57,428 nt of DNA from Gemmatimonadaceae bacterium (GCA_039928475.1 JBDSTA010000367.1:1-57428), one strand, 5' to 3'. Shown: positions 1-57,428, counted from the stretch's first letter. Notes: generated by a model from the letters alone, not told the origin. Made by a program: numbers and translations.

Positions 1-2
1 CG

Positions 3-1283
3 CTCAAGGTTGCGGCGCGCTCGGCGTCCCTGCCCTACCGGAATCGCACCGTTGCGCCGGCGGACCTGGGGCGCGAGCTCAACGTGGGCAGCGTGCTCGA
101 AGGCACGGTGCAGCGCATGGGCGACCGGCTGCGCATCTCCGCATTCCTCAGCGACACGAGCGACGGGCGCGAGCTATGGTCCGAGCGGTACGACCGTGAC
201 GCGAGCGACATCTTCGCGTTGCAGGACGACATCGCCGCGTCGGTGGTGAACTCGCTGCGCGTCACGCTGTCCGGCCTCGATCACCGCGCGATGGTGAAGC
301 GGCCCACGGCGAGCGTGGAGGCCTACCAGCTCTACCTGCGCGGGCGGCACCTGTGGAATCACCGGCAGGCCGGCAGCACGCAGAAGGCGATCCAGTGCTT
401 CCGCGAGGCGCTGGAGATCGATCCGCTGTACGCGCTGCCCTACGCCGGCCTCGCCGACGCCTTCGCGTCGCTCGGCGCGTACGAGTACATGCGGCCGATC
501 GACGCATTTCCCAAGGCGACGGCGTCCGCCGAGCGCGCGCTGAGCCTCGATGCGACGCTCGCCGAGGCGCATACGACGCTCGGCGTGGCGCAGGCGCACT
601 ATGCATGGGATTGGCGCGCGGGCGAGCAGTCGTACCTCGAGGCCATCGCGCTCAACCCGCGGTATGCCCTCGCGCACACGTACTATGCCCTTCTGCTCTC
701 GGCCACCGGCCGGCACGAGCGCGCGGCGGACGCCATCGCGCGCGCGGCGGAGATCGACCCCATCTCCGTGCCGATCATCACCATCAAGGGCTACGTCGCC
801 TACTACGCGCGCCGGTACGACGATGCGATTCACGACTACCGCATCGCGCTCGACATGGATCCCTCGTTCGGGCTGGCCATGGTGCTCCTCGGCTACGCGA
901 ACCTCAGCCGCGGGCAGTACGACGAATCCATTCGCGTGTTCCGCGCCATTCCCTCACCGAGGCTGACCTCCATTGGGGGACTCGGCATAGCGCTCAGCCT
1001 CACCGGGCGCACGGATGAGGCGCGCGCACTGCTGGCGCAGATGGAAGGCGCCCGCACTACGGAATACATCTCCGCCTTCACGCTTTCGCAGGTGCACCTG
1101 GGCCTTGGCGATCGCGAGACCGCGCTGTCGCTGCTCGAGTCGGCGGTCGCGGAGCGTTCGTACAACCTGAGCTTCGTCGCATCGGCGCAGCCCTTCGATT
1201 CGCTGCGCGGCGAGCCGCGCTTCGCCGCCGTGCTGAAGAGCATCGGCCTCGAGCACGTTCCCGGTGCCCTCGTGAGGCCCTGA
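3..1283 (+). CDS. TPR-repeat protein, 5'-truncated by the window edge (C-terminal module of a regulator/kinase-type protein)
   Basis: Frame 3 is open from the window edge (LKVAARSASLPYRNRTVAPADLGRELNVGSVLEGTVQR...), so track ORF 84..1283 begins at an internal start. The C-terminal ~300 aa are degenerate TPR-like helical repeats (AYQLYLRGRHLW, AIQCFREALEIDPLYALPY, YLEAIALNPRYALAH, DYRIALDMDPSFGLA). Third-codon-position GC is high. Confidence 0.8.
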   Translation, partial: LKVAARSASLPYRNRTVAPADLGRELNVGSVLEGTVQRMGDRLRISAFLSDTSDGRELWSERYDRDASDIFALQDDIAASVVNSLRVTLSGLDHRAMVKRPTASVEAYQLYLRGRHLWNHRQAGSTQKAIQCFREALEIDPLYALPYAGLADAFASLGAYEYMRPIDAFPKATASAERALSLDATLAEAHTTLGVAQAHYAWDWRAGEQSYLEAIALNPRYALAHTYYALLLSATGRHERAADAIARAAEIDPISVPIITIKGYVAYYARRYDDAIHDYRIALDMDPSFGLAMVLLGYANLSRGQYDESIRVFRAIPSPRLTSIGGLGIALSLTGRTDEARALLAQMEGARTTEYISAFTLSQVHLGLGDRETALSLLESAVAERSYNLSFVASAQPFDSLRGEPRFAAVLKSIGLEHVPGALVRP

Positions 1284-2120
1284 GTGGAGATCATCCCCAT
1301 CCAGACCGGAACGGTGCGCATCCATCCGAACCAGGTGCGCGGGAAGGGGCATGGCAGCAAGCGGCGCCTGAACGTGTTCCGCGACAAGGAGTGGACGCGG
1401 CCGCTGCCGATCCTCGCGTGGCTCATCCGTCACCCGGAAGGTGACATCCTCGTCGACACGGGGGAGACGCCGCAGGCGATGATGCGTGGCTACTACCCGA
1501 ACCTCAATCCGTACTACCGGTCGCACATTCGCGTCGAGATCGGACCGGAAGAGGAGCTGGGCGCGCAGTTGCGGCGGCTTGGCGTGGATCCGGCCGCGCT
1601 GCGTACGGTGCTCACCACGCACCTGCACACGGATCACGCGGGCGGTCTCTCCGCGCTGGCGAACGCGGAGGTCTGGACGCACGAGCGCGAGCTCGCGCTG
1701 TCGCGCGGCCTGGGCGGCTGGATTCGCGGGTACGTGGCGAAGTCCTTCCCGCGCGGCTTCGCACCGCGCACCTACACGTTCACCGGCGGGCCGGTCGGTC
1801 CGTTCGCGCGGTCGCACGTGGTCACGCGAGCGGGCGACGTCCACGTCGTGGAGACGGCGGGCCACACCGACGGGCATTGCTCGGTGATCGTCACCGCGAA
1901 CGACACGACGTACTTCATCGCCGGCGACGCAACCTACGACGAGGCCAGCCTGCTCGACCTCGCCGTGGACGGACTCTCACCGCACGAGGATCGCGCGCTC
2001 GCGACGCTGAAGCGTATCGCCGACCTCGCCGGCTCCACGCGCGTGGTCTACCTCCCCACGCACGACGAGCATGCGATCCGCCGCCTGCGCGACGGCGTGC
2101 CCACGCGCGTCAGGGCGTGA
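1284..2120 (+). CDS. MBL-fold metallo-hydrolase (N-acyl-homoserine-lactonase-like)
   Basis: HLHTDHAGG matches the HxHxDH zinc motif of the metallo-beta-lactamase fold, with a downstream TAGHTDGH. The GTG start at 1284 abuts the upstream TGA (1281-1283). Confidence 0.85.
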   Translation: MEIIPIQTGTVRIHPNQVRGKGHGSKRRLNVFRDKEWTRPLPILAWLIRHPEGDILVDTGETPQAMMRGYYPNLNPYYRSHIRVEIGPEEELGAQLRRLGVDPAALRTVLTTHLHTDHAGGLSALANAEVWTHERELALSRGLGGWIRGYVAKSFPRGFAPRTYTFTGGPVGPFARSHVVTRAGDVHVVETAGHTDGHCSVIVTANDTTYFIAGDATYDEASLLDLAVDGLSPHEDRALATLKRIADLAGSTRVVYLPTHDEHAIRRLRDGVPTRVRA

Positions 2121-3684
2121 AGGTGAGGAATCCCGTGACGGGCTCCGACACACGCCGGGCGCTCGACCGCGCGACCTTCGTCCCGTCGCCGAGATTGCCG
2201 TAGAGGTTCGCGCCCCAACAGTACATCGCGCCGGTGCGTGAGGTGATGCCGCACACGTGCGTGTCGCCCGAGGCGATCTTCACGAAGGTGCGATTGCTGT
2301 CGAGCGGTACCACGGCGGGCGTGACGTTGCTCGAGTCGGCGATGCCGCGCCCGAGCTGCCCGTAGGAATTGCTGCCCCAGCAGTACGCCGCACCGGCCGC
2401 CGTGAGCCCGCAGGTGTGTGCGTAGCCCGCGACGATCGACGCAAAGTCCCTCGACAGCCGGCGCGGCAGCGGCGCATCGCACCCGAGATCGGTCACCACC
2501 GGGCAGCCCGCAACGCCCGTTTCGCCGTCGGCGTTTCGTCCCCAGCACCACGTCGCCTTGTCGGCGCGGCGCGGTCCCACCGCCGCGCAGCTGTGTGAGC
2601 CACCGACGGCGACGGACGCAGTGTCACCGGCCACCGGAACGAGGCCCGGCACCTGCGCCACCGGCGACGAGCCGCCAATGAGGCCGTTGCCGATCTGTCC
2701 CTCGAGGTTCGAGCCCCAGCAGAACACGCCGGTCGACCCCGCAGCGCACGCATGAAAGCTCGCGACGGACACGGCGAACACCTGCCGCGCCGCCGCCTCG
2801 AGCCCCGCCGAGTACACGCACTGCTCTGTGGGCGAATCGCGGCAGCTCTCCGAGCTCTCGACGGGCTGGTGTCCCATGGAGAACCCGCCATTCAAGCCCC
2901 AGCACGACGCACTTCCCCCGCCGGTGATGCCGCACGAGAAGAAGTAGCCCGGCGCCACGCTGGTGAAGGAATTGTTGAGTGGAAGCGTGGGCACCGGGGC
3001 GAATGCCACCGATCGTCCGAGTCCGGCAATGCCGTAGTCGTTGAGGCCCCAGCAATACGACACGGAGCTGTCCTGCACGTTGGCGCACGCGGTGGTGCCG
3101 CCCGCGAACACACGGTCGAAGGGAAGTCCGATGGTGTTGAGCAGTGGCCGCGGCACGAGCGCGTCGATGGGCTTTCCGGTACCGGTCAACTCCCACGCGC
3201 CCCAGCAGAACACGCGGTACTTCACGTTCACGGCGCAGGTCGATGCGGTGGACGCCGCGACGTCGAGCCAGCGCTGGTTCACGCGCACGGTGAAGGTCGT
3301 TTCCGCCGCGCTCAGGCCCGGCTGCTCCAGCCGCACCTTGATGTTGGCGATGCCCGGCGCGCGCGCGTACAGGCACGCGTGCACCTCGGGAATCGGCGTC
3401 GTCTCGCGCGCGAGCCCGCAGTTCGCGCCGTCATCGATGCGGATCACCGAATCGGGCGTGGAGGTCCAGACGACGCGCGTGGTGTAGAGCGCCTGCGCAT
3501 CGGAGGTGGCCTGCACCTTCATGACGACGTGCTTCAACTCGCCGTCGTACAGCTCCTTCGGCATCGCGCTCACGCCCGTATCCGGATGGAAGGAGACGTC
3601 GAGCGCCTTCGTCGCCGTGAGCTCCTGGCAGCCTGCCAGCGCAACGACGCACGCCGCCCACCCGGCGCGGCGCAGAGCGCGCAT
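2110..3684 (-). CDS. RCC1-repeat lipoprotein with N-terminal Ig-like region
   Basis: Track ORF 2110..4131 was trimmed to the ATG at 3684. This gives a lipoprotein signal peptide MRALRRAGWAACVVALAGC. It carries repeated RCC1-type CWGxNxxGxxG units (CWGSNSYGQLGRG, CWGANLYGNLGDG, CWGSNLEGQIGNG, CWGRNADGETG, CWGLNDYGIAGLG). The start shares one nt with the upstream stop (TGATG junction). Confidence 0.8.
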   Translation of the reverse strand: MRALRRAGWAACVVALAGCQELTATKALDVSFHPDTGVSAMPKELYDGELKHVVMKVQATSDAQALYTTRVVWTSTPDSVIRIDDGANCGLARETTPIPEVHACLYARAPGIANIKVRLEQPGLSAAETTFTVRVNQRWLDVAASTASTCAVNVKYRVFCWGAWELTGTGKPIDALVPRPLLNTIGLPFDRVFAGGTTACANVQDSSVSYCWGLNDYGIAGLGRSVAFAPVPTLPLNNSFTSVAPGYFFSCGITGGGSASCWGLNGGFSMGHQPVESSESCRDSPTEQCVYSAGLEAAARQVFAVSVASFHACAAGSTGVFCWGSNLEGQIGNGLIGGSSPVAQVPGLVPVAGDTASVAVGGSHSCAAVGPRRADKATWCWGRNADGETGVAGCPVVTDLGCDAPLPRRLSRDFASIVAGYAHTCGLTAAGAAYCWGSNSYGQLGRGIADSSNVTPAVVPLDSNRTFVKIASGDTHVCGITSRTGAMYCWGANLYGNLGDGTKVARSSARRVSEPVTGFLTFTP

Positions 3685-5102
3685 CACGGTGACGACGGGC
3701 CCTCGCCCCACATCGCCGCATGCGCGTGCTGCCGCGCGAACATCTCGGCGGGCACCGTGCGCTCGTAGTACTCGAGCTCCGGATGCGACACCTGCAGCCA
3801 CGTGCCCGGCACGTAGAACGCATCCACGTGCGCCGGAAAACGGCCGTACGTGTCGTAGATGTAGTTGCAGACGTCCTTCACGTACGCGACGGCGCGGTCG
3901 TCGTAGCGCTGGCCCTCGCGCACGAACTGCGAGGCCATGCTGGGAGACGCATATCCCTTCTGCAACAGCGACGGATCGTACGCACCGCCCGGGCCGAACT
4001 TCGCCTCGAGCACGGCGTCCACGGCGGCGTCCATCGACGACACGAACGGCGGTGTGTTCCCTTCGAGGATGCCGGGGATGCCGATGGGATTCGGCATCCA
4101 CGACGGCGGTGGCGGCGGGCTCATGCCCCACGTCTTCCCCGGCGCCTGCATCGTGAACCCCAGCCCCGGATGCTCCTTCGTGCCGTCACCCTCGAAGATG
4201 AATGGCGACGCGGGGCAGAAGTGCACCCACGCGCCAAGCCCCATGGCCTGCGTGAGCAGCATGAGGTTCTGGAGGTGGAAGTGCGACTCGTGATCGGCGA
4301 TGAACGTGCGAAAGAGGCCGAGCGGCGCCGCGACCTTCGGGTTCACGTACCCCGAGTGGATGTACTTCGTACCGCCGATCGGCTGGTAGGGGATCTGCAC
4401 CTTGCCGATGTGCTGGAGGAAGCTCGCCGCGAGGTCCGTAGCCGACTCCGGCTTGAAGTGCTGGAAGTCGTCGATGAACAGGGGCCGCTCGCCATCCGGC
4501 TCCATCGCGAGGTTCAGCAGCGCGTTGATGTACCCGCGCGTGCAGTCCACGATGGGCAGGAACATCGTGGTGCCCGGCATGTTCGACAGCTGCTTGTTCC
4601 AGCCGAGATAGAAGGGGAAGCGTCGCGGAAACGTGAGCCGGTCGCCGATGCGCTTCTTCATCGCTTCGGCGGTGCTGGTCCAGTCGCTCGCGCTCCAGTC
4701 CTCCCATTTCGGTGGCAGGTCGCGCAGCAGCTCCATCGCGCGCGCGGGGGTGAGGTTCTCGATCAACCACGTGCCCGCATCGTTGATCATGATGAAGTGC
4801 ACGGCCTGGATGTTGTCCGGGCTGCTCGCCGAGCGCGCCATCACGTGCAGGAACGGCGTGCCGAGCTCGCGGCCGCCGCCGGGAATGTCGAGCGGCCCAT
4901 CATGCGTGACCACGCCCGTGAGTCCCGTGGCGACGATCAGCATCGCCTCCTCGACCGGCTCGAGCGGCGCGGGTGCATTCGTGCTCGTGTGCGACAGCGT
5001 GCCCGCCGCCACGGACACGCCGCGCGCGACGCGGCGCGTGCGGCGTCCCGCGATCGCCGAGAGCAGCGGATAGCGAAGGACCTCGAGTGGAACGCCCCTC
5101 AT
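3684..5102 (-). CDS. Nitroreductase-superfamily protein (large, SagB/ThcOx-like size), function unknown
   Basis: Track ORF 3684..5213 was trimmed to the ATG at 5102, because the Ser/Pro-rich N-terminal extension overlaps the upstream gene. It has an N-terminal AIAGRRTRRVARG followed by PLEPVEEAMLIV, and a C-terminal HLQNLMLLTQAMGLGAWVH. These resemble the two conserved nitroreductase-fold segments. Family assignment is by eye only. Confidence 0.6.
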   Translation of the reverse strand: MRGVPLEVLRYPLLSAIAGRRTRRVARGVSVAAGTLSHTSTNAPAPLEPVEEAMLIVATGLTGVVTHDGPLDIPGGGRELGTPFLHVMARSASSPDNIQAVHFIMINDAGTWLIENLTPARAMELLRDLPPKWEDWSASDWTSTAEAMKKRIGDRLTFPRRFPFYLGWNKQLSNMPGTTMFLPIVDCTRGYINALLNLAMEPDGERPLFIDDFQHFKPESATDLAASFLQHIGKVQIPYQPIGGTKYIHSGYVNPKVAAPLGLFRTFIADHESHFHLQNLMLLTQAMGLGAWVHFCPASPFIFEGDGTKEHPGLGFTMQAPGKTWGMSPPPPPSWMPNPIGIPGILEGNTPPFVSSMDAAVDAVLEAKFGPGGAYDPSLLQKGYASPSMASQFVREGQRYDDRAVAYVKDVCNYIYDTYGRFPAHVDAFYVPGTWLQVSHPELEYYERTVPAEMFARQHAHAAMWGEGPSSP

Positions 5103-5127
5103 GTCACCCGCCACGCCGCGCGCGACG

Positions 5128-8100
5128 TCAGGCGTGCGCGCCGGCGAGTCCGGCGTCGTGGGGCTCGGGCTGCTGGTGCTGCTCGAGCTCGGAGAGGATG
5201 AGGGGGAAGACATCGGTTGACGCGTCCTTGCCGAAGAAGCAATCGAGGTGGCCGTAGTTCGGCACGACGATGCGCTTGTAGTGCGCGTCGCCGTTGTGCT
5301 CGCGAACCCAGTCGTACGTCATGCGGCTGCCCTCGGGAAGGAACATGTTGTTCAGCTCCCCGTGGATGAACGTGATGGGCATCGCCAGGCGCGCGACATT
5401 CGGCAGGTACGTGTCGTCACCCTCGGCGTCCACCACGCTCGCACCCGCTGCCGACGCGGCCAGTTGCGCGAACGGCTTCATGTGCGCGACGCCGAACCAC
5501 TCGTGCATCGCCACATGCGTCGCCTCGTTCAACTGACTGTGCTTGTACACCTCGCCATACATGAACAGGATCTTGCGGCAGACGTCGAGGTGGCAGCGCT
5601 CGTGCGTGGGATAGAGCCGCATCACCTCGTTCAGCGCCTTGTCGAACCACCTCGGCTCCGGACGCTCCGTGGTGAGCGTGTGCAGGCCGATGGCGTTGAG
5701 CACGGACGGCAGGTGCAGCTTCGCCTTGATCTCGCTGAGCGTCGGCGCCTTGGGGTGCACGGTGAGCGCCGAGCACACTGCCGAGCGGACGCCGGTGAGC
5801 CCCGCGAGTTGCGCCATCAGGAACGACATGGAGCCCACGCAGTGCCCCACCACCTGCACGTCGGGCTTCCCGGTGGACGCCCGCACGGCCGCCACCGCGG
5901 CGGGCCAGTCGCGCTTCGCCACGTCGTCGATGGTGTACGGCTGCGACGACGACGGCAAGGCCGTGCTCGAGCGATAGTCGAAGAGCCAGATGTCGTAGCC
6001 CTCCGCATACAGGAACTCGACGAAGTTCTTGTCCACGGTGTCGATCAGCCACGATGACGCCGGCATGCCGAAGCCCGGCGCCAGGATCACGGGCCCCTTC
6101 GTGCCGCCCTGGTAGCGCGTGAGCACGAGCGGCGTGCCGTCGTCGGCCGCGATCGCATGCACCTCCGGCGCGCCGATGGCGAGTGGCCGACGCTTGCGTG
6201 GCGTGGGGTCGGGATGGAAGGTGGTCGTCTGCCCGAAAACGGTGCCGTACGTGTCGTACAGCACCCCGGCGAAAAGCTTGCCGAAGTCGTAGGTGATGGC
6301 GAGCCGCTCCGCGCTACTCGCGGCACCCACCACCTTCATGGTGCCCATCTGCTTCTGGAAGTCCAGCGCCCCGATGTGCAGCACGCCACGGCCGACGATC
6401 GCACCGCTCGCATCGGTGCCTTCGTGGATGGTGATGTAGAGCGTCGACGTGTCCGGCCATATGTGCAGCAGGCTGCCCTGCCGCACGCGCTTGTAGCCGT
6501 CCATGTACCAGCTCATGCCCGCTGGCGAGCGCATGACCATGCCGTAGCGCATGCGCTTCTCTTCCGCCGCGCCCGTGAAGTCACTGAAGAGGCTGAACTG
6601 TCCCTGCGTGACGCTGAGCGGATCGGGCGAGAGGTCCGGCGCGGTGACGGTGCCGAACATCGACGCGTTGTGCGGCGGGGTGGCGATCATCGCGCGCGCG
6701 TCGCGCGCATCCACGGTGAGCGTGAACTCGAACTTCGAGCCCGTGGACTTCCCCGCCACAGCCGCCGCGTCGAAATCGGCATCGCTGCCCGGCGACCAGA
6801 AGCCGCGCATCGTCTCCGTGAACTGGAGCGAGGGAACGACTTGCACGTCGTCGGCCAGCGAGCCGTTCGGCGAATAGTCGATGGTCCAGCCCCGGTCCTT
6901 CGCCAGCAGAGCGGAGTTCCGCTCCGCCACCGACGAGATGGTGATGAGGGGATTCACGCCGAGCGAGCGCGGCATCACCGAGCCGTCCATCACGTAGAGA
7001 TCGTCGTACACGTCGGTACCCGTATCGCCGCGGAACACCTGCCCCTTGTGATTCACCGCGCCCGATTCGCCGCTCTCACCCATTGGCACGCCGCCGAGCG
7101 GATGCACGGTGATGAGGCGTTCGCCAAGGAGCGACGTCCAGAGCGGATTGCGGAAGTACTCCGCGTTCATGGCCGCCGACGCCTCCTCGAGCTTGCGATC
7201 CATGCGCGCGAAGTGCGGCTGCTCGCCGACGCCGCCCCAGTGCACGCGCAGCCGTCCGTCCTCGAGCCTGATGTGCCCGCCCGAGTCGTCGTGGGACATC
7301 ACGAGGAAGGTCTGCGCCGAGTCGGTCGCGCCGGTGTACGGGCCGCGCGTGAGGCTCGACAGGGTCTTCAGCGCCTGCCGTGCCTTGTGCTCGTGATCCG
7401 TCTTCTCACCGATGAACGGGCCGGCCGTTACGTACATCAATGGGTTGAGCGTCCCGACCGGGCCGGGCACGTCGCCCTCCTCGATGATGAAGCCCTCGTT
7501 CACGTCGGTCGTCGCGCGCCCGTCGATCACGCCCGTGATGCACGGACCTACTTCGCGCCCCTGCACCGGCGCACGAGAGCCGAGCCCGATGCCGTGGATG
7601 GGCTGGTCGGCATTGTAGGCGAAGCCGATGACGTCGCCGTTGCCGGAGAAGCGCGTGCCCACCTTCGACGACATCGGCACGCCCGCGGCGTGCGAGCGCA
7701 GGAGGATCCCGGTGCTGCCGAGCGCGCCCGCGCTCACCACGACGACATCAGCGGCCACGAACATCGGCGCTGCGTTGAACGTCTCGCGCCCGACCGCGAG
7801 CGGCTCGAAGTGCACGAGCCAGCCGCCGGACGGCGCGCGCTCGAGGCGCTGTACCGCGGTGCACGTGAAGATTTCCGCGCCGTGATGATCGGCGTCCGGG
7901 AGGTAGTTCATCAGCGTGGTGTTCTTCGCGCCGTGGTTGCAGCCCGTGACGCAGTCACCGCAGAGCGTGCACGCCTGCTGCTCCACGCCCGCGTGATTCC
8001 GGCCATCCTCGAACGTGACGTTGATGGCGGTCTTGTAGACCGGCAGGCCGAGTCGCGCTGCAGACCGCTCGAGCCCCTGATACTTGGCAAGGGGCGGCAG

Positions 8101-8553
8101 CGCGTCAGGGTACGGATTCGCACCGAGCATCTGCTCGGCGCGCGCATACCCTTCGTCGAGCACGGCGCGGTCGGCCCGTAGCGCGGCCGGCCACGCAGGA
8201 TCGTCGAACACGCGTGGATCCGCGCGGAGCGACACGTTGGCATTGATCAGTGACGTTCCGCCGAGGCCGCAACCAGAGAGGACGACGATGCCGTCCTCGA
8301 CGTGAAAGTCGAACAGCCCTGTGCGCGGTCCCGTATCCGCCAGCGGCGAGTGCGTCTGCATCTCTTCCGCCGCCTCGAGGGGCGTGTCGGGAAATTCCCC
8401 CGCATGCCGCTCGGGACCGCGCTCCAGCAGGCAGACGGACCTTCCCGCCCTCGCGAGCCGAGAGGCGGCAACGGCGCCCCCGTAACCCGAGCCGACCACG
8501 ACCACGTCATAGTGTGGACGCATGTCTTCCAAACGGCGAGTCAGTCTGCGCAT
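5128..8553 (-). CDS. GMC/cholesterol-oxidase-like FAD oxidoreductase fused to a C-terminal alpha/beta-hydrolase domain (1141 aa)
   Basis: YDVVVVGSGYGGAVAASRLA is a GxGxxG FAD fold. HPLGGVPMG and LYVMDGSVMPRSLGVNPLITISSVAER are GMC C-terminal motifs. The C-terminal third has VILAPGFGM, a nucleophile elbow VVGHCVGS and NYGHLDCFFG. GGAGGA lies 5 nt upstream of the ATG. Confidence 0.85.
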   Translation of the reverse strand: MRRLTRRLEDMRPHYDVVVVGSGYGGAVAASRLARAGRSVCLLERGPERHAGEFPDTPLEAAEEMQTHSPLADTGPRTGLFDFHVEDGIVVLSGCGLGGTSLINANVSLRADPRVFDDPAWPAALRADRAVLDEGYARAEQMLGANPYPDALPPLAKYQGLERSAARLGLPVYKTAINVTFEDGRNHAGVEQQACTLCGDCVTGCNHGAKNTTLMNYLPDADHHGAEIFTCTAVQRLERAPSGGWLVHFEPLAVGRETFNAAPMFVAADVVVVSAGALGSTGILLRSHAAGVPMSSKVGTRFSGNGDVIGFAYNADQPIHGIGLGSRAPVQGREVGPCITGVIDGRATTDVNEGFIIEEGDVPGPVGTLNPLMYVTAGPFIGEKTDHEHKARQALKTLSSLTRGPYTGATDSAQTFLVMSHDDSGGHIRLEDGRLRVHWGGVGEQPHFARMDRKLEEASAAMNAEYFRNPLWTSLLGERLITVHPLGGVPMGESGESGAVNHKGQVFRGDTGTDVYDDLYVMDGSVMPRSLGVNPLITISSVAERNSALLAKDRGWTIDYSPNGSLADDVQVVPSLQFTETMRGFWSPGSDADFDAAAVAGKSTGSKFEFTLTVDARDARAMIATPPHNASMFGTVTAPDLSPDPLSVTQGQFSLFSDFTGAAEEKRMRYGMVMRSPAGMSWYMDGYKRVRQGSLLHIWPDTSTLYITIHEGTDASGAIVGRGVLHIGALDFQKQMGTMKVVGAASSAERLAITYDFGKLFAGVLYDTYGTVFGQTTTFHPDPTPRKRRPLAIGAPEVHAIAADDGTPLVLTRYQGGTKGPVILAPGFGMPASSWLIDTVDKNFVEFLYAEGYDIWLFDYRSSTALPSSSQPYTIDDVAKRDWPAAVAAVRASTGKPDVQVVGHCVGSMSFLMAQLAGLTGVRSAVCSALTVHPKAPTLSEIKAKLHLPSVLNAIGLHTLTTERPEPRWFDKALNEVMRLYPTHERCHLDVCRKILFMYGEVYKHSQLNEATHVAMHEWFGVAHMKPFAQLAASAAGASVVDAEGDDTYLPNVARLAMPITFIHGELNNMFLPEGSRMTYDWVREHNGDAHYKRIVVPNYGHLDCFFGKDASTDVFPLILSELEQHQQPEPHDAGLAGAHA

Positions 8554-8577
8554 CGATTTCCTCCGGGGGGAGGTGCG

Positions 8578-8605
8578 AATGTAGTCGATCTGGACAACAC
8601 GTCAA
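8578..8605 (-). promoter_or_regulatory. Candidate sigma70-like promoter for the GMC-oxidoreductase operon
   Basis: On the minus strand: TTGACG-N16-TACATT, about 25 nt upstream of the ATG at 8553. It lies in the least GC-rich part of the 145-bp divergent intergenic region. This is a motif match only. Confidence 0.3.
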
Positions 8606-8698
8606 CAAACGTCATCTTGAACTTCTCCTTCTGGAGCATCACGAGTGTCCTGCCCGGGAGCGCGCGCGAAGTCGCGCTCGCCCCACCATCCGCCCAAC

Positions 8699-10309
8699 AT
8701 GCCACAGGGATCCGCCTCCGCAGCCGCAGCACGCGCGCGCAGTTTCGGCGTCCGCGGCCTGCTTGCCGTGACCGTGCTCGTCGCCGCATCCGCGTGCCGC
8801 GATAAGACGCCACCGCCTCCAGCCGCTCCTCCCCTCGCACCGCGCACGCCGACGACCGCGCTTCAGGGGCTAACAGGTCCGCAGCGCGACTCGCTCCATC
8901 ACCTCGGTGAGGGCGACGAGTTCATGCCCGTCACCTGGATCCGCTCGCTCAGGAGCGTCGCGACGGGCAAGCTCTTCCTCGAGGACATCGAGCGCTTCGG
9001 CATGCTGCCCGACCCCGACGACTCGCTCGGATTCCCCATCGGGCTTTCGGCCACGAAGCCCTCGGACGTCGGCGCGAGGTCGAACCTCATGGTGGGCTTC
9101 TCGTGCGCCGCGTGCCACACCGCGCAGCTCGTGCTCAACGGCAAGCCCATGATCATCGAGGGCGGCTCGGCGCTCTCGGACCCGCAGAAGTTCGAGCGCG
9201 AGCTCGTCGCGTCCATCATGGCGCTCCTCAAGAATCCGAAGGAGGCGGTGGCGTTCGTGAAGCGCGTGAACGCGCAGCCCGAATGGCTGCGGGAGAGGCA
9301 GCCGGTGAGCATGGCGGAGCTGCCGAAGCTGATCGCGTCGTACCGCGCGCGGTTCGACAGCTTCCGGCTGATTGAAGATCTCCTGAAGAAGGAGCCGCGC
9401 ACCGACCCGGGATACGGCCGCATCGACGCGTTCAACACCGCGCGCAACATGTTGTATCCGAAGCAGGGGATCGCACTCACCGCGCCCGTTCGCCACCCCA
9501 AGATCTGGCAGTTCGACCGCCACACGTGGCTGCACTGGGACGGCAACACCAACTCGGTGATGGAGCGCAACATCGGCCAGTCCATCGCGGCCGGCGCCAT
9601 CTACGTCCCGAGCACGGGCGCGACGACGCTGCTGCCGCAGAACCTCAGTGCGCTCCAGGTGCTCGCGTCGCTCATCCAGCCACCGAAGTGGCCCGCGGAG
9701 CTCGCGGGCTCGATCGACGAGAAGCTCGCCGCCGCGGGAAAGCCGATCTACGTCGCCAACTGCGAGCGATGCCACGCCACGCCGGACAAGGCCGAGCGCG
9801 ACACGCTCATCCCGTATCGCGAGATCGGCACGGACCCGCAGCGCGGCATCACGGCCGGCACGAAGCTGTTCAACCAGGGCTACGCGGTCGTCGCCGGCCG
9901 CGAGCTCAAGAAGGCGAAGCTCGCCGCGTACAAGGCGCACGGGATCACGGATTCCATGGCGCACGCCATCGAGGGCGCGCGCTACGAGTCGAAGTGGCGC
10001 GTCACGGGCGCGTACGCCGCGCGGCCGCTCACGTCCATCTGGGCCACCGCGCCCTACTTCCACAACGGCTCCGTGCCGTCGCTCCACGACGTGTTGCTCC
10101 CACCGGCACAGCGCCCCGTCACCTTCGTGCTCGGCGCCCAGGAGTTCGATCCCGTGAAGGTCGGCATCACCGGCACGCCGCCGGCCAACGTTCCGCCGTT
10201 CACCTTCGACACGCGGAAGGTTGGCAACAGCAATGCAGGACATCTCTTCGGTACGACGCTGAGCGACGTGCAGCGCCGCCAGCTGCTCGAGTACCTCAAA
10301 ACCCTGTGA
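8699..10309 (+). CDS. Di-heme c-type cytochrome lipoprotein (peroxidase-like)
   Basis: Two CxxCH heme-binding motifs: CAACH (nt 9104..9118) and CERCH (nt 9761..9775). The track GTG at 8645 was trimmed to the ATG at 8699, giving a signal peptide ending LVAASAC (lipobox-like). Confidence 0.8.
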   Translation: MPQGSASAAAARARSFGVRGLLAVTVLVAASACRDKTPPPPAAPPLAPRTPTTALQGLTGPQRDSLHHLGEGDEFMPVTWIRSLRSVATGKLFLEDIERFGMLPDPDDSLGFPIGLSATKPSDVGARSNLMVGFSCAACHTAQLVLNGKPMIIEGGSALSDPQKFERELVASIMALLKNPKEAVAFVKRVNAQPEWLRERQPVSMAELPKLIASYRARFDSFRLIEDLLKKEPRTDPGYGRIDAFNTARNMLYPKQGIALTAPVRHPKIWQFDRHTWLHWDGNTNSVMERNIGQSIAAGAIYVPSTGATTLLPQNLSALQVLASLIQPPKWPAELAGSIDEKLAAAGKPIYVANCERCHATPDKAERDTLIPYREIGTDPQRGITAGTKLFNQGYAVVAGRELKKAKLAAYKAHGITDSMAHAIEGARYESKWRVTGAYAARPLTSIWATAPYFHNGSVPSLHDVLLPPAQRPVTFVLGAQEFDPVKVGITGTPPANVPPFTFDTRKVGNSNAGHLFGTTLSDVQRRQLLEYLKTL

Positions 10310-10322
10310 CGAGGACGTCCAC

Positions 10323-11840
10323 GTGAGCGCAGTCGTCCGGCAGACGTACATCATCTCCGACCTTCACCTCGGCGGGGTCTATCCCGAGCCCGGCTCGAAC
10401 GACCGGGGCTTCCGCATCTGCACGCATGCGAGCGCCGTGTCGGACTTCGTCGATGCGCTCACCGCGAAGCCCGTGGACAATCCGGCCATCGAGCTGATCG
10501 TGAATGGCGACCTCGTGGACTTCCTCGCCGAGCGCGACGACGAGGGCACGGCGGACGCGTGGTCGGCGTTCACCTTCGAGCAGCCGTCGGCGCGGAAGAA
10601 GCTCGACGCCATCATCGAGCGCGACAAGGGCGTGTTCGATTCGCTCGCGAGGTACCTCGCCAAGGGGCACCGCCTCGTCATCCTCCTCGGCAATCACGAC
10701 ATCGAGCTGGCCATGCCCTCGGTCCGCGATGGGCTCGCGAAGGCCCTCGGTGTCACGAAGGGTTCCGACTACGAGCTGATTCGCGACGGCGAGGGCTACC
10801 TCGTGGGCGACACGCTCGTCGAGCATGGCAATCGGTACGACTCGTTCAACTTCGTGGACTACGGCAAGCTCCAGGGCCACTGCCAGTGGATCTCGCGCAA
10901 CCAGGGGCACGAGTCGGCCGCGTTTCCGCCGCCGCCCGGCAGCCAGATGGTCGCGAACATCATCAACCCCATCAAGCTGCACTACAAGTTCATCGACCTC
11001 CTCAAGCCGGAGACGGGAGCGGTCGTGCCCCTCCTGCTCACGCTCGAGCCGGGCTATCGCGGGCTGCTCGGCAAGGTGTCGCTCATCGCGATGCAGGCGC
11101 GCGGCGCGGTGAAGCTCGCGGTCACCGGCAAGGCGCCGGCACCGGCACCGGCGCAGTCGGCGCCGAAGGCGTCACCCAGTGGCGGCTTCGAGGACGATGC
11201 GCCGATGACGAGCGACATCTCATCCGGCGGCGGGCCGATGACCGAGGAGGCGGCGCTCAAGGCGATGCTCGAGGAGCACATCGACGCCGACGCGCACGAG
11301 CTCCGCGCGCTGGCCGTGGGCGAGGAGCACCTGTTGACGAGCGACATCAGCTCCGGGGGCGACCTCGTGAGTCACATCTGGGGCATGGCCAAGCTGCTGC
11401 TGTCACCCGCCAGCGACGCCGTGCACACGCGGCTCGACGCGCTCGCGTCGGCGTTCAAGTCACTCCAGGACGACCGCACCTTCGACCAGTCCATCGAGAC
11501 CGCGCCCGAGTATCTCGACGCGGCGACGGCGCTCGCGTCGAACGGGATCAAGCACGTGGTGTTCGGCCACACGCACATGGCGAAGAAGATCCCGTTGCCC
11601 TCGGGTGGATTCTACCTCAACAGCGGCACGTGGGCGGACGTGATGAAGTTTCCCTCGGACCTGTTGTCGGGCACGAAGGACGAGTCGCGCGCGCGCCTGA
11701 GCGCCTTCGTGGACCAGATCTCCAAGGGCGACTTCAGCACCTTCACGCTCTTTCATCCCACCTATGTCCGGCTCGACCTGGACGCCGGTGGCGTCACGAG
11801 CCCTGAGCTGCTGCAGTACGAGAACGCCGCGAGTGTCTAG
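10323..11840 (+). CDS. Calcineurin-like metallophosphoesterase with a large internal insertion
   Basis: Ordered metallophosphatase motifs are present: ISDLHLGG, NGDLVDF, LLGNHD, EHGNR and FGHTH. The GTG start lies 14 nt after the upstream stop. An Ala/Pro/Ser-rich insert separates the N- and C-terminal motif blocks. Confidence 0.85.
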   Translation: MSAVVRQTYIISDLHLGGVYPEPGSNDRGFRICTHASAVSDFVDALTAKPVDNPAIELIVNGDLVDFLAERDDEGTADAWSAFTFEQPSARKKLDAIIERDKGVFDSLARYLAKGHRLVILLGNHDIELAMPSVRDGLAKALGVTKGSDYELIRDGEGYLVGDTLVEHGNRYDSFNFVDYGKLQGHCQWISRNQGHESAAFPPPPGSQMVANIINPIKLHYKFIDLLKPETGAVVPLLLTLEPGYRGLLGKVSLIAMQARGAVKLAVTGKAPAPAPAQSAPKASPSGGFEDDAPMTSDISSGGGPMTEEAALKAMLEEHIDADAHELRALAVGEEHLLTSDISSGGDLVSHIWGMAKLLLSPASDAVHTRLDALASAFKSLQDDRTFDQSIETAPEYLDAATALASNGIKHVVFGHTHMAKKIPLPSGGFYLNSGTWADVMKFPSDLLSGTKDESRARLSAFVDQISKGDFSTFTLFHPTYVRLDLDAGGVTSPELLQYENAASV

Positions 11841-11843
11841 GAG

Positions 11844-13622
11844 ATGACGGAATCAGCGGGCATAGCGGATGACACCGATCCGCTAACGCCGTTCACGACG
11901 TTCGACCGCAGCGCGATCGTCCTCATCGAGGCCTTCGACGCCACGGGGCAGAACGTCAGCCGCGGCACGGGCACGCTCGTCGCGCCGAGTCTCGTGCTCA
12001 CGGCGCTGCACGTCGTGGCGTTCCGCAAGTCGGAGTCGCTCACGCCCAAGGGCGTGTCCCTCCGGCTGACGTTCCAGGGCGGCACGTCCACCACCGGCGC
12101 CATCGTCTCCGACGGATGGGACCCGAAGGACGACTGGGCGCTGATCGAGCTCGCAGAATCGTCGACGGTCGCTCCCATGAAGCTGGCGTCGCTCGCGGAG
12201 GACGATCGCGAGTGGAAGAGCTTCGGCTTTCCCGATGCACAGCCGGACGGCATGGTGATCTCGGGCAAGGTCGAGGCGGCGAACGGCACGTTCGAGCAGG
12301 TCGATGCGCTGCAGCTCATGTGCACGCAGGTCGGCGCCGGCGCGGGCGGGATGTCGAAGGGGTTGAGCGGTGCTCCGGTCGTGATCGACGGCCATCTCGT
12401 GGGCGTGATGCGCGCGGCGCTCATGAAGGACGGTCGCACCGAGATGGCCACGCTCTACGCGTGCCCGGTGCGGGCCATCCTCAAGAAGAAGAAAGTCGGT
12501 GCAGGCGGCACCGCGAACGATCTCTGGGCCGGCGACTTCGGCATCGATGCCCTTCCGCGCATCGACCGCAACCCGCTCGGCACACAGATCGCCGAGCTCA
12601 CGCGCGCCACTGGCCGGCAGTCGCTCGTGTTCGCCGGCGCTGCAGCCGGTGGACTGGGAGTCGTCCTTGCCGGAGCGCTCGCACTCGAGCAGATGCGCAT
12701 GCCGCGCGTGCACATCGAAGGAACGGTCGACGCAACAGCTGTTCGCTTCACGGTGGCGCCTGCAACGGTGCTTCCGCTGCAAACCTCCAACGTGGGCCGC
12801 GTGGACGCTCGCAGCGTCGTGGCGTCGGGCCTCACCGGGCTGACGTACCCTTCCACCAGCGGTGGACGGATCGCGAGCATCACCGACGAGGTCTTCCTCG
12901 GGGCCGCGGACTCGACCGGACCGTCGATGGTTGCGGTAGACCTGACCAAGCCTTCCGGCGCTGACACGCTCTTCTCGCTGCGCGCGGAGTCCGTCGGCAC
13001 TTACCTGCTCGTGTTCGCGGGTGCCGCCGTGCCGGGATCGCTCCCGATGCCGGTACGGAGCGGCGCACTCATGGAGACGCATGACGGAACTACCACGGAC
13101 ATAACCTTCCCACCGCTGCCAGGCACGCGGGTGGCGTCGGATTCCGTGGAGGTCCGCCGCGCAGCGGCGCCGCTCAAGCTGCTGGTCACCCTGATGCCCG
13201 AAGCGCCCGCGATGCTGCGGCTCCCGCTCACGGCGAAGGGACTCGACTTCGCCGCCAGCGCGCGCAACGACAAGAACGACAACGTGGACCTGTCGAGTGT
13301 GGTGCAGGCGGCAGTGCGCCTGGACGGCAGCACCACGGACATGCGGCTGAACGAGCGTGACAAGCTCGTCATTCCTCGCGGCACGCTGAGCATCGATGGC
13401 CTCACGCTCTCCGCGGACCGCAAGAATGTCCAGGTGACGTTCAGCGGTGAGGCGGATTCGCTCTCCCTCTCAGACGGGGGTGCGCTTCGCAATGGGATAC
13501 CAACGCGGCTCGAGCATCTCATGCGCGTCGCGCTGATCCCTGCGCTCCTCGGCGGCGCGGTGCTCGCGGCGGCCGTCACATTCGGCCTCCTGGCGCTCGC
13601 CCGCAACCGGAGACGCGCATGA
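11844..13622 (+). CDS. Membrane-anchored trypsin-like (chymotrypsin-fold) serine protease: cytoplasmic catalytic domain, two TM helices and an extracytoplasmic domain
   Basis: The His/Asp/Ser triad context is in canonical order: LTALHVV, DDWALIEL, GLSGAPVV. There is no N-terminal signal peptide. Hydrophobic helices lie at about aa 260-282 and 561-586, and the tail RNRRRA is positively charged. The ATG follows the upstream TAG by 3 nt. Confidence 0.8.
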   Translation: MTESAGIADDTDPLTPFTTFDRSAIVLIEAFDATGQNVSRGTGTLVAPSLVLTALHVVAFRKSESLTPKGVSLRLTFQGGTSTTGAIVSDGWDPKDDWALIELAESSTVAPMKLASLAEDDREWKSFGFPDAQPDGMVISGKVEAANGTFEQVDALQLMCTQVGAGAGGMSKGLSGAPVVIDGHLVGVMRAALMKDGRTEMATLYACPVRAILKKKKVGAGGTANDLWAGDFGIDALPRIDRNPLGTQIAELTRATGRQSLVFAGAAAGGLGVVLAGALALEQMRMPRVHIEGTVDATAVRFTVAPATVLPLQTSNVGRVDARSVVASGLTGLTYPSTSGGRIASITDEVFLGAADSTGPSMVAVDLTKPSGADTLFSLRAESVGTYLLVFAGAAVPGSLPMPVRSGALMETHDGTTTDITFPPLPGTRVASDSVEVRRAAAPLKLLVTLMPEAPAMLRLPLTAKGLDFAASARNDKNDNVDLSSVVQAAVRLDGSTTDMRLNERDKLVIPRGTLSIDGLTLSADRKNVQVTFSGEADSLSLSDGGALRNGIPTRLEHLMRVALIPALLGGAVLAAAVTFGLLALARNRRRA

Positions 13623-14968
13623 GCGCTCGCTGGTGGGCCGTCGTCCTGCTCCTCGCCATGGCGCATCCGGCGCAGGCGCAGAACGCGCCGCCGCCAGACG
13701 GGGTGCTCTCGCTCGTGGTGAAGATCGTCACGCGCGTGAAGTCCGCCAGCGGCACCTTCCTCCCGCGCGAGTCGGGCGCCGGCGTCGTGGTGGGGCTCGA
13801 CGAACGCAACGTTTACATCGCTACCGCCCGTCACGTCGTGGCCGAAGGCGAGGAAGGCGAGTATGTGATTGCGGACTCGGTCTACGTCACCTTCTTCGGG
13901 CAGGATTCCGCAGCGAAGTCCGTCGCGCACGTGGTGCTCCTGGATTCCGCGTATGTCGCCGGCTCCCGGGCTGCGCTCACTGCCGCGCTCGCGCGCCGTG
14001 ACACTGCTGCGGCGAGAATCGCGCTCCTGGGCGTGACCGCGGACAGCGCGCGCATCGAGGGTGCCGATCTCGCGCTGCTCGTCGTGCCGCGCCCACGCGA
14101 TGGCATCGCCGTGACGCTCCTGCCGCGAGAGCTGAACCGCCTCGGCGACGCGCGCGCGCTCGGCTTCGGCGATCCGGTCATCCCGCTTGGCTGCCCGTCC
14201 GGCGAATGCTGGCGCGTTCCGGCCAGTACCGATCGCGTCATCGGGCTTCGTCCACAACTGCTCTTCCAGACGGCATTCGTACGCCCCGGCAGCTCCGGCG
14301 GCGCGCTCTTCAATCAGTGGTGGGAAGTGGTGGGCCTCGTCATCACGCGTGATACGCCGATCGCCGAGGCGCTGCCAATGCGCGACGCCGTGGATATGCT
14401 CGTGCGCGCATGCGTCCCCGTTGGCATCACCTTGCCGACGTATCCGCGTGCGGGTTATCACCGCGTGCTGTCCATGACGTTCCTCGCGAGCTCGGACCAT
14501 GTGGCCGTCCCGGACTCGGTGGCCGCCGGCTGGCGCTCGCCGAGCTCGCGCATCACGCTCTCTCGGCGGGGTGCGTCGCCCTTCGCGCTGCAGGGTTCAC
14601 TCGTTCGGCTCTCGCCGTACAACATGACCGTGAATGCCGCGCTGGCGGGCGCAAGCTTCCAGGTGCGCGTGGACCGCCTGACGATCGAGCCGTTCGCCGA
14701 CTTCGGGCTCGGGCGCGTGGAGACGCGGTACGACGCGGGGGGCTACTACGAAACGGGGAGCGATGCGTCGAGCCCCCGCTACGTGCCGCTGTGGGTGCGG
14801 GAGCATCAGGACGGCATCGGCGTGGGCGGCGGTGTCGAGGCGGGCTACCTCATACGTCCGCACTATCGCCTCACGGCAACCATGGCGCACTGGAGCTTCT
14901 CGCTGACACCGCACGCGCCCGTGCTTCCTACTTTTTTCTTCGGCGGAGGACTCAGATGGGAACGTTGA
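13619..14968 (+). CDS. Secreted trypsin-like serine protease with C-terminal beta-barrel-like domain
   Basis: Signal peptide MSARWWAVVLLLAMAHPAQA. Triad context ATARHVV, ADLALLVV, GSSGGALF. The C-terminal ~170 aa show alternating hydrophobic strands. The start forms an ATGA overlap with the upstream stop (13619-13622). Confidence 0.8.
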   Translation: MSARWWAVVLLLAMAHPAQAQNAPPPDGVLSLVVKIVTRVKSASGTFLPRESGAGVVVGLDERNVYIATARHVVAEGEEGEYVIADSVYVTFFGQDSAAKSVAHVVLLDSAYVAGSRAALTAALARRDTAAARIALLGVTADSARIEGADLALLVVPRPRDGIAVTLLPRELNRLGDARALGFGDPVIPLGCPSGECWRVPASTDRVIGLRPQLLFQTAFVRPGSSGGALFNQWWEVVGLVITRDTPIAEALPMRDAVDMLVRACVPVGITLPTYPRAGYHRVLSMTFLASSDHVAVPDSVAAGWRSPSSRITLSRRGASPFALQGSLVRLSPYNMTVNAALAGASFQVRVDRLTIEPFADFGLGRVETRYDAGGYYETGSDASSPRYVPLWVREHQDGIGVGGGVEAGYLIRPHYRLTATMAHWSFSLTPHAPVLPTFFFGGGLRWER

Positions 14969-15834
14969 TGCGCACGGCATCGCTCACGGCACTGTCGTCG
15001 CTGCTCGCGCTGCAGGTGCAGGCCCAGCAGCTGCCCGCGGGGTGCGACAACCAGCTCAACCCGCGAGCCGGCGGCGACGACGACAGCTACAAGGTGCGCG
15101 GCGGCGCGTCGGGCTGGTGCGAAGGCAAGTACAAGCGCTCCGTGGGCAACCGTATCCTGACCGTCGACGCCCTGACGCTCGCCGCTGATCCCATCGTGGC
15201 GAAGGTGCTCAAGAAGACCGACTCACTCAGCGTACAGTGGATGGCGCCTCCGGGTGCGGTGGTTCACCTCACCGGACGACAGGTCACGGACGATTCCCGG
15301 CCCGACTACAAGCTCGACGCGGAGGTGAAGACCGGTGCGAACGGGGTAGGCAAGTGGAGCTGGCCCACCGCCCTGCTGCGCAAGTTCGGCATGTGGCCGG
15401 TGGCCACCCTCGGTCCCGATGACGACCTGAAGCCCATCTATGTATCGGTGCAGGGAGCGGCACACCTGCCGGGGGCGCAGGAGGGCGACAGCATGTTCAT
15501 CCCCATCCGCGTGTCGCACCCATCGGACACAAGCGCCAACCGCTCGCGCATCGAGATCGTCATGCATACCGCGCAGCAGGTGAAGCTGGACGGCTTGAAG
15601 CTCCAACGCCGGTTCAGCGCGGACTCCGTGGCGGAGGTCAAGATGGCGCCTGGCTGTCCTGCACCGAGGAATTCACGGATTCCCGGCAATCCCGTCAGGG
15701 TCATGGTCTGCATGCCTCCGGGAGCGGAGCGGGGGGTATATGTGCTCACGGTTGGAGCGGGCACGACCGCCACGTCATTGAGCTTGTACCACGCCACGAC
15801 ACCAGTGACGAGGGGGGGCGCCAGCGGCCCATGA
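14968..15834 (+). CDS. Secreted hypothetical protein
   Basis: Track ORF 14410..15834 was trimmed to the in-frame ATG at 14968, which forms a TGATG junction with the upstream stop. An alternative ATG lies at 14956. The signal peptide is MRTASLTALSSLLALQVQAQ. No recognisable motifs. Confidence 0.65.
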   Translation: MRTASLTALSSLLALQVQAQQLPAGCDNQLNPRAGGDDDSYKVRGGASGWCEGKYKRSVGNRILTVDALTLAADPIVAKVLKKTDSLSVQWMAPPGAVVHLTGRQVTDDSRPDYKLDAEVKTGANGVGKWSWPTALLRKFGMWPVATLGPDDDLKPIYVSVQGAAHLPGAQEGDSMFIPIRVSHPSDTSANRSRIEIVMHTAQQVKLDGLKLQRRFSADSVAEVKMAPGCPAPRNSRIPGNPVRVMVCMPPGAERGVYVLTVGAGTTATSLSLYHATTPVTRGGASGP

Positions 15835-15865
15835 CACGGCCCGGCGCGGCCTGTAAGCTTCGCGC

Positions 15866-17737
15866 ATGTCCTCCACCGTCCGTGACGAGCTCCGCTCGCT
15901 CCGCTTTCTCGATGGCCTGACCGACACGGCCGTCCACCAGCTCTCGAAGATCGTCACGCTCACCGACTTCGAGTGCGACGCGCTCCTGTTCGAGGAAGGC
16001 GACGCGCGGCGCATCATGGCCTTCATCGAGTCCGGCGCCGTGGCCATCGAGAAAGGCAAGAACACGCGCCCCGTTCGGCTCGCCACGTTCGGCGCCGGCG
16101 AGGCCGTGGGCGAAGGCCTGCTGCTCGACGACTCGATCCACGGCACCAGCGCGCGCGCCCTCGCGAAGACGCGCGCGTACATCCTCACGAAGGACCAGGT
16201 GGCCGACATGCTGCGCGAGGCGCCGCAGCTGTACGCGGCACTCGTCGCACGGGCCGCGCGCGCCATCAAGCAGCGCCTCTCCGCCGTGGACGCCACGCTC
16301 GTGGGCCGCGGACGCAGCCTCGGCTTCGGCAGCGCGAAGACGCGCAAGGAGCACGACCTGCTCGGCGAGCGCGACGTCCCTGACGATGCGCTCTACGGCG
16401 TGCAGACGCTGCGCGCGCTGGAGAACTTCGCGATCACCGGCGTGCCGCTTCGCGAGTTCCCCGACATGATCGAGGCGATTGCCGCGGTGAAGGAAGCCGC
16501 CGCGCGCGCGAACGCCGACCTGGGCCTGCTCCCTGCCGACGTCGCCGATGCGATCGGGCGCGCCGCCGCGGAGATTCGCGCGGGCCGCCACCACGAGCAC
16601 TTCATGGTGGACATGATCCAGGGCGGGGCCGGCACGTCCACCAACATGAATGCGAACGAGGTGATCGCGAATCGCGCGCTCGAGCTCTCCGGCCATTCGC
16701 GCGGCGAATACCAGTACGTCCACCCGAACAACCACGTCAACCTCAGCCAGTCCACCAACGACGTCTACCCGACGTCGGTGAAGATCGCGCTGCACATCGC
16801 GATTGAGGACCTCCGCGAGTCGATGCGGAAGCTGGTGGAGGCGTTCCTCGCGAAGGGCGTCGAGTTCGGGCCCTTCATCAAGATGGGACGCACGCAGCTC
16901 CAGGACGCCGTGCCGATGACCCTCGGCCAGGAGTTCACCGCGTTCGGGCACACGATCCAGGAGGACGTGGACCGCCTCGGCGAGGCGCAGGCGCTCATCC
17001 GCGAGATCAACATGGGCGCGACGGCGATCGGCACGGGCATCAACGCGCCGAAGGGCTATCCCGAGGCCGTGCGCGCGCATCTCTCGCGCATCACGGGCCT
17101 CGAGCTCATCACCGCGCCCGACCTCGTCGAGGCCACGGCGGACACGGGATCGTTCGTGCAGCTCTCCGGCGTGTTGAAGCGCTGCGCGGTGAAGCTGTCG
17201 AAGATCTGCAACGACCTTCGCCTGCTCTCCTCGGGGCCGCGCGCCGGATTCGGCGAGATCAACCTGCCCCCGATGCAGCCTGGCTCGTCGATCATGCCGG
17301 GCAAGGTGAACCCGGTCATTCCCGAAGTCGTGAACCAGGTGTGCTTCGACATCATCGGCGGCGACGTCACCGTCACGATGGCGGCAGAAGCGGGCCAGCT
17401 CCAGCTCAACGTGTTCGAGCCGGTCATCGCCTATCGCCTGCTCGGCGGCATCGACGCGCTGACGAATGCGTGCATCGTGCTGCGCGAGCGCTGCATCACG
17501 GGCATCACCGCGAATCCGGACCGCATGCGTCAGTTCGTCGAGCAGTCCATTGGAATCGTCACTGCATTGGTGCCGGTCATTGGTTACGAGGCGAGCACCG
17601 AGATCGCGCGCGACGCGCTCGCGAGCGGCCGCGGCGTGTACGAGCTCGTCATGGAGCGAAAGCTCCTCACGCGCGAGCAGCTCGACCAGGCGCTCAACCC
17701 CGAGGCGATGACGGGTCCCGCCAGCGCGCCGAAGTAG
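15866..17737 (+). CDS. aspA: Aspartate ammonia-lyase with N-terminal cyclic-nucleotide-binding-like domain (fusion)
   Basis: The C-terminal ~460 aa carry fumarate-lyase family signatures: SQSTNDVYPT and GSSIMPGKVNPVIPEV. The PVIPE variant is aspartase-type rather than the fumarase-type PTQCE. The N-terminal ~150 aa resemble a cNMP-binding domain (FEEGDARRIMAFIESGAV ... FGAGEAVGEGLLL ... ARALAKTRAYIL). Confidence 0.85.
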   Translation: MSSTVRDELRSLRFLDGLTDTAVHQLSKIVTLTDFECDALLFEEGDARRIMAFIESGAVAIEKGKNTRPVRLATFGAGEAVGEGLLLDDSIHGTSARALAKTRAYILTKDQVADMLREAPQLYAALVARAARAIKQRLSAVDATLVGRGRSLGFGSAKTRKEHDLLGERDVPDDALYGVQTLRALENFAITGVPLREFPDMIEAIAAVKEAAARANADLGLLPADVADAIGRAAAEIRAGRHHEHFMVDMIQGGAGTSTNMNANEVIANRALELSGHSRGEYQYVHPNNHVNLSQSTNDVYPTSVKIALHIAIEDLRESMRKLVEAFLAKGVEFGPFIKMGRTQLQDAVPMTLGQEFTAFGHTIQEDVDRLGEAQALIREINMGATAIGTGINAPKGYPEAVRAHLSRITGLELITAPDLVEATADTGSFVQLSGVLKRCAVKLSKICNDLRLLSSGPRAGFGEINLPPMQPGSSIMPGKVNPVIPEVVNQVCFDIIGGDVTVTMAAEAGQLQLNVFEPVIAYRLLGGIDALTNACIVLRERCITGITANPDRMRQFVEQSIGIVTALVPVIGYEASTEIARDALASGRGVYELVMERKLLTREQLDQALNPEAMTGPASAPK

Positions 17738-17743
17738 CGCGCC

Positions 17744-18811
17744 ATGGCACCGCGACGTCGCAAGCGCATCGACCCCGCGCACTTCGAGCTGCCGGTCGAG
17801 CGGATCCAGTCCGGCTTCTATACGGACGTCTACCTCAATCGTGCGCGCGAGGCGCTGCGCGCGAAGAAGGGTCGCGCGGCGCGCGTGACGTGGCAGGTGT
17901 CCGCCAAGCGCGACGGATGGCTCGGCGGCATCGACGAAGCCGTCGCGCTGCTGAAGCTCGGCAGCGACGACTTCGCGGCGCTCGAGGTCAACGCACTCTA
18001 CGAGGGCGACTTCGCCGAGGCGTGGGATACCGTGCTGCTGGTGGAGGGCGAGTATGCGTCGTTCGCGCATCTCGAAACGCTGATCCTCGGCACCCTCGCA
18101 CGCCGCACGCGCGTGTGCACGAACGTGCGCGAGATGGTGGACGCCGCGCGCCCCAAGCCGCTCTACTATTTCGGTGCGCGCGGCGACCACGCGCTGCTCC
18201 AGCCCGGCGACGGCTACAGCGCGAATGCGGGCGGCGCCGCGAGCGTCTCCACCGATGCGCAGGGCGCGTTCACGGGAAAGAAGGGTGCGGGGACGATCCC
18301 GCACTCGCTCATCGCGGCCTTCGGCGGCGACACCGTCGCCGCGGCGAAGGCGATGGCGGACATCCTGCCGGACGATGTGCCGCTCGTCGTGCTCGCCGAC
18401 TACGACAACGACTGCGTGGCGACGAGCGTCGCCGTCGCGCGCGCGCTGGAAGACCGCCTCTGGGGCGTCCGCCTGGACACGAGCGAGAACATGGTGGACA
18501 CCTCGGTGGTGTCCCTGATGGGGACCTTTCGACCCAATGGCGTGAACGCCGCGCTCGTGTGGAACGTGCGCAATGCGCTGGACGCCGAGGGCTTCGGGGA
18601 CGTGAAGATCGTGGTGTCCGGCGGATTCGACGCCGAGCGGATCACGCAGTTCGAGGACGACGGGGTGCCGGTGGACGCCTACGGTGTGGGCACCGCGGTG
18701 CACGAGGGCCGGTGGGACTTCACGGCCGACGTCGTGCGCGTGGACGGGAAGCCGCAGGCGAAGGCGGGGCGGGAGCTGAGGCCGAACGGTAAGTTGGAGA
18801 GGGTGAAGTGA
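17744..18811 (+). CDS. Type II phosphoribosyltransferase, nicotinate phosphoribosyltransferase-like
   Basis: The motif pattern matches the NAPRTase/QPRTase fold: GTIPHSLIAAFGG, VVLADYDND, GVRLDTSE, KIVVSGGFD, DAYGVGTAV. Confidence 0.7.
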   Translation: MAPRRRKRIDPAHFELPVERIQSGFYTDVYLNRAREALRAKKGRAARVTWQVSAKRDGWLGGIDEAVALLKLGSDDFAALEVNALYEGDFAEAWDTVLLVEGEYASFAHLETLILGTLARRTRVCTNVREMVDAARPKPLYYFGARGDHALLQPGDGYSANAGGAASVSTDAQGAFTGKKGAGTIPHSLIAAFGGDTVAAAKAMADILPDDVPLVVLADYDNDCVATSVAVARALEDRLWGVRLDTSENMVDTSVVSLMGTFRPNGVNAALVWNVRNALDAEGFGDVKIVVSGGFDAERITQFEDDGVPVDAYGVGTAVHEGRWDFTADVVRVDGKPQAKAGRELRPNGKLERVK

Positions 18812-18813
18812 AG

Positions 18814-18899
18814 GGCAGTCTGGCAGTCGGGACAGTCTGACAGTCTGACAGTCGCTTGGCCTTGACTGTCCTGACTGTCGGACTGTCGGACTGTCAGAC
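18814..18899. repeat. 8-nt-phased array of GACWGTC heptamers forming a long imperfect hairpin
   Basis: Five GRCAGTC units (ggcagtc t ggcagtc gg gacagtc t gacagtc t gacagtc) are followed by the spacer gcttggcctt. Then come four GACTGTC units (gactgtc c t gactgtc g gactgtc g gactgtc). It lies directly after the stop at 18811. Confidence 0.9.
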
Positions 18900-18917
18900 C
18901 CTGTTTCCGGAGCTGAA

Positions 18918-19313
18918 ATGGCTGGACTGGTAAAACTGGATGCCGCCGGTACGCAGAAGCTGAAGACCATCGACGAGGCCTTCGTCATGCACCAGCGGCT
19001 GCATGCCACCGTCGAGCTCTATGCGCTCGCCCTCAAGCAGAACAAGCCCACCGGCATGTTCAGCCAGCAGGTGAAGCGCACCATCACGCCGCTCGTGGGC
19101 TTCCTCAAGCCGCAGTTCGGACTCATCTCGGATCAGGCCGCTGCGATGAACCTGATTGCCGGGCGCGGAGGGAGCGAGACCGCGAAGATCCGGAACCTCC
19201 GCGAAGGCGTCGCGTCGCTCAGGCAGCAACTCGAGATCGCCATCGTCCGGATCAAGGAAAACCACGCGGTGATCGAGGAGATCAAGGAAGGGGCACGGAA
19301 GCCCGGCGAGTAA
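18918..19313 (+). CDS. Small hypothetical protein (131 aa, helical/charged)
   Basis: ATG start with GGAG 5 nt upstream. GC3-rich codon usage is consistent with coding. No recognisable motif. Confidence 0.6.
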   Translation: MAGLVKLDAAGTQKLKTIDEAFVMHQRLHATVELYALALKQNKPTGMFSQQVKRTITPLVGFLKPQFGLISDQAAAMNLIAGRGGSETAKIRNLREGVASLRQQLEIAIVRIKENHAVIEEIKEGARKPGE

Positions 19314-19494
19314 GCTCGGGCGAGGGCACGTAACCCGGTGTGGGGGAATCTCCTACACCTCCGACAACCCCGTGTTTTCGCGTTGCTTTCGCCTCCGGTG
19401 CCCGGTAGTTTTCCCGGCTTGTAGGTCTTCGCAAGGGCGCGTCATTCCACGAGTGATCGCGCATCTCACGACACTGTCGGAACAAGGACATCGC

Positions 19495-20892
19495 ATGCCC
19501 TTCCCCACCCGACCGCGCCGGCTGCTCGCCGCTGCGCTGCCGGCCCTCCTCGCGGTTGCCGTACCTGCGCTCAGCTACGCGCAGTATCCGAACTCCATCT
19601 TCCATTCGCATACGGAGTTCAACCGCGACGTAGGCCATCTCTTCGACATCCTCATCTGGCTGGGGACATTCGTCTTCATCTTCGTCGAGGCGATCCTCCT
19701 GTACACGATCTTCCGCTATCGCCGGAAGAGCGAGAACGATCGGCCCAAGCACGTGCACGGCAACACGACGCTCGAGATCCTGTGGACGGCGATCCCGGCC
19801 CTGATCCTCGCGTTCATCGCCGTGCCCACCGTGCGGACGATCTTCAAGACGCAGGCGAAGGCCTCGGCCGACGCGTTGCAGGTCGATGTCTACGGGCACC
19901 AGTGGTGGTGGGAGTTACGCTACCCGCAGTACACCACGCAGGGCGCGAACGGCAAGATCGACACGCTCGTCACCGCGAACGAGCTGTACATCCCCGTCGG
20001 CCGCAAGGTGAACTTCGCGCTGCGCACCGTGGACGTGATCCATTCCTTCTGGATCCCGCAGATGGGCGGCAAGCGCGACCTCATCGCCAACCGCACGAAC
20101 TACCTCTGGTTCACGCCGGACTCGGTGGGCGAGGGCGCGTGGAACGGCTTCTGTGTCGAGTACTGCGGCACGTCGCACGCGAACATGCACTTCAAGACGT
20201 TCACGGTGACGCCGGCGAACTTCGACGCGTGGACGAAGCACCAGCTGTCGGGCGCCGCGTTCGGCGCCGCTGCTGCGCCGGCGATGCCGGCGCCGGCGAC
20301 GCAGACCGCCGCCGTGACCGACACGACGAAGAAGCGCCAGGACTCCTCGGCCGCGCACGTGCCGGGCCAGTCCACGCTCGCGCAATCGCCCACGGCTGCG
20401 ACGGCCGCACCGGGCACCGCGCCGATGGCCGGCCACGACATGGCCGCCATGAACGTCTCGCAGGCGGGCTTCATCTCCTTCCCGCTCGACAAGATTCCGT
20501 CGCACGCCGTCCCGAAAACGCCGATCCCCGCAGGCGTCAACTGGAATGAGGCGACGAAGGGCACCCCCGAGGCGGGACGCGCGTTGCTCACGGCTGGTAC
20601 GGGCGGATGCCTCGCATGCCACAACATCCGCGGCAACCCGATGATGATCGGCAACATCGGCCCGAACCTCACGCACATCGGTTCGCGCACGACGATCGCC
20701 GGCGGCATCTACCCGAACGACACGAAGCACCTGTCGCTCTGGATCAAGAACTCCCGCATCATGAAGCCGGGCGTCATCATGCCCACGCTCGGCCTCGGGC
20801 AGTACGACCCCGTCCTCAAGGTGACGCAGAAGATGGGACTCACCGACCAGCAGATCGCCGACATCGTGGCGTACCTGCAGGCGCTCAAGTAG
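19495..20892 (+). CDS. ctaC: Cytochrome c oxidase subunit II with fused C-terminal cytochrome c domain (caa3-type)
   Basis: Track ORF 19372 was trimmed to the ATG at 19495, with AAGGA 6 nt upstream. Signal peptide MPFPTRPRRLLAAALPALLAVAVPALSYA. CuA site HSFWIPQMGGKRD and CVEYCGTSHANMH. C-terminal heme c motif CLACH. Confidence 0.92.
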   Translation: MPFPTRPRRLLAAALPALLAVAVPALSYAQYPNSIFHSHTEFNRDVGHLFDILIWLGTFVFIFVEAILLYTIFRYRRKSENDRPKHVHGNTTLEILWTAIPALILAFIAVPTVRTIFKTQAKASADALQVDVYGHQWWWELRYPQYTTQGANGKIDTLVTANELYIPVGRKVNFALRTVDVIHSFWIPQMGGKRDLIANRTNYLWFTPDSVGEGAWNGFCVEYCGTSHANMHFKTFTVTPANFDAWTKHQLSGAAFGAAAAPAMPAPATQTAAVTDTTKKRQDSSAAHVPGQSTLAQSPTAATAAPGTAPMAGHDMAAMNVSQAGFISFPLDKIPSHAVPKTPIPAGVNWNEATKGTPEAGRALLTAGTGGCLACHNIRGNPMMIGNIGPNLTHIGSRTTIAGGIYPNDTKHLSLWIKNSRIMKPGVIMPTLGLGQYDPVLKVTQKMGLTDQQIADIVAYLQALK

Positions 20893-20914
20893 CCGACCCG
20901 GAGACGCAGACATA

Positions 20915-22906
20915 ATGGCAACCACAGCTACCGCCCCGAGCTACGCGGAGACGGAGAGCTACGTCGGTGAGAGCGGCATCTGGAGCTGGCTCACGACGGT
21001 CGATCACAAGCGGATCGGCACGCTCTATCTCTTCACGTCACTCTTCTTCTTCATCGTCGGCGGACTCGAAGCAGGCATGATCCGCTGGCAGCTCGCCACG
21101 CCGAACGCCACCGTGCTGACGGCCGAGCAGTACAACCAGATGTTCACGATGCACGGCACGACCATGATCTTCCTCGCGATCATGCCGCTGTCCGCTGCGT
21201 TCTTCAACTACCTCATCCCGCTGCAGATCGGCGCGCGCGACGTCGCCTTCCCGCGACTCAACGCGTTCAGCTACTGGGTGTACCTGTTCGGCGCGCTGTT
21301 CATGAACTTCTCCTGGCTCATCGGCCAGGCCCCGAACGGCGGATGGTTCGGCTACGCGCCGCTCACCACCATGGCGTACTCACCGCACCTCAACATCGAC
21401 TTCTGGGTGCTCGGCCTCCAGATCCTCGGTGTGAGCTCGCTCGCCGCGGCGTTCAACTTCATCACCACGATCATCAACATGCGCGCGCCAGGGATGAACC
21501 TGATGCGCATGCCGATGTTCACGTGGAATGCCTTCGTCGTGCAGTTCCTGCTCGTGCTCGCGTTCCCCGTCATCACGATCGCGCTCGTGTTCCTCCAGTT
21601 CGACCGCTTCTTCGGCACGAACTTCTACACGATCGCCGCGGGCGCCGACCCCCTGCTCTGGCAGCACCTCTTCTGGGTCTTCGGCCACCCCGAGGTGTAC
21701 ATCCTCATCCTGCCGGCGTTCGGCCTCACGTCCGAGATCATCCCCGCGTTCTCGCGGAAGCCGATCTTCGGGTACCCGGTCATGGTCTACGCGACCATGC
21801 TCATCGCCTTCCTCGGCTTCGGCGTGTGGGCGCACCACATGTTCGCCGTCGGCATGGGTCCCATCGGCGACACGGTGTTCGGCGTCACCACGCTGCTCAT
21901 CGCGATCCCGACGGGCGTGAAGATCTTCAACTGGATCTTCACGATGTGGGGCGGCTCCATCAAGTTCACGACGGCGATGAAGTTCGCCATCGGGCTCGTG
22001 GGCCTCTTCACCATCGGCGGCATCTCGGGCGTCATGCACGCCTCGCCGCCGGCCGATCTCCAGCAGACGGACACCTACTTCATCGTCGCGCACTTCCACT
22101 ACGTGCTGTTCGGCGGGTCGATGATGGGCATCTTCGGCGGCATCTACTTCTACTTCCCGAAGATGACCGGCCGTCTCCTCTCGGAGAAGATCGGCAGCTG
22201 GCACTTCTGGCTGACGTTCATCGGCATGAACCTCACGTTCTTCCCGATGCACTTCTCGGGACTGCTCGGCATGCCGCGCCGCATCTACACGTACGAAGGC
22301 GGCCAGGGTTGGGACACGTTCAACATGATGAGCTCCATCGGCACGGTCATCCTGATGATCGGCACGCTGGCCTTCCTCTACAATTTCTTCTCGAGCTTCA
22401 AGAAGGGCGCGATTGCCGGCAACGACCCGTGGGGTGCCGGTACGCTCGAGTGGTCGATCCCGTCGCCGCCGCCCGAGTTCAACTTCGCGAGGATCCCGCG
22501 CGTGACGTCGCGCTACCCGATGTGGGACATGAAGTCCCCGGCGCTCACCGCCGAGGTTCCGCATTCGCAGCATGGTGACAAGCGTCTCGACGTGGATGTC
22601 GCCGGAAAGCACGCAGCGAACGGACACCCGAATCCCATCGGCAACGAGCCGAAGCAGGCGGCGGAGTCGGGCATGCACATCGAGCACGCCACGGGCAAGA
22701 CGGCCAAGGAGCTTCACATCCCCATGCCGAACCCCACCATCAAGCCGCTGATCTGCGCCGCGGCCATGGTGATCATGTTCTCCGGCCTGCTCTTCATCCA
22801 CACGAACAACTTCCCGCTCGCACTCACCATCATGATCGGTGGAGCGGTGGTCATGGTCTCTTCACTCTACGCGTGGCTGCTCACGCCGCTCGAGGACGCC
22901 CACTAA
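20915..22906 (+). CDS. ctaD: Cytochrome c oxidase subunit I (long form with C-terminal two-helix extension)
   Basis: Heme-copper oxidase signatures WVFGHPEVYILILP and WAHHMFAVGM. The extension is 12 or more hydrophobic helices followed by PLICAAAMVIMFSGLLF / LALTIMIGGAVVMVSSLYAWLL. Confidence 0.95.
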   Translation: MATTATAPSYAETESYVGESGIWSWLTTVDHKRIGTLYLFTSLFFFIVGGLEAGMIRWQLATPNATVLTAEQYNQMFTMHGTTMIFLAIMPLSAAFFNYLIPLQIGARDVAFPRLNAFSYWVYLFGALFMNFSWLIGQAPNGGWFGYAPLTTMAYSPHLNIDFWVLGLQILGVSSLAAAFNFITTIINMRAPGMNLMRMPMFTWNAFVVQFLLVLAFPVITIALVFLQFDRFFGTNFYTIAAGADPLLWQHLFWVFGHPEVYILILPAFGLTSEIIPAFSRKPIFGYPVMVYATMLIAFLGFGVWAHHMFAVGMGPIGDTVFGVTTLLIAIPTGVKIFNWIFTMWGGSIKFTTAMKFAIGLVGLFTIGGISGVMHASPPADLQQTDTYFIVAHFHYVLFGGSMMGIFGGIYFYFPKMTGRLLSEKIGSWHFWLTFIGMNLTFFPMHFSGLLGMPRRIYTYEGGQGWDTFNMMSSIGTVILMIGTLAFLYNFFSSFKKGAIAGNDPWGAGTLEWSIPSPPPEFNFARIPRVTSRYPMWDMKSPALTAEVPHSQHGDKRLDVDVAGKHAANGHPNPIGNEPKQAAESGMHIEHATGKTAKELHIPMPNPTIKPLICAAAMVIMFSGLLFIHTNNFPLALTIMIGGAVVMVSSLYAWLLTPLEDAH

Positions 22907-23593
22907 ATGGCACACGCCGCCGCAGTGCACAGTGCACACGACGACTCGCATGGTGGGCATCCGCCGACCTCCACGGGTCTCGACAACAAGAAGATCGCGA
23001 TCTGGGCCTTCATCGGCTCCGAGTGCATGCTCTTCGTGTCGCTCATCTCCACGTACCTGATCTACAAGGGACGCAGCATCGTCGGGCCGTACCCGCACGA
23101 GGCCTGCCTCCCGCCGAGCTGCTCGACGCCGCTCAAGGCCATCCTGAACATCCCGGTCACGTCCGCGTCCACCTTCGTCCTGCTGATGTCGTCGCTGGCG
23201 ATGGTGCTCGCGCTCGCGGCCGTGGAGACGAAGGACCAGCCGAAGCACACGACCGGCGAGCGCATCCTCGGCTCCTCGAAGCTGTGGCTGTGGATGACCG
23301 CGCTCCTCGGCACCACGTTCCTCGGCTTCCAGGCGTTCGAGTTCACCTCGTTCGTGCACGAGGGCCTCACGATCCGCACGAACCTGTTCGGCTCGTCGTT
23401 CTTCACGCTCACGGGCTTCCACGGCGCGCACGTCACCGCCGGCGTGATCTGGCTGCTCACCCTGCTCGCGATCGACTATCGTCGCGGTCTCGGCCCCAAG
23501 GATGCGCTCAACGTCGACCTGGCCGCGCTGTACTGGCACTTCGTCGACGTCGTCTGGATCGCGATCTTCACGCTCGTCTACCTGATCAAGTAG
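22907..23593 (+). CDS. ctaE: Cytochrome c oxidase subunit III
   Basis: FTLTGFHGAHVTAGVIWL and LYWHFVDVVWI are typical subunit III motifs. The ATG directly follows the ctaD TAA. Confidence 0.9.
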   Translation: MAHAAAVHSAHDDSHGGHPPTSTGLDNKKIAIWAFIGSECMLFVSLISTYLIYKGRSIVGPYPHEACLPPSCSTPLKAILNIPVTSASTFVLLMSSLAMVLALAAVETKDQPKHTTGERILGSSKLWLWMTALLGTTFLGFQAFEFTSFVHEGLTIRTNLFGSSFFTLTGFHGAHVTAGVIWLLTLLAIDYRRGLGPKDALNVDLAALYWHFVDVVWIAIFTLVYLIK

Positions 23594-23603
23594 GCCTATC
23601 GCA

Positions 23604-23960
23604 ATGGCTCACGACCCGACGCACGACACGCATCACGCCAACGTCGACCATGCCGCGATGGGCATCGACAAGGAGCACCCGACCTGGTCCACGTACTGGA
23701 AGGTCGCGGTGATCCTCACGCTCATCACCGTGGCCGAGGTCTGGATCTACTACATCCCCGCCTTCGTGGCATCGCGCGCGTTCGTGCCCGTGCTGCTCAT
23801 CATGTCGGCGGTGAAGTTCGCGATCGTGGTGATGTTCTACATGCACCTGCGCTACGATCACAAGCTGTTCCGCGTCCTGTTCACCGGGCCGCTCATCATC
23901 GCGATGACGACGCTGGTCGGCCTGATGTTCCTCTTCGGAAAACTCTCGCTGGTGAAGTGA
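23604..23960 (+). CDS. ctaF: Cytochrome c oxidase subunit IV (prokaryotic CtaF-type small subunit)
   Basis: 118 aa with three hydrophobic helices. Its position after ctaE and its size fit the caa3 small subunit. Confidence 0.75.
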   Translation: MAHDPTHDTHHANVDHAAMGIDKEHPTWSTYWKVAVILTLITVAEVWIYYIPAFVASRAFVPVLLIMSAVKFAIVVMFYMHLRYDHKLFRVLFTGPLIIAMTTLVGLMFLFGKLSLVK

Positions 23961-24802
23961 TGCCGTTGCCGCTGCCGTCGATGTTCCTGCTGCACACGGC
24001 GGCACGCATCGGTTGGAATGAATTCACCGTGCACCCCAGCACGGTGATCGGGCTGGTCCTCCTGGGCGCGCTGTATCACTGGCGCGCCCGGCAGGCCCCC
24101 CGGGAGACAGCGACGCCCACCACGGGCCAGCGCGTGACGTTCTTCGCCGCGCTGCTGCTGATCTTCCTCTCGCTCAACGGGTGGCTGCACGACCTGAGCG
24201 ACACGTACCTCTTCAGCGCGCACATGGTGCAGCACCTGCTGCTCACCCTCGTCGCGCCGCCGATGCTCATCATGGGCACGCCGGGGTGGATGCTGCGGCC
24301 CACGCTCGCGTGGCCGGTGGTGGGCCCCGCCGCGCGCTGGGTCACGGGTGCGGCGCGCTGCTTCATGATCTTCAGCGTGGTGCTCGCGATCTGGCACCTG
24401 CCGCCGATGTACGCGATCGCGATGGCGCACCACAACATCCACATCGTGCAGCACCTGTGCTTCATGGTCGCGGCGACGCTGATGTGGTGGCCCGTATTGA
24501 GCCCGCTGCCGGAGCTGCCGCGGCTGTCGTACCCGCTGCAGATGCTCTACCTGTTCCGGCTGACGATCCCGATGACGATCATCGCGATCTGCATCGGCTA
24601 CGCGAGCGACATCCTGTATCCGGCATACGCGAGCGCGCCGCGCATCTGGGGCATCTCGCCGATGCAGGATCAGTTGATTGGTGCGCTGATCATGTGGGTG
24701 CCGGGCGGGCTGTTCTTCTTCGTGATCATCTCGGTGGTGTTCTTCCGCTGGCAGGCGCGGGGGGCGGATGACAGCGTGTCCGGAGCGCAGCTGGTTTCGT
24801 GA
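23960..24802 (+). CDS. ctaG: Cytochrome c oxidase assembly factor CtaG (caa3_CtaG family membrane protein)
   Basis: FSAHMVQHLLLTLVAPPML and WHLPPMY..HNIHIVQHLCFM are characteristic His-rich motifs. The ATG at 23960 shares its A with the ctaF TGA. An alternative GTG lies at 23957. Confidence 0.85.
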   Translation: MPLPLPSMFLLHTAARIGWNEFTVHPSTVIGLVLLGALYHWRARQAPRETATPTTGQRVTFFAALLLIFLSLNGWLHDLSDTYLFSAHMVQHLLLTLVAPPMLIMGTPGWMLRPTLAWPVVGPAARWVTGAARCFMIFSVVLAIWHLPPMYAIAMAHHNIHIVQHLCFMVAATLMWWPVLSPLPELPRLSYPLQMLYLFRLTIPMTIIAICIGYASDILYPAYASAPRIWGISPMQDQLIGALIMWVPGGLFFFVIISVVFFRWQARGADDSVSGAQLVS

Positions 24803-25120
24803 GCCCGCGGGCGCCGAAGGCGCTCGCTCTTTGGCCCGCGCGCTTCGCGCGCTCTTTAGGCCCGCGCACTTCGCGCGCTCTTCCGCCCACGAGCGCCTTC
24901 GGCGCTCGCTCTTTGGCCCGCGCGCTTCGCGCGCTCTTGGGCGAGGGACCAGGTCAGCTGCTCAAGAGCGCACCGCGTAGCGGCGCGCGGGCTCAAGAGC
25001 GGACGGCGCGCAGCGCCGCCCGCGGGCCAAAGAGCGGACGGCGCGTAGCGCCGCCCGCGGGCCAAAGAGCGACGCGCGGAGCGCGCCGCGGGCCAAAGAG
25101 CGGCGCAACGCGCCGCGGGC
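24803..25120. repeat. REP/BIME-like array: ~10 GC-rich triloop hairpin units in two opposed blocks, filling the whole intergenic space
   Basis: The left block has 5 units ending CTCTTTGGCCCGCG-like, each with a hairpin: gcgcc-gaa-ggcgc, gcgcgc-ttc-gcgcgc (twice), the imperfect variant gcgcac-ttc-gcgcgc (one mismatch), and gagcgcc-ttc-ggcgctc. The right block has 5 units in reverse orientation: CGCGGGCCAAAGAG with ggcgc-gca-gcgcc, ggcgc-gta-gcgcc, gcgcgc-gga-gcgcgc, ggcgc-aac-gcgcc. The array is bounded exactly by the ctaG stop (24802) and the stop of the convergent gene (25121). Confidence 0.9.
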
Positions 25121-25609
25121 CTACTCCACCCCGCTGAGCGCGTACGACAACTCCGACCGCAGCTCCGGATGCGTGCGCCACATGTACGTCCCCATCACCA
25201 GCGCCGCGATCAGGTTCCCCGTCGCCACCTCACCCCAGCCGAGCGCGCCGAGGAACGGTGACTCGCTCAGCGCGGAGCTCAGCCCGTAGAAGCCGATCTC
25301 GAACGCCACGAACAGCATCATCGCCCCCGCCAGCACCGTGGGCTGCGTCTGCGCCCAGTGCACGATCACCGACACCAGCAGCCCCGCCCCGATGAACGCT
25401 GCGTAGTGGAAGATCGTATACACGATGACGAACATCATGTCGCCTTCCGTACCCGGCGGCCCGAAGAATCGCAGCACCCCCCTGCCGAGTGCCGCTGGCG
25501 TCGCCAGCGCGTGCCCGTACAGGATGTCCACACCGAGGAACCACACCGCGACGGCCGTCGCTCCAAGGATTCCGGCGACGATACCGTCGCGCACGATCGA
25601 GTGCCGCAT
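25121..25609 (-). CDS. Hypothetical integral membrane protein (about 4 TM helices)
   Basis: 162 aa with four hydrophobic segments. GGGAGG lies upstream of the ATG. Codon usage is GC3-rich. Confidence 0.7.
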   Translation of the reverse strand: MRHSIVRDGIVAGILGATAVAVWFLGVDILYGHALATPAALGRGVLRFFGPPGTEGDMMFVIVYTIFHYAAFIGAGLLVSVIVHWAQTQPTVLAGAMMLFVAFEIGFYGLSSALSESPFLGALGWGEVATGNLIAALVMGTYMWRTHPELRSELSYALSGVE

Positions 25610-25775
25610 TCGAACCTCCCTCGAGGGATGGTGTCAAACGTCACATGGCTGCAATCTGTGAACGACGGCCCCCGGGCGAAAGTGCGCGCCGCCACGCCTC
25701 GACAAACGGCCCGTCCGGGGTTCTAGTTATCAGGTTCCCTCTCCCTCGCGGTGACGTAATGCCGAGTACGCTACG

Positions 25776-27053
25776 ATGACCGCCACGACCCTTCCGTCCA
25801 TCCCGCGCAACCAGGAGCTCCACGCCGGCGAGGCCACCGTCTCGCACGCGCCGCGGGAGCGCCTCCTGTCGCTCGACGTCTTCCGCGGCATGACCGTCGC
25901 CGGCATGCTACTCGTGAACGACCCGGGGAGCTGGGCGCACATCTACGCTCCCCTCGAGCACGCGCCGTGGAACGGCTGGACGCCCACGGACCTGATCTTC
26001 CCGTTCTTCCTGTTCATCGCGGGCATCACCACGCACCTCTCGCTCTCCGCCCGCCGCGCGCGTGGCGATGACGAGCGCGCCATCCGCAACCAGATCATCC
26101 GTCGCGGCTGCCTCATCTTCCTCTTCGGCTCCCTCGTCAACGGCTTCCCGTACTTCGCCTGGGCCGGCGTGCCCGGCGTCCCCGATCCCACGGTCCTCCA
26201 GCGCATCGTCGAGCGGCTGCTCACGTGGCGCATCACCGGCGTGCTCCAGCGCATCGGCATCGCGTACATGGTCGCCGCCCTGCTCACGCAGAAGTCCACC
26301 CTGCGCCAGCAGGTCTACACCATCGCGGGGCTGCTCTTCGGCTACTGGTTCGTGATGACGGTGCTGCCCGTGCCTGGCGAAGGCACCATCGGCGCGCTGC
26401 TGCTCGACCAGCCGCCGCGCACGATGGCCGCGTGGACGGACCGACTCGTCTTCGACTGGTCCCGCTGGGGGCTCGGCAACCATCTCTGGGTGGGCGGCAA
26501 GACATGGGACCCCGAGGGATTCCTCTCCACCGTCCCGGCGATCACCACGGCGATGCTCGGCAACCTGACCGGACGGTGGATCGGCCAGCGCCGTCCGCTC
26601 ACGGAGCGCCTGACGGGAATGTTCGGCGCGGGCGCGATTGCGATGATGGTCGCGCTCATGTGGCACTGGACCTTCCCCATCAACAAGAGCCTCTGGACCA
26701 GCTCGTACGTGCTGTTCACCGCGGGACTCGGCGCCGTGTCCCTCGCGACGGTGATGTGGGTGGTCGATTTCCAGAAGGTGCGCGGCTGGACGAAGTTCTT
26801 CGTCGTCTACGGGCTCAACCCCATCGCGGCGTTCTGTGGATCGGGCATTCTCGCGCGGTGCATCTACTCGATCTTCAAGGTGCCCGGTCCGGAGGGCAAG
26901 CCCATCGCGCTCCAGTCGTGGATTCACCAGACGTTTTTCGTCCCGTGGCTCTCCCCGGAGAACGCGTCGCTGGCGTTCGCGATTACGTTCGTGATGTTCT
27001 GGTACGCGATCCTGTACTGGATGTACAAGAAGAACATCATCCTCAAGGTCTGA
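25776..27053 (+). CDS. Membrane acyltransferase, heparan-alpha-glucosaminide N-acetyltransferase-like (DUF5009/DUF1624-type)
   Basis: N-terminal RLLSLDVFRGMTVAGMLLVNDPGSW is typical of this family. About 10-11 hydrophobic helices. ATG start. Confidence 0.75.
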   Translation: MTATTLPSIPRNQELHAGEATVSHAPRERLLSLDVFRGMTVAGMLLVNDPGSWAHIYAPLEHAPWNGWTPTDLIFPFFLFIAGITTHLSLSARRARGDDERAIRNQIIRRGCLIFLFGSLVNGFPYFAWAGVPGVPDPTVLQRIVERLLTWRITGVLQRIGIAYMVAALLTQKSTLRQQVYTIAGLLFGYWFVMTVLPVPGEGTIGALLLDQPPRTMAAWTDRLVFDWSRWGLGNHLWVGGKTWDPEGFLSTVPAITTAMLGNLTGRWIGQRRPLTERLTGMFGAGAIAMMVALMWHWTFPINKSLWTSSYVLFTAGLGAVSLATVMWVVDFQKVRGWTKFFVVYGLNPIAAFCGSGILARCIYSIFKVPGPEGKPIALQSWIHQTFFVPWLSPENASLAFAITFVMFWYAILYWMYKKNIILKV

Positions 27054-27105
27054 GGCATTGCCTCAGGCCGCGCGGTTCGGAACACGAGTTGCCATCAACC
27101 ACGAC

Positions 27106-28671
27106 ATGAACTCACGAAACCCCTTCCCGCGGCTGTTTCGGGCCGCGGGCACTGTCTTTCTTGCCATCCTCATGGTGGCGCCCATCGGCGACGCCGGCGC
27201 CCAGTCGCGCACGAAGAAGTCCGCCGCGAAGAAGCCCGTCCGCAAGGCAGCCGTCCCGCGCCGCCCCGCCGGTCCGCCGCCCACGGCGTGGACTTCCCCG
27301 CACAGCCTCACGGCACTTCAGAGCGACGTCAGCGGCATGCTCGAGCGCCGCGTGCGCGGGGGCAAGTTCGGCGTCATGATCGTCTACCTCACGCGTGGCG
27401 ACACGCTCTTCGCGCAGAACGCCGGGGAGATGATGCAGCCCGCGTCCACGATGAAGCTGTTCTCCACGGCCGTCGCGCTCGACCGCTTCGGACCCGAGTA
27501 CACCTTCTCCACCGACGTCCTGCGCGACGGCGCCGTGGGTCCCGACGGCACGCTCCAGGGTAATCTGTACCTGCGCGCCGACGGCGATCCGTCGATGTCC
27601 GCGCGCTTCTACAAGGACGCCAACCTTCCGATGACCACCCTCGCGCGCTCCGTCGCCGCGACGGGACTCAAGAAGGTCACCGGCGACCTCGTGTATGACG
27701 CGACGGCCTTCGACGACCGCCGCATCCCCGAAGGCTGGAAGACGACCTACCTCGGCGCCGCGTACGCCGCGCGCGTCTCCGCGCTCTCGCTCAACGAAAA
27801 CCTCGTGTGGGTCGTCGTGAGCCCGGCGGGCAAGGTCGCACAGGTCACGCTCGAACCCGTCACGACCGCGATTCCCGTCCGCAGCAGCGTGCGCCTCGTG
27901 GGCGGAAGCGGCGGGCGCATCTCGGCGCACATGGGCAGCGATGGCGCGATCATCGTGAGCGGCTCGATCGGCTCGTCCAGCGCGCCGCGCAAGTATTCGC
28001 TCGTCGTCGACGACCCAGCGCACTTCACCGCGGGCGCGCTCCACGCGGCGCTCCAGAATGCCGGCGTGATCGTCACCGGGAGCGTCCGCGCAGCGAAGAC
28101 GCCGGCCACCGCGACGAAGGTCGCGGGCTTCTCCTCGCCGCCGCTGTCGCAGATCGTGTCGGAGATGAATCGCGAGAGCATCAACATCGTCGCCGAGCTG
28201 CTTTTCCGTGACGCGGCGCGCGCCGGTGCGCCGAATGGGCAGAGCTCCGCCGAAGTCGGCCTCGCGAACCTGCGCGACTTCATGTCGAAGAAGGTGGGCG
28301 TGGACCCGCAGACCGTACGCGTGTTCGACGGCTCGGGCCTCTCGACGCTCGACTACCTCACACCGCGCGCGATGATCCACCTGCTCAGCTATGCGCACCA
28401 GGGACCGTGGTCGTCGGCATACCACGGCTCGCTGCCCGTTGCCGGCGAGTCGGAGCTGCTGCGGCGCCGCATGCGCGGCACGCCCGCCGAGGGCAACCTG
28501 CACGCGAAAACGGGCACCACGAATACGGTCGTCGCGCTTGGTGGTTACGTCACGGCGAAGGACGGCGAGATCGTCGCGTTCTCCTTCATCTACAACGGGA
28601 ACGATCGCGCGAACGCGAAGGGCACCATGGACGCGATGGGCGCGACGCTCGCGAACTTCGTCCGCGAGTAG
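27106..28671 (+). CDS. dacB: D-alanyl-D-alanine carboxypeptidase/endopeptidase, PBP4 (peptidase S13)
   Basis: Penicillin-binding motifs appear in order: SxxK (PASTMKLF), DGSGLS and KTG (HAKTGTTN). The track TTG start at 27058 was trimmed to the ATG at 27106, giving the signal peptide MNSRNPFPRLFRAAGTVFLAILMVAPIGDAGA. Confidence 0.88.
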   Translation: MNSRNPFPRLFRAAGTVFLAILMVAPIGDAGAQSRTKKSAAKKPVRKAAVPRRPAGPPPTAWTSPHSLTALQSDVSGMLERRVRGGKFGVMIVYLTRGDTLFAQNAGEMMQPASTMKLFSTAVALDRFGPEYTFSTDVLRDGAVGPDGTLQGNLYLRADGDPSMSARFYKDANLPMTTLARSVAATGLKKVTGDLVYDATAFDDRRIPEGWKTTYLGAAYAARVSALSLNENLVWVVVSPAGKVAQVTLEPVTTAIPVRSSVRLVGGSGGRISAHMGSDGAIIVSGSIGSSSAPRKYSLVVDDPAHFTAGALHAALQNAGVIVTGSVRAAKTPATATKVAGFSSPPLSQIVSEMNRESINIVAELLFRDAARAGAPNGQSSAEVGLANLRDFMSKKVGVDPQTVRVFDGSGLSTLDYLTPRAMIHLLSYAHQGPWSSAYHGSLPVAGESELLRRRMRGTPAEGNLHAKTGTTNTVVALGGYVTAKDGEIVAFSFIYNGNDRANAKGTMDAMGATLANFVRE

Positions 28672-28693
28672 CAACCGCGCTGGCCCCACATGC

Positions 28694-28735
28694 AAAAAGT
28701 GCCGGACGACAGCATGCTGTCGTCCGGCACTTTTT
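28694..28735. terminator. Bidirectional rho-independent terminator hairpin; its loop is the pivot of the whole-window palindrome
   Basis: aaaaa-gtgccggacgacag-CATG-ctgtcgtccggcac-ttttt. This is a 14-bp GC-rich stem flanked by an A-tract and a T-tract, 23 nt after the dacB stop on either strand. Confidence 0.8.
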
Positions 28736-28757
28736 GCATGTGGGGCCAGCGCGGTTG

Positions 28758-30323
28758 CTACTCGCGGACGAAGTTCGCGAGCGTCGCGCCCATCGCGTCC
28801 ATGGTGCCCTTCGCGTTCGCGCGATCGTTCCCGTTGTAGATGAAGGAGAACGCGACGATCTCGCCGTCCTTCGCCGTGACGTAACCACCAAGCGCGACGA
28901 CCGTATTCGTGGTGCCCGTTTTCGCGTGCAGGTTGCCCTCGGCGGGCGTGCCGCGCATGCGGCGCCGCAGCAGCTCCGACTCGCCGGCAACGGGCAGCGA
29001 GCCGTGGTATGCCGACGACCACGGTCCCTGGTGCGCATAGCTGAGCAGGTGGATCATCGCGCGCGGTGTGAGGTAGTCGAGCGTCGAGAGGCCCGAGCCG
29101 TCGAACACGCGTACGGTCTGCGGGTCCACGCCCACCTTCTTCGACATGAAGTCGCGCAGGTTCGCGAGGCCGACTTCGGCGGAGCTCTGCCCATTCGGCG
29201 CACCGGCGCGCGCCGCGTCACGGAAAAGCAGCTCGGCGACGATGTTGATGCTCTCGCGATTCATCTCCGACACGATCTGCGACAGCGGCGGCGAGGAGAA
29301 GCCCGCGACCTTCGTCGCGGTGGCCGGCGTCTTCGCTGCGCGGACGCTCCCGGTGACGATCACGCCGGCATTCTGGAGCGCCGCGTGGAGCGCGCCCGCG
29401 GTGAAGTGCGCTGGGTCGTCGACGACGAGCGAATACTTGCGCGGCGCGCTGGACGAGCCGATCGAGCCGCTCACGATGATCGCGCCATCGCTGCCCATGT
29501 GCGCCGAGATGCGCCCGCCGCTTCCGCCCACGAGGCGCACGCTGCTGCGGACGGGAATCGCGGTCGTGACGGGTTCGAGCGTGACCTGTGCGACCTTGCC
29601 CGCCGGGCTCACGACGACCCACACGAGGTTTTCGTTGAGCGAGAGCGCGGAGACGCGCGCGGCGTACGCGGCGCCGAGGTAGGTCGTCTTCCAGCCTTCG
29701 GGGATGCGGCGGTCGTCGAAGGCCGTCGCGTCATACACGAGGTCGCCGGTGACCTTCTTGAGTCCCGTCGCGGCGACGGAGCGCGCGAGGGTGGTCATCG
29801 GAAGGTTGGCGTCCTTGTAGAAGCGCGCGGACATCGACGGATCGCCGTCGGCGCGCAGGTACAGATTACCCTGGAGCGTGCCGTCGGGACCCACGGCGCC
29901 GTCGCGCAGGACGTCGGTGGAGAAGGTGTACTCGGGTCCGAAGCGGTCGAGCGCGACGGCCGTGGAGAACAGCTTCATCGTGGACGCGGGCTGCATCATC
30001 TCCCCGGCGTTCTGCGCGAAGAGCGTGTCGCCACGCGTGAGGTAGACGATCATGACGCCGAACTTGCCCCCGCGCACGCGGCGCTCGAGCATGCCGCTGA
30101 CGTCGCTCTGAAGTGCCGTGAGGCTGTGCGGGGAAGTCCACGCCGTGGGCGGCGGACCGGCGGGGCGGCGCGGGACGGCTGCCTTGCGGACGGGCTTCTT
30201 CGCGGCGGACTTCTTCGTGCGCGACTGGGCGCCGGCGTCGCCGATGGGCGCCACCATGAGGATGGCAAGAAAGACAGTGCCCGCGGCCCGAAACAGCCGC
30301 GGGAAGGGGTTTCGTGAGTTCAT
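28758..30323 (-). CDS. dacB: PBP4 D-Ala-D-Ala carboxypeptidase, mirror copy
   Basis: Exact reverse-complement mirror of 27106..28671 (x -> 57429-x), with an identical protein in the ORF track. Whether it exists physically as a second copy depends on whether the palindrome is real. Confidence 0.85.
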   Translation of the reverse strand: MNSRNPFPRLFRAAGTVFLAILMVAPIGDAGAQSRTKKSAAKKPVRKAAVPRRPAGPPPTAWTSPHSLTALQSDVSGMLERRVRGGKFGVMIVYLTRGDTLFAQNAGEMMQPASTMKLFSTAVALDRFGPEYTFSTDVLRDGAVGPDGTLQGNLYLRADGDPSMSARFYKDANLPMTTLARSVAATGLKKVTGDLVYDATAFDDRRIPEGWKTTYLGAAYAARVSALSLNENLVWVVVSPAGKVAQVTLEPVTTAIPVRSSVRLVGGSGGRISAHMGSDGAIIVSGSIGSSSAPRKYSLVVDDPAHFTAGALHAALQNAGVIVTGSVRAAKTPATATKVAGFSSPPLSQIVSEMNRESINIVAELLFRDAARAGAPNGQSSAEVGLANLRDFMSKKVGVDPQTVRVFDGSGLSTLDYLTPRAMIHLLSYAHQGPWSSAYHGSLPVAGESELLRRRMRGTPAEGNLHAKTGTTNTVVALGGYVTAKDGEIVAFSFIYNGNDRANAKGTMDAMGATLANFVRE

Positions 30324-30375
30324 GTCGTGGTTGATGGCAACTCGTGTTCCGAACCGCGCGGCCTGAGGCAATGCC

Positions 30376-31653
30376 TCAGACCTTGAGGATGATGTTCTTC
30401 TTGTACATCCAGTACAGGATCGCGTACCAGAACATCACGAACGTAATCGCGAACGCCAGCGACGCGTTCTCCGGGGAGAGCCACGGGACGAAAAACGTCT
30501 GGTGAATCCACGACTGGAGCGCGATGGGCTTGCCCTCCGGACCGGGCACCTTGAAGATCGAGTAGATGCACCGCGCGAGAATGCCCGATCCACAGAACGC
30601 CGCGATGGGGTTGAGCCCGTAGACGACGAAGAACTTCGTCCAGCCGCGCACCTTCTGGAAATCGACCACCCACATCACCGTCGCGAGGGACACGGCGCCG
30701 AGTCCCGCGGTGAACAGCACGTACGAGCTGGTCCAGAGGCTCTTGTTGATGGGGAAGGTCCAGTGCCACATGAGCGCGACCATCATCGCAATCGCGCCCG
30801 CGCCGAACATTCCCGTCAGGCGCTCCGTGAGCGGACGGCGCTGGCCGATCCACCGTCCGGTCAGGTTGCCGAGCATCGCCGTGGTGATCGCCGGGACGGT
30901 GGAGAGGAATCCCTCGGGGTCCCATGTCTTGCCGCCCACCCAGAGATGGTTGCCGAGCCCCCAGCGGGACCAGTCGAAGACGAGTCGGTCCGTCCACGCG
31001 GCCATCGTGCGCGGCGGCTGGTCGAGCAGCAGCGCGCCGATGGTGCCTTCGCCAGGCACGGGCAGCACCGTCATCACGAACCAGTAGCCGAAGAGCAGCC
31101 CCGCGATGGTGTAGACCTGCTGGCGCAGGGTGGACTTCTGCGTGAGCAGGGCGGCGACCATGTACGCGATGCCGATGCGCTGGAGCACGCCGGTGATGCG
31201 CCACGTGAGCAGCCGCTCGACGATGCGCTGGAGGACCGTGGGATCGGGGACGCCGGGCACGCCGGCCCAGGCGAAGTACGGGAAGCCGTTGACGAGGGAG
31301 CCGAAGAGGAAGATGAGGCAGCCGCGACGGATGATCTGGTTGCGGATGGCGCGCTCGTCATCGCCACGCGCGCGGCGGGCGGAGAGCGAGAGGTGCGTGG
31401 TGATGCCCGCGATGAACAGGAAGAACGGGAAGATCAGGTCCGTGGGCGTCCAGCCGTTCCACGGCGCGTGCTCGAGGGGAGCGTAGATGTGCGCCCAGCT
31501 CCCCGGGTCGTTCACGAGTAGCATGCCGGCGACGGTCATGCCGCGGAAGACGTCGAGCGACAGGAGGCGCTCCCGCGGCGCGTGCGAGACGGTGGCCTCG
31601 CCGGCGTGGAGCTCCTGGTTGCGCGGGATGGACGGAAGGGTCGTGGCGGTCAT
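30376..31653 (-). CDS. HGSNAT/DUF5009-like membrane acyltransferase, mirror copy
   Basis: Exact mirror of 25776..27053. Same evidence. Confidence 0.72.
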   Translation of the reverse strand: MTATTLPSIPRNQELHAGEATVSHAPRERLLSLDVFRGMTVAGMLLVNDPGSWAHIYAPLEHAPWNGWTPTDLIFPFFLFIAGITTHLSLSARRARGDDERAIRNQIIRRGCLIFLFGSLVNGFPYFAWAGVPGVPDPTVLQRIVERLLTWRITGVLQRIGIAYMVAALLTQKSTLRQQVYTIAGLLFGYWFVMTVLPVPGEGTIGALLLDQPPRTMAAWTDRLVFDWSRWGLGNHLWVGGKTWDPEGFLSTVPAITTAMLGNLTGRWIGQRRPLTERLTGMFGAGAIAMMVALMWHWTFPINKSLWTSSYVLFTAGLGAVSLATVMWVVDFQKVRGWTKFFVVYGLNPIAAFCGSGILARCIYSIFKVPGPEGKPIALQSWIHQTFFVPWLSPENASLAFAITFVMFWYAILYWMYKKNIILKV

Positions 31654-31819
31654 CGTAGCGTACTCGGCATTACGTCACCGCGAGGGAGAGGGAACCTGAT
31701 AACTAGAACCCCGGACGGGCCGTTTGTCGAGGCGTGGCGGCGCGCACTTTCGCCCGGGGGCCGTCGTTCACAGATTGCAGCCATGTGACGTTTGACACCA
31801 TCCCTCGAGGGAGGTTCGA

Positions 31820-32308
31820 ATGCGGCACTCGATCGTGCGCGACGGTATCGTCGCCGGAATCCTTGGAGCGACGGCCGTCGCGGTGTGGTTCCTCGGTGTG
31901 GACATCCTGTACGGGCACGCGCTGGCGACGCCAGCGGCACTCGGCAGGGGGGTGCTGCGATTCTTCGGGCCGCCGGGTACGGAAGGCGACATGATGTTCG
32001 TCATCGTGTATACGATCTTCCACTACGCAGCGTTCATCGGGGCGGGGCTGCTGGTGTCGGTGATCGTGCACTGGGCGCAGACGCAGCCCACGGTGCTGGC
32101 GGGGGCGATGATGCTGTTCGTGGCGTTCGAGATCGGCTTCTACGGGCTGAGCTCCGCGCTGAGCGAGTCACCGTTCCTCGGCGCGCTCGGCTGGGGTGAG
32201 GTGGCGACGGGGAACCTGATCGCGGCGCTGGTGATGGGGACGTACATGTGGCGCACGCATCCGGAGCTGCGGTCGGAGTTGTCGTACGCGCTCAGCGGGG
32301 TGGAGTAG
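31820..32308 (+). CDS. Hypothetical integral membrane protein, mirror copy
   Basis: Exact mirror of 25121..25609. Same evidence. Confidence 0.68.
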   Translation: MRHSIVRDGIVAGILGATAVAVWFLGVDILYGHALATPAALGRGVLRFFGPPGTEGDMMFVIVYTIFHYAAFIGAGLLVSVIVHWAQTQPTVLAGAMMLFVAFEIGFYGLSSALSESPFLGALGWGEVATGNLIAALVMGTYMWRTHPELRSELSYALSGVE

Positions 32309-32626
32309 GCCCGCGGCGCGTTGCGCCGCTCTTTGGCCCGCGGCGCGCTCCGCGCGTCGCTCTTTGGCCCGCGGGCGGCGCTACGCGCCGTCCGCTCTTT
32401 GGCCCGCGGGCGGCGCTGCGCGCCGTCCGCTCTTGAGCCCGCGCGCCGCTACGCGGTGCGCTCTTGAGCAGCTGACCTGGTCCCTCGCCCAAGAGCGCGC
32501 GAAGCGCGCGGGCCAAAGAGCGAGCGCCGAAGGCGCTCGTGGGCGGAAGAGCGCGCGAAGTGCGCGGGCCTAAAGAGCGCGCGAAGCGCGCGGGCCAAAG
32601 AGCGAGCGCCTTCGGCGCCCGCGGGC
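32309..32626. repeat. REP/BIME-like hairpin array, mirror copy
   Basis: Exact mirror of 24803..25120. Confidence 0.9.
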
Positions 32627-33469
32627 TCACGAAACCAGCTGCGCTCCGGACACGCTGTCATCCGCCCCCCGCGCCTGCCAGCGGAAGAACACCACCGAGA
32701 TGATCACGAAGAAGAACAGCCCGCCCGGCACCCACATGATCAGCGCACCAATCAACTGATCCTGCATCGGCGAGATGCCCCAGATGCGCGGCGCGCTCGC
32801 GTATGCCGGATACAGGATGTCGCTCGCGTAGCCGATGCAGATCGCGATGATCGTCATCGGGATCGTCAGCCGGAACAGGTAGAGCATCTGCAGCGGGTAC
32901 GACAGCCGCGGCAGCTCCGGCAGCGGGCTCAATACGGGCCACCACATCAGCGTCGCCGCGACCATGAAGCACAGGTGCTGCACGATGTGGATGTTGTGGT
33001 GCGCCATCGCGATCGCGTACATCGGCGGCAGGTGCCAGATCGCGAGCACCACGCTGAAGATCATGAAGCAGCGCGCCGCACCCGTGACCCAGCGCGCGGC
33101 GGGGCCCACCACCGGCCACGCGAGCGTGGGCCGCAGCATCCACCCCGGCGTGCCCATGATGAGCATCGGCGGCGCGACGAGGGTGAGCAGCAGGTGCTGC
33201 ACCATGTGCGCGCTGAAGAGGTACGTGTCGCTCAGGTCGTGCAGCCACCCGTTGAGCGAGAGGAAGATCAGCAGCAGCGCGGCGAAGAACGTCACGCGCT
33301 GGCCCGTGGTGGGCGTCGCTGTCTCCCGGGGGGCCTGCCGGGCGCGCCAGTGATACAGCGCGCCCAGGAGGACCAGCCCGATCACCGTGCTGGGGTGCAC
33401 GGTGAATTCATTCCAACCGATGCGTGCCGCCGTGTGCAGCAGGAACATCGACGGCAGCGGCAACGGCAT
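32627..33469 (-). CDS. ctaG: Cytochrome c oxidase assembly factor CtaG, mirror copy
   Basis: Exact mirror of 23960..24802. Confidence 0.82.
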   Translation of the reverse strand: MPLPLPSMFLLHTAARIGWNEFTVHPSTVIGLVLLGALYHWRARQAPRETATPTTGQRVTFFAALLLIFLSLNGWLHDLSDTYLFSAHMVQHLLLTLVAPPMLIMGTPGWMLRPTLAWPVVGPAARWVTGAARCFMIFSVVLAIWHLPPMYAIAMAHHNIHIVQHLCFMVAATLMWWPVLSPLPELPRLSYPLQMLYLFRLTIPMTIIAICIGYASDILYPAYASAPRIWGISPMQDQLIGALIMWVPGGLFFFVIISVVFFRWQARGADDSVSGAQLVS

Positions 33470-33825
33470 CACTTCACCAGCGAGAGTTTTCCGAAGAGGA
33501 ACATCAGGCCGACCAGCGTCGTCATCGCGATGATGAGCGGCCCGGTGAACAGGACGCGGAACAGCTTGTGATCGTAGCGCAGGTGCATGTAGAACATCAC
33601 CACGATCGCGAACTTCACCGCCGACATGATGAGCAGCACGGGCACGAACGCGCGCGATGCCACGAAGGCGGGGATGTAGTAGATCCAGACCTCGGCCACG
33701 GTGATGAGCGTGAGGATCACCGCGACCTTCCAGTACGTGGACCAGGTCGGGTGCTCCTTGTCGATGCCCATCGCGGCATGGTCGACGTTGGCGTGATGCG
33801 TGTCGTGCGTCGGGTCGTGAGCCAT
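33469..33825 (-). CDS. ctaF: Cytochrome c oxidase subunit IV, mirror copy
   Basis: Exact mirror of 23604..23960. Confidence 0.72.
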   Translation of the reverse strand: MAHDPTHDTHHANVDHAAMGIDKEHPTWSTYWKVAVILTLITVAEVWIYYIPAFVASRAFVPVLLIMSAVKFAIVVMFYMHLRYDHKLFRVLFTGPLIIAMTTLVGLMFLFGKLSLVK

Positions 33826-33835
33826 TGCGATAGGC

Positions 33836-34522
33836 CTACTTGATCAGGTAGACGAGCGTGAAGATCGCGATCCAGACGACGTCGACGAAGTGCCAGTACA
33901 GCGCGGCCAGGTCGACGTTGAGCGCATCCTTGGGGCCGAGACCGCGACGATAGTCGATCGCGAGCAGGGTGAGCAGCCAGATCACGCCGGCGGTGACGTG
34001 CGCGCCGTGGAAGCCCGTGAGCGTGAAGAACGACGAGCCGAACAGGTTCGTGCGGATCGTGAGGCCCTCGTGCACGAACGAGGTGAACTCGAACGCCTGG
34101 AAGCCGAGGAACGTGGTGCCGAGGAGCGCGGTCATCCACAGCCACAGCTTCGAGGAGCCGAGGATGCGCTCGCCGGTCGTGTGCTTCGGCTGGTCCTTCG
34201 TCTCCACGGCCGCGAGCGCGAGCACCATCGCCAGCGACGACATCAGCAGGACGAAGGTGGACGCGGACGTGACCGGGATGTTCAGGATGGCCTTGAGCGG
34301 CGTCGAGCAGCTCGGCGGGAGGCAGGCCTCGTGCGGGTACGGCCCGACGATGCTGCGTCCCTTGTAGATCAGGTACGTGGAGATGAGCGACACGAAGAGC
34401 ATGCACTCGGAGCCGATGAAGGCCCAGATCGCGATCTTCTTGTTGTCGAGACCCGTGGAGGTCGGCGGATGCCCACCATGCGAGTCGTCGTGTGCACTGT
34501 GCACTGCGGCGGCGTGTGCCAT
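33836..34522 (-). CDS. ctaE: Cytochrome c oxidase subunit III, mirror copy
   Basis: Exact mirror of 22907..23593. Confidence 0.88.
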   Translation of the reverse strand: MAHAAAVHSAHDDSHGGHPPTSTGLDNKKIAIWAFIGSECMLFVSLISTYLIYKGRSIVGPYPHEACLPPSCSTPLKAILNIPVTSASTFVLLMSSLAMVLALAAVETKDQPKHTTGERILGSSKLWLWMTALLGTTFLGFQAFEFTSFVHEGLTIRTNLFGSSFFTLTGFHGAHVTAGVIWLLTLLAIDYRRGLGPKDALNVDLAALYWHFVDVVWIAIFTLVYLIK

Positions 34523-36514
34523 TTAGTGGGCGTCCTCGAGCGGCGTGAGCAGCCACGCGTAGAGTGAAGAGACCATGACCACCGCTCCACCGATCATGAT
34601 GGTGAGTGCGAGCGGGAAGTTGTTCGTGTGGATGAAGAGCAGGCCGGAGAACATGATCACCATGGCCGCGGCGCAGATCAGCGGCTTGATGGTGGGGTTC
34701 GGCATGGGGATGTGAAGCTCCTTGGCCGTCTTGCCCGTGGCGTGCTCGATGTGCATGCCCGACTCCGCCGCCTGCTTCGGCTCGTTGCCGATGGGATTCG
34801 GGTGTCCGTTCGCTGCGTGCTTTCCGGCGACATCCACGTCGAGACGCTTGTCACCATGCTGCGAATGCGGAACCTCGGCGGTGAGCGCCGGGGACTTCAT
34901 GTCCCACATCGGGTAGCGCGACGTCACGCGCGGGATCCTCGCGAAGTTGAACTCGGGCGGCGGCGACGGGATCGACCACTCGAGCGTACCGGCACCCCAC
35001 GGGTCGTTGCCGGCAATCGCGCCCTTCTTGAAGCTCGAGAAGAAATTGTAGAGGAAGGCCAGCGTGCCGATCATCAGGATGACCGTGCCGATGGAGCTCA
35101 TCATGTTGAACGTGTCCCAACCCTGGCCGCCTTCGTACGTGTAGATGCGGCGCGGCATGCCGAGCAGTCCCGAGAAGTGCATCGGGAAGAACGTGAGGTT
35201 CATGCCGATGAACGTCAGCCAGAAGTGCCAGCTGCCGATCTTCTCCGAGAGGAGACGGCCGGTCATCTTCGGGAAGTAGAAGTAGATGCCGCCGAAGATG
35301 CCCATCATCGACCCGCCGAACAGCACGTAGTGGAAGTGCGCGACGATGAAGTAGGTGTCCGTCTGCTGGAGATCGGCCGGCGGCGAGGCGTGCATGACGC
35401 CCGAGATGCCGCCGATGGTGAAGAGGCCCACGAGCCCGATGGCGAACTTCATCGCCGTCGTGAACTTGATGGAGCCGCCCCACATCGTGAAGATCCAGTT
35501 GAAGATCTTCACGCCCGTCGGGATCGCGATGAGCAGCGTGGTGACGCCGAACACCGTGTCGCCGATGGGACCCATGCCGACGGCGAACATGTGGTGCGCC
35601 CACACGCCGAAGCCGAGGAAGGCGATGAGCATGGTCGCGTAGACCATGACCGGGTACCCGAAGATCGGCTTCCGCGAGAACGCGGGGATGATCTCGGACG
35701 TGAGGCCGAACGCCGGCAGGATGAGGATGTACACCTCGGGGTGGCCGAAGACCCAGAAGAGGTGCTGCCAGAGCAGGGGGTCGGCGCCCGCGGCGATCGT
35801 GTAGAAGTTCGTGCCGAAGAAGCGGTCGAACTGGAGGAACACGAGCGCGATCGTGATGACGGGGAACGCGAGCACGAGCAGGAACTGCACGACGAAGGCA
35901 TTCCACGTGAACATCGGCATGCGCATCAGGTTCATCCCTGGCGCGCGCATGTTGATGATCGTGGTGATGAAGTTGAACGCCGCGGCGAGCGAGCTCACAC
36001 CGAGGATCTGGAGGCCGAGCACCCAGAAGTCGATGTTGAGGTGCGGTGAGTACGCCATGGTGGTGAGCGGCGCGTAGCCGAACCATCCGCCGTTCGGGGC
36101 CTGGCCGATGAGCCAGGAGAAGTTCATGAACAGCGCGCCGAACAGGTACACCCAGTAGCTGAACGCGTTGAGTCGCGGGAAGGCGACGTCGCGCGCGCCG
36201 ATCTGCAGCGGGATGAGGTAGTTGAAGAACGCAGCGGACAGCGGCATGATCGCGAGGAAGATCATGGTCGTGCCGTGCATCGTGAACATCTGGTTGTACT
36301 GCTCGGCCGTCAGCACGGTGGCGTTCGGCGTGGCGAGCTGCCAGCGGATCATGCCTGCTTCGAGTCCGCCGACGATGAAGAAGAAGAGTGACGTGAAGAG
36401 ATAGAGCGTGCCGATCCGCTTGTGATCGACCGTCGTGAGCCAGCTCCAGATGCCGCTCTCACCGACGTAGCTCTCCGTCTCCGCGTAGCTCGGGGCGGTA
36501 GCTGTGGTTGCCAT
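34523..36514 (-). CDS. ctaD: Cytochrome c oxidase subunit I, mirror copy
   Basis: Exact mirror of 20915..22906. Confidence 0.93.
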   Translation of the reverse strand: MATTATAPSYAETESYVGESGIWSWLTTVDHKRIGTLYLFTSLFFFIVGGLEAGMIRWQLATPNATVLTAEQYNQMFTMHGTTMIFLAIMPLSAAFFNYLIPLQIGARDVAFPRLNAFSYWVYLFGALFMNFSWLIGQAPNGGWFGYAPLTTMAYSPHLNIDFWVLGLQILGVSSLAAAFNFITTIINMRAPGMNLMRMPMFTWNAFVVQFLLVLAFPVITIALVFLQFDRFFGTNFYTIAAGADPLLWQHLFWVFGHPEVYILILPAFGLTSEIIPAFSRKPIFGYPVMVYATMLIAFLGFGVWAHHMFAVGMGPIGDTVFGVTTLLIAIPTGVKIFNWIFTMWGGSIKFTTAMKFAIGLVGLFTIGGISGVMHASPPADLQQTDTYFIVAHFHYVLFGGSMMGIFGGIYFYFPKMTGRLLSEKIGSWHFWLTFIGMNLTFFPMHFSGLLGMPRRIYTYEGGQGWDTFNMMSSIGTVILMIGTLAFLYNFFSSFKKGAIAGNDPWGAGTLEWSIPSPPPEFNFARIPRVTSRYPMWDMKSPALTAEVPHSQHGDKRLDVDVAGKHAANGHPNPIGNEPKQAAESGMHIEHATGKTAKELHIPMPNPTIKPLICAAAMVIMFSGLLFIHTNNFPLALTIMIGGAVVMVSSLYAWLLTPLEDAH

Positions 36515-36536
36515 TATGTCTGCGTCTCCGGGTCGG

Positions 36537-37934
36537 CTACTTGAGCGCCTGCAGGTACGCCACGATGTCGGCGATCTGCTGGTCGGTGAGTCCCATCTTC
36601 TGCGTCACCTTGAGGACGGGGTCGTACTGCCCGAGGCCGAGCGTGGGCATGATGACGCCCGGCTTCATGATGCGGGAGTTCTTGATCCAGAGCGACAGGT
36701 GCTTCGTGTCGTTCGGGTAGATGCCGCCGGCGATCGTCGTGCGCGAACCGATGTGCGTGAGGTTCGGGCCGATGTTGCCGATCATCATCGGGTTGCCGCG
36801 GATGTTGTGGCATGCGAGGCATCCGCCCGTACCAGCCGTGAGCAACGCGCGTCCCGCCTCGGGGGTGCCCTTCGTCGCCTCATTCCAGTTGACGCCTGCG
36901 GGGATCGGCGTTTTCGGGACGGCGTGCGACGGAATCTTGTCGAGCGGGAAGGAGATGAAGCCCGCCTGCGAGACGTTCATGGCGGCCATGTCGTGGCCGG
37001 CCATCGGCGCGGTGCCCGGTGCGGCCGTCGCAGCCGTGGGCGATTGCGCGAGCGTGGACTGGCCCGGCACGTGCGCGGCCGAGGAGTCCTGGCGCTTCTT
37101 CGTCGTGTCGGTCACGGCGGCGGTCTGCGTCGCCGGCGCCGGCATCGCCGGCGCAGCAGCGGCGCCGAACGCGGCGCCCGACAGCTGGTGCTTCGTCCAC
37201 GCGTCGAAGTTCGCCGGCGTCACCGTGAACGTCTTGAAGTGCATGTTCGCGTGCGACGTGCCGCAGTACTCGACACAGAAGCCGTTCCACGCGCCCTCGC
37301 CCACCGAGTCCGGCGTGAACCAGAGGTAGTTCGTGCGGTTGGCGATGAGGTCGCGCTTGCCGCCCATCTGCGGGATCCAGAAGGAATGGATCACGTCCAC
37401 GGTGCGCAGCGCGAAGTTCACCTTGCGGCCGACGGGGATGTACAGCTCGTTCGCGGTGACGAGCGTGTCGATCTTGCCGTTCGCGCCCTGCGTGGTGTAC
37501 TGCGGGTAGCGTAACTCCCACCACCACTGGTGCCCGTAGACATCGACCTGCAACGCGTCGGCCGAGGCCTTCGCCTGCGTCTTGAAGATCGTCCGCACGG
37601 TGGGCACGGCGATGAACGCGAGGATCAGGGCCGGGATCGCCGTCCACAGGATCTCGAGCGTCGTGTTGCCGTGCACGTGCTTGGGCCGATCGTTCTCGCT
37701 CTTCCGGCGATAGCGGAAGATCGTGTACAGGAGGATCGCCTCGACGAAGATGAAGACGAATGTCCCCAGCCAGATGAGGATGTCGAAGAGATGGCCTACG
37801 TCGCGGTTGAACTCCGTATGCGAATGGAAGATGGAGTTCGGATACTGCGCGTAGCTGAGCGCAGGTACGGCAACCGCGAGGAGGGCCGGCAGCGCAGCGG
37901 CGAGCAGCCGGCGCGGTCGGGTGGGGAAGGGCAT
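36537..37934 (-). CDS. ctaC: Cytochrome c oxidase subunit II-cytochrome c fusion, mirror copy
   Basis: Exact mirror of 19495..20892. Confidence 0.9.
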   Translation of the reverse strand: MPFPTRPRRLLAAALPALLAVAVPALSYAQYPNSIFHSHTEFNRDVGHLFDILIWLGTFVFIFVEAILLYTIFRYRRKSENDRPKHVHGNTTLEILWTAIPALILAFIAVPTVRTIFKTQAKASADALQVDVYGHQWWWELRYPQYTTQGANGKIDTLVTANELYIPVGRKVNFALRTVDVIHSFWIPQMGGKRDLIANRTNYLWFTPDSVGEGAWNGFCVEYCGTSHANMHFKTFTVTPANFDAWTKHQLSGAAFGAAAAPAMPAPATQTAAVTDTTKKRQDSSAAHVPGQSTLAQSPTAATAAPGTAPMAGHDMAAMNVSQAGFISFPLDKIPSHAVPKTPIPAGVNWNEATKGTPEAGRALLTAGTGGCLACHNIRGNPMMIGNIGPNLTHIGSRTTIAGGIYPNDTKHLSLWIKNSRIMKPGVIMPTLGLGQYDPVLKVTQKMGLTDQQIADIVAYLQALK

Positions 37935-38115
37935 GCGATGTCCTTGTTCCGACAGTGTCGTGAGATGCGCGATCACTCGTGGAATGACGCGCCCTTGCGA
38001 AGACCTACAAGCCGGGAAAACTACCGGGCACCGGAGGCGAAAGCAACGCGAAAACACGGGGTTGTCGGAGGTGTAGGAGATTCCCCCACACCGGGTTACG
38101 TGCCCTCGCCCGAGC

Positions 38116-38511
38116 TTACTCGCCGGGCTTCCGTGCCCCTTCCTTGATCTCCTCGATCACCGCGTGGTTTTCCTTGATCCGGACGATGGCGATCTCGAGT
38201 TGCTGCCTGAGCGACGCGACGCCTTCGCGGAGGTTCCGGATCTTCGCGGTCTCGCTCCCTCCGCGCCCGGCAATCAGGTTCATCGCAGCGGCCTGATCCG
38301 AGATGAGTCCGAACTGCGGCTTGAGGAAGCCCACGAGCGGCGTGATGGTGCGCTTCACCTGCTGGCTGAACATGCCGGTGGGCTTGTTCTGCTTGAGGGC
38401 GAGCGCATAGAGCTCGACGGTGGCATGCAGCCGCTGGTGCATGACGAAGGCCTCGTCGATGGTCTTCAGCTTCTGCGTACCGGCGGCATCCAGTTTTACC
38501 AGTCCAGCCAT
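38116..38511 (-). CDS. Small hypothetical protein, mirror copy
   Basis: Exact mirror of 18918..19313. Confidence 0.58.
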   Translation of the reverse strand: MAGLVKLDAAGTQKLKTIDEAFVMHQRLHATVELYALALKQNKPTGMFSQQVKRTITPLVGFLKPQFGLISDQAAAMNLIAGRGGSETAKIRNLREGVASLRQQLEIAIVRIKENHAVIEEIKEGARKPGE

Positions 38512-38529
38512 TTCAGCTCCGGAAACAGG

Positions 38530-38615
38530 GTCTGACAGTCCGACAGTCCGACAGTCAGGACAGTCAAGGCCAAGCGACTGTCAGACTGTCAGACTGTCCC
38601 GACTGCCAGACTGCC
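38530..38615. repeat. GACWGTC 8-nt-phased repeat hairpin, mirror copy
   Basis: Exact mirror of 18814..18899. Confidence 0.9.
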
Positions 38616-38617
38616 CT

Positions 38618-39685
38618 TCACTTCACCCTCTCCAACTTACCGTTCGGCCTCAGCTCCCGCCCCGCCTTCGCCTGCGGCTTCCCGTCCACGCGCACGACGT
38701 CGGCCGTGAAGTCCCACCGGCCCTCGTGCACCGCGGTGCCCACACCGTAGGCGTCCACCGGCACCCCGTCGTCCTCGAACTGCGTGATCCGCTCGGCGTC
38801 GAATCCGCCGGACACCACGATCTTCACGTCCCCGAAGCCCTCGGCGTCCAGCGCATTGCGCACGTTCCACACGAGCGCGGCGTTCACGCCATTGGGTCGA
38901 AAGGTCCCCATCAGGGACACCACCGAGGTGTCCACCATGTTCTCGCTCGTGTCCAGGCGGACGCCCCAGAGGCGGTCTTCCAGCGCGCGCGCGACGGCGA
39001 CGCTCGTCGCCACGCAGTCGTTGTCGTAGTCGGCGAGCACGACGAGCGGCACATCGTCCGGCAGGATGTCCGCCATCGCCTTCGCCGCGGCGACGGTGTC
39101 GCCGCCGAAGGCCGCGATGAGCGAGTGCGGGATCGTCCCCGCACCCTTCTTTCCCGTGAACGCGCCCTGCGCATCGGTGGAGACGCTCGCGGCGCCGCCC
39201 GCATTCGCGCTGTAGCCGTCGCCGGGCTGGAGCAGCGCGTGGTCGCCGCGCGCACCGAAATAGTAGAGCGGCTTGGGGCGCGCGGCGTCCACCATCTCGC
39301 GCACGTTCGTGCACACGCGCGTGCGGCGTGCGAGGGTGCCGAGGATCAGCGTTTCGAGATGCGCGAACGACGCATACTCGCCCTCCACCAGCAGCACGGT
39401 ATCCCACGCCTCGGCGAAGTCGCCCTCGTAGAGTGCGTTGACCTCGAGCGCCGCGAAGTCGTCGCTGCCGAGCTTCAGCAGCGCGACGGCTTCGTCGATG
39501 CCGCCGAGCCATCCGTCGCGCTTGGCGGACACCTGCCACGTCACGCGCGCCGCGCGACCCTTCTTCGCGCGCAGCGCCTCGCGCGCACGATTGAGGTAGA
39601 CGTCCGTATAGAAGCCGGACTGGATCCGCTCGACCGGCAGCTCGAAGTGCGCGGGGTCGATGCGCTTGCGACGTCGCGGTGCCAT
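38618..39685 (-). CDS. NAPRTase-like type II phosphoribosyltransferase, mirror copy
   Basis: Exact mirror of 17744..18811. Confidence 0.68.
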   Translation of the reverse strand: MAPRRRKRIDPAHFELPVERIQSGFYTDVYLNRAREALRAKKGRAARVTWQVSAKRDGWLGGIDEAVALLKLGSDDFAALEVNALYEGDFAEAWDTVLLVEGEYASFAHLETLILGTLARRTRVCTNVREMVDAARPKPLYYFGARGDHALLQPGDGYSANAGGAASVSTDAQGAFTGKKGAGTIPHSLIAAFGGDTVAAAKAMADILPDDVPLVVLADYDNDCVATSVAVARALEDRLWGVRLDTSENMVDTSVVSLMGTFRPNGVNAALVWNVRNALDAEGFGDVKIVVSGGFDAERITQFEDDGVPVDAYGVGTAVHEGRWDFTADVVRVDGKPQAKAGRELRPNGKLERVK

Positions 39686-39691
39686 GGCGCG

Positions 39692-41563
39692 CTACTTCGG
39701 CGCGCTGGCGGGACCCGTCATCGCCTCGGGGTTGAGCGCCTGGTCGAGCTGCTCGCGCGTGAGGAGCTTTCGCTCCATGACGAGCTCGTACACGCCGCGG
39801 CCGCTCGCGAGCGCGTCGCGCGCGATCTCGGTGCTCGCCTCGTAACCAATGACCGGCACCAATGCAGTGACGATTCCAATGGACTGCTCGACGAACTGAC
39901 GCATGCGGTCCGGATTCGCGGTGATGCCCGTGATGCAGCGCTCGCGCAGCACGATGCACGCATTCGTCAGCGCGTCGATGCCGCCGAGCAGGCGATAGGC
40001 GATGACCGGCTCGAACACGTTGAGCTGGAGCTGGCCCGCTTCTGCCGCCATCGTGACGGTGACGTCGCCGCCGATGATGTCGAAGCACACCTGGTTCACG
40101 ACTTCGGGAATGACCGGGTTCACCTTGCCCGGCATGATCGACGAGCCAGGCTGCATCGGGGGCAGGTTGATCTCGCCGAATCCGGCGCGCGGCCCCGAGG
40201 AGAGCAGGCGAAGGTCGTTGCAGATCTTCGACAGCTTCACCGCGCAGCGCTTCAACACGCCGGAGAGCTGCACGAACGATCCCGTGTCCGCCGTGGCCTC
40301 GACGAGGTCGGGCGCGGTGATGAGCTCGAGGCCCGTGATGCGCGAGAGATGCGCGCGCACGGCCTCGGGATAGCCCTTCGGCGCGTTGATGCCCGTGCCG
40401 ATCGCCGTCGCGCCCATGTTGATCTCGCGGATGAGCGCCTGCGCCTCGCCGAGGCGGTCCACGTCCTCCTGGATCGTGTGCCCGAACGCGGTGAACTCCT
40501 GGCCGAGGGTCATCGGCACGGCGTCCTGGAGCTGCGTGCGTCCCATCTTGATGAAGGGCCCGAACTCGACGCCCTTCGCGAGGAACGCCTCCACCAGCTT
40601 CCGCATCGACTCGCGGAGGTCCTCAATCGCGATGTGCAGCGCGATCTTCACCGACGTCGGGTAGACGTCGTTGGTGGACTGGCTGAGGTTGACGTGGTTG
40701 TTCGGGTGGACGTACTGGTATTCGCCGCGCGAATGGCCGGAGAGCTCGAGCGCGCGATTCGCGATCACCTCGTTCGCATTCATGTTGGTGGACGTGCCGG
40801 CCCCGCCCTGGATCATGTCCACCATGAAGTGCTCGTGGTGGCGGCCCGCGCGAATCTCCGCGGCGGCGCGCCCGATCGCATCGGCGACGTCGGCAGGGAG
40901 CAGGCCCAGGTCGGCGTTCGCGCGCGCGGCGGCTTCCTTCACCGCGGCAATCGCCTCGATCATGTCGGGGAACTCGCGAAGCGGCACGCCGGTGATCGCG
41001 AAGTTCTCCAGCGCGCGCAGCGTCTGCACGCCGTAGAGCGCATCGTCAGGGACGTCGCGCTCGCCGAGCAGGTCGTGCTCCTTGCGCGTCTTCGCGCTGC
41101 CGAAGCCGAGGCTGCGTCCGCGGCCCACGAGCGTGGCGTCCACGGCGGAGAGGCGCTGCTTGATGGCGCGCGCGGCCCGTGCGACGAGTGCCGCGTACAG
41201 CTGCGGCGCCTCGCGCAGCATGTCGGCCACCTGGTCCTTCGTGAGGATGTACGCGCGCGTCTTCGCGAGGGCGCGCGCGCTGGTGCCGTGGATCGAGTCG
41301 TCGAGCAGCAGGCCTTCGCCCACGGCCTCGCCGGCGCCGAACGTGGCGAGCCGAACGGGGCGCGTGTTCTTGCCTTTCTCGATGGCCACGGCGCCGGACT
41401 CGATGAAGGCCATGATGCGCCGCGCGTCGCCTTCCTCGAACAGGAGCGCGTCGCACTCGAAGTCGGTGAGCGTGACGATCTTCGAGAGCTGGTGGACGGC
41501 CGTGTCGGTCAGGCCATCGAGAAAGCGGAGCGAGCGGAGCTCGTCACGGACGGTGGAGGACAT
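39692..41563 (-). CDS. aspA: cNMP-binding-domain::aspartate ammonia-lyase fusion, mirror copy
   Basis: Exact mirror of 15866..17737. Confidence 0.83.
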   Translation of the reverse strand: MSSTVRDELRSLRFLDGLTDTAVHQLSKIVTLTDFECDALLFEEGDARRIMAFIESGAVAIEKGKNTRPVRLATFGAGEAVGEGLLLDDSIHGTSARALAKTRAYILTKDQVADMLREAPQLYAALVARAARAIKQRLSAVDATLVGRGRSLGFGSAKTRKEHDLLGERDVPDDALYGVQTLRALENFAITGVPLREFPDMIEAIAAVKEAAARANADLGLLPADVADAIGRAAAEIRAGRHHEHFMVDMIQGGAGTSTNMNANEVIANRALELSGHSRGEYQYVHPNNHVNLSQSTNDVYPTSVKIALHIAIEDLRESMRKLVEAFLAKGVEFGPFIKMGRTQLQDAVPMTLGQEFTAFGHTIQEDVDRLGEAQALIREINMGATAIGTGINAPKGYPEAVRAHLSRITGLELITAPDLVEATADTGSFVQLSGVLKRCAVKLSKICNDLRLLSSGPRAGFGEINLPPMQPGSSIMPGKVNPVIPEVVNQVCFDIIGGDVTVTMAAEAGQLQLNVFEPVIAYRLLGGIDALTNACIVLRERCITGITANPDRMRQFVEQSIGIVTALVPVIGYEASTEIARDALASGRGVYELVMERKLLTREQLDQALNPEAMTGPASAPK

Positions 41564-41594
41564 GCGCGAAGCTTACAGGCCGCGCCGGGCCGTG

Positions 41595-42461
41595 TCATGG
41601 GCCGCTGGCGCCCCCCCTCGTCACTGGTGTCGTGGCGTGGTACAAGCTCAATGACGTGGCGGTCGTGCCCGCTCCAACCGTGAGCACATATACCCCCCGC
41701 TCCGCTCCCGGAGGCATGCAGACCATGACCCTGACGGGATTGCCGGGAATCCGTGAATTCCTCGGTGCAGGACAGCCAGGCGCCATCTTGACCTCCGCCA
41801 CGGAGTCCGCGCTGAACCGGCGTTGGAGCTTCAAGCCGTCCAGCTTCACCTGCTGCGCGGTATGCATGACGATCTCGATGCGCGAGCGGTTGGCGCTTGT
41901 GTCCGATGGGTGCGACACGCGGATGGGGATGAACATGCTGTCGCCCTCCTGCGCCCCCGGCAGGTGTGCCGCTCCCTGCACCGATACATAGATGGGCTTC
42001 AGGTCGTCATCGGGACCGAGGGTGGCCACCGGCCACATGCCGAACTTGCGCAGCAGGGCGGTGGGCCAGCTCCACTTGCCTACCCCGTTCGCACCGGTCT
42101 TCACCTCCGCGTCGAGCTTGTAGTCGGGCCGGGAATCGTCCGTGACCTGTCGTCCGGTGAGGTGAACCACCGCACCCGGAGGCGCCATCCACTGTACGCT
42201 GAGTGAGTCGGTCTTCTTGAGCACCTTCGCCACGATGGGATCAGCGGCGAGCGTCAGGGCGTCGACGGTCAGGATACGGTTGCCCACGGAGCGCTTGTAC
42301 TTGCCTTCGCACCAGCCCGACGCGCCGCCGCGCACCTTGTAGCTGTCGTCGTCGCCGCCGGCTCGCGGGTTGAGCTGGTTGTCGCACCCCGCGGGCAGCT
42401 GCTGGGCCTGCACCTGCAGCGCGAGCAGCGACGACAGTGCCGTGAGCGATGCCGTGCGCAT
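41595..42461 (-). CDS. Secreted hypothetical protein, mirror copy
   Basis: Exact mirror of 14968..15834. Confidence 0.62.
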   Translation of the reverse strand: MRTASLTALSSLLALQVQAQQLPAGCDNQLNPRAGGDDDSYKVRGGASGWCEGKYKRSVGNRILTVDALTLAADPIVAKVLKKTDSLSVQWMAPPGAVVHLTGRQVTDDSRPDYKLDAEVKTGANGVGKWSWPTALLRKFGMWPVATLGPDDDLKPIYVSVQGAAHLPGAQEGDSMFIPIRVSHPSDTSANRSRIEIVMHTAQQVKLDGLKLQRRFSADSVAEVKMAPGCPAPRNSRIPGNPVRVMVCMPPGAERGVYVLTVGAGTTATSLSLYHATTPVTRGGASGP

Positions 42462-43810
42462 CAACGTTCCCATCTGAGTCCTCCGCCGAAGAAAAAAGTA
42501 GGAAGCACGGGCGCGTGCGGTGTCAGCGAGAAGCTCCAGTGCGCCATGGTTGCCGTGAGGCGATAGTGCGGACGTATGAGGTAGCCCGCCTCGACACCGC
42601 CGCCCACGCCGATGCCGTCCTGATGCTCCCGCACCCACAGCGGCACGTAGCGGGGGCTCGACGCATCGCTCCCCGTTTCGTAGTAGCCCCCCGCGTCGTA
42701 CCGCGTCTCCACGCGCCCGAGCCCGAAGTCGGCGAACGGCTCGATCGTCAGGCGGTCCACGCGCACCTGGAAGCTTGCGCCCGCCAGCGCGGCATTCACG
42801 GTCATGTTGTACGGCGAGAGCCGAACGAGTGAACCCTGCAGCGCGAAGGGCGACGCACCCCGCCGAGAGAGCGTGATGCGCGAGCTCGGCGAGCGCCAGC
42901 CGGCGGCCACCGAGTCCGGGACGGCCACATGGTCCGAGCTCGCGAGGAACGTCATGGACAGCACGCGGTGATAACCCGCACGCGGATACGTCGGCAAGGT
43001 GATGCCAACGGGGACGCATGCGCGCACGAGCATATCCACGGCGTCGCGCATTGGCAGCGCCTCGGCGATCGGCGTATCACGCGTGATGACGAGGCCCACC
43101 ACTTCCCACCACTGATTGAAGAGCGCGCCGCCGGAGCTGCCGGGGCGTACGAATGCCGTCTGGAAGAGCAGTTGTGGACGAAGCCCGATGACGCGATCGG
43201 TACTGGCCGGAACGCGCCAGCATTCGCCGGACGGGCAGCCAAGCGGGATGACCGGATCGCCGAAGCCGAGCGCGCGCGCGTCGCCGAGGCGGTTCAGCTC
43301 TCGCGGCAGGAGCGTCACGGCGATGCCATCGCGTGGGCGCGGCACGACGAGCAGCGCGAGATCGGCACCCTCGATGCGCGCGCTGTCCGCGGTCACGCCC
43401 AGGAGCGCGATTCTCGCCGCAGCAGTGTCACGGCGCGCGAGCGCGGCAGTGAGCGCAGCCCGGGAGCCGGCGACATACGCGGAATCCAGGAGCACCACGT
43501 GCGCGACGGACTTCGCTGCGGAATCCTGCCCGAAGAAGGTGACGTAGACCGAGTCCGCAATCACATACTCGCCTTCCTCGCCTTCGGCCACGACGTGACG
43601 GGCGGTAGCGATGTAAACGTTGCGTTCGTCGAGCCCCACCACGACGCCGGCGCCCGACTCGCGCGGGAGGAAGGTGCCGCTGGCGGACTTCACGCGCGTG
43701 ACGATCTTCACCACGAGCGAGAGCACCCCGTCTGGCGGCGGCGCGTTCTGCGCCTGCGCCGGATGCGCCATGGCGAGGAGCAGGACGACGGCCCACCAGC
43801 GAGCGCTCAT
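42461..43810 (-). CDS. Secreted trypsin-like serine protease with beta-barrel-like tail, mirror copy
   Basis: Exact mirror of 13619..14968. Confidence 0.78.
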   Translation of the reverse strand: MSARWWAVVLLLAMAHPAQAQNAPPPDGVLSLVVKIVTRVKSASGTFLPRESGAGVVVGLDERNVYIATARHVVAEGEEGEYVIADSVYVTFFGQDSAAKSVAHVVLLDSAYVAGSRAALTAALARRDTAAARIALLGVTADSARIEGADLALLVVPRPRDGIAVTLLPRELNRLGDARALGFGDPVIPLGCPSGECWRVPASTDRVIGLRPQLLFQTAFVRPGSSGGALFNQWWEVVGLVITRDTPIAEALPMRDAVDMLVRACVPVGITLPTYPRAGYHRVLSMTFLASSDHVAVPDSVAAGWRSPSSRITLSRRGASPFALQGSLVRLSPYNMTVNAALAGASFQVRVDRLTIEPFADFGLGRVETRYDAGGYYETGSDASSPRYVPLWVREHQDGIGVGGGVEAGYLIRPHYRLTATMAHWSFSLTPHAPVLPTFFFGGGLRWER

Positions 43811-45585
43811 GCGCGTCTCCGGTTGCGGGCGAGCGCCAGGAGGCCGAATGTGACGGCCGCCGCGAGCACCGCGCCGCCGAGGAGCGCAGGGATCAGCGCG
43901 ACGCGCATGAGATGCTCGAGCCGCGTTGGTATCCCATTGCGAAGCGCACCCCCGTCTGAGAGGGAGAGCGAATCCGCCTCACCGCTGAACGTCACCTGGA
44001 CATTCTTGCGGTCCGCGGAGAGCGTGAGGCCATCGATGCTCAGCGTGCCGCGAGGAATGACGAGCTTGTCACGCTCGTTCAGCCGCATGTCCGTGGTGCT
44101 GCCGTCCAGGCGCACTGCCGCCTGCACCACACTCGACAGGTCCACGTTGTCGTTCTTGTCGTTGCGCGCGCTGGCGGCGAAGTCGAGTCCCTTCGCCGTG
44201 AGCGGGAGCCGCAGCATCGCGGGCGCTTCGGGCATCAGGGTGACCAGCAGCTTGAGCGGCGCCGCTGCGCGGCGGACCTCCACGGAATCCGACGCCACCC
44301 GCGTGCCTGGCAGCGGTGGGAAGGTTATGTCCGTGGTAGTTCCGTCATGCGTCTCCATGAGTGCGCCGCTCCGTACCGGCATCGGGAGCGATCCCGGCAC
44401 GGCGGCACCCGCGAACACGAGCAGGTAAGTGCCGACGGACTCCGCGCGCAGCGAGAAGAGCGTGTCAGCGCCGGAAGGCTTGGTCAGGTCTACCGCAACC
44501 ATCGACGGTCCGGTCGAGTCCGCGGCCCCGAGGAAGACCTCGTCGGTGATGCTCGCGATCCGTCCACCGCTGGTGGAAGGGTACGTCAGCCCGGTGAGGC
44601 CCGACGCCACGACGCTGCGAGCGTCCACGCGGCCCACGTTGGAGGTTTGCAGCGGAAGCACCGTTGCAGGCGCCACCGTGAAGCGAACAGCTGTTGCGTC
44701 GACCGTTCCTTCGATGTGCACGCGCGGCATGCGCATCTGCTCGAGTGCGAGCGCTCCGGCAAGGACGACTCCCAGTCCACCGGCTGCAGCGCCGGCGAAC
44801 ACGAGCGACTGCCGGCCAGTGGCGCGCGTGAGCTCGGCGATCTGTGTGCCGAGCGGGTTGCGGTCGATGCGCGGAAGGGCATCGATGCCGAAGTCGCCGG
44901 CCCAGAGATCGTTCGCGGTGCCGCCTGCACCGACTTTCTTCTTCTTGAGGATGGCCCGCACCGGGCACGCGTAGAGCGTGGCCATCTCGGTGCGACCGTC
45001 CTTCATGAGCGCCGCGCGCATCACGCCCACGAGATGGCCGTCGATCACGACCGGAGCACCGCTCAACCCCTTCGACATCCCGCCCGCGCCGGCGCCGACC
45101 TGCGTGCACATGAGCTGCAGCGCATCGACCTGCTCGAACGTGCCGTTCGCCGCCTCGACCTTGCCCGAGATCACCATGCCGTCCGGCTGTGCATCGGGAA
45201 AGCCGAAGCTCTTCCACTCGCGATCGTCCTCCGCGAGCGACGCCAGCTTCATGGGAGCGACCGTCGACGATTCTGCGAGCTCGATCAGCGCCCAGTCGTC
45301 CTTCGGGTCCCATCCGTCGGAGACGATGGCGCCGGTGGTGGACGTGCCGCCCTGGAACGTCAGCCGGAGGGACACGCCCTTGGGCGTGAGCGACTCCGAC
45401 TTGCGGAACGCCACGACGTGCAGCGCCGTGAGCACGAGACTCGGCGCGACGAGCGTGCCCGTGCCGCGGCTGACGTTCTGCCCCGTGGCGTCGAAGGCCT
45501 CGATGAGGACGATCGCGCTGCGGTCGAACGTCGTGAACGGCGTTAGCGGATCGGTGTCATCCGCTATGCCCGCTGATTCCGTCAT
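43807..45585 (-). CDS. Membrane-anchored trypsin-like serine protease, mirror copy
   Basis: Exact mirror of 11844..13622. Confidence 0.78.
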   Translation of the reverse strand: MTESAGIADDTDPLTPFTTFDRSAIVLIEAFDATGQNVSRGTGTLVAPSLVLTALHVVAFRKSESLTPKGVSLRLTFQGGTSTTGAIVSDGWDPKDDWALIELAESSTVAPMKLASLAEDDREWKSFGFPDAQPDGMVISGKVEAANGTFEQVDALQLMCTQVGAGAGGMSKGLSGAPVVIDGHLVGVMRAALMKDGRTEMATLYACPVRAILKKKKVGAGGTANDLWAGDFGIDALPRIDRNPLGTQIAELTRATGRQSLVFAGAAAGGLGVVLAGALALEQMRMPRVHIEGTVDATAVRFTVAPATVLPLQTSNVGRVDARSVVASGLTGLTYPSTSGGRIASITDEVFLGAADSTGPSMVAVDLTKPSGADTLFSLRAESVGTYLLVFAGAAVPGSLPMPVRSGALMETHDGTTTDITFPPLPGTRVASDSVEVRRAAAPLKLLVTLMPEAPAMLRLPLTAKGLDFAASARNDKNDNVDLSSVVQAAVRLDGSTTDMRLNERDKLVIPRGTLSIDGLTLSADRKNVQVTFSGEADSLSLSDGGALRNGIPTRLEHLMRVALIPALLGGAVLAAAVTFGLLALARNRRRA

Positions 45586-45588
45586 CTC

Positions 45589-47106
45589 CTAGACACTCGC
45601 GGCGTTCTCGTACTGCAGCAGCTCAGGGCTCGTGACGCCACCGGCGTCCAGGTCGAGCCGGACATAGGTGGGATGAAAGAGCGTGAAGGTGCTGAAGTCG
45701 CCCTTGGAGATCTGGTCCACGAAGGCGCTCAGGCGCGCGCGCGACTCGTCCTTCGTGCCCGACAACAGGTCCGAGGGAAACTTCATCACGTCCGCCCACG
45801 TGCCGCTGTTGAGGTAGAATCCACCCGAGGGCAACGGGATCTTCTTCGCCATGTGCGTGTGGCCGAACACCACGTGCTTGATCCCGTTCGACGCGAGCGC
45901 CGTCGCCGCGTCGAGATACTCGGGCGCGGTCTCGATGGACTGGTCGAAGGTGCGGTCGTCCTGGAGTGACTTGAACGCCGACGCGAGCGCGTCGAGCCGC
46001 GTGTGCACGGCGTCGCTGGCGGGTGACAGCAGCAGCTTGGCCATGCCCCAGATGTGACTCACGAGGTCGCCCCCGGAGCTGATGTCGCTCGTCAACAGGT
46101 GCTCCTCGCCCACGGCCAGCGCGCGGAGCTCGTGCGCGTCGGCGTCGATGTGCTCCTCGAGCATCGCCTTGAGCGCCGCCTCCTCGGTCATCGGCCCGCC
46201 GCCGGATGAGATGTCGCTCGTCATCGGCGCATCGTCCTCGAAGCCGCCACTGGGTGACGCCTTCGGCGCCGACTGCGCCGGTGCCGGTGCCGGCGCCTTG
46301 CCGGTGACCGCGAGCTTCACCGCGCCGCGCGCCTGCATCGCGATGAGCGACACCTTGCCGAGCAGCCCGCGATAGCCCGGCTCGAGCGTGAGCAGGAGGG
46401 GCACGACCGCTCCCGTCTCCGGCTTGAGGAGGTCGATGAACTTGTAGTGCAGCTTGATGGGGTTGATGATGTTCGCGACCATCTGGCTGCCGGGCGGCGG
46501 CGGAAACGCGGCCGACTCGTGCCCCTGGTTGCGCGAGATCCACTGGCAGTGGCCCTGGAGCTTGCCGTAGTCCACGAAGTTGAACGAGTCGTACCGATTG
46601 CCATGCTCGACGAGCGTGTCGCCCACGAGGTAGCCCTCGCCGTCGCGAATCAGCTCGTAGTCGGAACCCTTCGTGACACCGAGGGCCTTCGCGAGCCCAT
46701 CGCGGACCGAGGGCATGGCCAGCTCGATGTCGTGATTGCCGAGGAGGATGACGAGGCGGTGCCCCTTGGCGAGGTACCTCGCGAGCGAATCGAACACGCC
46801 CTTGTCGCGCTCGATGATGGCGTCGAGCTTCTTCCGCGCCGACGGCTGCTCGAAGGTGAACGCCGACCACGCGTCCGCCGTGCCCTCGTCGTCGCGCTCG
46901 GCGAGGAAGTCCACGAGGTCGCCATTCACGATCAGCTCGATGGCCGGATTGTCCACGGGCTTCGCGGTGAGCGCATCGACGAAGTCCGACACGGCGCTCG
47001 CATGCGTGCAGATGCGGAAGCCCCGGTCGTTCGAGCCGGGCTCGGGATAGACCCCGCCGAGGTGAAGGTCGGAGATGATGTACGTCTGCCGGACGACTGC
47101 GCTCAC
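45589..47106 (-). CDS. Calcineurin-like metallophosphoesterase, mirror copy
   Basis: Exact mirror of 10323..11840. Confidence 0.83.
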   Translation of the reverse strand: MSAVVRQTYIISDLHLGGVYPEPGSNDRGFRICTHASAVSDFVDALTAKPVDNPAIELIVNGDLVDFLAERDDEGTADAWSAFTFEQPSARKKLDAIIERDKGVFDSLARYLAKGHRLVILLGNHDIELAMPSVRDGLAKALGVTKGSDYELIRDGEGYLVGDTLVEHGNRYDSFNFVDYGKLQGHCQWISRNQGHESAAFPPPPGSQMVANIINPIKLHYKFIDLLKPETGAVVPLLLTLEPGYRGLLGKVSLIAMQARGAVKLAVTGKAPAPAPAQSAPKASPSGGFEDDAPMTSDISSGGGPMTEEAALKAMLEEHIDADAHELRALAVGEEHLLTSDISSGGDLVSHIWGMAKLLLSPASDAVHTRLDALASAFKSLQDDRTFDQSIETAPEYLDAATALASNGIKHVVFGHTHMAKKIPLPSGGFYLNSGTWADVMKFPSDLLSGTKDESRARLSAFVDQISKGDFSTFTLFHPTYVRLDLDAGGVTSPELLQYENAASV

Positions 47107-47119
47107 GTGGACGTCCTCG

Positions 47120-48730
47120 TCACAGGGTTTTGAGGTACTCGAGCAGCTGGCGGCGCTGCACGTCGCTCAGCGTCGTACCGAAGAGATGTCCTGCATTGCT
47201 GTTGCCAACCTTCCGCGTGTCGAAGGTGAACGGCGGAACGTTGGCCGGCGGCGTGCCGGTGATGCCGACCTTCACGGGATCGAACTCCTGGGCGCCGAGC
47301 ACGAAGGTGACGGGGCGCTGTGCCGGTGGGAGCAACACGTCGTGGAGCGACGGCACGGAGCCGTTGTGGAAGTAGGGCGCGGTGGCCCAGATGGACGTGA
47401 GCGGCCGCGCGGCGTACGCGCCCGTGACGCGCCACTTCGACTCGTAGCGCGCGCCCTCGATGGCGTGCGCCATGGAATCCGTGATCCCGTGCGCCTTGTA
47501 CGCGGCGAGCTTCGCCTTCTTGAGCTCGCGGCCGGCGACGACCGCGTAGCCCTGGTTGAACAGCTTCGTGCCGGCCGTGATGCCGCGCTGCGGGTCCGTG
47601 CCGATCTCGCGATACGGGATGAGCGTGTCGCGCTCGGCCTTGTCCGGCGTGGCGTGGCATCGCTCGCAGTTGGCGACGTAGATCGGCTTTCCCGCGGCGG
47701 CGAGCTTCTCGTCGATCGAGCCCGCGAGCTCCGCGGGCCACTTCGGTGGCTGGATGAGCGACGCGAGCACCTGGAGCGCACTGAGGTTCTGCGGCAGCAG
47801 CGTCGTCGCGCCCGTGCTCGGGACGTAGATGGCGCCGGCCGCGATGGACTGGCCGATGTTGCGCTCCATCACCGAGTTGGTGTTGCCGTCCCAGTGCAGC
47901 CACGTGTGGCGGTCGAACTGCCAGATCTTGGGGTGGCGAACGGGCGCGGTGAGTGCGATCCCCTGCTTCGGATACAACATGTTGCGCGCGGTGTTGAACG
48001 CGTCGATGCGGCCGTATCCCGGGTCGGTGCGCGGCTCCTTCTTCAGGAGATCTTCAATCAGCCGGAAGCTGTCGAACCGCGCGCGGTACGACGCGATCAG
48101 CTTCGGCAGCTCCGCCATGCTCACCGGCTGCCTCTCCCGCAGCCATTCGGGCTGCGCGTTCACGCGCTTCACGAACGCCACCGCCTCCTTCGGATTCTTG
48201 AGGAGCGCCATGATGGACGCGACGAGCTCGCGCTCGAACTTCTGCGGGTCCGAGAGCGCCGAGCCGCCCTCGATGATCATGGGCTTGCCGTTGAGCACGA
48301 GCTGCGCGGTGTGGCACGCGGCGCACGAGAAGCCCACCATGAGGTTCGACCTCGCGCCGACGTCCGAGGGCTTCGTGGCCGAAAGCCCGATGGGGAATCC
48401 GAGCGAGTCGTCGGGGTCGGGCAGCATGCCGAAGCGCTCGATGTCCTCGAGGAAGAGCTTGCCCGTCGCGACGCTCCTGAGCGAGCGGATCCAGGTGACG
48501 GGCATGAACTCGTCGCCCTCACCGAGGTGATGGAGCGAGTCGCGCTGCGGACCTGTTAGCCCCTGAAGCGCGGTCGTCGGCGTGCGCGGTGCGAGGGGAG
48601 GAGCGGCTGGAGGCGGTGGCGTCTTATCGCGGCACGCGGATGCGGCGACGAGCACGGTCACGGCAAGCAGGCCGCGGACGCCGAAACTGCGCGCGCGTGC
48701 TGCGGCTGCGGAGGCGGATCCCTGTGGCAT
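47120..48730 (-). CDS. Di-heme c-type cytochrome lipoprotein, mirror copy
   Basis: Exact mirror of 8699..10309. Confidence 0.78.
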   Translation of the reverse strand: MPQGSASAAAARARSFGVRGLLAVTVLVAASACRDKTPPPPAAPPLAPRTPTTALQGLTGPQRDSLHHLGEGDEFMPVTWIRSLRSVATGKLFLEDIERFGMLPDPDDSLGFPIGLSATKPSDVGARSNLMVGFSCAACHTAQLVLNGKPMIIEGGSALSDPQKFERELVASIMALLKNPKEAVAFVKRVNAQPEWLRERQPVSMAELPKLIASYRARFDSFRLIEDLLKKEPRTDPGYGRIDAFNTARNMLYPKQGIALTAPVRHPKIWQFDRHTWLHWDGNTNSVMERNIGQSIAAGAIYVPSTGATTLLPQNLSALQVLASLIQPPKWPAELAGSIDEKLAAAGKPIYVANCERCHATPDKAERDTLIPYREIGTDPQRGITAGTKLFNQGYAVVAGRELKKAKLAAYKAHGITDSMAHAIEGARYESKWRVTGAYAARPLTSIWATAPYFHNGSVPSLHDVLLPPAQRPVTFVLGAQEFDPVKVGITGTPPANVPPFTFDTRKVGNSNAGHLFGTTLSDVQRRQLLEYLKTL

Positions 48731-48823
48731 GTTGGGCGGATGGTGGGGCGAGCGCGACTTCGCGCGCGCTCCCGGGCAGGACACTCGTGATGCTCCAGAA
48801 GGAGAAGTTCAAGATGACGTTTG

Positions 48824-48851
48824 TTGACGTGTTGTCCAGATCGACTACATT
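48824..48851 (+). promoter_or_regulatory. Candidate sigma70-like promoter, mirror copy
   Basis: TTGACG (48824..48829)-N16-TACATT (48846..48851). Exact mirror of 8578..8605. Confidence 0.3.
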
Positions 48852-48875
48852 CGCACCTCCCCCCGGAGGAAATCG

Positions 48876-51800
48876 ATGCGCAGACTGACTCGCCGTTTGG
48901 AAGACATGCGTCCACACTATGACGTGGTCGTGGTCGGCTCGGGTTACGGGGGCGCCGTTGCCGCCTCTCGGCTCGCGAGGGCGGGAAGGTCCGTCTGCCT
49001 GCTGGAGCGCGGTCCCGAGCGGCATGCGGGGGAATTTCCCGACACGCCCCTCGAGGCGGCGGAAGAGATGCAGACGCACTCGCCGCTGGCGGATACGGGA
49101 CCGCGCACAGGGCTGTTCGACTTTCACGTCGAGGACGGCATCGTCGTCCTCTCTGGTTGCGGCCTCGGCGGAACGTCACTGATCAATGCCAACGTGTCGC
49201 TCCGCGCGGATCCACGCGTGTTCGACGATCCTGCGTGGCCGGCCGCGCTACGGGCCGACCGCGCCGTGCTCGACGAAGGGTATGCGCGCGCCGAGCAGAT
49301 GCTCGGTGCGAATCCGTACCCTGACGCGCTGCCGCCCCTTGCCAAGTATCAGGGGCTCGAGCGGTCTGCAGCGCGACTCGGCCTGCCGGTCTACAAGACC
49401 GCCATCAACGTCACGTTCGAGGATGGCCGGAATCACGCGGGCGTGGAGCAGCAGGCGTGCACGCTCTGCGGTGACTGCGTCACGGGCTGCAACCACGGCG
49501 CGAAGAACACCACGCTGATGAACTACCTCCCGGACGCCGATCATCACGGCGCGGAAATCTTCACGTGCACCGCGGTACAGCGCCTCGAGCGCGCGCCGTC
49601 CGGCGGCTGGCTCGTGCACTTCGAGCCGCTCGCGGTCGGGCGCGAGACGTTCAACGCAGCGCCGATGTTCGTGGCCGCTGATGTCGTCGTGGTGAGCGCG
49701 GGCGCGCTCGGCAGCACCGGGATCCTCCTGCGCTCGCACGCCGCGGGCGTGCCGATGTCGTCGAAGGTGGGCACGCGCTTCTCCGGCAACGGCGACGTCA
49801 TCGGCTTCGCCTACAATGCCGACCAGCCCATCCACGGCATCGGGCTCGGCTCTCGTGCGCCGGTGCAGGGGCGCGAAGTAGGTCCGTGCATCACGGGCGT
49901 GATCGACGGGCGCGCGACGACCGACGTGAACGAGGGCTTCATCATCGAGGAGGGCGACGTGCCCGGCCCGGTCGGGACGCTCAACCCATTGATGTACGTA
50001 ACGGCCGGCCCGTTCATCGGTGAGAAGACGGATCACGAGCACAAGGCACGGCAGGCGCTGAAGACCCTGTCGAGCCTCACGCGCGGCCCGTACACCGGCG
50101 CGACCGACTCGGCGCAGACCTTCCTCGTGATGTCCCACGACGACTCGGGCGGGCACATCAGGCTCGAGGACGGACGGCTGCGCGTGCACTGGGGCGGCGT
50201 CGGCGAGCAGCCGCACTTCGCGCGCATGGATCGCAAGCTCGAGGAGGCGTCGGCGGCCATGAACGCGGAGTACTTCCGCAATCCGCTCTGGACGTCGCTC
50301 CTTGGCGAACGCCTCATCACCGTGCATCCGCTCGGCGGCGTGCCAATGGGTGAGAGCGGCGAATCGGGCGCGGTGAATCACAAGGGGCAGGTGTTCCGCG
50401 GCGATACGGGTACCGACGTGTACGACGATCTCTACGTGATGGACGGCTCGGTGATGCCGCGCTCGCTCGGCGTGAATCCCCTCATCACCATCTCGTCGGT
50501 GGCGGAGCGGAACTCCGCTCTGCTGGCGAAGGACCGGGGCTGGACCATCGACTATTCGCCGAACGGCTCGCTGGCCGACGACGTGCAAGTCGTTCCCTCG
50601 CTCCAGTTCACGGAGACGATGCGCGGCTTCTGGTCGCCGGGCAGCGATGCCGATTTCGACGCGGCGGCTGTGGCGGGGAAGTCCACGGGCTCGAAGTTCG
50701 AGTTCACGCTCACCGTGGATGCGCGCGACGCGCGCGCGATGATCGCCACCCCGCCGCACAACGCGTCGATGTTCGGCACCGTCACCGCGCCGGACCTCTC
50801 GCCCGATCCGCTCAGCGTCACGCAGGGACAGTTCAGCCTCTTCAGTGACTTCACGGGCGCGGCGGAAGAGAAGCGCATGCGCTACGGCATGGTCATGCGC
50901 TCGCCAGCGGGCATGAGCTGGTACATGGACGGCTACAAGCGCGTGCGGCAGGGCAGCCTGCTGCACATATGGCCGGACACGTCGACGCTCTACATCACCA
51001 TCCACGAAGGCACCGATGCGAGCGGTGCGATCGTCGGCCGTGGCGTGCTGCACATCGGGGCGCTGGACTTCCAGAAGCAGATGGGCACCATGAAGGTGGT
51101 GGGTGCCGCGAGTAGCGCGGAGCGGCTCGCCATCACCTACGACTTCGGCAAGCTTTTCGCCGGGGTGCTGTACGACACGTACGGCACCGTTTTCGGGCAG
51201 ACGACCACCTTCCATCCCGACCCCACGCCACGCAAGCGTCGGCCACTCGCCATCGGCGCGCCGGAGGTGCATGCGATCGCGGCCGACGACGGCACGCCGC
51301 TCGTGCTCACGCGCTACCAGGGCGGCACGAAGGGGCCCGTGATCCTGGCGCCGGGCTTCGGCATGCCGGCGTCATCGTGGCTGATCGACACCGTGGACAA
51401 GAACTTCGTCGAGTTCCTGTATGCGGAGGGCTACGACATCTGGCTCTTCGACTATCGCTCGAGCACGGCCTTGCCGTCGTCGTCGCAGCCGTACACCATC
51501 GACGACGTGGCGAAGCGCGACTGGCCCGCCGCGGTGGCGGCCGTGCGGGCGTCCACCGGGAAGCCCGACGTGCAGGTGGTGGGGCACTGCGTGGGCTCCA
51601 TGTCGTTCCTGATGGCGCAACTCGCGGGGCTCACCGGCGTCCGCTCGGCAGTGTGCTCGGCGCTCACCGTGCACCCCAAGGCGCCGACGCTCAGCGAGAT
51701 CAAGGCGAAGCTGCACCTGCCGTCCGTGCTCAACGCCATCGGCCTGCACACGCTCACCACGGAGCGTCCGGAGCCGAGGTGGTTCGACAAGGCGCTGAAC

Positions 51801-52301
51801 GAGGTGATGCGGCTCTATCCCACGCACGAGCGCTGCCACCTCGACGTCTGCCGCAAGATCCTGTTCATGTATGGCGAGGTGTACAAGCACAGTCAGTTGA
51901 ACGAGGCGACGCATGTGGCGATGCACGAGTGGTTCGGCGTCGCGCACATGAAGCCGTTCGCGCAACTGGCCGCGTCGGCAGCGGGTGCGAGCGTGGTGGA
52001 CGCCGAGGGTGACGACACGTACCTGCCGAATGTCGCGCGCCTGGCGATGCCCATCACGTTCATCCACGGGGAGCTGAACAACATGTTCCTTCCCGAGGGC
52101 AGCCGCATGACGTACGACTGGGTTCGCGAGCACAACGGCGACGCGCACTACAAGCGCATCGTCGTGCCGAACTACGGCCACCTCGATTGCTTCTTCGGCA
52201 AGGACGCGTCAACCGATGTCTTCCCCCTCATCCTCTCCGAGCTCGAGCAGCACCAGCAGCCCGAGCCCCACGACGCCGGACTCGCCGGCGCGCACGCCTG
52301 A
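48876..52301 (+). CDS. GMC oxidoreductase::alpha/beta-hydrolase fusion, mirror copy
   Basis: Exact mirror of 5128..8553. GGAGGA at 48865..48870 precedes the ATG at 48876. Confidence 0.83.
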   Translation: MRRLTRRLEDMRPHYDVVVVGSGYGGAVAASRLARAGRSVCLLERGPERHAGEFPDTPLEAAEEMQTHSPLADTGPRTGLFDFHVEDGIVVLSGCGLGGTSLINANVSLRADPRVFDDPAWPAALRADRAVLDEGYARAEQMLGANPYPDALPPLAKYQGLERSAARLGLPVYKTAINVTFEDGRNHAGVEQQACTLCGDCVTGCNHGAKNTTLMNYLPDADHHGAEIFTCTAVQRLERAPSGGWLVHFEPLAVGRETFNAAPMFVAADVVVVSAGALGSTGILLRSHAAGVPMSSKVGTRFSGNGDVIGFAYNADQPIHGIGLGSRAPVQGREVGPCITGVIDGRATTDVNEGFIIEEGDVPGPVGTLNPLMYVTAGPFIGEKTDHEHKARQALKTLSSLTRGPYTGATDSAQTFLVMSHDDSGGHIRLEDGRLRVHWGGVGEQPHFARMDRKLEEASAAMNAEYFRNPLWTSLLGERLITVHPLGGVPMGESGESGAVNHKGQVFRGDTGTDVYDDLYVMDGSVMPRSLGVNPLITISSVAERNSALLAKDRGWTIDYSPNGSLADDVQVVPSLQFTETMRGFWSPGSDADFDAAAVAGKSTGSKFEFTLTVDARDARAMIATPPHNASMFGTVTAPDLSPDPLSVTQGQFSLFSDFTGAAEEKRMRYGMVMRSPAGMSWYMDGYKRVRQGSLLHIWPDTSTLYITIHEGTDASGAIVGRGVLHIGALDFQKQMGTMKVVGAASSAERLAITYDFGKLFAGVLYDTYGTVFGQTTTFHPDPTPRKRRPLAIGAPEVHAIAADDGTPLVLTRYQGGTKGPVILAPGFGMPASSWLIDTVDKNFVEFLYAEGYDIWLFDYRSSTALPSSSQPYTIDDVAKRDWPAAVAAVRASTGKPDVQVVGHCVGSMSFLMAQLAGLTGVRSAVCSALTVHPKAPTLSEIKAKLHLPSVLNAIGLHTLTTERPEPRWFDKALNEVMRLYPTHERCHLDVCRKILFMYGEVYKHSQLNEATHVAMHEWFGVAHMKPFAQLAASAAGASVVDAEGDDTYLPNVARLAMPITFIHGELNNMFLPEGSRMTYDWVREHNGDAHYKRIVVPNYGHLDCFFGKDASTDVFPLILSELEQHQQPEPHDAGLAGAHA

Positions 52302-52326
52302 CGTCGCGCGCGGCGTGGCGGGTGAC

Positions 52327-53745
52327 ATGAGGGGCGTTCCACTCGAGGTCCTTCGCTATCCGCTGCTCTCGGCGATCGCGGGACGCCGCACGCGCCGCGT
52401 CGCGCGCGGCGTGTCCGTGGCGGCGGGCACGCTGTCGCACACGAGCACGAATGCACCCGCGCCGCTCGAGCCGGTCGAGGAGGCGATGCTGATCGTCGCC
52501 ACGGGACTCACGGGCGTGGTCACGCATGATGGGCCGCTCGACATTCCCGGCGGCGGCCGCGAGCTCGGCACGCCGTTCCTGCACGTGATGGCGCGCTCGG
52601 CGAGCAGCCCGGACAACATCCAGGCCGTGCACTTCATCATGATCAACGATGCGGGCACGTGGTTGATCGAGAACCTCACCCCCGCGCGCGCGATGGAGCT
52701 GCTGCGCGACCTGCCACCGAAATGGGAGGACTGGAGCGCGAGCGACTGGACCAGCACCGCCGAAGCGATGAAGAAGCGCATCGGCGACCGGCTCACGTTT
52801 CCGCGACGCTTCCCCTTCTATCTCGGCTGGAACAAGCAGCTGTCGAACATGCCGGGCACCACGATGTTCCTGCCCATCGTGGACTGCACGCGCGGGTACA
52901 TCAACGCGCTGCTGAACCTCGCGATGGAGCCGGATGGCGAGCGGCCCCTGTTCATCGACGACTTCCAGCACTTCAAGCCGGAGTCGGCTACGGACCTCGC
53001 GGCGAGCTTCCTCCAGCACATCGGCAAGGTGCAGATCCCCTACCAGCCGATCGGCGGTACGAAGTACATCCACTCGGGGTACGTGAACCCGAAGGTCGCG
53101 GCGCCGCTCGGCCTCTTTCGCACGTTCATCGCCGATCACGAGTCGCACTTCCACCTCCAGAACCTCATGCTGCTCACGCAGGCCATGGGGCTTGGCGCGT
53201 GGGTGCACTTCTGCCCCGCGTCGCCATTCATCTTCGAGGGTGACGGCACGAAGGAGCATCCGGGGCTGGGGTTCACGATGCAGGCGCCGGGGAAGACGTG
53301 GGGCATGAGCCCGCCGCCACCGCCGTCGTGGATGCCGAATCCCATCGGCATCCCCGGCATCCTCGAAGGGAACACACCGCCGTTCGTGTCGTCGATGGAC
53401 GCCGCCGTGGACGCCGTGCTCGAGGCGAAGTTCGGCCCGGGCGGTGCGTACGATCCGTCGCTGTTGCAGAAGGGATATGCGTCTCCCAGCATGGCCTCGC
53501 AGTTCGTGCGCGAGGGCCAGCGCTACGACGACCGCGCCGTCGCGTACGTGAAGGACGTCTGCAACTACATCTACGACACGTACGGCCGTTTTCCGGCGCA
53601 CGTGGATGCGTTCTACGTGCCGGGCACGTGGCTGCAGGTGTCGCATCCGGAGCTCGAGTACTACGAGCGCACGGTGCCCGCCGAGATGTTCGCGCGGCAG
53701 CACGCGCATGCGGCGATGTGGGGCGAGGGCCCGTCGTCACCGTGA
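52327..53745 (+). CDS. Nitroreductase-superfamily protein, mirror copy
   Basis: Exact mirror of 3684..5102. Confidence 0.58.
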   Translation: MRGVPLEVLRYPLLSAIAGRRTRRVARGVSVAAGTLSHTSTNAPAPLEPVEEAMLIVATGLTGVVTHDGPLDIPGGGRELGTPFLHVMARSASSPDNIQAVHFIMINDAGTWLIENLTPARAMELLRDLPPKWEDWSASDWTSTAEAMKKRIGDRLTFPRRFPFYLGWNKQLSNMPGTTMFLPIVDCTRGYINALLNLAMEPDGERPLFIDDFQHFKPESATDLAASFLQHIGKVQIPYQPIGGTKYIHSGYVNPKVAAPLGLFRTFIADHESHFHLQNLMLLTQAMGLGAWVHFCPASPFIFEGDGTKEHPGLGFTMQAPGKTWGMSPPPPPSWMPNPIGIPGILEGNTPPFVSSMDAAVDAVLEAKFGPGGAYDPSLLQKGYASPSMASQFVREGQRYDDRAVAYVKDVCNYIYDTYGRFPAHVDAFYVPGTWLQVSHPELEYYERTVPAEMFARQHAHAAMWGEGPSSP

Positions 53746-55319
53746 TGCGCGCTCTGCGCCGCGCCGGGTGGGCGGCGTGCGTCGTTGCGCTGGCAGGCTG
53801 CCAGGAGCTCACGGCGACGAAGGCGCTCGACGTCTCCTTCCATCCGGATACGGGCGTGAGCGCGATGCCGAAGGAGCTGTACGACGGCGAGTTGAAGCAC
53901 GTCGTCATGAAGGTGCAGGCCACCTCCGATGCGCAGGCGCTCTACACCACGCGCGTCGTCTGGACCTCCACGCCCGATTCGGTGATCCGCATCGATGACG
54001 GCGCGAACTGCGGGCTCGCGCGCGAGACGACGCCGATTCCCGAGGTGCACGCGTGCCTGTACGCGCGCGCGCCGGGCATCGCCAACATCAAGGTGCGGCT
54101 GGAGCAGCCGGGCCTGAGCGCGGCGGAAACGACCTTCACCGTGCGCGTGAACCAGCGCTGGCTCGACGTCGCGGCGTCCACCGCATCGACCTGCGCCGTG
54201 AACGTGAAGTACCGCGTGTTCTGCTGGGGCGCGTGGGAGTTGACCGGTACCGGAAAGCCCATCGACGCGCTCGTGCCGCGGCCACTGCTCAACACCATCG
54301 GACTTCCCTTCGACCGTGTGTTCGCGGGCGGCACCACCGCGTGCGCCAACGTGCAGGACAGCTCCGTGTCGTATTGCTGGGGCCTCAACGACTACGGCAT
54401 TGCCGGACTCGGACGATCGGTGGCATTCGCCCCGGTGCCCACGCTTCCACTCAACAATTCCTTCACCAGCGTGGCGCCGGGCTACTTCTTCTCGTGCGGC
54501 ATCACCGGCGGGGGAAGTGCGTCGTGCTGGGGCTTGAATGGCGGGTTCTCCATGGGACACCAGCCCGTCGAGAGCTCGGAGAGCTGCCGCGATTCGCCCA
54601 CAGAGCAGTGCGTGTACTCGGCGGGGCTCGAGGCGGCGGCGCGGCAGGTGTTCGCCGTGTCCGTCGCGAGCTTTCATGCGTGCGCTGCGGGGTCGACCGG
54701 CGTGTTCTGCTGGGGCTCGAACCTCGAGGGACAGATCGGCAACGGCCTCATTGGCGGCTCGTCGCCGGTGGCGCAGGTGCCGGGCCTCGTTCCGGTGGCC
54801 GGTGACACTGCGTCCGTCGCCGTCGGTGGCTCACACAGCTGCGCGGCGGTGGGACCGCGCCGCGCCGACAAGGCGACGTGGTGCTGGGGACGAAACGCCG
54901 ACGGCGAAACGGGCGTTGCGGGCTGCCCGGTGGTGACCGATCTCGGGTGCGATGCGCCGCTGCCGCGCCGGCTGTCGAGGGACTTTGCGTCGATCGTCGC
55001 GGGCTACGCACACACCTGCGGGCTCACGGCGGCCGGTGCGGCGTACTGCTGGGGCAGCAATTCCTACGGGCAGCTCGGGCGCGGCATCGCCGACTCGAGC
55101 AACGTCACGCCCGCCGTGGTACCGCTCGACAGCAATCGCACCTTCGTGAAGATCGCCTCGGGCGACACGCACGTGTGCGGCATCACCTCACGCACCGGCG
55201 CGATGTACTGTTGGGGCGCGAACCTCTACGGCAATCTCGGCGACGGGACGAAGGTCGCGCGGTCGAGCGCCCGGCGTGTGTCGGAGCCCGTCACGGGATT
55301 CCTCACCTTCACGCCCTGA
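53745..55319 (+). CDS. RCC1-repeat lipoprotein, mirror copy
   Basis: Exact mirror of 2110..3684. The TGATG junction lies at 53743..53747. Confidence 0.78.
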   Translation: MRALRRAGWAACVVALAGCQELTATKALDVSFHPDTGVSAMPKELYDGELKHVVMKVQATSDAQALYTTRVVWTSTPDSVIRIDDGANCGLARETTPIPEVHACLYARAPGIANIKVRLEQPGLSAAETTFTVRVNQRWLDVAASTASTCAVNVKYRVFCWGAWELTGTGKPIDALVPRPLLNTIGLPFDRVFAGGTTACANVQDSSVSYCWGLNDYGIAGLGRSVAFAPVPTLPLNNSFTSVAPGYFFSCGITGGGSASCWGLNGGFSMGHQPVESSESCRDSPTEQCVYSAGLEAAARQVFAVSVASFHACAAGSTGVFCWGSNLEGQIGNGLIGGSSPVAQVPGLVPVAGDTASVAVGGSHSCAAVGPRRADKATWCWGRNADGETGVAGCPVVTDLGCDAPLPRRLSRDFASIVAGYAHTCGLTAAGAAYCWGSNSYGQLGRGIADSSNVTPAVVPLDSNRTFVKIASGDTHVCGITSRTGAMYCWGANLYGNLGDGTKVARSSARRVSEPVTGFLTFTP

Positions 55320-56145
55320 CGCGCGTGGGCACGCCGTCGCGCAGGCGGCGGATCGCATGCTCGTCGTGCGTGGGGAGGTAGACCACGCGCGTGGAGCCGG
55401 CGAGGTCGGCGATACGCTTCAGCGTCGCGAGCGCGCGATCCTCGTGCGGTGAGAGTCCGTCCACGGCGAGGTCGAGCAGGCTGGCCTCGTCGTAGGTTGC
55501 GTCGCCGGCGATGAAGTACGTCGTGTCGTTCGCGGTGACGATCACCGAGCAATGCCCGTCGGTGTGGCCCGCCGTCTCCACGACGTGGACGTCGCCCGCT
55601 CGCGTGACCACGTGCGACCGCGCGAACGGACCGACCGGCCCGCCGGTGAACGTGTAGGTGCGCGGTGCGAAGCCGCGCGGGAAGGACTTCGCCACGTACC
55701 CGCGAATCCAGCCGCCCAGGCCGCGCGACAGCGCGAGCTCGCGCTCGTGCGTCCAGACCTCCGCGTTCGCCAGCGCGGAGAGACCGCCCGCGTGATCCGT
55801 GTGCAGGTGCGTGGTGAGCACCGTACGCAGCGCGGCCGGATCCACGCCAAGCCGCCGCAACTGCGCGCCCAGCTCCTCTTCCGGTCCGATCTCGACGCGA
55901 ATGTGCGACCGGTAGTACGGATTGAGGTTCGGGTAGTAGCCACGCATCATCGCCTGCGGCGTCTCCCCCGTGTCGACGAGGATGTCACCTTCCGGGTGAC
56001 GGATGAGCCACGCGAGGATCGGCAGCGGCCGCGTCCACTCCTTGTCGCGGAACACGTTCAGGCGCCGCTTGCTGCCATGCCCCTTCCCGCGCACCTGGTT
56101 CGGATGGATGCGCACCGTTCCGGTCTGGATGGGGATGATCTCCAC
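55309..56145 (-). CDS. MBL-fold metallo-hydrolase, mirror copy
   Basis: Exact mirror of 1284..2120. Confidence 0.83.
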   Translation of the reverse strand: MEIIPIQTGTVRIHPNQVRGKGHGSKRRLNVFRDKEWTRPLPILAWLIRHPEGDILVDTGETPQAMMRGYYPNLNPYYRSHIRVEIGPEEELGAQLRRLGVDPAALRTVLTTHLHTDHAGGLSALANAEVWTHERELALSRGLGGWIRGYVAKSFPRGFAPRTYTFTGGPVGPFARSHVVTRAGDVHVVETAGHTDGHCSVIVTANDTTYFIAGDATYDEASLLDLAVDGLSPHEDRALATLKRIADLAGSTRVVYLPTHDEHAIRRLRDGVPTRVRA

Positions 56146-57426
56146 TCAGGGCCTCACGAGGGCACCGGGAACGTGCTCGAGGCCGATGCTCTTCAGCACG
56201 GCGGCGAAGCGCGGCTCGCCGCGCAGCGAATCGAAGGGCTGCGCCGATGCGACGAAGCTCAGGTTGTACGAACGCTCCGCGACCGCCGACTCGAGCAGCG
56301 ACAGCGCGGTCTCGCGATCGCCAAGGCCCAGGTGCACCTGCGAAAGCGTGAAGGCGGAGATGTATTCCGTAGTGCGGGCGCCTTCCATCTGCGCCAGCAG
56401 TGCGCGCGCCTCATCCGTGCGCCCGGTGAGGCTGAGCGCTATGCCGAGTCCCCCAATGGAGGTCAGCCTCGGTGAGGGAATGGCGCGGAACACGCGAATG
56501 GATTCGTCGTACTGCCCGCGGCTGAGGTTCGCGTAGCCGAGGAGCACCATGGCCAGCCCGAACGAGGGATCCATGTCGAGCGCGATGCGGTAGTCGTGAA
56601 TCGCATCGTCGTACCGGCGCGCGTAGTAGGCGACGTAGCCCTTGATGGTGATGATCGGCACGGAGATGGGGTCGATCTCCGCCGCGCGCGCGATGGCGTC
56701 CGCCGCGCGCTCGTGCCGGCCGGTGGCCGAGAGCAGAAGGGCATAGTACGTGTGCGCGAGGGCATACCGCGGGTTGAGCGCGATGGCCTCGAGGTACGAC
56801 TGCTCGCCCGCGCGCCAATCCCATGCATAGTGCGCCTGCGCCACGCCGAGCGTCGTATGCGCCTCGGCGAGCGTCGCATCGAGGCTCAGCGCGCGCTCGG
56901 CGGACGCCGTCGCCTTGGGAAATGCGTCGATCGGCCGCATGTACTCGTACGCGCCGAGCGACGCGAAGGCGTCGGCGAGGCCGGCGTAGGGCAGCGCGTA
57001 CAGCGGATCGATCTCCAGCGCCTCGCGGAAGCACTGGATCGCCTTCTGCGTGCTGCCGGCCTGCCGGTGATTCCACAGGTGCCGCCCGCGCAGGTAGAGC
57101 TGGTAGGCCTCCACGCTCGCCGTGGGCCGCTTCACCATCGCGCGGTGATCGAGGCCGGACAGCGTGACGCGCAGCGAGTTCACCACCGACGCGGCGATGT
57201 CGTCCTGCAACGCGAAGATGTCGCTCGCGTCACGGTCGTACCGCTCGGACCATAGCTCGCGCCCGTCGCTCGTGTCGCTGAGGAATGCGGAGATGCGCAG
57301 CCGGTCGCCCATGCGCTGCACCGTGCCTTCGAGCACGCTGCCCACGTTGAGCTCGCGCCCCAGGTCCGCCGGCGCAACGGTGCGATTCCGGTAGGGCAGG
57401 GACGCCGAGCGCGCCGCAACCTTGAG
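56146..57426 (-). CDS. TPR-repeat protein, 5'-truncated by the window edge, mirror copy
   Basis: Exact mirror of 3..1283. It runs off the right edge of the window. Confidence 0.78.
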   Translation of the reverse strand, partial: LKVAARSASLPYRNRTVAPADLGRELNVGSVLEGTVQRMGDRLRISAFLSDTSDGRELWSERYDRDASDIFALQDDIAASVVNSLRVTLSGLDHRAMVKRPTASVEAYQLYLRGRHLWNHRQAGSTQKAIQCFREALEIDPLYALPYAGLADAFASLGAYEYMRPIDAFPKATASAERALSLDATLAEAHTTLGVAQAHYAWDWRAGEQSYLEAIALNPRYALAHTYYALLLSATGRHERAADAIARAAEIDPISVPIITIKGYVAYYARRYDDAIHDYRIALDMDPSFGLAMVLLGYANLSRGQYDESIRVFRAIPSPRLTSIGGLGIALSLTGRTDEARALLAQMEGARTTEYISAFTLSQVHLGLGDRETALSLLESAVAERSYNLSFVASAQPFDSLRGEPRFAAVLKSIGLEHVPGALVRP

Positions 57427-57428
57427 CG

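Follow-up and report, generated by a model that had tools for sequence, protein, structure and literature searches.

Introduction

Contigs that are perfect palindromes over their entire length are known from de Bruijn graph assemblies. In SPAdes assemblies, 81 whole-contig palindromes were found and judged to be assembly errors (PMC9455707). A hairpin edge, which links an edge of the graph to its own reverse-complement copy, was described as a source of chimeric palindromic sequence (PMC6736328). Palindromic maximal unitigs occur in doubled de Bruijn graphs, both SPAdes and MEGAHIT output such palindromes whole, and coverage gaps make unitigs unsafe (PMC9528984). The Gemmatimonadaceae contig analyzed in this study resembles these cases in being a full-contig perfect palindrome with genes in reverse-complement pairs and inflated gene and paralogue counts, and its structure is that expected when an edge is linked to its reverse-complement counterpart and the path turns where the graph mirrors itself. 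It differs from them in its unusual length (57 kb) and in that its pivot can be assigned to one particular native feature, namely the apex of a putative bidirectional terminator.

A fold-back topology is also shared with the inverted chimeras generated by phi29 multiple displacement amplification (MDA) and with palindromic long reads. The junctions of such molecules are favoured at short inverted repeats, and their arms are usually unequal and carry independent errors. In contrast, the arms of the contig described here are equal, and evidence of amplification or adapters was found neither at the pivot nor elsewhere in the contig. A further comparison is offered by the hairpin telomeres made by telomere resolvases, such as ResT of Borrelia, TelN of phage N15 and TelA of Agrobacterium, since reading round a covalently closed end yields a spacerless perfect palindrome. 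However, the arm of our contig carries no resolvase gene and has no mobile or linear-replicon context, the corresponding site is internal to the chromosome in related bacteria, and the tip is terminator-like.

Results

The window (the whole stretch of DNA analyzed, 57,428 bases) was compared with its own reverse complement, and 0 mismatches were found over the 57,428 bases. This confirmed an earlier note on this DNA, made from the sequence alone, which had described a perfect 57.4-kb spacerless palindrome centred at 28714.5. The base counts (A = T = 9,371; C = G = 19,343) are symmetrical. The centre of symmetry lies between bases 28714 and 28715 with a spacer length of zero, and the two arms have exactly the same length (28,714 nt) and show 100% sequence identity. 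The palindrome comprises the whole contig, as the DacB protein encoded by it (P0001) maps to just one contig, whose length is 57,428 bases. Self-complementarity over such a full length cannot have originated by chance. It had also been claimed that the mirrored ends are both truncated within the same TPR gene and that the intergenic repeat arrays are mirrored. The first claim agrees with the TPR reading frame, which is open from base 3 and closed by a stop codon at 1281-1283, and the second holds as well: the arrays are present and their mirroring follows by construction. The features of the contig are summarized in Table 1.

Table 1. Features of the palindromic contig, with the evidence on which each assignment is based
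Feature	Coordinates	Strand	Evidence
Unique arm, most probably the sole real sequence content	1..28714	+	GC3 gene calls, Pfam, colinearity with ~50 related loci
Exact reverse-complement copy of 1-28714; almost certainly an artefactual second pass	28715..57428	-	0 mismatches; copy absent in relatives
Probable fold-back pivot, zero-length spacer within the CATG loop of the hairpin	28714..28715	.	Self reverse-complement comparison
TPR-repeat gene, truncated by the end of the contig; mirror at 56146-57428	1..1283	+	Frame 3 open from base 3; TPR families
dacB-like D-Ala-D-Ala carboxypeptidase/endopeptidase gene (PBP4, Peptidase_S13), last gene before the pivot	27106..28671	+	Pfam PF02113, E = 2.7e-96; P0001 and homologues
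Putative native 42-nt perfect palindrome, bidirectional intrinsic terminator, apex at the pivot	28694..28735	.	Fold, A-run, relatives

The genes of the arm were called by GC3, and Pfam scans covered all 20 of them. The arm was found to be a 28.7-kb segment of ordinary Gemmatimonadaceae chromosome, extending from the TPR gene through a caa3 oxidase cluster to PBP4/dacB. The TPR gene, cut at the contig end, is followed by genes encoding a metallo-beta-lactamase fold protein, an RCC1-repeat protein, a GMC oxidoreductase/hydrolase, a RoxA-like cytochrome c, a metallophosphoesterase, two trypsin-like peptidases, a cNMP-binding aspartase/fumarase-type lyase and QRPTase. Next come COX2-COX1-COX3-COX4-CtaG, two genes of unknown function and finally PBP4/dacB. 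The gene content named in the earlier note (caa3 oxidase, PBP4 and aspartase) was thus recovered by Pfam as COX1-4 with CtaG, Peptidase_S13/PBP4 and a class-II aspartase/fumarase-type lyase. The scans of all 20 arm genes revealed housekeeping functions only, with no telomere resolvase, mobile-element, plasmid or phage genes. Within the arm, a 38-nt exact repeat is present at 24819/24901, and the array at 24.8-25.1 kb has imperfect arms that are complementary at only 71-88%.

The same locus was then compared among related bacteria. Upstream of dacB, the gene order is colinear with that of about 50 relatives. For the downstream side, 43 related contigs extending more than 1.5 kb beyond dacB were used, and in 40 of these a saccharopine-dehydrogenase gene (sdh) in convergent orientation and a conserved block lie beyond dacB. 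This block consists of sdh and the genes for a CoA-binding protein, peptidase M1, GSDH, Pkinase, PALP and GGDEF, followed by gyrA, the latter being reached in two of the contigs (L061 and L062). The conserved sdh to gyrA block has no match anywhere in the sequence of the window. Two of the equivalent sites (L029; P0110) are located inside contigs of 1.16-1.2 Mb, and none of the 62 related loci contains an inverted self-match of at least 300 nt. The conserved synteny across the site strengthens the case against a hairpin-telomere element, which the earlier note had already made from gene content. The closest dacB homologue is 86% identical, and the strain was not encountered in any further assembly; by exact look-up, no other contig was identified with the same dacB (searched with two start codons) or with the neighbouring 425-aa protein.

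The pivot is not a random position: a hairpin of the terminator type has its apex exactly there. The 42-nt core at this site, which lies 22 nt past the dacB stop codon, reads AAAAA-GTGCCGGACGACAG-CATG-CTGTCGTCCGGCAC-TTTTT, a design of A5, a 14-16-bp stem and T5, and its folding energy is -33.2 kcal/mol (z = -10). Across the 28.7-kb arm there is a single run of five or more A residues, which ends 16 nt ahead of the pivot, so that only ~3e-4 of all arm positions fall 8-25 nt behind such a run. No other inverted repeat of at least 20 nt within 60 nt, which could represent an alternative pivot hairpin, was detected anywhere in the arm. An exact search of viral contigs with the 32-nt core of this hairpin gave no match.

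In the relatives, the region between dacB and sdh contains a hairpin composed of an A-tract, a 12-16-bp GC-rich stem, a 4-6-nt loop and a T-tract. The 42-nt core of our contig has the A-tract, GC-rich stem, short loop and T-tract of bidirectional intrinsic (rho-independent) terminators, and its equivalents in the relatives occupy the place between two convergent genes, which makes it a putative terminator of this type. It differs from these terminators in that the contig lacks the convergent partner gene and in that a native origin is certain for the left, upstream half of the hairpin alone (28694-28714). By analogy with the terminator architecture, the right half would also be native, and a self-complementary native CATG loop is assumed.

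Whether a graph traversal could give rise to the window was examined by simulation. The model genome comprised the arm, the native hairpin and unrelated downstream sequence, and was non-palindromic; it was traversed by a simple de Bruijn unitig walk. With the exit k-mers removed and k set to 41 or 43, the walk spelled the window exactly to base 57428, while the same walk with full coverage stopped at the branch, at 28733-28735. In this simulation, the graph turn-round mechanism was shown to be sufficient. The simulated turn-round was limited to k not exceeding the length of the native palindrome plus 1 (43 for 42 nt), and pure unitigs were broken at k ≤ 39 by the 38-nt exact repeat of the arm. 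A pure unitig at small k (e.g. 31) was rejected for the latter reason, as the repeat interrupts the walk. Given the k ceiling and this repeat, a purely graph-based account requires a narrow range of k, a longer native palindrome or read-based repeat resolution. Metagenome assemblers commonly finish at a larger k, where the turn-round would depend on some chimeric k-mers, supplied by snap-back reads or by contigs from smaller k.

Discussion

The palindrome is almost certainly a known kind of artefact and not biology. The best explanation, to which we assign a probability of roughly 0.8, is that the contig is an in-silico fold-back of a 28.7-kb piece of soil Gemmatimonadaceae chromosome, turned at a native terminator hairpin. 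The real genome would then run from the TPR gene through the caa3 oxidase cluster to dacB and the bidirectional terminator hairpin, and from there, presumably, into the convergent saccharopine-dehydrogenase gene and onward. The true exit, ...GGCACTTTTT, would lead to other sequence rather than into the mirror arm; the far side of the terminator would be TGCTGTCGTCCGGCACTTTTT, followed by the 3' end of the convergent saccharopine-dehydrogenase gene.

For the exact graph event at the pivot, we infer the following course. Provided that the perfect palindrome of the terminator extends over about 42 nt or more, a path leading past its centre in a two-strand de Bruijn or overlap graph would meet the reverse complements of its own nodes. 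On leaving the palindrome, the path could either proceed into the genuine downstream sequence or return along the reverse complement. The genuine exit may have been absent or removed by pruning, owing to low coverage of the soil organism, a drop of coverage at the GC-rich, strong hairpin, or the clipping of tips. The return path may, alternatively, have had the support of a small number of chimeric snap-back reads. The sole unbranched walk would then consist of the arm, the hairpin and the reverse complement of the arm, and would be output as one maximal palindromic unitig, with both contig ends representing the same graph node (a dead end or a branch) within the TPR gene. The arms would be equal to the base and 100% identical because the same graph path was traversed twice.

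The earlier note had proposed a fold-back chimera, with phi29 MDA, a missed hairpin adapter or a nanopore fold-back read as candidate causes. Its central claim, an artefactual rather than an evolved or telomeric origin, is supported. Indirect evidence that the true sequence continues past the pivot comes from the conserved downstream block of the relatives and from their non-palindromic state. The three listed causes fit less well. A graph turn-around is preferred to them because adapters are absent, the arms are identical, the genes are intact and the pivot lies at the apex of a native hairpin, where the simulated walk also turned. Adapter sequences (SMRTbell, ONT ligation and rapid, TruSeq, Nextera), searched with a tolerance of up to ~1 mismatch per 6 bases, were found neither at the pivot nor elsewhere in the window, and the missed-adapter reading was rejected on this ground.

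The fold-back may instead have occurred in the library, although we regard this as rather unlikely. A strand ending in the terminator could have folded on itself and been extended during end repair, PCR or whole-genome amplification, which would produce real chimeric molecules from a non-palindromic genome. The apex of a very stable hairpin is the place where self-priming is expected, and such molecules would account for the persistence of the junction at k above the size of the native palindrome; chimeric hairpin connections originating from reads have been reported by rnaSPAdes (PMC6736328). However, self-priming retains the native loop, so that a zero-length spacer still demands a native hairpin that is perfectly palindromic including its loop, and with such a hairpin the graph alone is already enough. 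There is also no sign of MDA or of adapters in the window.

That the palindrome exists in vivo appears very improbable. Large palindromes and tandem inversion duplications can be seeded by short inverted repeats, and a replication or break-repair snap-back at the terminator hairpin could in principle leave an end capped by a hairpin or give rise to a symmetric inverted duplication spanning 28.7 kb or more; in the extreme case, the structure would be a linear replicon's hairpin telomere. Sequencing round a covalently closed hairpin end would likewise give a perfect palindrome. Against this, the chromosome runs straight through the site in 40/43 relatives, including those represented by the megabase-sized contigs, and the arm is devoid of telomere resolvase, plasmid and phage genes. 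Bacteria are not expected to maintain a 57-kb spacerless form stably, and its assembly would require it to be the majority form in the soil population. To our knowledge, the tip, with its GC-rich terminator stem and A5/T5 flanks, is unlike the known target sites of resolvases. A hairpin telomere or a mobile element is unlikely, since only housekeeping functions were detected by Pfam in the 20 arm genes and the chromosomes of the relatives continue beyond the site, although a resolvase gene may be located in another part of the genome.

Least probable of all is that one long fold-back read became the contig, by nanopore template-complement read-through or through an unrecognised PacBio hairpin adapter: although this is a known origin of palindromic long reads, separate passes carry independent errors and would be expected to leave unequal arms, in contrast to the identity observed over 28,714 nt, the genes and ORFs of the window are intact, unlike those of the related nanopore contig L062, which are fragmented, and the pivot lies at the apex of a native terminator and not at a random fragment end.

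For further use, we recommend splitting the contig at 28714 and retaining a single arm. If it is left uncut, every gene will be counted twice, as the earlier note had warned; this creates false paralogues and false inverted synteny, and inflates the bin size and the duplication scores of completeness checks. A self reverse-complement test of contigs would detect all such artefacts.

The value of this finding is practical rather than biological. If the palindrome were true in vivo, it would capture a rare natural case, in an uncultured bacterium, of a palindrome seeded by a hairpin, but the evidence favours the opposite. As it most probably stands, the contig provides a clean example of how an artefact may originate where two convergent genes are separated by a bidirectional terminator that is perfectly palindromic.

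Extent of the palindrome

The window matched its own reverse complement at all 57,428 positions, with A = T and C = G in its base composition and the centre of symmetry between nucleotides 28714 and 28715 (the pivot; spacer of 0 nt). The two 28,714-nt arms are equal in length to the base, with zero discrepancies between them. The DacB protein encoded in the window (P0001) was found in the protein collection on one contig only, of 57,428 bases, and therefore the palindrome is the entire contig and not a fragment cut out of it. The reading frame of the first gene, encoding a TPR protein, is open from base 3; both mirrored contig ends therefore break within this same gene. The earlier note, which described a perfect spacerless palindrome with the same TPR gene cut at both ends, is right on all points tested.

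Gene content of the arm

Following the removal of shadow ORFs by third-position GC, ~20 genes remained in each arm (28.7 kb; 67% GC), and their products were identified using Pfam. As had been claimed from the sequence, none of the arm genes resembles telomere resolvase, plasmid or phage functions in the Pfam analysis.

Genes of the arm, in order from the contig end to the pivot
Product	Position	Strand	Basis or remark
TPR protein	contig end, first		Pfam
Metallo-beta-lactamase-fold protein	after TPR		Pfam
RCC1-repeat protein	2110-4131	-	longest-ORF call; Pfam
509-aa protein, gene upstream of the RCC1-repeat gene	3684-5213	-	longest-ORF call
GMC oxidoreductase/hydrolase fusion	5128-8553	-	1141 aa; Pfam
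RoxA-like cytochrome c	after GMC fusion		Pfam
Metallophosphoesterase	after RoxA-like cytochrome c		Pfam
Trypsin-like peptidases (two)	after metallophosphoesterase		Pfam
cNMP-binding class-II lyase, aspartase/fumarase type	15866-17737	+	Lyase_1, FumaraseC_C
QRPTase	after class-II lyase		Pfam
caa3 oxidase COX2, COX1, COX3, COX4, CtaG (in that order)	after QRPTase		Pfam
Two proteins	between CtaG and dacB		no Pfam match
PBP4/dacB, Peptidase_S13 D-Ala-D-Ala carboxypeptidase	27106-28671, last before pivot		Pfam

The longest-ORF calls of the RCC1-repeat and 509-aa genes overlap by ~450 nt, and the true start of the former probably lies downstream of its first GTG. The 1141-aa protein consists of N- and C-terminal GMC oxidoreductase domains followed by a C-terminal alpha/beta-hydrolase domain. 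The class-II lyase carries a cyclic-nucleotide-binding domain at its N-terminus, and the related locus L061 has the same fusion; the protein may be a cNMP-regulated aspartase/fumarase.

Two intergenic repeat regions were also observed. The array following ctaG (24803-25121; mirror 32308-32626) comprises ~ten GC-rich units of 26-35 nt with the core CGCGGGCCAAAGAGCG, its left block (24803-24942) being opposite in orientation to the right block (24964-25121), with imperfect inverted arms (71-88%). The longest exact repeat of the arm (38 nt, at 24819/24901) lies inside this array, which may represent a REP-like element family. A second tract (18814-18899; mirror 38530-38615), flanked by the QRPTase gene and a 131-aa ORF, contains short tandem 8/16-nt units GGCAGTCT, as well as GACTGTCC in the opposite sense.

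A terminator-like hairpin at the pivot

The dacB stop codon (28669-28671) is followed by a 22-nt spacer and then by hairpin sequence, the pivot reading AAAAA GTGCCGGACGACAG CA/TG CTGTCGTCCGGCAC TTTTT (the slash marks the pivot). On folding, the isolated 42-mer gave a perfect hairpin whose loop is CAUG (-33.2 kcal/mol; z = -10). In relatives, the gap between dacB and a convergent saccharopine dehydrogenase gene (sdh) contains a GC-rich stem of 12-16 bp with a loop of 4-6 nt, preceded by an A-tract and followed by a T-tract, and several relatives share the hairpin AAAAGGGCTGCGCTCG-loop-CGAGCGCAGCCCTTT at this place. The pivot hairpin has the look of a putative bidirectional intrinsic terminator between convergent genes.

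Of the two hairpin halves, the left is certainly native, and it contains the only run of at least five A residues in the 28.7-kb arm, ending 16 nt before the pivot, so the terminator argument is not circular. Positions 8-25 nt after such a run make up only ~3e-4 of the arm. Since this run is unique and no other hairpin-type inverted repeat of at least 20 nt was found elsewhere in the arm, the fold-back is placed at the tip of a putative native terminator hairpin, which speaks against a random break.

In relatives, the spacer between dacB and sdh is highly variable in length (L004, 11473-11830; L040, 4138-4570; also L013, L022, L026 and L048). Such spacers contain short tandem repeats, e.g. GGACCGGATGACC or GGTTGACTGGTTGACT units, and very long hairpins nested around the conserved terminator (-198 to -211 kcal/mol), which suggests that small palindromic elements were inserted repeatedly at this convergent junction.

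Expected sequence downstream of dacB

The comparison included 62 related loci: 60 identified in protein-guided searches (nearly all Gemmatimonadaceae MAGs and soil metagenomes; ~70-83% amino-acid identity) and two obtained by exact look-ups of P0002 and P0058, which are among the closest dacB homologues (86% identity). On the upstream side of dacB, about 50 of these loci share the gene order of the window. Downstream, the two closest relatives carry the convergent sdh, followed by genes for a CoA-binding protein, a hypothetical protein, peptidase M1, a GSDH-like protein, a protein kinase, a PALP enzyme, a GGDEF protein and gyrA. The sdh gene directly follows dacB in 40 of the 43 loci with >1.5 kb of downstream sequence, most of which hold the remaining block, and searches of the window with the block proteins (sdh through GGDEF) gave zero matches. 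In two relatives (L029 and the locus of the dacB homologue P0110) the site is interior to contigs of 1.16 and 1.2 Mb, and an inverted self-match of at least 300 nt was found in 0 of the 62 loci. The site is chromosome interior in this family, and the expected continuation is missing from the window.

Two Gemmatimonadaceae loci lack sdh after dacB, L026 (DASURL010000263.1; 10.0 kb downstream) and L030 (JBDUCM010000156.1; 2.6 kb downstream), which could reflect local rearrangement or misassembly.

Origin of the palindrome

A plain unitig walk was performed on a non-palindromic model genome in which the arm was joined to the remaining half of the 42-nt hairpin and then to unrelated sequence taken from downstream in L061. 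At full coverage, the walk stops at the branch at 28733-28735, i.e. the hairpin exit. When the hairpin-leaving k-mers were removed, at k = 41 or 43, the walk reproduced the window without deviation up to base 57428, where it met a dead end within the TPR gene. The fold-back was absent from the model genome walk at k = 55, and for k <= 39 the walk is interrupted by the 38-nt exact repeat near 24.8 kb. Going by these values of k, a purely graph-based origin would need any one of three conditions: that k was near the length of the palindrome, that the native palindrome extends somewhat beyond 42 nt, or that repeats were resolved with the help of reads. For the fold-back to arise at larger k, a small number of chimeric k-mers would have to be present; these could come from library-prep snap-back molecules at the hairpin or from contigs carried over from smaller k.

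We consider a turn-around in the assembly graph the probable origin of the palindrome (probability of about 0.8). The assembler would have walked through a single graph path and afterwards through its reverse complement, producing the window; equal, discrepancy-free arms with intact genes are the outcome of such a double traversal. The fold-back artefact proposed in the earlier note is upheld, while the causes it suggested give way to this more specific one. That real chimeric library molecules provide the main support of the junction seems unlikely.

A perfect palindrome would likewise be read if the sampled DNA did contain such a structure, as a hairpin telomere or as the product of a snap-back in vivo (an end capped by a hairpin, or an inverted duplication that is symmetric). 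This is highly improbable: the chromosome of relatives continues through the site, resolvase and mobile-element genes are absent from the arm, the tip resembles a transcription terminator, and instability in bacteria is expected for long palindromes that lack a spacer. The first of these points strengthens the previous argument against a hairpin-telomere element. A single long fold-back read, or a missed hairpin adapter, is argued against by the absence of SMRTbell, ONT, TruSeq and Nextera adapters at the pivot and in the rest of the window, by the equal and identical arms, and by the intact genes, compared to the fragmented genes of the nanopore-derived related contig L062.

Palindromic contigs are an artefact class already documented in the literature. 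In a pangenome study of Mycobacterium bovis, 81 SPAdes contigs, each one palindromic sequence, were judged assembly errors that inflated accessory-gene counts (PMC9455707). A second paper describes a hairpin edge through which an edge is linked to its own reverse-complement copy, giving a chimeric palindrome (PMC6736328). Rahman and Medvedev formalised palindromic maximal unitigs and self-mirror edges in doubled de Bruijn graphs, reported that palindromes are output whole by SPAdes and MEGAHIT and broken by ABySS, and proved that incomplete coverage makes unitigs unsafe (PMC9528984). Compared to known palindromic contigs, the window is a long example whose point of reversal can be traced to one particular, putative native terminator. 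The palindrome is almost certainly an artefact and not a real genomic feature of this Gemmatimonadaceae bacterium, and the usable sequence is 1-28714 only (or its mirror).
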